This document shows positions 1-20,000 of a stretch of 20,000 bases of DNA, one piece after another. The notes under the pieces are model-generated. The model did no database searches and was not told the origin of the DNA. It was given only the letters and a program-made list of their open reading frames with translations. Source of the DNA: an uncultured virus (IMG/VR IMGVR_UViG_3300033066_002227). Taxonomy: Duplodnaviria > Heunggongvirae > Uroviricota > Caudoviricetes. The DNA lies in the IMG/VR virus record IMGVR_UViG_3300033066_002227, one strand, 5' to 3'. Both the position numbers and the translations under genes were made by a program. Position 1 is the stretch's first letter, and each line of letters opens with the position of its first letter.

Positions 1-2
1 TT

Positions 3-680
3 ATATGGAAAGATTACAAGAATATTATTGCTGTTCACTCTGATGAAACTAATGGTGAAATCAAGTTTGATAAAAATACTTTCACTCCACTCAAAATTAG
101 CGATAAGCATAATAATTTAATTGAGCAAATAAAAGAAGATACAAATAAAAGTATTTTGCTATATGGCAATCCTGGCACAGGAAAAACTGAATTGGCTAAA
201 ACATTAGTTGCTAAATTCAATAAGAAAACAATATTTCTTTCAGCTAAAACCCCTTATGTTTTAACTATGTTAAATAGTTTAAGGCCAGAAATTATTATTG
301 TTGATGATTTAGAATATTTAAATGATGAAAACTCTCTTATAAAAATAATAGAATGGGCTAGGCAAAATTGCTTTTTAACTGTTGGCATTTCTAATACTTT
401 AGATTTTAAAAATCAAGCCTTGCTAAGACCAGGTAGATTTGATATATTATATAAAATTGATTCATTTACAAATGATGAAATTCTATCATTATTAGAGAAT
501 GATCAATATTTATTTGATCGTGCAAAAGAACTACCTGTAGCTTATTTAGTAGAGCTTAAAAGAAGAAAGAGATATTGTAAATCTAAAGAAGATTTAGATT
601 TAGAAATTCAAGAATTGAAAAATCGTTACGAGTTATGCAAAACTCTTAATTTAGAAGAGGAAAAGGAATCATTAAAATGA
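3..680 (+). CDS. AAA+ family ATPase (5'-truncated by window edge)
   Basis: Frame is open from position 3 (IWKDYKNII...[14 protein letters not shown]). Walker A GNPGTGKT, Walker B IIIVDD, and second-region-of-homology motif ALLRPGRFD of classic AAA proteins. TGA overlaps the next ATG (ATGA 677-680). Confidence 0.9.
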
Positions 681-1136
681 TTGGAATAATTGCTGCCGTT
701 TCTACTAATGGCGTTATAGGATTAAATAATCAACTTCCTTTTGATTATCCTGAAGATTTAAAACACTTTAAAGAAACCACACTAAACTCCACTATAATTA
801 TGGGTAGAAAAACATTTGAACGGTATTGGTAAAGCTCTGCCAAAAAGAAGAAACATTGTAATATCATCTAAAAAAATAGATGTGCCAAATATAGAAACCT
901 TTTCTTCTATAAAAAAAGCAATATCTTCAGCAACAACTGATGTTTGGTTAATTGGTGGAGATTCTATTTATGCTGAGGGTATGGAGTATGCAAGCAAAAT
1001 ATTATTAACAATTACTCCAGATATAATTATTGGCGATGTTGTAAGATTTCCTTGGATTCATCCATTGAAATTTGTAGTTACAAATACAAAATATATTTCA
1101 GATAAATTAGAAGTATTAACTTATACAAAAATTTAA
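677..1136 (+). pseudogene. folA: Dihydrofolate reductase interrupted by a +1 frameshift (pseudogene or sequence error)
   Basis: ATG 677 reads [48 protein letters not shown], then RYW and TAA at 830-832. The +1 frame continues [15 protein letters not shown]...VWLIGGDSIY. Deleting C821 gives a continuous 152-aa DHFR. Confidence 0.9.
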
Positions 1137-1148
1137 GGATTAAAAAAA

Positions 1149-1514
1149 ATGTGGACAGAATTTATGGACATGCATTCAGGTGGTGGAACAAAATGCTACT
1201 ATGATAAAATTTATATTGAGGGAACTGCATATGAAGCAATGCAAGATTTCGTTAAAATCTTTAATAGAGATCCAGGAAATACAACGTGTGATACTTGTGG
1301 CGAAGACTTTTCAATTTCAACTTATGCCTCATTAGAAGATTCTTATTATTATAATTCATATTTTTTTCAAAAAAATGGTCAAGTGTCTCTTGAAAAACAT
1401 TATGGGCGTGAAAAGCTCATAGGCAATCATATAATTATATATAAAGACCAAATTGACACTATTGTTAATATGGGCATTGAAAATTACATTAAAAAAATAA
1501 ATGTGTTAGCATGA
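1149..1514 (+). CDS. Hypothetical protein with CxxC motif and C-terminal KK-x5 tag (IKKINVLA*)
   Basis: 121-aa ORF with AAGGA RBS upstream, CDTC motif and ATGA overlap with the next gene. Confidence 0.75.
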   Translation: MWTEFMDMHSGGGTKCYYDKIYIEGTAYEAMQDFVKIFNRDPGNTTCDTCGEDFSISTYASLEDSYYYNSYFFQKNGQVSLEKHYGREKLIGNHIIIYKDQIDTIVNMGIENYIKKINVLA

Positions 1515-1813
1515 TTACAAAATCCGTTTGCACATTATTTACAAAATCTGAACTCATAAAAATTATGAATCAAGATTATTCTCAAATAAAATCTTGGTCA
1601 ATGTTGACTAATAATAAATTAAATGATTATAATATTTTAAAAGATTCTGGTCAATTAGATAGAATACTTATTTACTATTTAAAATATAATAGAATTGTTG
1701 CATTTATTTCATTTTCTTATGAAATAAATGATAATAAAATTACTAATTTTGTTTTGAATGAAATTAAACCATATTCACTAATTGATATTAAAAAAAGGAT
1801 TATGTTAATTTAA
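1511..1813 (+). CDS. Hypothetical protein with C-terminal KK-x5 tag (IKKRIMLI*)
   Basis: 100-aa ORF coupled to both neighbours (ATGA and TAATG overlaps). Confidence 0.7.
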   Translation: MITKSVCTLFTKSELIKIMNQDYSQIKSWSMLTNNKLNDYNILKDSGQLDRILIYYLKYNRIVAFISFSYEINDNKITNFVLNEIKPYSLIDIKKRIMLI

Positions 1814-2274
1814 TGAAAGAGTTATTAAATAAAATAATTAAAAATATATTTATATCTGAGGGAGAGTCACATATAAAATTTATACTTTCTGATAATTCAG
1901 AAATGATTTATGCAACAAATGGCGATTGCTGTTCAGAAACTTGGTTTTCAGATTTTACAGGAATAGATTGTCTTATTAATGAAGAAATTTTTGAAATAGA
2001 AGAATTAGAATTGCCATATGATGGCGAAATGCTTTTAGCACAAAGATCTCGTCAAGAAGAAGATAAATTGTATGGCTATTGTTTTAAAACCCAAAAAGGT
2101 TATGCAACGCTAGAATATAGAAATTCTTCAAATGGCTATTATGGTGGAAGTTGTGGTTTAATTATTCCTAAACCTGATGATCTTGACTATTATTATAAGG
2201 GTTTATATAACGATTATCAAGAAAAGAAAAATGAGATAATATTTCATGAAATAAAAGATGATTGGAGTGCGTAA
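1813..2274 (+). CDS. Conserved phage hypothetical protein (DCC...SNGYYG type)
   Basis: Motifs GDCCSETWF and YRNSSNGYYGG resemble a widespread uncharacterised phage family (from recall, not searched). Confidence 0.7.
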   Translation: MKELLNKIIKNIFISEGESHIKFILSDNSEMIYATNGDCCSETWFSDFTGIDCLINEEIFEIEELELPYDGEMLLAQRSRQEEDKLYGYCFKTQKGYATLEYRNSSNGYYGGSCGLIIPKPDDLDYYYKGLYNDYQEKKNEIIFHEIKDDWSA

Positions 2275-2380
2275 AAACTATCAATTACTTGATATATCTA
2301 TAGTAGAACTCGCAAACTAAATTCTCTAAATTCGCAAAAGAAAAATATCAATAAAGCAACTAAAAGCTCGATTATATTTC

Positions 2381-2417
2381 AACTCTTTTCCAAATTGGAG
2401 AAGAGTTTTTTGTTTTT
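2381..2417 (+). terminator. Rho-independent terminator
   Basis: Stem AACTCTTTTCCA / TGGAGAAGAGTT (one G-U pair) with a 3-nt loop, followed by TTTTGTTTTT. Confidence 0.75.
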
Positions 2418-2423
2418 AAAAGA

Positions 2424-2452
2424 ATGACAAGAATCCGCGACAACGCTATAAT
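2424..2452 (+). promoter_or_regulatory. Sigma70-type promoter for recA
   Basis: ATGACA (2424-2429), 17-nt spacer, TATAAT (2447-2452). AGGTGA RBS at 2461-2466 precedes ATG 2473. Confidence 0.7.
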
Positions 2453-2472
2453 TCAAGTACAGGTGAACGCAC

Positions 2473-3627
2473 ATGAATAAGTCTCTCGAAAAATTTCTTT
2501 CATCATTAAGTGACGAAGATAGTTTAGGATTTTCAATAGCGTCTTCAAGACGCGCCAAAATAGAAGCAATATCAACGGGATGTCATACATTAGATGACGC
2601 CTTAAGTTGTGGCGGATTCCCAAAGGGTAGGGTCTCACAATTATATGGTGAGCCAGGGTCATCTAAAACACTTGTAAGTATGCTTACAATAATCTCAGCT
2701 CAATCTGCAGATCCTGAAGCAGTCCAAATCTTTTATGATGCTGAACAATCATTTGATATTGATTGGTTTGAATCTTTAGGTGGTGATTGTGATCGTCTAA
2801 TTTTGGTTGATGATGATAGTGCTGCTCTAGGAGCCAAACTAATAGAGTCATTGGTTGGTATTCCTCGCGATGATGGCAAAGGCAAAAAACAAGAAGGTGT
2901 TCTTGATAAGATTGCTAAAAAAGAACTTAATTGCAATTTAATTGTAATTGATAGTTTAGGCGCTATAATTCCACCTCTTGAAGAAAGAGCAAAAGTAACT
3001 ACCAATAATATTGGTTTGTTAGCTAGATTTTTAACAACTAATATGAAAAAAGTTGCTTTAGAAGTCAAAAAAGCTAATGTAGTATTAATTGTTATTAACC
3101 ATAAAAAAGAAGGTATGGATATGTATGGTCCAGACCATACATTCTCAGGTGGTAATGCTTATACACATTTCTTATCAGCTAATATTTACCTTCGTCCAGT
3201 TAAATCAAAAGACTCAGCCATCTTAGATGAGAAAGAAAGAAAAGTTGGTGGCAAAGTTGCTTTTACAATTGAAAAGTCAAAATTTGGTCCTTGGCCAAGA
3301 AAAGGTGAATATAAAATTAATTATGCGACAGGATTCGTTGATGTACATGAACAAGTTGCTACATTAGCAATTGACTACGATGTTATTAAAAGACCAAACA
3401 ATGTCACTTATCTTTATGGAGAAGAATCTTTTAGAGGTATAGAGGCTCTTTATACAGCAGTTAAAGAAAAAGAAGGTTTTAAAGAAGAATTATTGACAAA
3501 GATAAATGAAGCGAGAGCTTCAAAAAAGAACATATCAACATCTGATTCCACTGAAAGTGAGGAAGAAAGCGTGGAGGAATCTGATGTTGTTGAAACAAAG
3601 AGGGGAAGAAAAAAGAAAGATGCATGA
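2473..3627 (+). CDS. recA: RecA/UvsX-family recombinase
   Basis: ISTGCHTLDDALSCGGFPKGRVSQLYGEPGSSKT (RecA N-terminal core and P-loop), FYDAEQSFD, Walker B IVIDSLGA, and SGGNA motif. Acidic then basic C-terminal tail. Confidence 0.93.
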   Translation: MNKSLEKFLSSLSDEDSLGFSIASSRRAKIEAISTGCHTLDDALSCGGFPKGRVSQLYGEPGSSKTLVSMLTIISAQSADPEAVQIFYDAEQSFDIDWFESLGGDCDRLILVDDDSAALGAKLIESLVGIPRDDGKGKKQEGVLDKIAKKELNCNLIVIDSLGAIIPPLEERAKVTTNNIGLLARFLTTNMKKVALEVKKANVVLIVINHKKEGMDMYGPDHTFSGGNAYTHFLSANIYLRPVKSKDSAILDEKERKVGGKVAFTIEKSKFGPWPRKGEYKINYATGFVDVHEQVATLAIDYDVIKRPNNVTYLYGEESFRGIEALYTAVKEKEGFKEELLTKINEARASKKNISTSDSTESEEESVEESDVVETKRGRKKKDA

Positions 3628-3740
3628 TTGACATCTTAGTTTAAAGAACTAACTTGTAATCATGAGAAACAAGATGGCTCGCAATGAAGCAGGCTTCTTA
3701 AATTGTAATATAATAAAACACGCAAATAAAAAGGAAACAA

Positions 3741-4433
3741 ATGAGTATTAAACAAGGTGAAGTAAGCTGGGGTGAAGATACTGGAACTACAAAGCAATGG
3801 AATGGTGGCTCAGGTGGTAAAGATACCTTTCTTCGTTTAGAAAAAGGTAAAAACAACGTAAGAGTGATTACAAACCCATTCCAATATGTTGTACATTATT
3901 ACAAACCAAATGTTGATCCAGCTAAAGCTACAAAGACTGACAAATATGGTCATCGTATTATGTGCTCAAGAGCCCATGGTGAATGCCCAGTTTGCAAAGC
4001 TGGAGACAAGCCACAATTAAAATATCTATGTGGTTTGATTGATCGTAAAACTGGAACCTATAAAATTCTAGATTTCTCAACACAAATTTTCAAAGGTATA
4101 AAAGTATATAATGATGACCCAGATTGGGGTCCTCCACAAAACTACGATTTAGATATCGTTGTTGACCCAAGTGGTGGACCATCAGGATACTACAAAGTTG
4201 TTGCTAAACCAGCTAAAGCTTTGACTGCTAATGATCAATTAATTATTGACTCATTAGATTTAGATGAACTTCGTCGTAGAGCTACTGCACCAGAACCCGC
4301 TAAAGTAAAAGAGAAGTTTGATGCAATCCTAAAAGGATTAACATTAGTTGGAAATAACGCAATGTCTTCTTCAGAAGATACAGCTGAATTTCCTGATGCT
4401 GATCATCAACAAACAAATGCTGCACCATTCTAA
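3741..4433 (+). CDS. Phage single-stranded DNA-binding protein (T4 gp32-like)
   Basis: FLRLEKGKNNVRVI, H...C...CPVC zinc ligands, LIDR...KILDF, YDLDI, and an acidic tail ending in PF. Lies directly after recA, with AAGGA RBS. Confidence 0.75.
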   Translation: MSIKQGEVSWGEDTGTTKQWNGGSGGKDTFLRLEKGKNNVRVITNPFQYVVHYYKPNVDPAKATKTDKYGHRIMCSRAHGECPVCKAGDKPQLKYLCGLIDRKTGTYKILDFSTQIFKGIKVYNDDPDWGPPQNYDLDIVVDPSGGPSGYYKVVAKPAKALTANDQLIIDSLDLDELRRRATAPEPAKVKEKFDAILKGLTLVGNNAMSSSEDTAEFPDADHQQTNAAPF

Positions 4434-4448
4434 AATGAATGAATAATT

Positions 4449-4483
4449 AAAAAGGCAAGAGATTAATCTCTTGCCTTTTTTTT
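4449..4483. terminator. Rho-independent (bidirectional-type) terminator
   Basis: Perfect 32-bp palindrome AAAAAGGCAAGAGATT/AATCTCTTGCCTTTTT running into a T-tract, just after the SSB stop. Confidence 0.9.
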
Positions 4484-4516
4484 GTTTATATAATAGTATT
4501 TAGTTGAAGGAAAATA

Positions 4517-4741
4517 ATGATTAAATTAATGTATCATATGAATGATGAAGTAAAAAACTTTGGTAATTTTTATTCAAGAGAAGAGGCTGGCGAACAAATA
4601 TTAAAAAGCCTTAAGCTATGGAACAATGATCTTTATAGTGAAAAAGATGTTAATTTAATAAAATTCATAAATGATAATGATTGGCAAAATGCTAATAAAG
4701 AATGGCGTAAAGTTTCTGGTGAATATTGGACATTTGAATAA
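4517..4741 (+). CDS. Hypothetical protein
   Basis: 74-aa ORF with GAAGGA RBS. Has no KK-x5 tag. Confidence 0.65.
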   Translation: MIKLMYHMNDEVKNFGNFYSREEAGEQILKSLKLWNNDLYSEKDVNLIKFINDNDWQNANKEWRKVSGEYWTFE

Positions 4742-4790
4742 TAAATCGCGATAAATTTAATAAATTACGATAAATTGTTATATTCTTGTT

Positions 4791-5315
4791 ATGACAAGAA
4801 TAATTGGATTTGATGTGTCGTCTCAAAATATAGGCTGGGGCGTTTTTGATTATGAAAAAAATAATAAATCATCTATTAAATTAATAGATTCTGGCGTTAT
4901 CAAACCTTCTAAAAAAGGCTCAACATTAGGCAAGCTAAAAGATGCACAAAATAAAGTATTAGCTGTATTAGATAAATTTAAACCAGATGAAGCTGCAATA
5001 GAAGATATTATTAAATTTATGAAAAACAAAAGTACAGCTAATACTGTTATTGCTTTAGCATCATTTAATAGAATGGTTTGTTTATCTTGTTGGGATAAAA
5101 TTGGCAAAGAGCCAAGTTTGCTAGCTGTAATGACAATTCGTAGCGCTATAAAGCTTAATAAATCATTACCAAAAAAAGATGAAATTCCCAAAGTTATTGA
5201 AGCTCATTTAGGTATAAAATTTCCTTGGATTATGCATAATAATAAAATTAGCTCATCATCATATGATATGTCGGATGGCATTGCTGTTGCCCTCGCTAAG
5301 ATATTGAAATCTTGA
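4791..5315 (+). CDS. ruvC: RuvC-like Holliday junction resolvase
   Basis: IIGFDVSS...GWGV (first catalytic Asp), AAIED (catalytic Glu), C-terminal DMSDGIAVA (DxxD). Sits in a recombination gene cluster. Confidence 0.85.
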   Translation: MTRIIGFDVSSQNIGWGVFDYEKNNKSSIKLIDSGVIKPSKKGSTLGKLKDAQNKVLAVLDKFKPDEAAIEDIIKFMKNKSTANTVIALASFNRMVCLSCWDKIGKEPSLLAVMTIRSAIKLNKSLPKKDEIPKVIEAHLGIKFPWIMHNNKISSSSYDMSDGIAVALAKILKS

Positions 5316-5319
5316 GGAC

Positions 5320-5348
5320 TTGACGCGGCCTATTTGCGTGGCTATATT
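5320..5348 (+). promoter_or_regulatory. Sigma70-type promoter
   Basis: TTGACG (5320-5325), 17-nt GC-rich spacer, TATATT (5343-5348), upstream of ATG 5385. Confidence 0.65.
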
Positions 5349-5384
5349 GTCATGGGCCATAAGTGCCAGAAACCTTGGGATTAA

Positions 5385-5864
5385 ATGATTAATGATATAA
5401 CTTGGCTATCTGATCATATTAAAATTATTAATGATATTTATACTCTAAATCTAAATTTAGATGAATATTTATTACTACATAAAAGCCTAGAGCATTTAAG
5501 TGGTGATCGTATTAGATTTAGAATTGAGTTTAATAAAAAAACTATTGGTGGTATAATGTATACTGATTGGTGTTGTTGCACTTATTTATGGTTTATCCCC
5601 AATAAATTTATTACAAAAGAAAAATTAATGCTTTTAGATAAAAATAAATATTTTATGCCGGTATCAATTACCGTGCCACTTATTACAAATAATTTATTAA
5701 ATATGAATTTTATTGAAGATTTAGTTAAGATTTATGGCAGAAGTCAAAATTGCTTAAAAGCAATTATAGAATTATTTAGCACTTCAGAACATAAATTTTA
5801 TCTTGATATTTTAAAACAACATAATACATTTAAAAAATTACTAATGGTACAAAATGACTTCTAA
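5385..5864 (+). CDS. Hypothetical protein with extended KK tag (FKKLLMVQNDF*)
   Basis: 159-aa ORF overlapping the next gene by 11 nt. Confidence 0.7.
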   Translation: MINDITWLSDHIKIINDIYTLNLNLDEYLLLHKSLEHLSGDRIRFRIEFNKKTIGGIMYTDWCCCTYLWFIPNKFITKEKLMLLDKNKYFMPVSITVPLITNNLLNMNFIEDLVKIYGRSQNCLKAIIELFSTSEHKFYLDILKQHNTFKKLLMVQNDF

Positions 5865-6345
5865 AGAAGAATTAAATAATTTTATTTCTTTTATTCAAGA
5901 TAAATCTGTAAAACTAGCCTCACATTTAACTTTGGATTTATCAAAAGAAGAAATAGAAGAGCTTGTAGATGATTGCTTTCTTTCATCAATAGAAATTACT
6001 ACTATATCAAATGTAAGAAGATTGTCAACACATTTACTTTTCGTAATTAAAACACCATTTGATAAAACTAATAACATTTCTGGTATTAATTTGAATCTTG
6101 TCGATGATAAATATTTTATATTAACAAATTATTTTGTACCCTTTATTACTTTTAGTACTTATAATATTGGTTTCATTAAAACGTTAGATATGTTTAATTT
6201 TAAGCACCTTAAAAAATCAGATATTTTTAAAAAAATAAATGAAGCATTAGACAATAACAAAGAGTTTACCCAAATAAAAGCAATTGCAATGAAAAATCCA
6301 GAATACAAAAAAATCATGTTAATACAGGATGATGATAAAAAATGA
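5854..6345 (+). CDS. Hypothetical protein with extended KK tag (YKKIMLIQDDDKK*)
   Basis: 163-aa ORF. Weak similarity to the previous ORF (DK/NKYF....VP.IT). ATGA overlap with dnaJ. Confidence 0.7.
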   Translation: MTSKEELNNFISFIQDKSVKLASHLTLDLSKEEIEELVDDCFLSSIEITTISNVRRLSTHLLFVIKTPFDKTNNISGINLNLVDDKYFILTNYFVPFITFSTYNIGFIKTLDMFNFKHLKKSDIFKKINEALDNNKEFTQIKAIAMKNPEYKKIMLIQDDDKK

Positions 6346-7319
6346 ATCCAGATCAAGCATTTGAAATTCTAGGACTTGATAAAGAAAATAGTTCAACTGA
6401 TGAAATTAATAAAACCTTTAGAAAATTAGGAGCCAAATATCATCCTGACGCTAACAAAGACCCAGACGCAGAAAAGAAATTCAAAGAAATAAATGAAGCC
6501 AAAACTGTTGCTTTAGACTTTTTAGAGAATCCTGGTAAATATAATCCTCAATTTCCTGGATTTAATGGATTTGATTTTAGCGGGTTTAATCCATTTGCAG
6601 ATTTATTTAATCATGGCAATTTTCAAAGACAAAGAGAAGTTCATAATGTTTCTATTGCTGAAACAATTACATTTGAAGAGTCTATTCTTGGTTGCGATAA
6701 AGAAATTGAATTTCGCAGAGATGTAAAATGTACAGTTTGTAATGGTGAAGCTGGCAAGAAAAAGTCAAATGGTTGTAAAGACTGTAATGGTTTTGGTCAA
6801 AAAACTGTTAGACAAGGCAACATAACGTTTGCTGCACCATGCCAAACATGTAGGGGCAGAAATGTTAAATTTGATAATTGCACCAATTGCAACGGTAAGG
6901 GTGTTAAGCCTGAAATTAAAAAGTTAAATATCAAAATTCCAGCCGGAATTGAAACGGGAAATATTCTCAGTTTAAATCAAGCTGGCAATTTTGCTCAAAC
7001 ATCCCCAATGGGTGACTTTTATTCAAATGTACATATTCATCTTTCTGTAAAACCTCACGCTACCTTTAAAAAAGTAGATAATGACGTTGTAACAAGTATA
7101 AATATTTCATTGCTTGATGCCTTAAAAGGATTAAAAATTAATGTTCCAACTGTATATGGCGATAAAGAATTAAATATTTTCAAAAATGTTAAAAATAAAG
7201 ATTTAATTTCAATTAAAAATTGTGGTGTTAAAAACAAAGGTGATCATGTAGTTGAGATTAATATTGATTATCCAAAAGACACAGAGTCTTTAATTGAACT
7301 TTTAGAAAAATCAAAATGA
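6342..7319 (+). CDS. dnaJ: DnaJ (Hsp40) co-chaperone, class A
   Basis: J-domain with HPD (KYHPDANKDPDAEKKFKEINEA), G/F-rich linker, four CxxCxGxG-type repeats (CTVCNG, CKDCNGFG, CQTCRG, CTNCNGKG) and C-terminal domain (IKIPAGI, VPTVYG, GDHVV). Confidence 0.95.
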   Translation: MNPDQAFEILGLDKENSSTDEINKTFRKLGAKYHPDANKDPDAEKKFKEINEAKTVALDFLENPGKYNPQFPGFNGFDFSGFNPFADLFNHGNFQRQREVHNVSIAETITFEESILGCDKEIEFRRDVKCTVCNGEAGKKKSNGCKDCNGFGQKTVRQGNITFAAPCQTCRGRNVKFDNCTNCNGKGVKPEIKKLNIKIPAGIETGNILSLNQAGNFAQTSPMGDFYSNVHIHLSVKPHATFKKVDNDVVTSINISLLDALKGLKINVPTVYGDKELNIFKNVKNKDLISIKNCGVKNKGDHVVEINIDYPKDTESLIELLEKSK

Positions 7320-7600
7320 TAACTTATCGCATAACACTTAAATCAACTTTGAAATATACGCTAGATTATAATGAGCCATTTTCTGATATCCCAGTAAATC
7401 AACATGATACTTTAGTAAAATTAATTACTAAAATATTATTAAGGAATAGTACTCATTATCATTTCAATGATTTTGAACTTCTCAATAATTCTGAGATAAT
7501 TATTGTAAAATTAGATAATTTTAAATATATTGAAACTGTAAATAAAGAAGAATTTAATAAAGCTTATTTAGAAGCTAAGAAATTGGCAATGCTAAAATGA
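7316..7600 (+). CDS. Hypothetical protein, KK-x5 tag (AKKLAMLK*)
   Basis: 94-aa ORF, ATGA-coupled on both sides. Confidence 0.75.
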   Translation: MITYRITLKSTLKYTLDYNEPFSDIPVNQHDTLVKLITKILLRNSTHYHFNDFELLNNSEIIIVKLDNFKYIETVNKEEFNKAYLEAKKLAMLK

Positions 7601-7899
7601 AATTATATTATTCAGGAATAAGATCAGCATTTGAGCCAATATCAAATTATATTGATTTTCAAAATATTGAAATTGAATTAAATAATAAATATGATAAATT
7701 GAGATTGCGTACTCCTTTAGAAAGTCATTTATATATTTTTTATTTTGAATATAATTTCACAATAGATAAATTATTTCAAGAGGATTTTTCAATTCTATCT
7801 GTTGACACAGAAACTAAAGAATATGAGTGGTTAACTATTAATGATGAAATAGTTAAAAAAGCTCTTATAAAATGTAAGAAAAGAGCTTTATTATTATGA
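7597..7899 (+). CDS. Hypothetical protein, KK-x5 tag (CKKRALLL*); paralog family A
   Basis: 100-aa ORF with an MKLYYS start and HLxxFY motif shared with the next two genes. Confidence 0.75.
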   Translation: MKLYYSGIRSAFEPISNYIDFQNIEIELNNKYDKLRLRTPLESHLYIFYFEYNFTIDKLFQEDFSILSVDTETKEYEWLTINDEIVKKALIKCKKRALLL

Positions 7900-8204
7900 A
7901 GTTATATTTTTCTTCAACTAATTATAATGAACTAATTTCTACTAAAGATCGAGTTTTAAATATTCTTGATGATGACTGTAGACAGGAGGTTGAGTATTAT
8001 TATAATGATGATAATTATAATAATTTAAATAAACATTTAACAACTTTTTATATAATCTCATCATTTAAAGATGAAATCTTTGATAAAAGTTGGAGACTTA
8101 TATGTGTAGATTTAGAAAATAAAACTTCAGAAATGTTTTCTTTAGAAGATCCAATTATTACAAAAGCTTTAGCTGATGCTAAAAAGCTAGCTATGTTGCT
8201 TTAA
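7896..8204 (+). CDS. Hypothetical protein, KK-x5 tag (AKKLAMLL*); paralog family A
   Basis: 102-aa ORF: MKLYFSS, YNDDNYNNLNKHLTTFYII, WRLIC, DPIITKA. Confidence 0.8.
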   Translation: MKLYFSSTNYNELISTKDRVLNILDDDCRQEVEYYYNDDNYNNLNKHLTTFYIISSFKDEIFDKSWRLICVDLENKTSEMFSLEDPIITKALADAKKLAMLL

Positions 8205-8218
8205 ATAAAGAAGATTTT

Positions 8219-8512
8219 ATGAAAAAATTATATTTTTCTTCAATTTATTATTTAGAAAATAAAAATCTTCGCGCAAAGATTCCATCTGTATTAGAATCTT
8301 ATAATGAAGATAAAAATTTTAATAATTTAATTAATCACTTAATGGCCTTCTATATTATAGAAGGTAATACAGAAATTTTTCTTCCAGATTGGCGAATTAT
8401 ATGCTTATATGTAGAATCAACATCTGTTAAACATATAGAAATATTTGCTTTAAACGACCCTTTTATTCAAAAATCTTATTTAGAAGCTAAAAAGCTGGCG
8501 ATGCTTCTTTAA
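8219..8512 (+). CDS. Hypothetical protein, KK-x5 tag (AKKLAMLL*); paralog family A
   Basis: 97-aa ORF: MKKLYFSS, YNEDKNFNNLINHLMAFYII, WRIIC, DPFIQKS. Clear paralog of 7896..8204. Confidence 0.8.
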   Translation: MKKLYFSSIYYLENKNLRAKIPSVLESYNEDKNFNNLINHLMAFYIIEGNTEIFLPDWRIICLYVESTSVKHIEIFALNDPFIQKSYLEAKKLAMLL

Positions 8513-8536
8513 AGATCTTGCTATCTTAGTTAGAAG

Positions 8537-8565
8537 ATATACACTCATAGGTAGGAGTGTATATG
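8537..8565 (+). promoter_or_regulatory. RBS/start-sequestering mRNA hairpin
   Basis: Perfect 10-bp stem ATATACACTC (8537-8546) / GAGTGTATAT (8555-8564) overlaps the AGGAG RBS (8553-8557) and ATG 8563. Confidence 0.6.
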
Positions 8566-9114
8566 GTTAAAATAAAAATAACACAAGATATCAAAGATTT
8601 TGTGGCTAAGTTTGCAGAGAAACAAAATATTGGTGGATTTTCAAATCTCAAGAAATTTGATTTAAACAAAGCGTCAAGGTTAGATTTTCAATATACAGGT
8701 CTTTATGGTGAGGCTGCCTGGTATTTATGGAGACATGGCTCTATAGAAAAATTAGAAACTCTTTTATTAGAAAAAGAAACTGAGTTTAAAAATACCAAAA
8801 AAGGCGATAATGGTTTAGATGCTATTATAAACTTCAATGGCATTGACAAACAAGTTGATATTAAATCTTCTTATGTTGATAAAGAAGAAAAAATTAATAC
8901 ACTAAACCTTGTTGTACCAGAACGTGAATATCATGACGATCAAATATATGTTGGAGCATTTACAATAGGTAAATCTCGTAAAGACATAGATGAAGTGGTA
9001 TTAAAAGGTTGGTGTCTAACTGAAGATATAAAAGATCGTTGGCACTACGATAGATCAAAGTATGCCGTTAAATCAAAAGATTTAAAAGATATGGATTTGC
9101 TAAAAAAAGAGTAA
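8563..9114 (+). CDS. Putative PD-(D/E)XK (restriction-endonuclease-like) nuclease
   Basis: G..GE helix (GLYGEAAW), D..D (GDNGLD) and VDIKSS match the E...D...(D/E)xK pattern. Start moved from GTG 8557 to ATG 8563 on RBS spacing. Confidence 0.55.
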   Translation: MVKIKITQDIKDFVAKFAEKQNIGGFSNLKKFDLNKASRLDFQYTGLYGEAAWYLWRHGSIEKLETLLLEKETEFKNTKKGDNGLDAIINFNGIDKQVDIKSSYVDKEEKINTLNLVVPEREYHDDQIYVGAFTIGKSRKDIDEVVLKGWCLTEDIKDRWHYDRSKYAVKSKDLKDMDLLKKE

Positions 9115-9116
9115 AT

Positions 9117-9986
9117 ATGAAAATTGTTTATGGAACATTTCCTGAAAAAGTATTATTTGTATATGATAAAAATAAAGATAAAAATGGTTTTTATGACACT
9201 TATGTTACTTCTATTAACAAAGCACCATTTAATAATGGAATTTATAATACAAAAGAATTTGAAAATGTTCCATTAGAAAATGTAAAATTAAAAATAAACC
9301 CAGAAATAAATTTGTATTGCGCTATTATTAATAATAAATTTTCTATTAAATTAGGTCCAGATTTCATTCAAGAAGTTGTTGAAAATGAAGGAATTTCCAA
9401 TTCTATTATTAGATCTAAAATTACATTTGGACAGTTTGCAAAAAGCGTTAGGCCAATTCGTGCTGGGTCAGAATTAGAAAAAGCTTTTAAGAAATTTTCT
9501 AAAGCAGACCCAGTTTCTATTTTAGAACCTAATACAATTTATATTAACAAAAAACGTGAATCTGTATTATATTTGGGCGAATTCTATACAACAGTTTATA
9601 GAACAGATTTTCTGCCAAAAACTGGCGAGGTTAATGCAAATATTGATTGCAATCAAATTAAAAAAATAAATGCTTTTATAAGTCTTAAGTTTTTTGAATT
9701 TAATTTTAAAGAAGACCCAAATCCCCCATTATGGCGACTATATCATAATATAGATTCAATTAGAATTGATTCTAAAATGAATTTACTTGTAAAAGTACAA
9801 ACAGTTGATAAAGTTTATATAGAAAACTTAAATAAATCTTTACAAGAACATTTAGTTTATAATTTAAATTATAAACATAATCCTTATGAAAATTATGATT
9901 TTTCACCAGCTATTATGCTTTATAATAGATCATTAGACAAAAATAATGTAGTGGATAAATATAAAAAACTAAAAATGCTTTTATGA
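9117..9986 (+). CDS. Hypothetical protein, KK-x5 tag (YKKLKMLL*)
   Basis: 289-aa ORF, the largest tagged protein. ATGA overlap with the primase. Confidence 0.75.
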   Translation: MKIVYGTFPEKVLFVYDKNKDKNGFYDTYVTSINKAPFNNGIYNTKEFENVPLENVKLKINPEINLYCAIINNKFSIKLGPDFIQEVVENEGISNSIIRSKITFGQFAKSVRPIRAGSELEKAFKKFSKADPVSILEPNTIYINKKRESVLYLGEFYTTVYRTDFLPKTGEVNANIDCNQIKKINAFISLKFFEFNFKEDPNPPLWRLYHNIDSIRIDSKMNLLVKVQTVDKVYIENLNKSLQEHLVYNLNYKHNPYENYDFSPAIMLYNRSLDKNNVVDKYKKLKMLL

Positions 9987-10732
9987 TTTCAAATAATTTT
10001 ATTAATGGGTTAAAAAACCTTCTATTTAATATAGAAGAGTCTAAAAAAGAAAGAGAGTATATTCTGTCAAGAATATCTCTTGAATCTATTAATGAATTTT
10101 CATTTGGCTATTTGCCTGACCCTTCAAACTTTAGTTTATTATTTTCTTTCATTAATAAAAAAGATATTATTGACACTAAAGTCTTTTATGATAAATTCAT
10201 AAAAGAATTGCCACCAAGAATAGAAAAAGGCTCAATATTAAAAAATTATACCTTAACTGTTCCATATTACGATTTATATAATAATCCAGTTGCCTTAGTT
10301 GGTAGAACATTATTAGATTATAATACTTTGGAAATTCCAAAATATAAAAACACATCATTTCAAAAAACAAAACATTTATTTGGTTTAAATAAATCTAAAT
10401 ATGAGATTTTGAAAAATGATCTGGTGTTTATTGTTGAAGGACAACTTGATATGATTAAGATGTGGGAAAAAGGTATTAAAAACGTTGTGGCGGTTGGTTC
10501 TTCGTCCTTGACTTCATATCAGCTAGGATTAATTCTTAGACTTACCAAGAACGCTTGTTTAACATTTGATAACGATGTAGCAGGCATCGAAGGGGCGTCA
10601 CGAGCCCAAGAGAAGTTTATTAGCTCAGGTGCCAACTTTACAATGGCTACATTTCCCAATGGTTATAAAGATCCTTTTGAGTTCTTTGAAAGTAATTCTA
10701 AAGAAGATTTCCTGGAGTTTAATAAGCTATGA
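9983..10732 (+). CDS. dnaG: DnaG-type DNA primase catalytic core (TOPRIM), no zinc-binding domain
   Basis: FGY.P, GRTL...PKYKNT...K..HLFGL, VFIVEGQLD, VVAVGSS, LTFDNDVAG, GYKDP. Confidence 0.9.
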   Translation: MISNNFINGLKNLLFNIEESKKEREYILSRISLESINEFSFGYLPDPSNFSLLFSFINKKDIIDTKVFYDKFIKELPPRIEKGSILKNYTLTVPYYDLYNNPVALVGRTLLDYNTLEIPKYKNTSFQKTKHLFGLNKSKYEILKNDLVFIVEGQLDMIKMWEKGIKNVVAVGSSSLTSYQLGLILRLTKNACLTFDNDVAGIEGASRAQEKFISSGANFTMATFPNGYKDPFEFFESNSKEDFLEFNKL

Positions 10733-11139
10733 AAAAAAGAAAATCAGGATTATGTGCTAATGTCGATTTTCCAGAATTATATTTTCTCTCTAAAAGAATT
10801 AAATATGTATATGATAAACATCATGTAGATTGTTATCTTTATAATTTAAATTATAAAGATATAAAAATTCTTTCTAAAAGAACAGATATTATTAGAAATA
10901 AAACTTGTAGCAATAATTGTTATTTTTGCTTTTTTATAAACAATAAATGCTTTAATTTTTCAGCACCAATGTTTATAACAAAAAATAAAGGTGTTGAATA
11001 TGTAAATCCAATTTACATTAAATTGTGTATTGATGAAGGTGTACAATCTTTTAAATTTCCAAAAAATATAAATTTACGATTTGATTTAGTTGAAGATAAA
11101 TATAAAAAGCTTTTATTATTAATGGATAATATTACTTAA
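10729..11139 (+). CDS. Hypothetical protein with extended KK tag (YKKLLLLMDNIT*)
   Basis: 136-aa Cys-containing ORF. Its stop overlaps the convergent gene's stop (TTAA 11136-11139). Confidence 0.65.
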   Translation: MKKRKSGLCANVDFPELYFLSKRIKYVYDKHHVDCYLYNLNYKDIKILSKRTDIIRNKTCSNNCYFCFFINNKCFNFSAPMFITKNKGVEYVNPIYIKLCIDEGVQSFKFPKNINLRFDLVEDKYKKLLLLMDNIT

Positions 11140-11687
11140 TCGCAATAGTTCATTTTAGATATAGGACACTTATATAAGTCGCAAAATTGAAAAAGATCTT
11201 CATATGTAAGACAGTCGCTTCCCTTGTTTAAATAAGGATTCATTACAGAATAATCTCTTGCCAAATGACGTAAATGTAATACATGTCCTAATTCATGAAT
11301 TATTGTTCTCTCAAAGAACCCCGTTGGTATTAAGTCTCTTACTATTAAGATGCGCCAACCCCAAGTTTCTTTTAAAGCATATCCTGTAAATTGTTGATTA
11401 TTAACTTCATTGATAAAGTTAACCTCGCTATCGTCTGAATGAGTTTTTTGCAAATAAACAATTTGCTCTGTATTCTTCATACTTGAAGTAAAAGACACAA
11501 TTTTATTTGTGCCTCTTTCCCATTCTTGCACAGCTTTATAAATTTGATCTTTTTCAAAATCATTAAAAGAGTCATCAATTAATAATGTAATTAATTGAGC
11601 TCTTACAATATTTTCCTTAATATTAAAGAAACTATTTCCAATTAGCGTTGATAATATCAGAACTAAGATTGGAAATAGTTTTTTCAT
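11136..11687 (-). CDS. Secreted or membrane-anchored zinc metalloprotease (metzincin, matrixin-like)
   Basis: N-terminal MKK plus hydrophobic segment, HELGHVLHLRH (HExxHxxxxxH), Met-turn SVMNP. Confidence 0.85.
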   Translation of the reverse strand: MKKLFPILVLILSTLIGNSFFNIKENIVRAQLITLLIDDSFNDFEKDQIYKAVQEWERGTNKIVSFTSSMKNTEQIVYLQKTHSDDSEVNFINEVNNQQFTGYALKETWGWRILIVRDLIPTGFFERTIIHELGHVLHLRHLARDYSVMNPYLNKGSDCLTYEDLFQFCDLYKCPISKMNYCD

Positions 11688-12526
11688 TGTTTGGAATACT
11701 CAAAGATTTTGGCTATTAAGCTTTCAGCATCAAATGACTCTTCTGGAGTCAAATCTAATGCTGGTGGTAAGCTATTAAAATCAACAGCAGTAGTTGGATC
11801 ATTTAGGCGCATCTTGCAAAGATTCTTTAAATCCTCTTCTGAACCATAAAATACATTAAAATCAGAATCTACTCCACCAGGTAAAACTAATCCCTTATCT
11901 CCGTCAAATTGCCAAAATAACTGTTTTTTATTTTGTTTGGCCCAAGGTGCAGGCAAAGTTGGTTGCATTTTTAAAATTTGATCTAAGGCTCCCAAATAAT
12001 CCAATGAATCTTTTACTGATACTCTTGGATATGCAGCATGCCAATATAGTTTATTAGCTAAATCTGGAGCGTCTAAGTTATTACAATATCCTTGCCAATA
12101 CCAGCTGCCAGAATATATAATACAAGGCTTATTAGTTCTGAATTCAATTAATTCAACAATTTTTCTTAAATGATTAATTAAAGCTTCGCCTCTTAATGCA
12201 ATGTTTGGCTCTTCAAAATCAACGCATAAAGGTAAATCATCAGCTGTCCAACCTATTTTCTCAGCATTGTTTAAAAAATAATTAACCTGCTCCTCAGGTT
12301 TATCGCCAGTAATCCAATGATATAAACCCCTGGTTAATTTGCCTTCCATTAGCTTCCAGTTTAATGGAGCTGCTGGATCCGCGCTCCATTTTCCATGGGT
12401 ACATTTGCCAACAGCAAATTTAATATTATTATTGCATAGCAAATCCCAATTCAATGGGTCAAATTTTCCATCATTATTCAAATCACGTAATTGCCACTTT
12501 GCGTAGTCTATTCCTAAAAGAGTCAT
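11684..12526 (-). CDS. GH25 family lysozyme (muramidase), probable endolysin
   Basis: LGIDYAKWQ, RGLYHW, catalytic DxE (VDFE), IIYSG, LYWHAAY, FWQF, GVDSDFN. Confidence 0.9.
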   Translation of the reverse strand: MTLLGIDYAKWQLRDLNNDGKFDPLNWDLLCNNNIKFAVGKCTHGKWSADPAAPLNWKLMEGKLTRGLYHWITGDKPEEQVNYFLNNAEKIGWTADDLPLCVDFEEPNIALRGEALINHLRKIVELIEFRTNKPCIIYSGSWYWQGYCNNLDAPDLANKLYWHAAYPRVSVKDSLDYLGALDQILKMQPTLPAPWAKQNKKQLFWQFDGDKGLVLPGGVDSDFNVFYGSEEDLKNLCKMRLNDPTTAVDFNSLPPALDLTPEESFDAESLIAKIFEYSKQ

Positions 12527-12557
12527 GTTAATATGCCAAATTCTACCAATATTGTAA

Positions 12558-12584
12558 TTTAAGAAAGCTTTAATGTTATTATGA
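12558..12584 (+). repeat. Orphan copy of the KK-x5 tag sequence with no gene body
   Basis: TTT AAG AAA GCT TTA ATG TTA TTA TGA (FKKALMLL*) is preceded directly by in-frame TAA (12555-12557). Its TGA overlaps ATG 12581. Confidence 0.65.
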
Positions 12585-12826
12585 AAATACTATATAGTAC
12601 AATTCCATTAATTTCTAATTGTTATCATAATAGTTGGATACATGATACTCCTAGCAGTAATCCAAGTATAAGAGAAAATTTAGGAAGTTATATAAAGTAC
12701 TTAATTGAAGATGGCCTAGATATGCATTTTAGAATTTTTGAAAATGTATTTGATGATAATAATGTTTTAAAATATACTAATGAAGTAGACCCTGCAATAA
12801 TAAAAAAGATTATAATATTATTATGA
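12581..12826 (+). CDS. Hypothetical protein, KK-x5 tag (IKKIIILL*)
   Basis: 81 aa. MKILYS start and E.V....IKK end. Confidence 0.75.
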   Translation: MKILYSTIPLISNCYHNSWIHDTPSSNPSIRENLGSYIKYLIEDGLDMHFRIFENVFDDNNVLKYTNEVDPAIIKKIIILL

Positions 12827-13047
12827 ATATAATATACTCAGTTTTTCCAGATTTATCTCATACAGAAGCTATTGATAGGATTCCATCAAATGCATTTAAT
12901 TTATTATCCTATATTAATACAGGAGTGCCAGAATCATTTTTAGCAGGAAAAATTAAAATTTATCGTTATGAATTTGATGAATTTAAAATTCTTAAAAGAG
13001 AACAAGTTTCTATTAGGGAAATTAAGAAAGTAATGCTTTTATTATGA
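12823..13047 (+). CDS. Hypothetical protein, KK-x5 tag (IKKVMLLL*)
   Basis: 74 aa. MNIIYS start, L.SYI shared with the previous ORF, ATGA coupling. Confidence 0.75.
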   Translation: MNIIYSVFPDLSHTEAIDRIPSNAFNLLSYINTGVPESFLAGKIKIYRYEFDEFKILKREQVSIREIKKVMLLL

Positions 13048-13313
13048 GTAATGTAATTTATAAAACTTATATTATTGGATTTATTGGTGAAGAAAATAAA
13101 ATTCTTCATGTTAATTCTTATTTGGAAAGAGTTAAAAACTACCCTGAGGCGTCAAGTTTGCTTGGTTTTCTAAATTTAATAGAAGACTTGCACTATATAA
13201 AACATAGGTTTTCTTATGACGAAATTCTCTGTATTATTTTTAATGTTACTAAAATTATTAAAGTGGAAAAAGTTCCAGCTTCTCAAGTAAAGAAAGCGAG
13301 AATGCTGTTATGA
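13044..13313 (+). CDS. Hypothetical protein, KK-x5 tag (VKKARMLL*)
   Basis: 89 aa, ATGA coupling on both sides. Confidence 0.75.
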   Translation: MSNVIYKTYIIGFIGEENKILHVNSYLERVKNYPEASSLLGFLNLIEDLHYIKHRFSYDEILCIIFNVTKIIKVEKVPASQVKKARMLL

Positions 13314-13630
13314 ATTTAAAAAAGTTTTATTTAAGTGGATATAGTTTTGAAAATTATTCATTTATTACAATAGAAGATTTTATTTCTAAAAATAAACAAT
13401 ATGAATTTAGATCAAATCTATTGCTTTTTTTAAATCATTATATAAGAACTACAAATAGAAGGAGTTTATCTTCATATTTAAACGCACTATCAAAATCAAA
13501 TTATATTATTAAATCTTTTATTAATGGCGATTATGTCATATATAAAGCTTATTTAGGTCAAAATAATGACGTGGTTTCTTTTGAAATGGTTAATTATAAT
13601 TTAATTAAGAAAATTCTAATGATGAGATAA
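13310..13630 (+). CDS. Hypothetical protein, KK-x5 tag (IKKILMMR*)
   Basis: 106 aa. Last gene of this array, convergent with the HTH gene. Confidence 0.75.
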   Translation: MNLKKFYLSGYSFENYSFITIEDFISKNKQYEFRSNLLLFLNHYIRTTNRRSLSSYLNALSKSNYIIKSFINGDYVIYKAYLGQNNDVVSFEMVNYNLIKKILMMR

Positions 13631-13631
13631 T

Positions 13632-14072
13632 TTACCATTCATCTTCGCGGATTTCTTTAATTCTATTGAAGATTTCCTGAATTTTCGCATCTGTTTCAAT
13701 TAGTTTCATAATTTTCTTTTTGGAACCACCATAAATCTTTTTGCCATTTTTATAATCAACATTGCCATTAATGGCTTTAGTGATAGAAGACTGATTTATG
13801 CCAAGTTTTTTAGCTATTTCTGATTGAGTCCAACCCTTGGCATATAATTCTAAAATTTCAGCTTGTCTTGAAGTAAGGTTAGCAAAAATTAAGCGCCAAA
13901 CTTCTTCCTTAAGCTTATCCTTTAATTCCTCTATTTCCTCATTATAAGCAAATGGATTTAGTTTTTTATATATAGAGTCGTCATTTGAGAATGCCTCAAG
14001 CATATCATGTGAACAAACTCTTTCTAATAATAAATGCTGATATTTATCGCTGCGGTTGGCCCTAATTCCCAT
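13632..14072 (-). CDS. Sigma-70 region 4 / LuxR-type helix-turn-helix protein
   Basis: LTSRQAEILELYAKGWTQSEIAKKLGINQSSITKAING. At 146 aa it lacks a recognisable sigma region 2. Confidence 0.8.
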   Translation of the reverse strand: MGIRANRSDKYQHLLLERVCSHDMLEAFSNDDSIYKKLNPFAYNEEIEELKDKLKEEVWRLIFANLTSRQAEILELYAKGWTQSEIAKKLGINQSSITKAINGNVDYKNGKKIYGGSKKKIMKLIETDAKIQEIFNRIKEIREDEW

Positions 14073-14167
14073 GTTTTATAAATATATTTGTTGATTGTTA
14101 ATAAGCACGAGCACTAATAATTGCATTATACAAAATTAACACTCATGCTTATAATATAACAATCAAA

Positions 14168-15130
14168 TTAAGAATTTACTTTTGAGGTTTTTTGCAAAAT
14201 GCTTTCAACATCTATATTGATAGATTTTAAATATTCTTTTTTATCATTAATTCTATTATTAATAGGCTCATGATAAATTTTCTTCTCTTCTAAACTTTTA
14301 GTTCTGTGGCAACAAACGCATAAATTTTGACATTTATCAAGTTCATTAACCACATCTTCAAAAGAATATTTTGAATGAGAAACCATATTTGCAAGAGTAT
14401 CTATTTTACTACTATGATCAATATGATCTAATTCATTTGCCCACCAACCATAATAATTATTGCAAATTGCACAAGGTGAACTTTTCTTCCAAATTGTTGC
14501 AAAATGTTTGTCATTATCAATGCATTTAAAATTTGGATTACTAAGATTTTTAAATGTCTCTTTTTTATGACAAATAGCGCATAATAATCTACATTTTTCT
14601 ATTTCTGCTGAAATAACTTCCCAAGTATAACCTTGTAATATTAGTTTTGCCACACCTAATGTTTCTTTACCATTTCGATATTTTGTAGATGGATCTATAT
14701 GATCCCAGTCCATTGCTTCTGGTGAGAATTTAGCAGAGCATATTGCACAACATAATGATTTTTTTAATTCATTATTTCTTTGTTTATTTTCTTTACGTTT
14801 CAAATTTATTTGAATTGATTTTCTAGCTCGATTTTTTTCCTTATTTTTATGATCAGATTTTTGCTTAATTTTATTATTACAAGCATTGCATTTTGCACGA
14901 TATCCATCAGCATAAGCCACATCTTTTTGAAAATTTGCAATTGGTTGAAGTTGATTTTTTAAAATACAATCAGGATTTTTACATATTTTTTCAGTAATAT
15001 TATAAATCATATTACTTTTATTATTTAACCTTTTTTGTCTTTTAAGTTTTATACATACTTTACATTGAGTTTTATTTGTAAAAAATTCTGTTAATTCTTT
15101 ATTATTACCACAATTAGTACATGTTTTCAT
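14168..15130 (-). CDS. HNH-family endonuclease with two tandem HNH-like domains and N-terminal zinc fingers
   Basis: Repeat 1: CAICS...MDWDHIDPSTK...EIEKCRLLCAICH. Repeat 2: CAICN...ELDHIDHSSK...ELDKCQNLCVCCH. N-terminal CxxC pairs. Start set at ATG 15130 after an AAGG RBS (alternative 15160). Confidence 0.8.
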   Translation of the reverse strand: MKTCTNCGNNKELTEFFTNKTQCKVCIKLKRQKRLNNKSNMIYNITEKICKNPDCILKNQLQPIANFQKDVAYADGYRAKCNACNNKIKQKSDHKNKEKNRARKSIQINLKRKENKQRNNELKKSLCCAICSAKFSPEAMDWDHIDPSTKYRNGKETLGVAKLILQGYTWEVISAEIEKCRLLCAICHKKETFKNLSNPNFKCIDNDKHFATIWKKSSPCAICNNYYGWWANELDHIDHSSKIDTLANMVSHSKYSFEDVVNELDKCQNLCVCCHRTKSLEEKKIYHEPINNRINDKKEYLKSINIDVESILQKTSKVNS

Positions 15131-15134
15131 AGTT

Positions 15135-15446
15135 TTAGCCTTTATTGTTATTTCTTGCATAAGCTTCTTTTTTTAAATCTGATTCACATCCTTTACATAT
15201 GTGTTGCATTTTATCTGGCGAATCTGATTTTTTATTAAACTCTGAATTATTTTTAAGCTCTTTACAACGATTACATGTTTTTTCTTTTACAAAAATTTGT
15301 TCATTAACATATGAAATTTTTCTTTTTTGCTCTTTATCTTTTCTGCAATAATTACAATATTTATAAAGATAACCAGTTTTTTTAATTTTATAAAAATCAT
15401 TTTCTGTTAAGTTTTCTCTTGTACATTCTGAACATTTTATACTCAT
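15135..15446 (-). CDS. Cys-rich zinc-finger protein resembling the N-terminal domains of phage HNH endonucleases
   Basis: Two units of CxxC...F....CxxC (CSEC/CNYC; KTCNRCKELK..EF...CKGC). GAGGG RBS upstream on the minus strand. Confidence 0.7.
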   Translation of the reverse strand: MSIKCSECTRENLTENDFYKIKKTGYLYKYCNYCRKDKEQKRKISYVNEQIFVKEKTCNRCKELKNNSEFNKKSDSPDKMQHICKGCESDLKKEAYARNNNKG

Positions 15447-15646
15447 AAAACCCTCTTAAATAAAATTACATATTGACCGTTGGACAGACCACTTGTCGTC
15501 CACGTTCAACCAATATATGACCCGCTTACAACTCTCGTTATTGTTTTAATAATAAAAAATTAAAAAAATAATACAGGCGTGAATCGCTCTGATATAGATT
15601 ACTCCTGTTTAAATCTTAAACTAACTTATAAAAAGTATAAATCTAT

Positions 15647-16069
15647 ATGAAAAATTATAAAATTACACCGTTTGAGTATAAAAAAACAAAGCTATGCCCT
15701 ATCTGTAATTCTAAATTAGAAATAAAACATCATCAAGATTATGACGATGTTAAAAATAAAAGGAAAATATGCAAAGACAAAGGTCATTTATTTTTATTAA
15801 ATAATGAATATGGTGAAAATTATGATCATTTCTATCTGGAAAGGGTTGGTTTAAATAAAACTGTAATTGATTCAAATTATGAATATGATTTTATTTTTTA
15901 TTTTGATAAAAGAATGTTTTTTAAATATAACATCCCAACAGATTCAAATCTTATTTCAGCTAGAACAATATTTGATCTATCAAATAATGAAGATTTAGCA
16001 TTTAGAATACGAGAAGCCATTTTAGACAAAAACGAAAATTTCTTAAAGAAACTATTATTAATATTATGA
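15647..16069 (+). CDS. CPxC zinc-ribbon protein, KK-x5 tag (LKKLLLIL*)
   Basis: CPICNSKL...ICKDKGH. First gene of the array. Confidence 0.8.
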   Translation: MKNYKITPFEYKKTKLCPICNSKLEIKHHQDYDDVKNKRKICKDKGHLFLLNNEYGENYDHFYLERVGLNKTVIDSNYEYDFIFYFDKRMFFKYNIPTDSNLISARTIFDLSNNEDLAFRIREAILDKNENFLKKLLLIL

Positions 16070-16416
16070 ATTTAATTCAAGAATTTGAAAATATAATTAA
16101 TTGCCCAATATGTGATTGCACGCTATCCATTCTAGATAATGGCAGGCCTATAATAAAAAAAATATGTGGGGCAAATAATCATGATTTTATTCTGTGCAGG
16201 GATTTTAAAGTCAATATAATTCAACAAATAAATTATATTAAAACAACAGAAGTCAGCTTAATGGCTATGTATTTTTTACACAGTAATACAACTTCATATA
16301 TCATTTATCTTAAAAACAAAACAAAAACTGTATCTGAAGAAGATTACCAAAGGCTTTATATTTATTTCAAACATAATGACCCTGATAAAATCAAGAAAGT
16401 GTTGATGCTATTATGA
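16066..16416 (+). CDS. CPxC zinc-ribbon protein, KK-x5 tag (IKKVLMLL*)
   Basis: CPICDCTL...ICGANNH. ATGA coupling. Confidence 0.8.
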   Translation: MNLIQEFENIINCPICDCTLSILDNGRPIIKKICGANNHDFILCRDFKVNIIQQINYIKTTEVSLMAMYFLHSNTTSYIIYLKNKTKTVSEEDYQRLYIYFKHNDPDKIKKVLMLL

Positions 16417-16679
16417 AACATATTGTTTATTTTCCAATCTTTACAAGAGATCCTTTTTTTAAATTAACTAAAAAATATTTGCAAAGAAATGCTTTGGAAA
16501 AATACCATGATTCATTATCAAAATGTATTGGAGAATATATTGAGTGTGATTATAAATTTATTGCATGTATGAGATTTTATAAAATTTCATTTGATATAAG
16601 CATCAATTATTTATATGAAAATTTAGAGTGGGAACTGGTTGATAATAAAATTATCAAGAAAGTATTAATGCTATTATGA
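16413..16679 (+). CDS. Hypothetical protein, KK-x5 tag (IKKVLMLL*)
   Basis: 88 aa, no CPxC, ELVDNKIIKK end. Confidence 0.75.
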   Translation: MKHIVYFPIFTRDPFFKLTKKYLQRNALEKYHDSLSKCIGEYIECDYKFIACMRFYKISFDISINYLYENLEWELVDNKIIKKVLMLL

Positions 16680-17029
16680 AAAAATGTCCAGTATGTAACT
16701 CCGAATTAATTTTAACAGAAGACTTGTTTGAACAAGTGCTTGGTCCACCAAGTGAAAATCACTTATATAAATGTTCTTGTTGTAAAAATTATACATCAAT
16801 TAATGATGAAACAAATACTTATATTTTAGAAGAAAAATTTAATTTAATTAATTTTACTTTTTGGATTGTATATTCTGAATGGGCCCTATTGTATTATTTA
16901 AAAGATTACTCAATAACAGTAACACAAATAAAAGCCTTTGAATTATCTGATCCAGGGGTTTCAATATTTAAAAATATTTTTATTAAACAAGACTTAAATT
17001 CATTAAAGAAAATGATAATGTTATTATGA
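16676..17029 (+). CDS. CPxC zinc-ribbon protein, KK-x5 tag (LKKMIMLL*)
   Basis: CPVCNSEL...CSCC. Confidence 0.8.
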   Translation: MKKCPVCNSELILTEDLFEQVLGPPSENHLYKCSCCKNYTSINDETNTYILEEKFNLINFTFWIVYSEWALLYYLKDYSITVTQIKAFELSDPGVSIFKNIFIKQDLNSLKKMIMLL

Positions 17030-17358
17030 TATTTAAAAACTTAAATAAATTAGAAGAAGACCCTGATAATTATTATTTTTATGATCATATGGGATACTTA
17101 GATAATAAGAATTATTATTGGTATAGTAAATCTACTATTGCTAATATTTTTCATAATAAAGAATTTAAAATATATTCTTCATTAAAAACAATGTGTTTTA
17201 ATAATGAAAGAATATTGAAAAACATAACTCATAAAGTTACCGTTTCAAAAGTCGATCTTAAAAATTTATGCTCTGAAGATTCTTCCGAAGATTATATAAA
17301 ATGTTATGTGGAAGAAGTTCCAAAAGAATTAATTAAAAAGCTGGTAATGTTATTATGA
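17026..17358 (+). CDS. Hypothetical protein, KK-x5 tag (IKKLVMLL*); paralog of next gene
   Basis: MIF.N.N.LEED...YY and YSSLK..C shared with 17355..17669. Confidence 0.8.
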   Translation: MIFKNLNKLEEDPDNYYFYDHMGYLDNKNYYWYSKSTIANIFHNKEFKIYSSLKTMCFNNERILKNITHKVTVSKVDLKNLCSEDSSEDYIKCYVEEVPKELIKKLVMLL

Positions 17359-17669
17359 TATTTATCAATAACAATAATTTAGAAGAAGATAGTGAGGCTT
17401 ATTATACTTATAATATTTGTTTTAAAGAGGAAAATATAGAAGATACCTATCATATTATAACTATTCAATATTTATTTGAAGATTTTTCTTTTAAACCATA
17501 TTCTTCATTAAAAGGATTATGTACTTTTTATGAAAATGTGAATTTAAAATGCGTATTCAAATGTAAAATTCCTAAATCAGAACTTAAAATATTCTCTGAT
17601 AGAAAAATAAAATTTTCTTATAAAATAATTCCTCCCAAAATTATTAAAAAGCTGGTAATGCTATTATGA
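17355..17669 (+). CDS. Hypothetical protein, KK-x5 tag (IKKLVMLL*); paralog of previous gene
   Basis: MIFINNNNLEEDSEAYY and YSSLKGLC. Confidence 0.8.
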   Translation: MIFINNNNLEEDSEAYYTYNICFKEENIEDTYHIITIQYLFEDFSFKPYSSLKGLCTFYENVNLKCVFKCKIPKSELKIFSDRKIKFSYKIIPPKIIKKLVMLL

Positions 17670-17965
17670 ACAACAATACATGTCCATTTTGCAGCAGAGA
17701 ATTAACGGTACAATTTTCCAAAAATTGTGAAAGAATTACTCATTTATATATGAGATCTAGTTCTGGCGAATTATTAGAAATTTATCTTAATGATGATGAA
17801 CCAAATATAATCTCTTTATTTAATGGTTTTGATTTAAAAGAAATGCATTTAAATTATTTAGAAAAAAATATCTTTATTAAAGATAATAATACCTATAAAT
17901 ATATAAGATCTTTATTTCTTAAATATGATTTTGACAAAATCAAGAAAGTTGTAGCAATACTATGA
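17666..17965 (+). CDS. CPxC zinc-ribbon protein, KK-x5 tag (IKKVVAIL*)
   Basis: CPFCSREL...CERITH. Confidence 0.8.
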   Translation: MNNNTCPFCSRELTVQFSKNCERITHLYMRSSSGELLEIYLNDDEPNIISLFNGFDLKEMHLNYLEKNIFIKDNNTYKYIRSLFLKYDFDKIKKVVAIL

Positions 17966-18291
17966 ACTGTCCTATTTGTGAAAAAAAATGCACTCAAGAA
18001 GCCAATAGATTTCATTGTATGAAATACTATAAAGATGGTTCTTTAGAACATTGTTATACATACAGAACAAATCCAACAATTGAAACAGTTGAACGTTGGT
18101 GCGATCTTTATGATGAAGATAGTGGTAATTCTTTTAAATTAAAAAAAATTAATGATGAAGCTACTGACACAGAATGTGTACTTTTTGGATATTGGATTCA
18201 CATTAAAGATATTAAAACGTATAATTTAATTAAAAATGGTATAATAGGTAAAGATTTTCCTCTATTAAAAAAGCTATTAATGTTAAAATGA
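17962..18291 (+). CDS. CPxC zinc-ribbon protein, KK-x5 tag (LKKLLMLK*)
   Basis: CPICEKKC...CMK...H. IKD..TY..I shared with the previous ORF. Confidence 0.8.
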   Translation: MNCPICEKKCTQEANRFHCMKYYKDGSLEHCYTYRTNPTIETVERWCDLYDEDSGNSFKLKKINDEATDTECVLFGYWIHIKDIKTYNLIKNGIIGKDFPLLKKLLMLK

Positions 18292-18608
18292 AAATAATAT
18301 GCCCTATATGTAAAAATACAATGACTGTATTCTCTGATGATCATTTTTATTGTAAATGCGATAATTACAAAGTCGTAATGTTTAGACAATCAAAATCGGC
18401 AGAATATTTCTACTGTGATAACTATACTTTATATGTTATAGTTGACATGGAATATTATGGTGAATTATATTATGACCAAAATCGCAATGATTACTTAGAC
18501 GATTATAATTATCAAGCGTTTAATACTAAAAAAGAATTTAAATTAATAAAAGAAGCATTCTTGAAACAAGATATTAATTTGATAAAGAAAATAGTAGCAT
18601 TAACATGA
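18288..18608 (+). CDS. CPxC zinc-ribbon protein, KK-x5 tag (IKKIVALT*)
   Basis: CPICKNTM...CKC and AFLKQDINLIKK. Confidence 0.8.
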   Translation: MKIICPICKNTMTVFSDDHFYCKCDNYKVVMFRQSKSAEYFYCDNYTLYVIVDMEYYGELYYDQNRNDYLDDYNYQAFNTKKEFKLIKEAFLKQDINLIKKIVALT

Positions 18609-18919
18609 GCACTTGTCCATTTTGTGGTAATGTATTATTTTATTTTGATTGGAATGATGCATCTTGCTATCTAAAAAATAGCCATCAATATTCAAGCTTA
18701 CTTTATACAGAAATTTTTGAAATTTATTTTAAAAATAGTGAACGCATAAACTCTACTATACAGTTAACTATAGATTATTTACCAAGGGACACAAATATAG
18801 AGTTAAATTATTTTGGTAATAAAATTATTATTTCTGATTTAAAAATTAGTGAATATTTAAAGAAAAATATTATAGCTTTTAATTTTAATAATTTAAAGAA
18901 AATAGTGGCATTAACATGA
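18605..18919 (+). CDS. CPxC zinc-ribbon protein, KK-x5 tag (LKKIVALT*)
   Basis: CPFCGNVL...CYLKNSH. Confidence 0.8.
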   Translation: MSTCPFCGNVLFYFDWNDASCYLKNSHQYSSLLYTEIFEIYFKNSERINSTIQLTIDYLPRDTNIELNYFGNKIIISDLKISEYLKKNIIAFNFNNLKKIVALT

Positions 18920-19269
18920 ATTATTTAAATTTTGAAGATTTAACAATTTGCGCTATTTGTAATAGTAAATTATTTGATGAAGGTGATCAATTAGTTTGCG
19001 ATGATGGTCATTGGGCCCTAGAAATAGGGGATCATTATTATGCAATTAATAATAATGAAAAACATTTTATATTTAAAAATAAATTAGGTATTTTTAGTCT
19101 TAAAAAAGACAAAACTGCCATTTTTTTGGATGTTAGTGTATTTAATAGTGATTGGGAATGTATGGGCTATATAGAAAGTAAAATTGATGAAGGTCATGCC
19201 AACAAGATTATTCATGCTTGTAAAACAAATGATTTCAAATATTTAACAAAATTAATAATTTTATTTTAA
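18916..19269 (+). CDS. CxxC zinc-ribbon protein, variant tag (LTKLIILF*)
   Basis: CAICNSKL...CDDGH. Confidence 0.8.
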   Translation: MNYLNFEDLTICAICNSKLFDEGDQLVCDDGHWALEIGDHYYAINNNEKHFIFKNKLGIFSLKKDKTAIFLDVSVFNSDWECMGYIESKIDEGHANKIIHACKTNDFKYLTKLIILF

Positions 19270-19815
19270 ATGGCACCAAAAGTAATAACCCCCAATTTTA
19301 CCCTAGGAACTACTGTAATAAATTTACCTTTTCCTTTATCTTATATTGAAATGCCTACATTAAAAATGAATAAGTTAGATAAAGAAGTTTATTGTCCATT
19401 TTGCAATAATATTTTAGAGCTAACCGCTTATAGTTGGAATAGTCAGTATACCACTGAATGTAAAAATGATTTTAATTTAAATAAAGATGAAAAATTATTT
19501 TATTCATATTATATGAATTATAATTTTAGCACATTTGGTCACCATAAAATAACAGAACTATCATATGATTTTTTAGATTTAAATATTGAGCATGTAAATG
19601 GATTTTTTACCAATTATCATATTTATAAAGATGAAGATCAAATGTTATTAACATTTAGCCCATATCAATCTAAAATTTCTGTCGATCCATTTTCAAGTGT
19701 TCAAGCAGATGAGGTGATGTATATTGACCTTAATTTAAAAGCTTATGAAGATCTTAAAAAAGCATTTGTACATTTTGATTTAAAATATATTAAAAAAGTT
19801 ATATCCCTTTCTTAA
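19270..19815 (+). CDS. CPxC zinc-ribbon protein, KK-x5 tag (IKKVISLS*)
   Basis: CPFCNNIL...ECK and LKKAFVHFDLKYIKK. The true start may be a downstream ATG. Confidence 0.75.
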   Translation: MAPKVITPNFTLGTTVINLPFPLSYIEMPTLKMNKLDKEVYCPFCNNILELTAYSWNSQYTTECKNDFNLNKDEKLFYSYYMNYNFSTFGHHKITELSYDFLDLNIEHVNGFFTNYHIYKDEDQMLLTFSPYQSKISVDPFSSVQADEVMYIDLNLKAYEDLKKAFVHFDLKYIKKVISLS

Positions 19816-19822
19816 AGAAATT

Positions 19823-20000
19823 ATGAATACCTGCAAAATTTGCAAAAATAAACTTATATCTACACAATGGGCTTATAATGAAGATTAAAAATTTTTAAAT
19901 AAATGTGAAGTTTGTTGCAAATATAAAAACTTCATTATAAATGGAGATTTGCATGAAGAATCTTTTGAATTAGAAAACTATAAATTAAGCTTTTCATATT
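19823..20000 (+). pseudogene. Further CxxC zinc-ribbon paralog with in-frame stop, 3'-truncated by window edge
   Basis: MNTCKICKNKLISTQWAYNED*KFLNKCEVCCKYKNFIINGDLHEESFELENYKLSFSY. TAA at 19886-19888, after which the same frame stays open. Resembles 16676..17029. Confidence 0.7.

Follow-up and report, generated by a model that had tools for sequence, protein, structure and literature searches.

Otherwise unrelated small proteins share one basic-hydrophobic C-terminal tail in the 20,000-nt stretch of viral DNA analysed here (the window). A lysine pair occupies positions –7/–6 before the stop in 22 of the 41 window genes (binomial test, P-value 2e–30; background KK frequency 0.0137), and none of the 41 carries it at the control offsets –6, –8 or –9. 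All 22 ORFs that a sequence-only reading had listed as ending in KK, five residues and a stop were found at the same coordinates, and a TK variant (18916) and three extended copies (5385, 5854 and 10729) are as it described them. A six-frame search for KK-x5-stop with at least three hydrophobic residues among the five gave 30 matches in the window versus 6.9 ± 2.9 (maximum 15) in 100 order-3 Markov simulations, so the tag is real and enriched over shuffled-type controls. Lysine –6 is present in 23/23 KK/TK genes. All 23 have T as the middle base of codon –2, whose first and third bases vary (L in 20, I in 2 and M in 1). The last 10 residues carry a net charge of about +2 with hydrophobic positions spaced i, i+3, and the hydrophobic moment of the tail is 0.26–0.36; a basic amphipathic terminal helix is predicted only. 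The helix is predicted to comprise the last 7–12 residues, and in one AF2 model (pLDDT 95.7) it spans residues 99–111. The bodies come from unrelated families, as had been proposed: BLAST of the 26 tail-less window proteins returned two firm pairs (7896/8219 and 17026/17355) and two weak ones. No tagged window protein reached the Pfam cut-off, the best profile matches are weak (Pfam S27e, E 0.01; PHROGs, E 0.002–0.006), and 3/23 tagged bodies have a pI above 8.

The window belongs to an uncultured clade of jumbo myophages related to Bacillus phage G. Its tagged genes are insertions into an untagged core scaffold on the plus strand (2473..10732; RecA 2473, SSB 3741, RuvC 4791, DnaJ 6342, primase 9983), whose order and strand are the same in 68/68 related loci holding all five genes. 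An AAA gene at 3–680 is not an ortholog of the core ATPase of the clade (28% over 114 aa). The tagged genes all lie on the plus strand and begin with a 121-aa gene (1149..1514; KKINVLA-stop at 1491–1514) and a 100-aa gene (1511..1813; KKRIMLI-stop at 1790–1813). Downstream of a sigma70-like promoter match (5320–5348), a 159-aa gene (5385..5864) has the tag-like KKLLMVQ at 5832 followed by three extra residues, and a 163-aa gene (5854..6345) has KKIMLIQ at 6307 followed by DDDKK, an extension that overlaps the dnaJ Shine-Dalgarno sequence and is retained in the related strain L289. Genes of 94 aa (7316..7600; KKLAMLK-stop at 7577–7600), 100 aa (7597..7899; KKRALLL-stop at 7876–7899) and 102 aa (7896..8204; KKLAMLL-stop at 8181–8204) are followed by a 97-aa paralog of the last (8219..8512; 40% identical, tag at 8489–8512), a 289-aa gene (9117..9986; KKLKMLL-stop at 9963–9986) and a 136-aa gene that adjoins a convergent gene (10729..11139; KKLLLLM at 11104, then DNIT). 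None of the matrixin-like, GH25 endolysin and HNH genes in the minus-strand segment 11136..15446 is tagged; the segment also has a sigma-like gene (13632–14072) that is inverted with respect to 77/77 relatives. Four coupled tagged genes (12581, 12823, 13044 and 13310; 12581..13630) have tags at 12803, 13024, 13290 and 13607, the last facing a convergent gene. Twelve more, many with an N-terminal CxxC, form the array 15647..19815 (15647, 16066, 16413, 16676, 17026, 17355, 17666, 17962, 18288, 18605, the TK variant 18916 and 19270; tags at 16046, 16393, 16656, 17006, 17335, 17646, 17942, 18268, 18585, 18896, 19246 and 19792). A tag without a body, F-KKALMLL-stop (12561..12584, plus strand), sits in the 54 nt that separate the endolysin start from gene 12581, whose start it overlaps. 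An in-frame stop lies two codons upstream of this tag, which is probably the scar of a lost gene. The sequence-only reading missed this orphan and the AAG codon bias described below.

Relatives use other dialects of the tag in a common register: K/R at –6, a hydrophobic residue at –5, F/L at –2, one free residue and the stop. The KK-x5-stop motif thus stands for the window but not as the invariant core, which is K/R(–6), hydrophobic(–5) and F/L(–2); basic residues beyond –6 differ by dialect (–7, –4 or –9). Constraint is weakest at the last residue, which in 58/187 tags is charged or polar. The register is kept across 26–48% GC, and the KLKAF dialect is mildly hydrophobic (mean 0.5 versus 0.76 in the window). 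Tagged ORFs number 97/786 in the complete genome G019 and 25/349 sampled in a 48%-GC relative. Three other near-complete relatives have a handful at most, and tag counts show no excess over controls in G021 (26 versus 28) and G017 (17 versus 13). We found no cultured member of the clade in the phage collection searched and no description of this tag in the literature searched.

The evidence supports selection acting mainly on the peptide, as the sequence-only reading had argued. The strict motif with its stop occurs at 57 ORF ends versus 3 places inside open frames in G019, and at 31 versus 2 in the KK lineage, which confirms the expected C-terminal enrichment. Codon usage in G019 tags is near the genome background (Lys –6 AAA 77/95 versus 0.81; Phe –2 TTT 79/90 versus 0.90), tag conservation is three-periodic, and the tag persists over the GC range given above. 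The L289 allele of gene 7316 is 44% identical and ends in KKLMMLK, its tail differing by three synonymous codon changes and one conservative change. Gene 9117 and its P0018 counterpart are 47% identical overall with a nearly invariant tail, and the G019 homolog ends in G019's own tag variant.

Tagged G019 proteins are small (median 99 aa) and diverse: 106 loosely tagged proteins fall into 95 BLAST families. CxxC occurs in 30/97 tagged versus 32/490 untagged proteins, tyrosine makes up 7.5% versus 4.5% of residues, and a TM-like segment is present in 0/97 versus 29/490 (P-value 0.008). That no recognisable enzyme is tagged holds within the window; outside it, the dNMP kinase of G024 has acquired the tag, whereas its orthologs in G019, G017, G002 and G022 lack it; the tail is portable.

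One alternative is that the tail works chiefly as nucleic acid, serving a gene-cassette array as recombination arm and translational-coupling region, with a peptide by-product homogenised by gene conversion. Crossovers by which genes are lost or gained do take place in the tail DNA: both L289 and a run X6 contig lack gene 8219, and the join falls within the two tags, with the 7896 tag as the left crossover point of this one observed event. A run X13 contig matches only a tag and the next start (18263–18298), and 17/23 window tags end in TGA, every one in an ATGA overlap with the next gene. AAG is enriched among tag lysine codons of the window (18/45 versus 12/221 in the bodies of the same genes, P-value 1e–8), G034 (14/40 versus 20/211) and G036 (6/17 versus 4/57) and slightly in G019 (54/230 versus 126/815). 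Because of this bias and the orphan copy, not all conservation can be placed at the peptide level. We nevertheless consider a mainly nucleic-acid role unlikely. Conservation is three-periodic with synonymous changes between strains, orphans are rare (1/32; 2/59), 30/97 G019 tags either lack a gene in the next 15 nt or face a convergent one, and crossover within the 7896 and 8219 tags is expected because the genes are paralogs and the tags their most similar part. Nor does the tail serve as a ribosome-binding site: anti-Shine-Dalgarno pairing averages –2.1 kcal/mol, only slightly above recoded controls (–0.7), compared with –5.6 to –8.8 kcal/mol at six of seven untagged core starts (RuvC, –1.5). 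Very unlikely, in our view, is a structural by-product, with one or a few ancestral folds depending on their last helix for stability. Tagged proteins do include recurrent Zn-ribbon and HRxDGPA families, AF2 places the tail helix with confidence, and small bodies could share deep homology below BLAST detection. However, the number of families in G019 speaks against it, the same tail sits on beta-hairpin repeats, a 289–367-aa family and a kinase, and orthologs and relatives fold without it; one of the best 150 HRxDGPA-repeat relatives ends tag-like by eye, so that fold does not need the tail.

A third alternative, which we regard as rather unlikely, makes the tail a capsid-loading signal that sends small folded proteins into the prohead (through scaffold, portal or a Bcs1-like ATPase), to be injected along with the DNA; it would mirror the T4 capsid-targeting sequence. 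That sequence (PMC9026906) is a portable N-terminal signal of 10 residues, two of them key positions, which is removed by gp21 and found on a few basic proteins (IPI–IPIII). Both are thus portable terminal peptides of about 10 residues on small, unrelated phage proteins of arms-race type. The window-clade proteins are also soluble and quickly exchanged, and the clade has an ATPase of the phage BCS1 kind, proposed in PMC7824862 to translocate folded proteins packaged into heads. However, the tag is C-terminal and sits on up to ~90 mildly acidic proteins (median body pI 6.1 versus 6.5 for untagged G019 proteins) rather than basic ones; all these would be required as cargos, some of 290–370 aa, plus a dNMP kinase. 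Tagged genes avoid the virion modules of G019 (0/75 ORFs), the putative late motif GCATA precedes 1/10 tagged-array leaders versus 15/37 structural-region genes (a small sample), and tags are few in the three sister genomes. We see a similarly low probability for docking on a hub or surface that is not proteolytic, be it as a peripheral membrane anchor, at a DnaJ/DnaK or trigger-factor site, or through helix-mediated co-assembly of the tagged proteins. The charge and i, i+3 rhythm of the tail fit it, as do the clade's DnaJ and trigger factor and the lack of the tag on proteins that already have a TM segment. DnaK binds hydrophobic cores with basic flanks, a pattern that the tail may also fit. 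However, membrane or chaperone binding would need no fixed distance to the stop, and the KLKAF dialect is only mildly hydrophobic.

We consider it probable that the tail is a C-terminal docking helix read by one receptor, as the sequence-only reading had suggested and the modelled helix supports; the basic-hydrophobic helix and the free C-terminus would be recognised jointly. More tentatively, and at less than even odds, the leading candidate for this receptor is an AAA+/Clp-type proteolytic machine, either a host unfoldase working with the ClpP/ClpR core of the phage or a Bcs1/YjoB-like ATPase that the phage itself encodes. The tagged genes would form a swappable library of small soluble binders acting on the host, probably early or middle in infection, and the tail a handle that makes the effector short-lived or tethers it, with its bound host target, to the protease. 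Since all tagged genes share it, the tail would also be where crossovers remove or add whole genes or supply a gene with a tail. At least two ClpP-family genes occur in 18/20 clade records (in G019 the Ser-His-Asp triad is intact in one and not in the other), the ClpX zinc domain in 0/20, and the clade core includes the Bcs1/YjoB-like ATPase and a stand-alone M41-like peptidase. G017 encodes a tmRNA with a canonical tag that does not resemble the tail. Tag number cannot be predicted from the Clp pair and ATPase, because genomes without tag excess (G021, G017) have them too. A narrower form of the protease reading is rather doubtful: up to ~100 substrate adaptors encoded by the phage would make up a recombining library, in which a variable Tyr/Zn-rich body would bind a host protein and the constant helix would dock on the AAA+/Clp machine (ClpP/ClpR core or Bcs1-like ATPase).

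Several known systems resemble this one in part. HbYX tails of proteasome activators are hydrophobic, with an aromatic or leucine penultimate residue, any last residue and a free carboxylate, much as in the tag; their carriers are ring-shaped activators, whereas ~90 small proteins carry the tag, and no 20S proteasome gene was found among the scanned G019 proteins. The tag hydrophobics at –5 and –2 presumably match the register of the XB anchor of SspB. XB binds ClpX wherever it is placed in the chain (PMC12373786); the fixed stop distance and the almost exclusively terminal position of the tag are therefore left unexplained by an XB-like reading. Clp adaptors, including proposed phage-borne ClpS adaptors (PMC7824862), similarly combine a variable binding body with a short C-terminal anchor but are known as one or a few per genome, not as a recombining library (PMC12373786, PMC7226468, PMC7824862). 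Known C-terminal AAA+ degrons (ssrA, the RRKKAI of MuA C-motif 2 and the LpxC tail; PMC8138137 Table 1, PMC12723719) share the terminal position and basic then nonpolar residues; the basic-nonpolar MuA signal (PMC8138137 Table 1) counts for the protease reading. In contrast, the penultimate residue and K(–6) of the tag are fixed, its last residue is free and often polar or charged, and up to 12% of the ORFs of a genome have it hard-coded; the tail models as a helix, whereas ClpX degrons are described as unstructured (PMC12723719). Identity with ssrA or C-motif 1 was rejected, the tag having a penultimate F/L and variable last residue instead of a small nonpolar end of the –LAA type. The basic residue at –6 may suit MuA C-motif 2, although the frequent charged or polar last residues differ from its nonpolar end; they also make the Tsp-like degron of the sequence-only reading a poor fit. 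Bacillus phage G (Donellivirus), the closest cultured relative (major capsid protein 54% identical to that of G019, SSB 35% to that of the window), also has expansions of small Zn-ribbon genes, with ~35 copies and tandem arrays of >30 genes (PMC7824862, PMC5646251). Its arrays are paralogs, unlike the unrelated tagged bodies, its ZnR family has a different end motif, and the tag was found in 0/251 ORFs in 150 of its 498 kb (control mean 1.7).

The label is short enough for reporter work that needs no phage culture, and an orthogonal degron, anchor or packaging tag of a new kind would be of practical use. Much of a jumbo-phage genome consists of small orphan genes without an assigned role. Through a portable 7–12-residue label, present on up to an eighth of the genes, about a hundred of them can be approached together. 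The identity of its reader would tell whether these genes encode cargo for injection, effectors with a short life or adaptors of a protease. If the adaptor-library reading is true, the tagged genes would parallel, in a bacterial virus, the adaptor libraries of F-box or SOCS-box proteins, giving programmable destruction of host defence proteins that is retargeted by gene swaps at the tail.

The window (26.7% GC, 41 genes) carries all 22 KK-x5-stop ends listed in a sequence-only reading, along with the TK variant (gene 18916) and the three copies with extended tails (genes 5385, 5854 and 10729), each where that reading had placed it. KK occupies positions –7/–6 in 22 of the 41 genes and in none at neighbouring offsets (P-value 2e–30). 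A lack of excess over simulated sequence had been named as grounds for refutation; we counted 30 six-frame tags against 6.9 ± 2.9 expected. Position –6 is always K and position –2 always hydrophobic, and the tag codons are conserved at second positions but variable at first and third ones. As claimed, the 26 bodies are diverse: they are mostly unrelated, with two firm and two weak pairs by BLAST, and none of the tagged bodies scores above the cut-off against family models. The claim that enzymes in the window lack the tag also holds: the AAA, DHFR, RecA, SSB, RuvC, DnaJ and primase genes are untagged, as are the matrixin-like, GH25, sigma-like and HNH genes. The top ESM Atlas match of gene 7896 (0.79, Nmad4) is a lead only. 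A sigma70 promoter scan of the window gave a background level of hits (158 versus 148 ± 12).

An SSB alignment retrieved 80 related loci in IMG/VR, on contigs of up to 481 kb. The RecA-SSB-RuvC-DnaJ-primase order of the window is found in 68/68 loci that have all five genes. A direct RecA search gave no related viral locus and only distant cultured matches (≤30%). The complete clade member G019 is a myophage of 447,763 bp that encodes Pol III alpha, a TubZ-like tubulin (L206:13868-15223, in a phage-G-related myophage), trigger factor and bS21, and it shares 54% identity with Bacillus phage G in the capsid protein. Window DNA was found in sequencing runs from river, wastewater and activated sludge; no RNA datasets containing it are listed. 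Among the matches listed for the G019 EF-Ts, the best five are from Polyangiaceae (37–39%), which may be a weak hint at the host. Genome G017 encodes a tmRNA with a canonical tag (L236:10047-10403). tRNAs with a CTA (amber) anticodon occur in G019, G017 and G012, and one with a TTA anticodon in G017 (L198:12881-13035 in G019, L236:12924-13255 and L255:14731-14804).

Several local features accompany these comparisons. The window DHFR gene (677-1136) lies in two frames with a break at ∼820-830, and both halves match DHFR_1; this is either a true frameshift or an assembly error. Directly after the last tagged gene, a CxxC-type start (19823-20000) meets a stop after 21 codons, with further coding-like sequence in the same frame beyond it, possibly a broken next cassette. 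The segment at 11136-15446 holds the matrixin-like, GH25 endolysin and HNH genes and a sigma-like gene inverted relative to 77/77 relatives; none of the 80 related loci has a GH25/M10 gene. In the related strain locus L289, an additional untagged 128-aa gene (L289:144-530) lies between the 5854 ortholog and dnaJ. A conserved 150–165-aa gene opens the virion module in G019 (L201:133-591) and in most of loci L108-L187. It has no family match and ends in [KR]-Y-P-E-L-V-stop, in which K(–6) and L(–2) match the tag.

Tags were counted with a filter requiring K/R at –6 and F/L at –2, permissive at –5 and –3, with 30 offset controls; G019, G034-G036, G007 and G024 were covered as whole records and the other genomes in part. 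In G019, 97/786 ORFs are tagged against a control mean of 4.7, with ∼5 false positives among the 97, including PanD, bS21 and an RNA ligase; the tag-like ends of PTH2 may be native. The single filter gave 18/67 in G034, 12/52 in G035, 9/68 in G036, 9/44 in G007, 6/27 in G020, 25/349 in G012, 6/161 in G016, 4/124 in G024, 3/108 in G001, 2/311 in G031, 2/128 in G022, 1/155 in G021 and 1/50 in G006. G017 has 8/575 (control 2.9, maximum 8), and no tagged ORFs were found in G002 (50 ORFs), G026 (78) or G037 (68; a putative clade member). Dialects extend genome-wide: the window and G034-G036 use KKL-x-ML-x, G019, G007 and G024 use KLKAF-x, and C-x-[KR]-h-x-x-[FL]-L is frequent in G012 (48% GC). Whole-record counts of an A-F-type pattern reach 106 versus 24 for the control in G019 but stay near control in G031 (16/14), G021 (26/28), G012 (7/5) and G017 (17/13), so tag expansion is optional in the clade. 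The tag is absent from the ORFs sampled in phage G (251) and Atu_ph07 (55). Across IMG/VR, K-x-x-K-L-K-A-F-[LIF]-stop matched 50 stretches, whereas a Glu-ending control pattern matched 73; thus a virome-wide excess is absent. A tagged ORF was present in 28/50 pattern flanks, 12 of them in the contig of G019, and a longer version of the pattern had zero matches. The first DNA pattern matched 107 stretches and revealed arrays at 4 loci (3 contigs); the remaining stretches look like chance.

The tagged proteins of G019, 106 by a looser filter, fall into 95 BLAST families. Their median length is 99 aa, TM-like segments occur in none of them, 30/97 begin with CxxC, and their bodies are rich in Tyr and mildly acidic. 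A few conserved families retain tag-like ends in several genomes. The dNMP kinase of G024 is tagged while four orthologs lack the tail. HRxDGPA (MORN-like) repeat proteins are tagged in the clade (25/30 in one family), and their best 150 outside relatives, mostly long repeat proteins, are essentially untagged. Since both the kinase and the repeat proteins exist with and without it, the tail is portable. In an AF2 model, the MORN-like repeat is followed by a predicted helix (residues 99-111).

The sequence-only reading held that selection acts on the peptide, and this is largely borne out by codons, terminal position and synonymous change, although additional DNA-level signals exist. Of the strict motif, 57 copies stand at the ends of long ORFs and just 3 within open frames. 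G019 codons at –6 and –2 equal background, and all four Ala codons occur. In other strains the 7316 slot is occupied by a 44%-identical allele, not a foreign body, and between these orthologs the tail shows three synonymous codon changes and one conservative change. Gene 9117 and its relative P0018 are 47% identical overall with nearly identical tails. That the tail is instead a DNA element seems improbable to us. No downstream start is close for 30/97 G019 tags, and anti-SD pairing of the window tags is weak. On the DNA side, gene 8219 is absent from L289 and from a contig in sequencing run X6, with the join inside the 7896 and 8219 tags. Tags of the KK dialect show an excess of AAG (18/45 versus 12/221), for which common descent, gene conversion or a weak role in coupling could account. 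A bodiless tag at 12561-12584, within the segment bearing the inverted sigma-like gene, is best read as a scar, being the sole orphan among 32.

With the distance to the stop and two side chains fixed, the last residue free and the dialects uniform across genomes, it is quite probable that a single receptor reads the C-terminus. Such a receptor would recognise the tail at the protein end, and the tail might serve as a protease handle, either a degron or an adaptor anchor, which is the reading we tentatively prefer. It is favoured by the G017 tmRNA and by the clade core, which holds a tandem pair of ClpP and a ClpR-like protein without catalytic Ser/His (L199:1802-2981 in G019, and 17 other records), a Bcs1/YjoB-like ATPase (L199:9774-11132 in G019) whose N-terminal domain is strongly conserved and a stand-alone M41-like peptidase (HEAGH) near Pol III alpha (L218:5477-6136 in G007, and orthologs). 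ClpP-family genes occur in two or more copies in 18/20 clade records, and the ClpX zinc domain in 0/20. The Clp pair adjoins a DksA/TraR gene, and a bS21 gene follows the ATPase in most clade regions examined. The peptidase end frequently resembles the tag register; tags on this peptidase and on the ATPase were set aside, as the tag-like ends are not strictly retained. A predicted complex of the G019 ATPase, ClpP, ClpR-like protein and residues 62-112 of a tagged repeat protein scored 0.00, which counts neither for nor against this reading. The protease reading is disfavoured by the presence of the Clp, ATPase and M41 genes in tag-poor genomes too, by the often polar last residue, and by the XB anchor, whose binding, according to PMC12373786, requires no terminus.

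A virion loading signal is unlikely: in G019, virion modules contain 0/75 tagged ORFs. GCATA, a candidate late-promoter element, lies upstream of 15/37 genes of the G019 structural region (260-366 kb), an enrichment over 13/188, also precedes the window endolysin, and stands before just 1/10 tagged leaders, a small sample. Docking on a membrane, chaperone or other hub is just as unlikely. That the tail is a structural by-product is very unlikely. Familiar motifs for comparison are the XB register, the HbYX motif and the DnaK pattern. The tag is not assignable to any of the known families with which it was compared. The passages of the literature consulted cover the T4 CTS (PMC9026906), Clp degrons and adaptors (PMC8138137, PMC12723719, PMC12373786, PMC7226468, PMC7824862) and untagged gene expansions in phage G (PMC7824862, PMC5646251). 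No such passage in these papers, in PMC13573597 or in bioRxiv 10.64898/2026.09.14.751636 describes the tail. A full-text literature search returned no description of the motif; subscription papers fall mostly outside its scope, and the PMC7824862 supplements (alignments, clusters) could show such tails. Overall, the tag is real, clade-limited and peptide-level, borne by small phage proteins that form a swappable library; it serves secondarily as a recombination point, and its behaviour is like that of a sorting or docking signal at the protein end.
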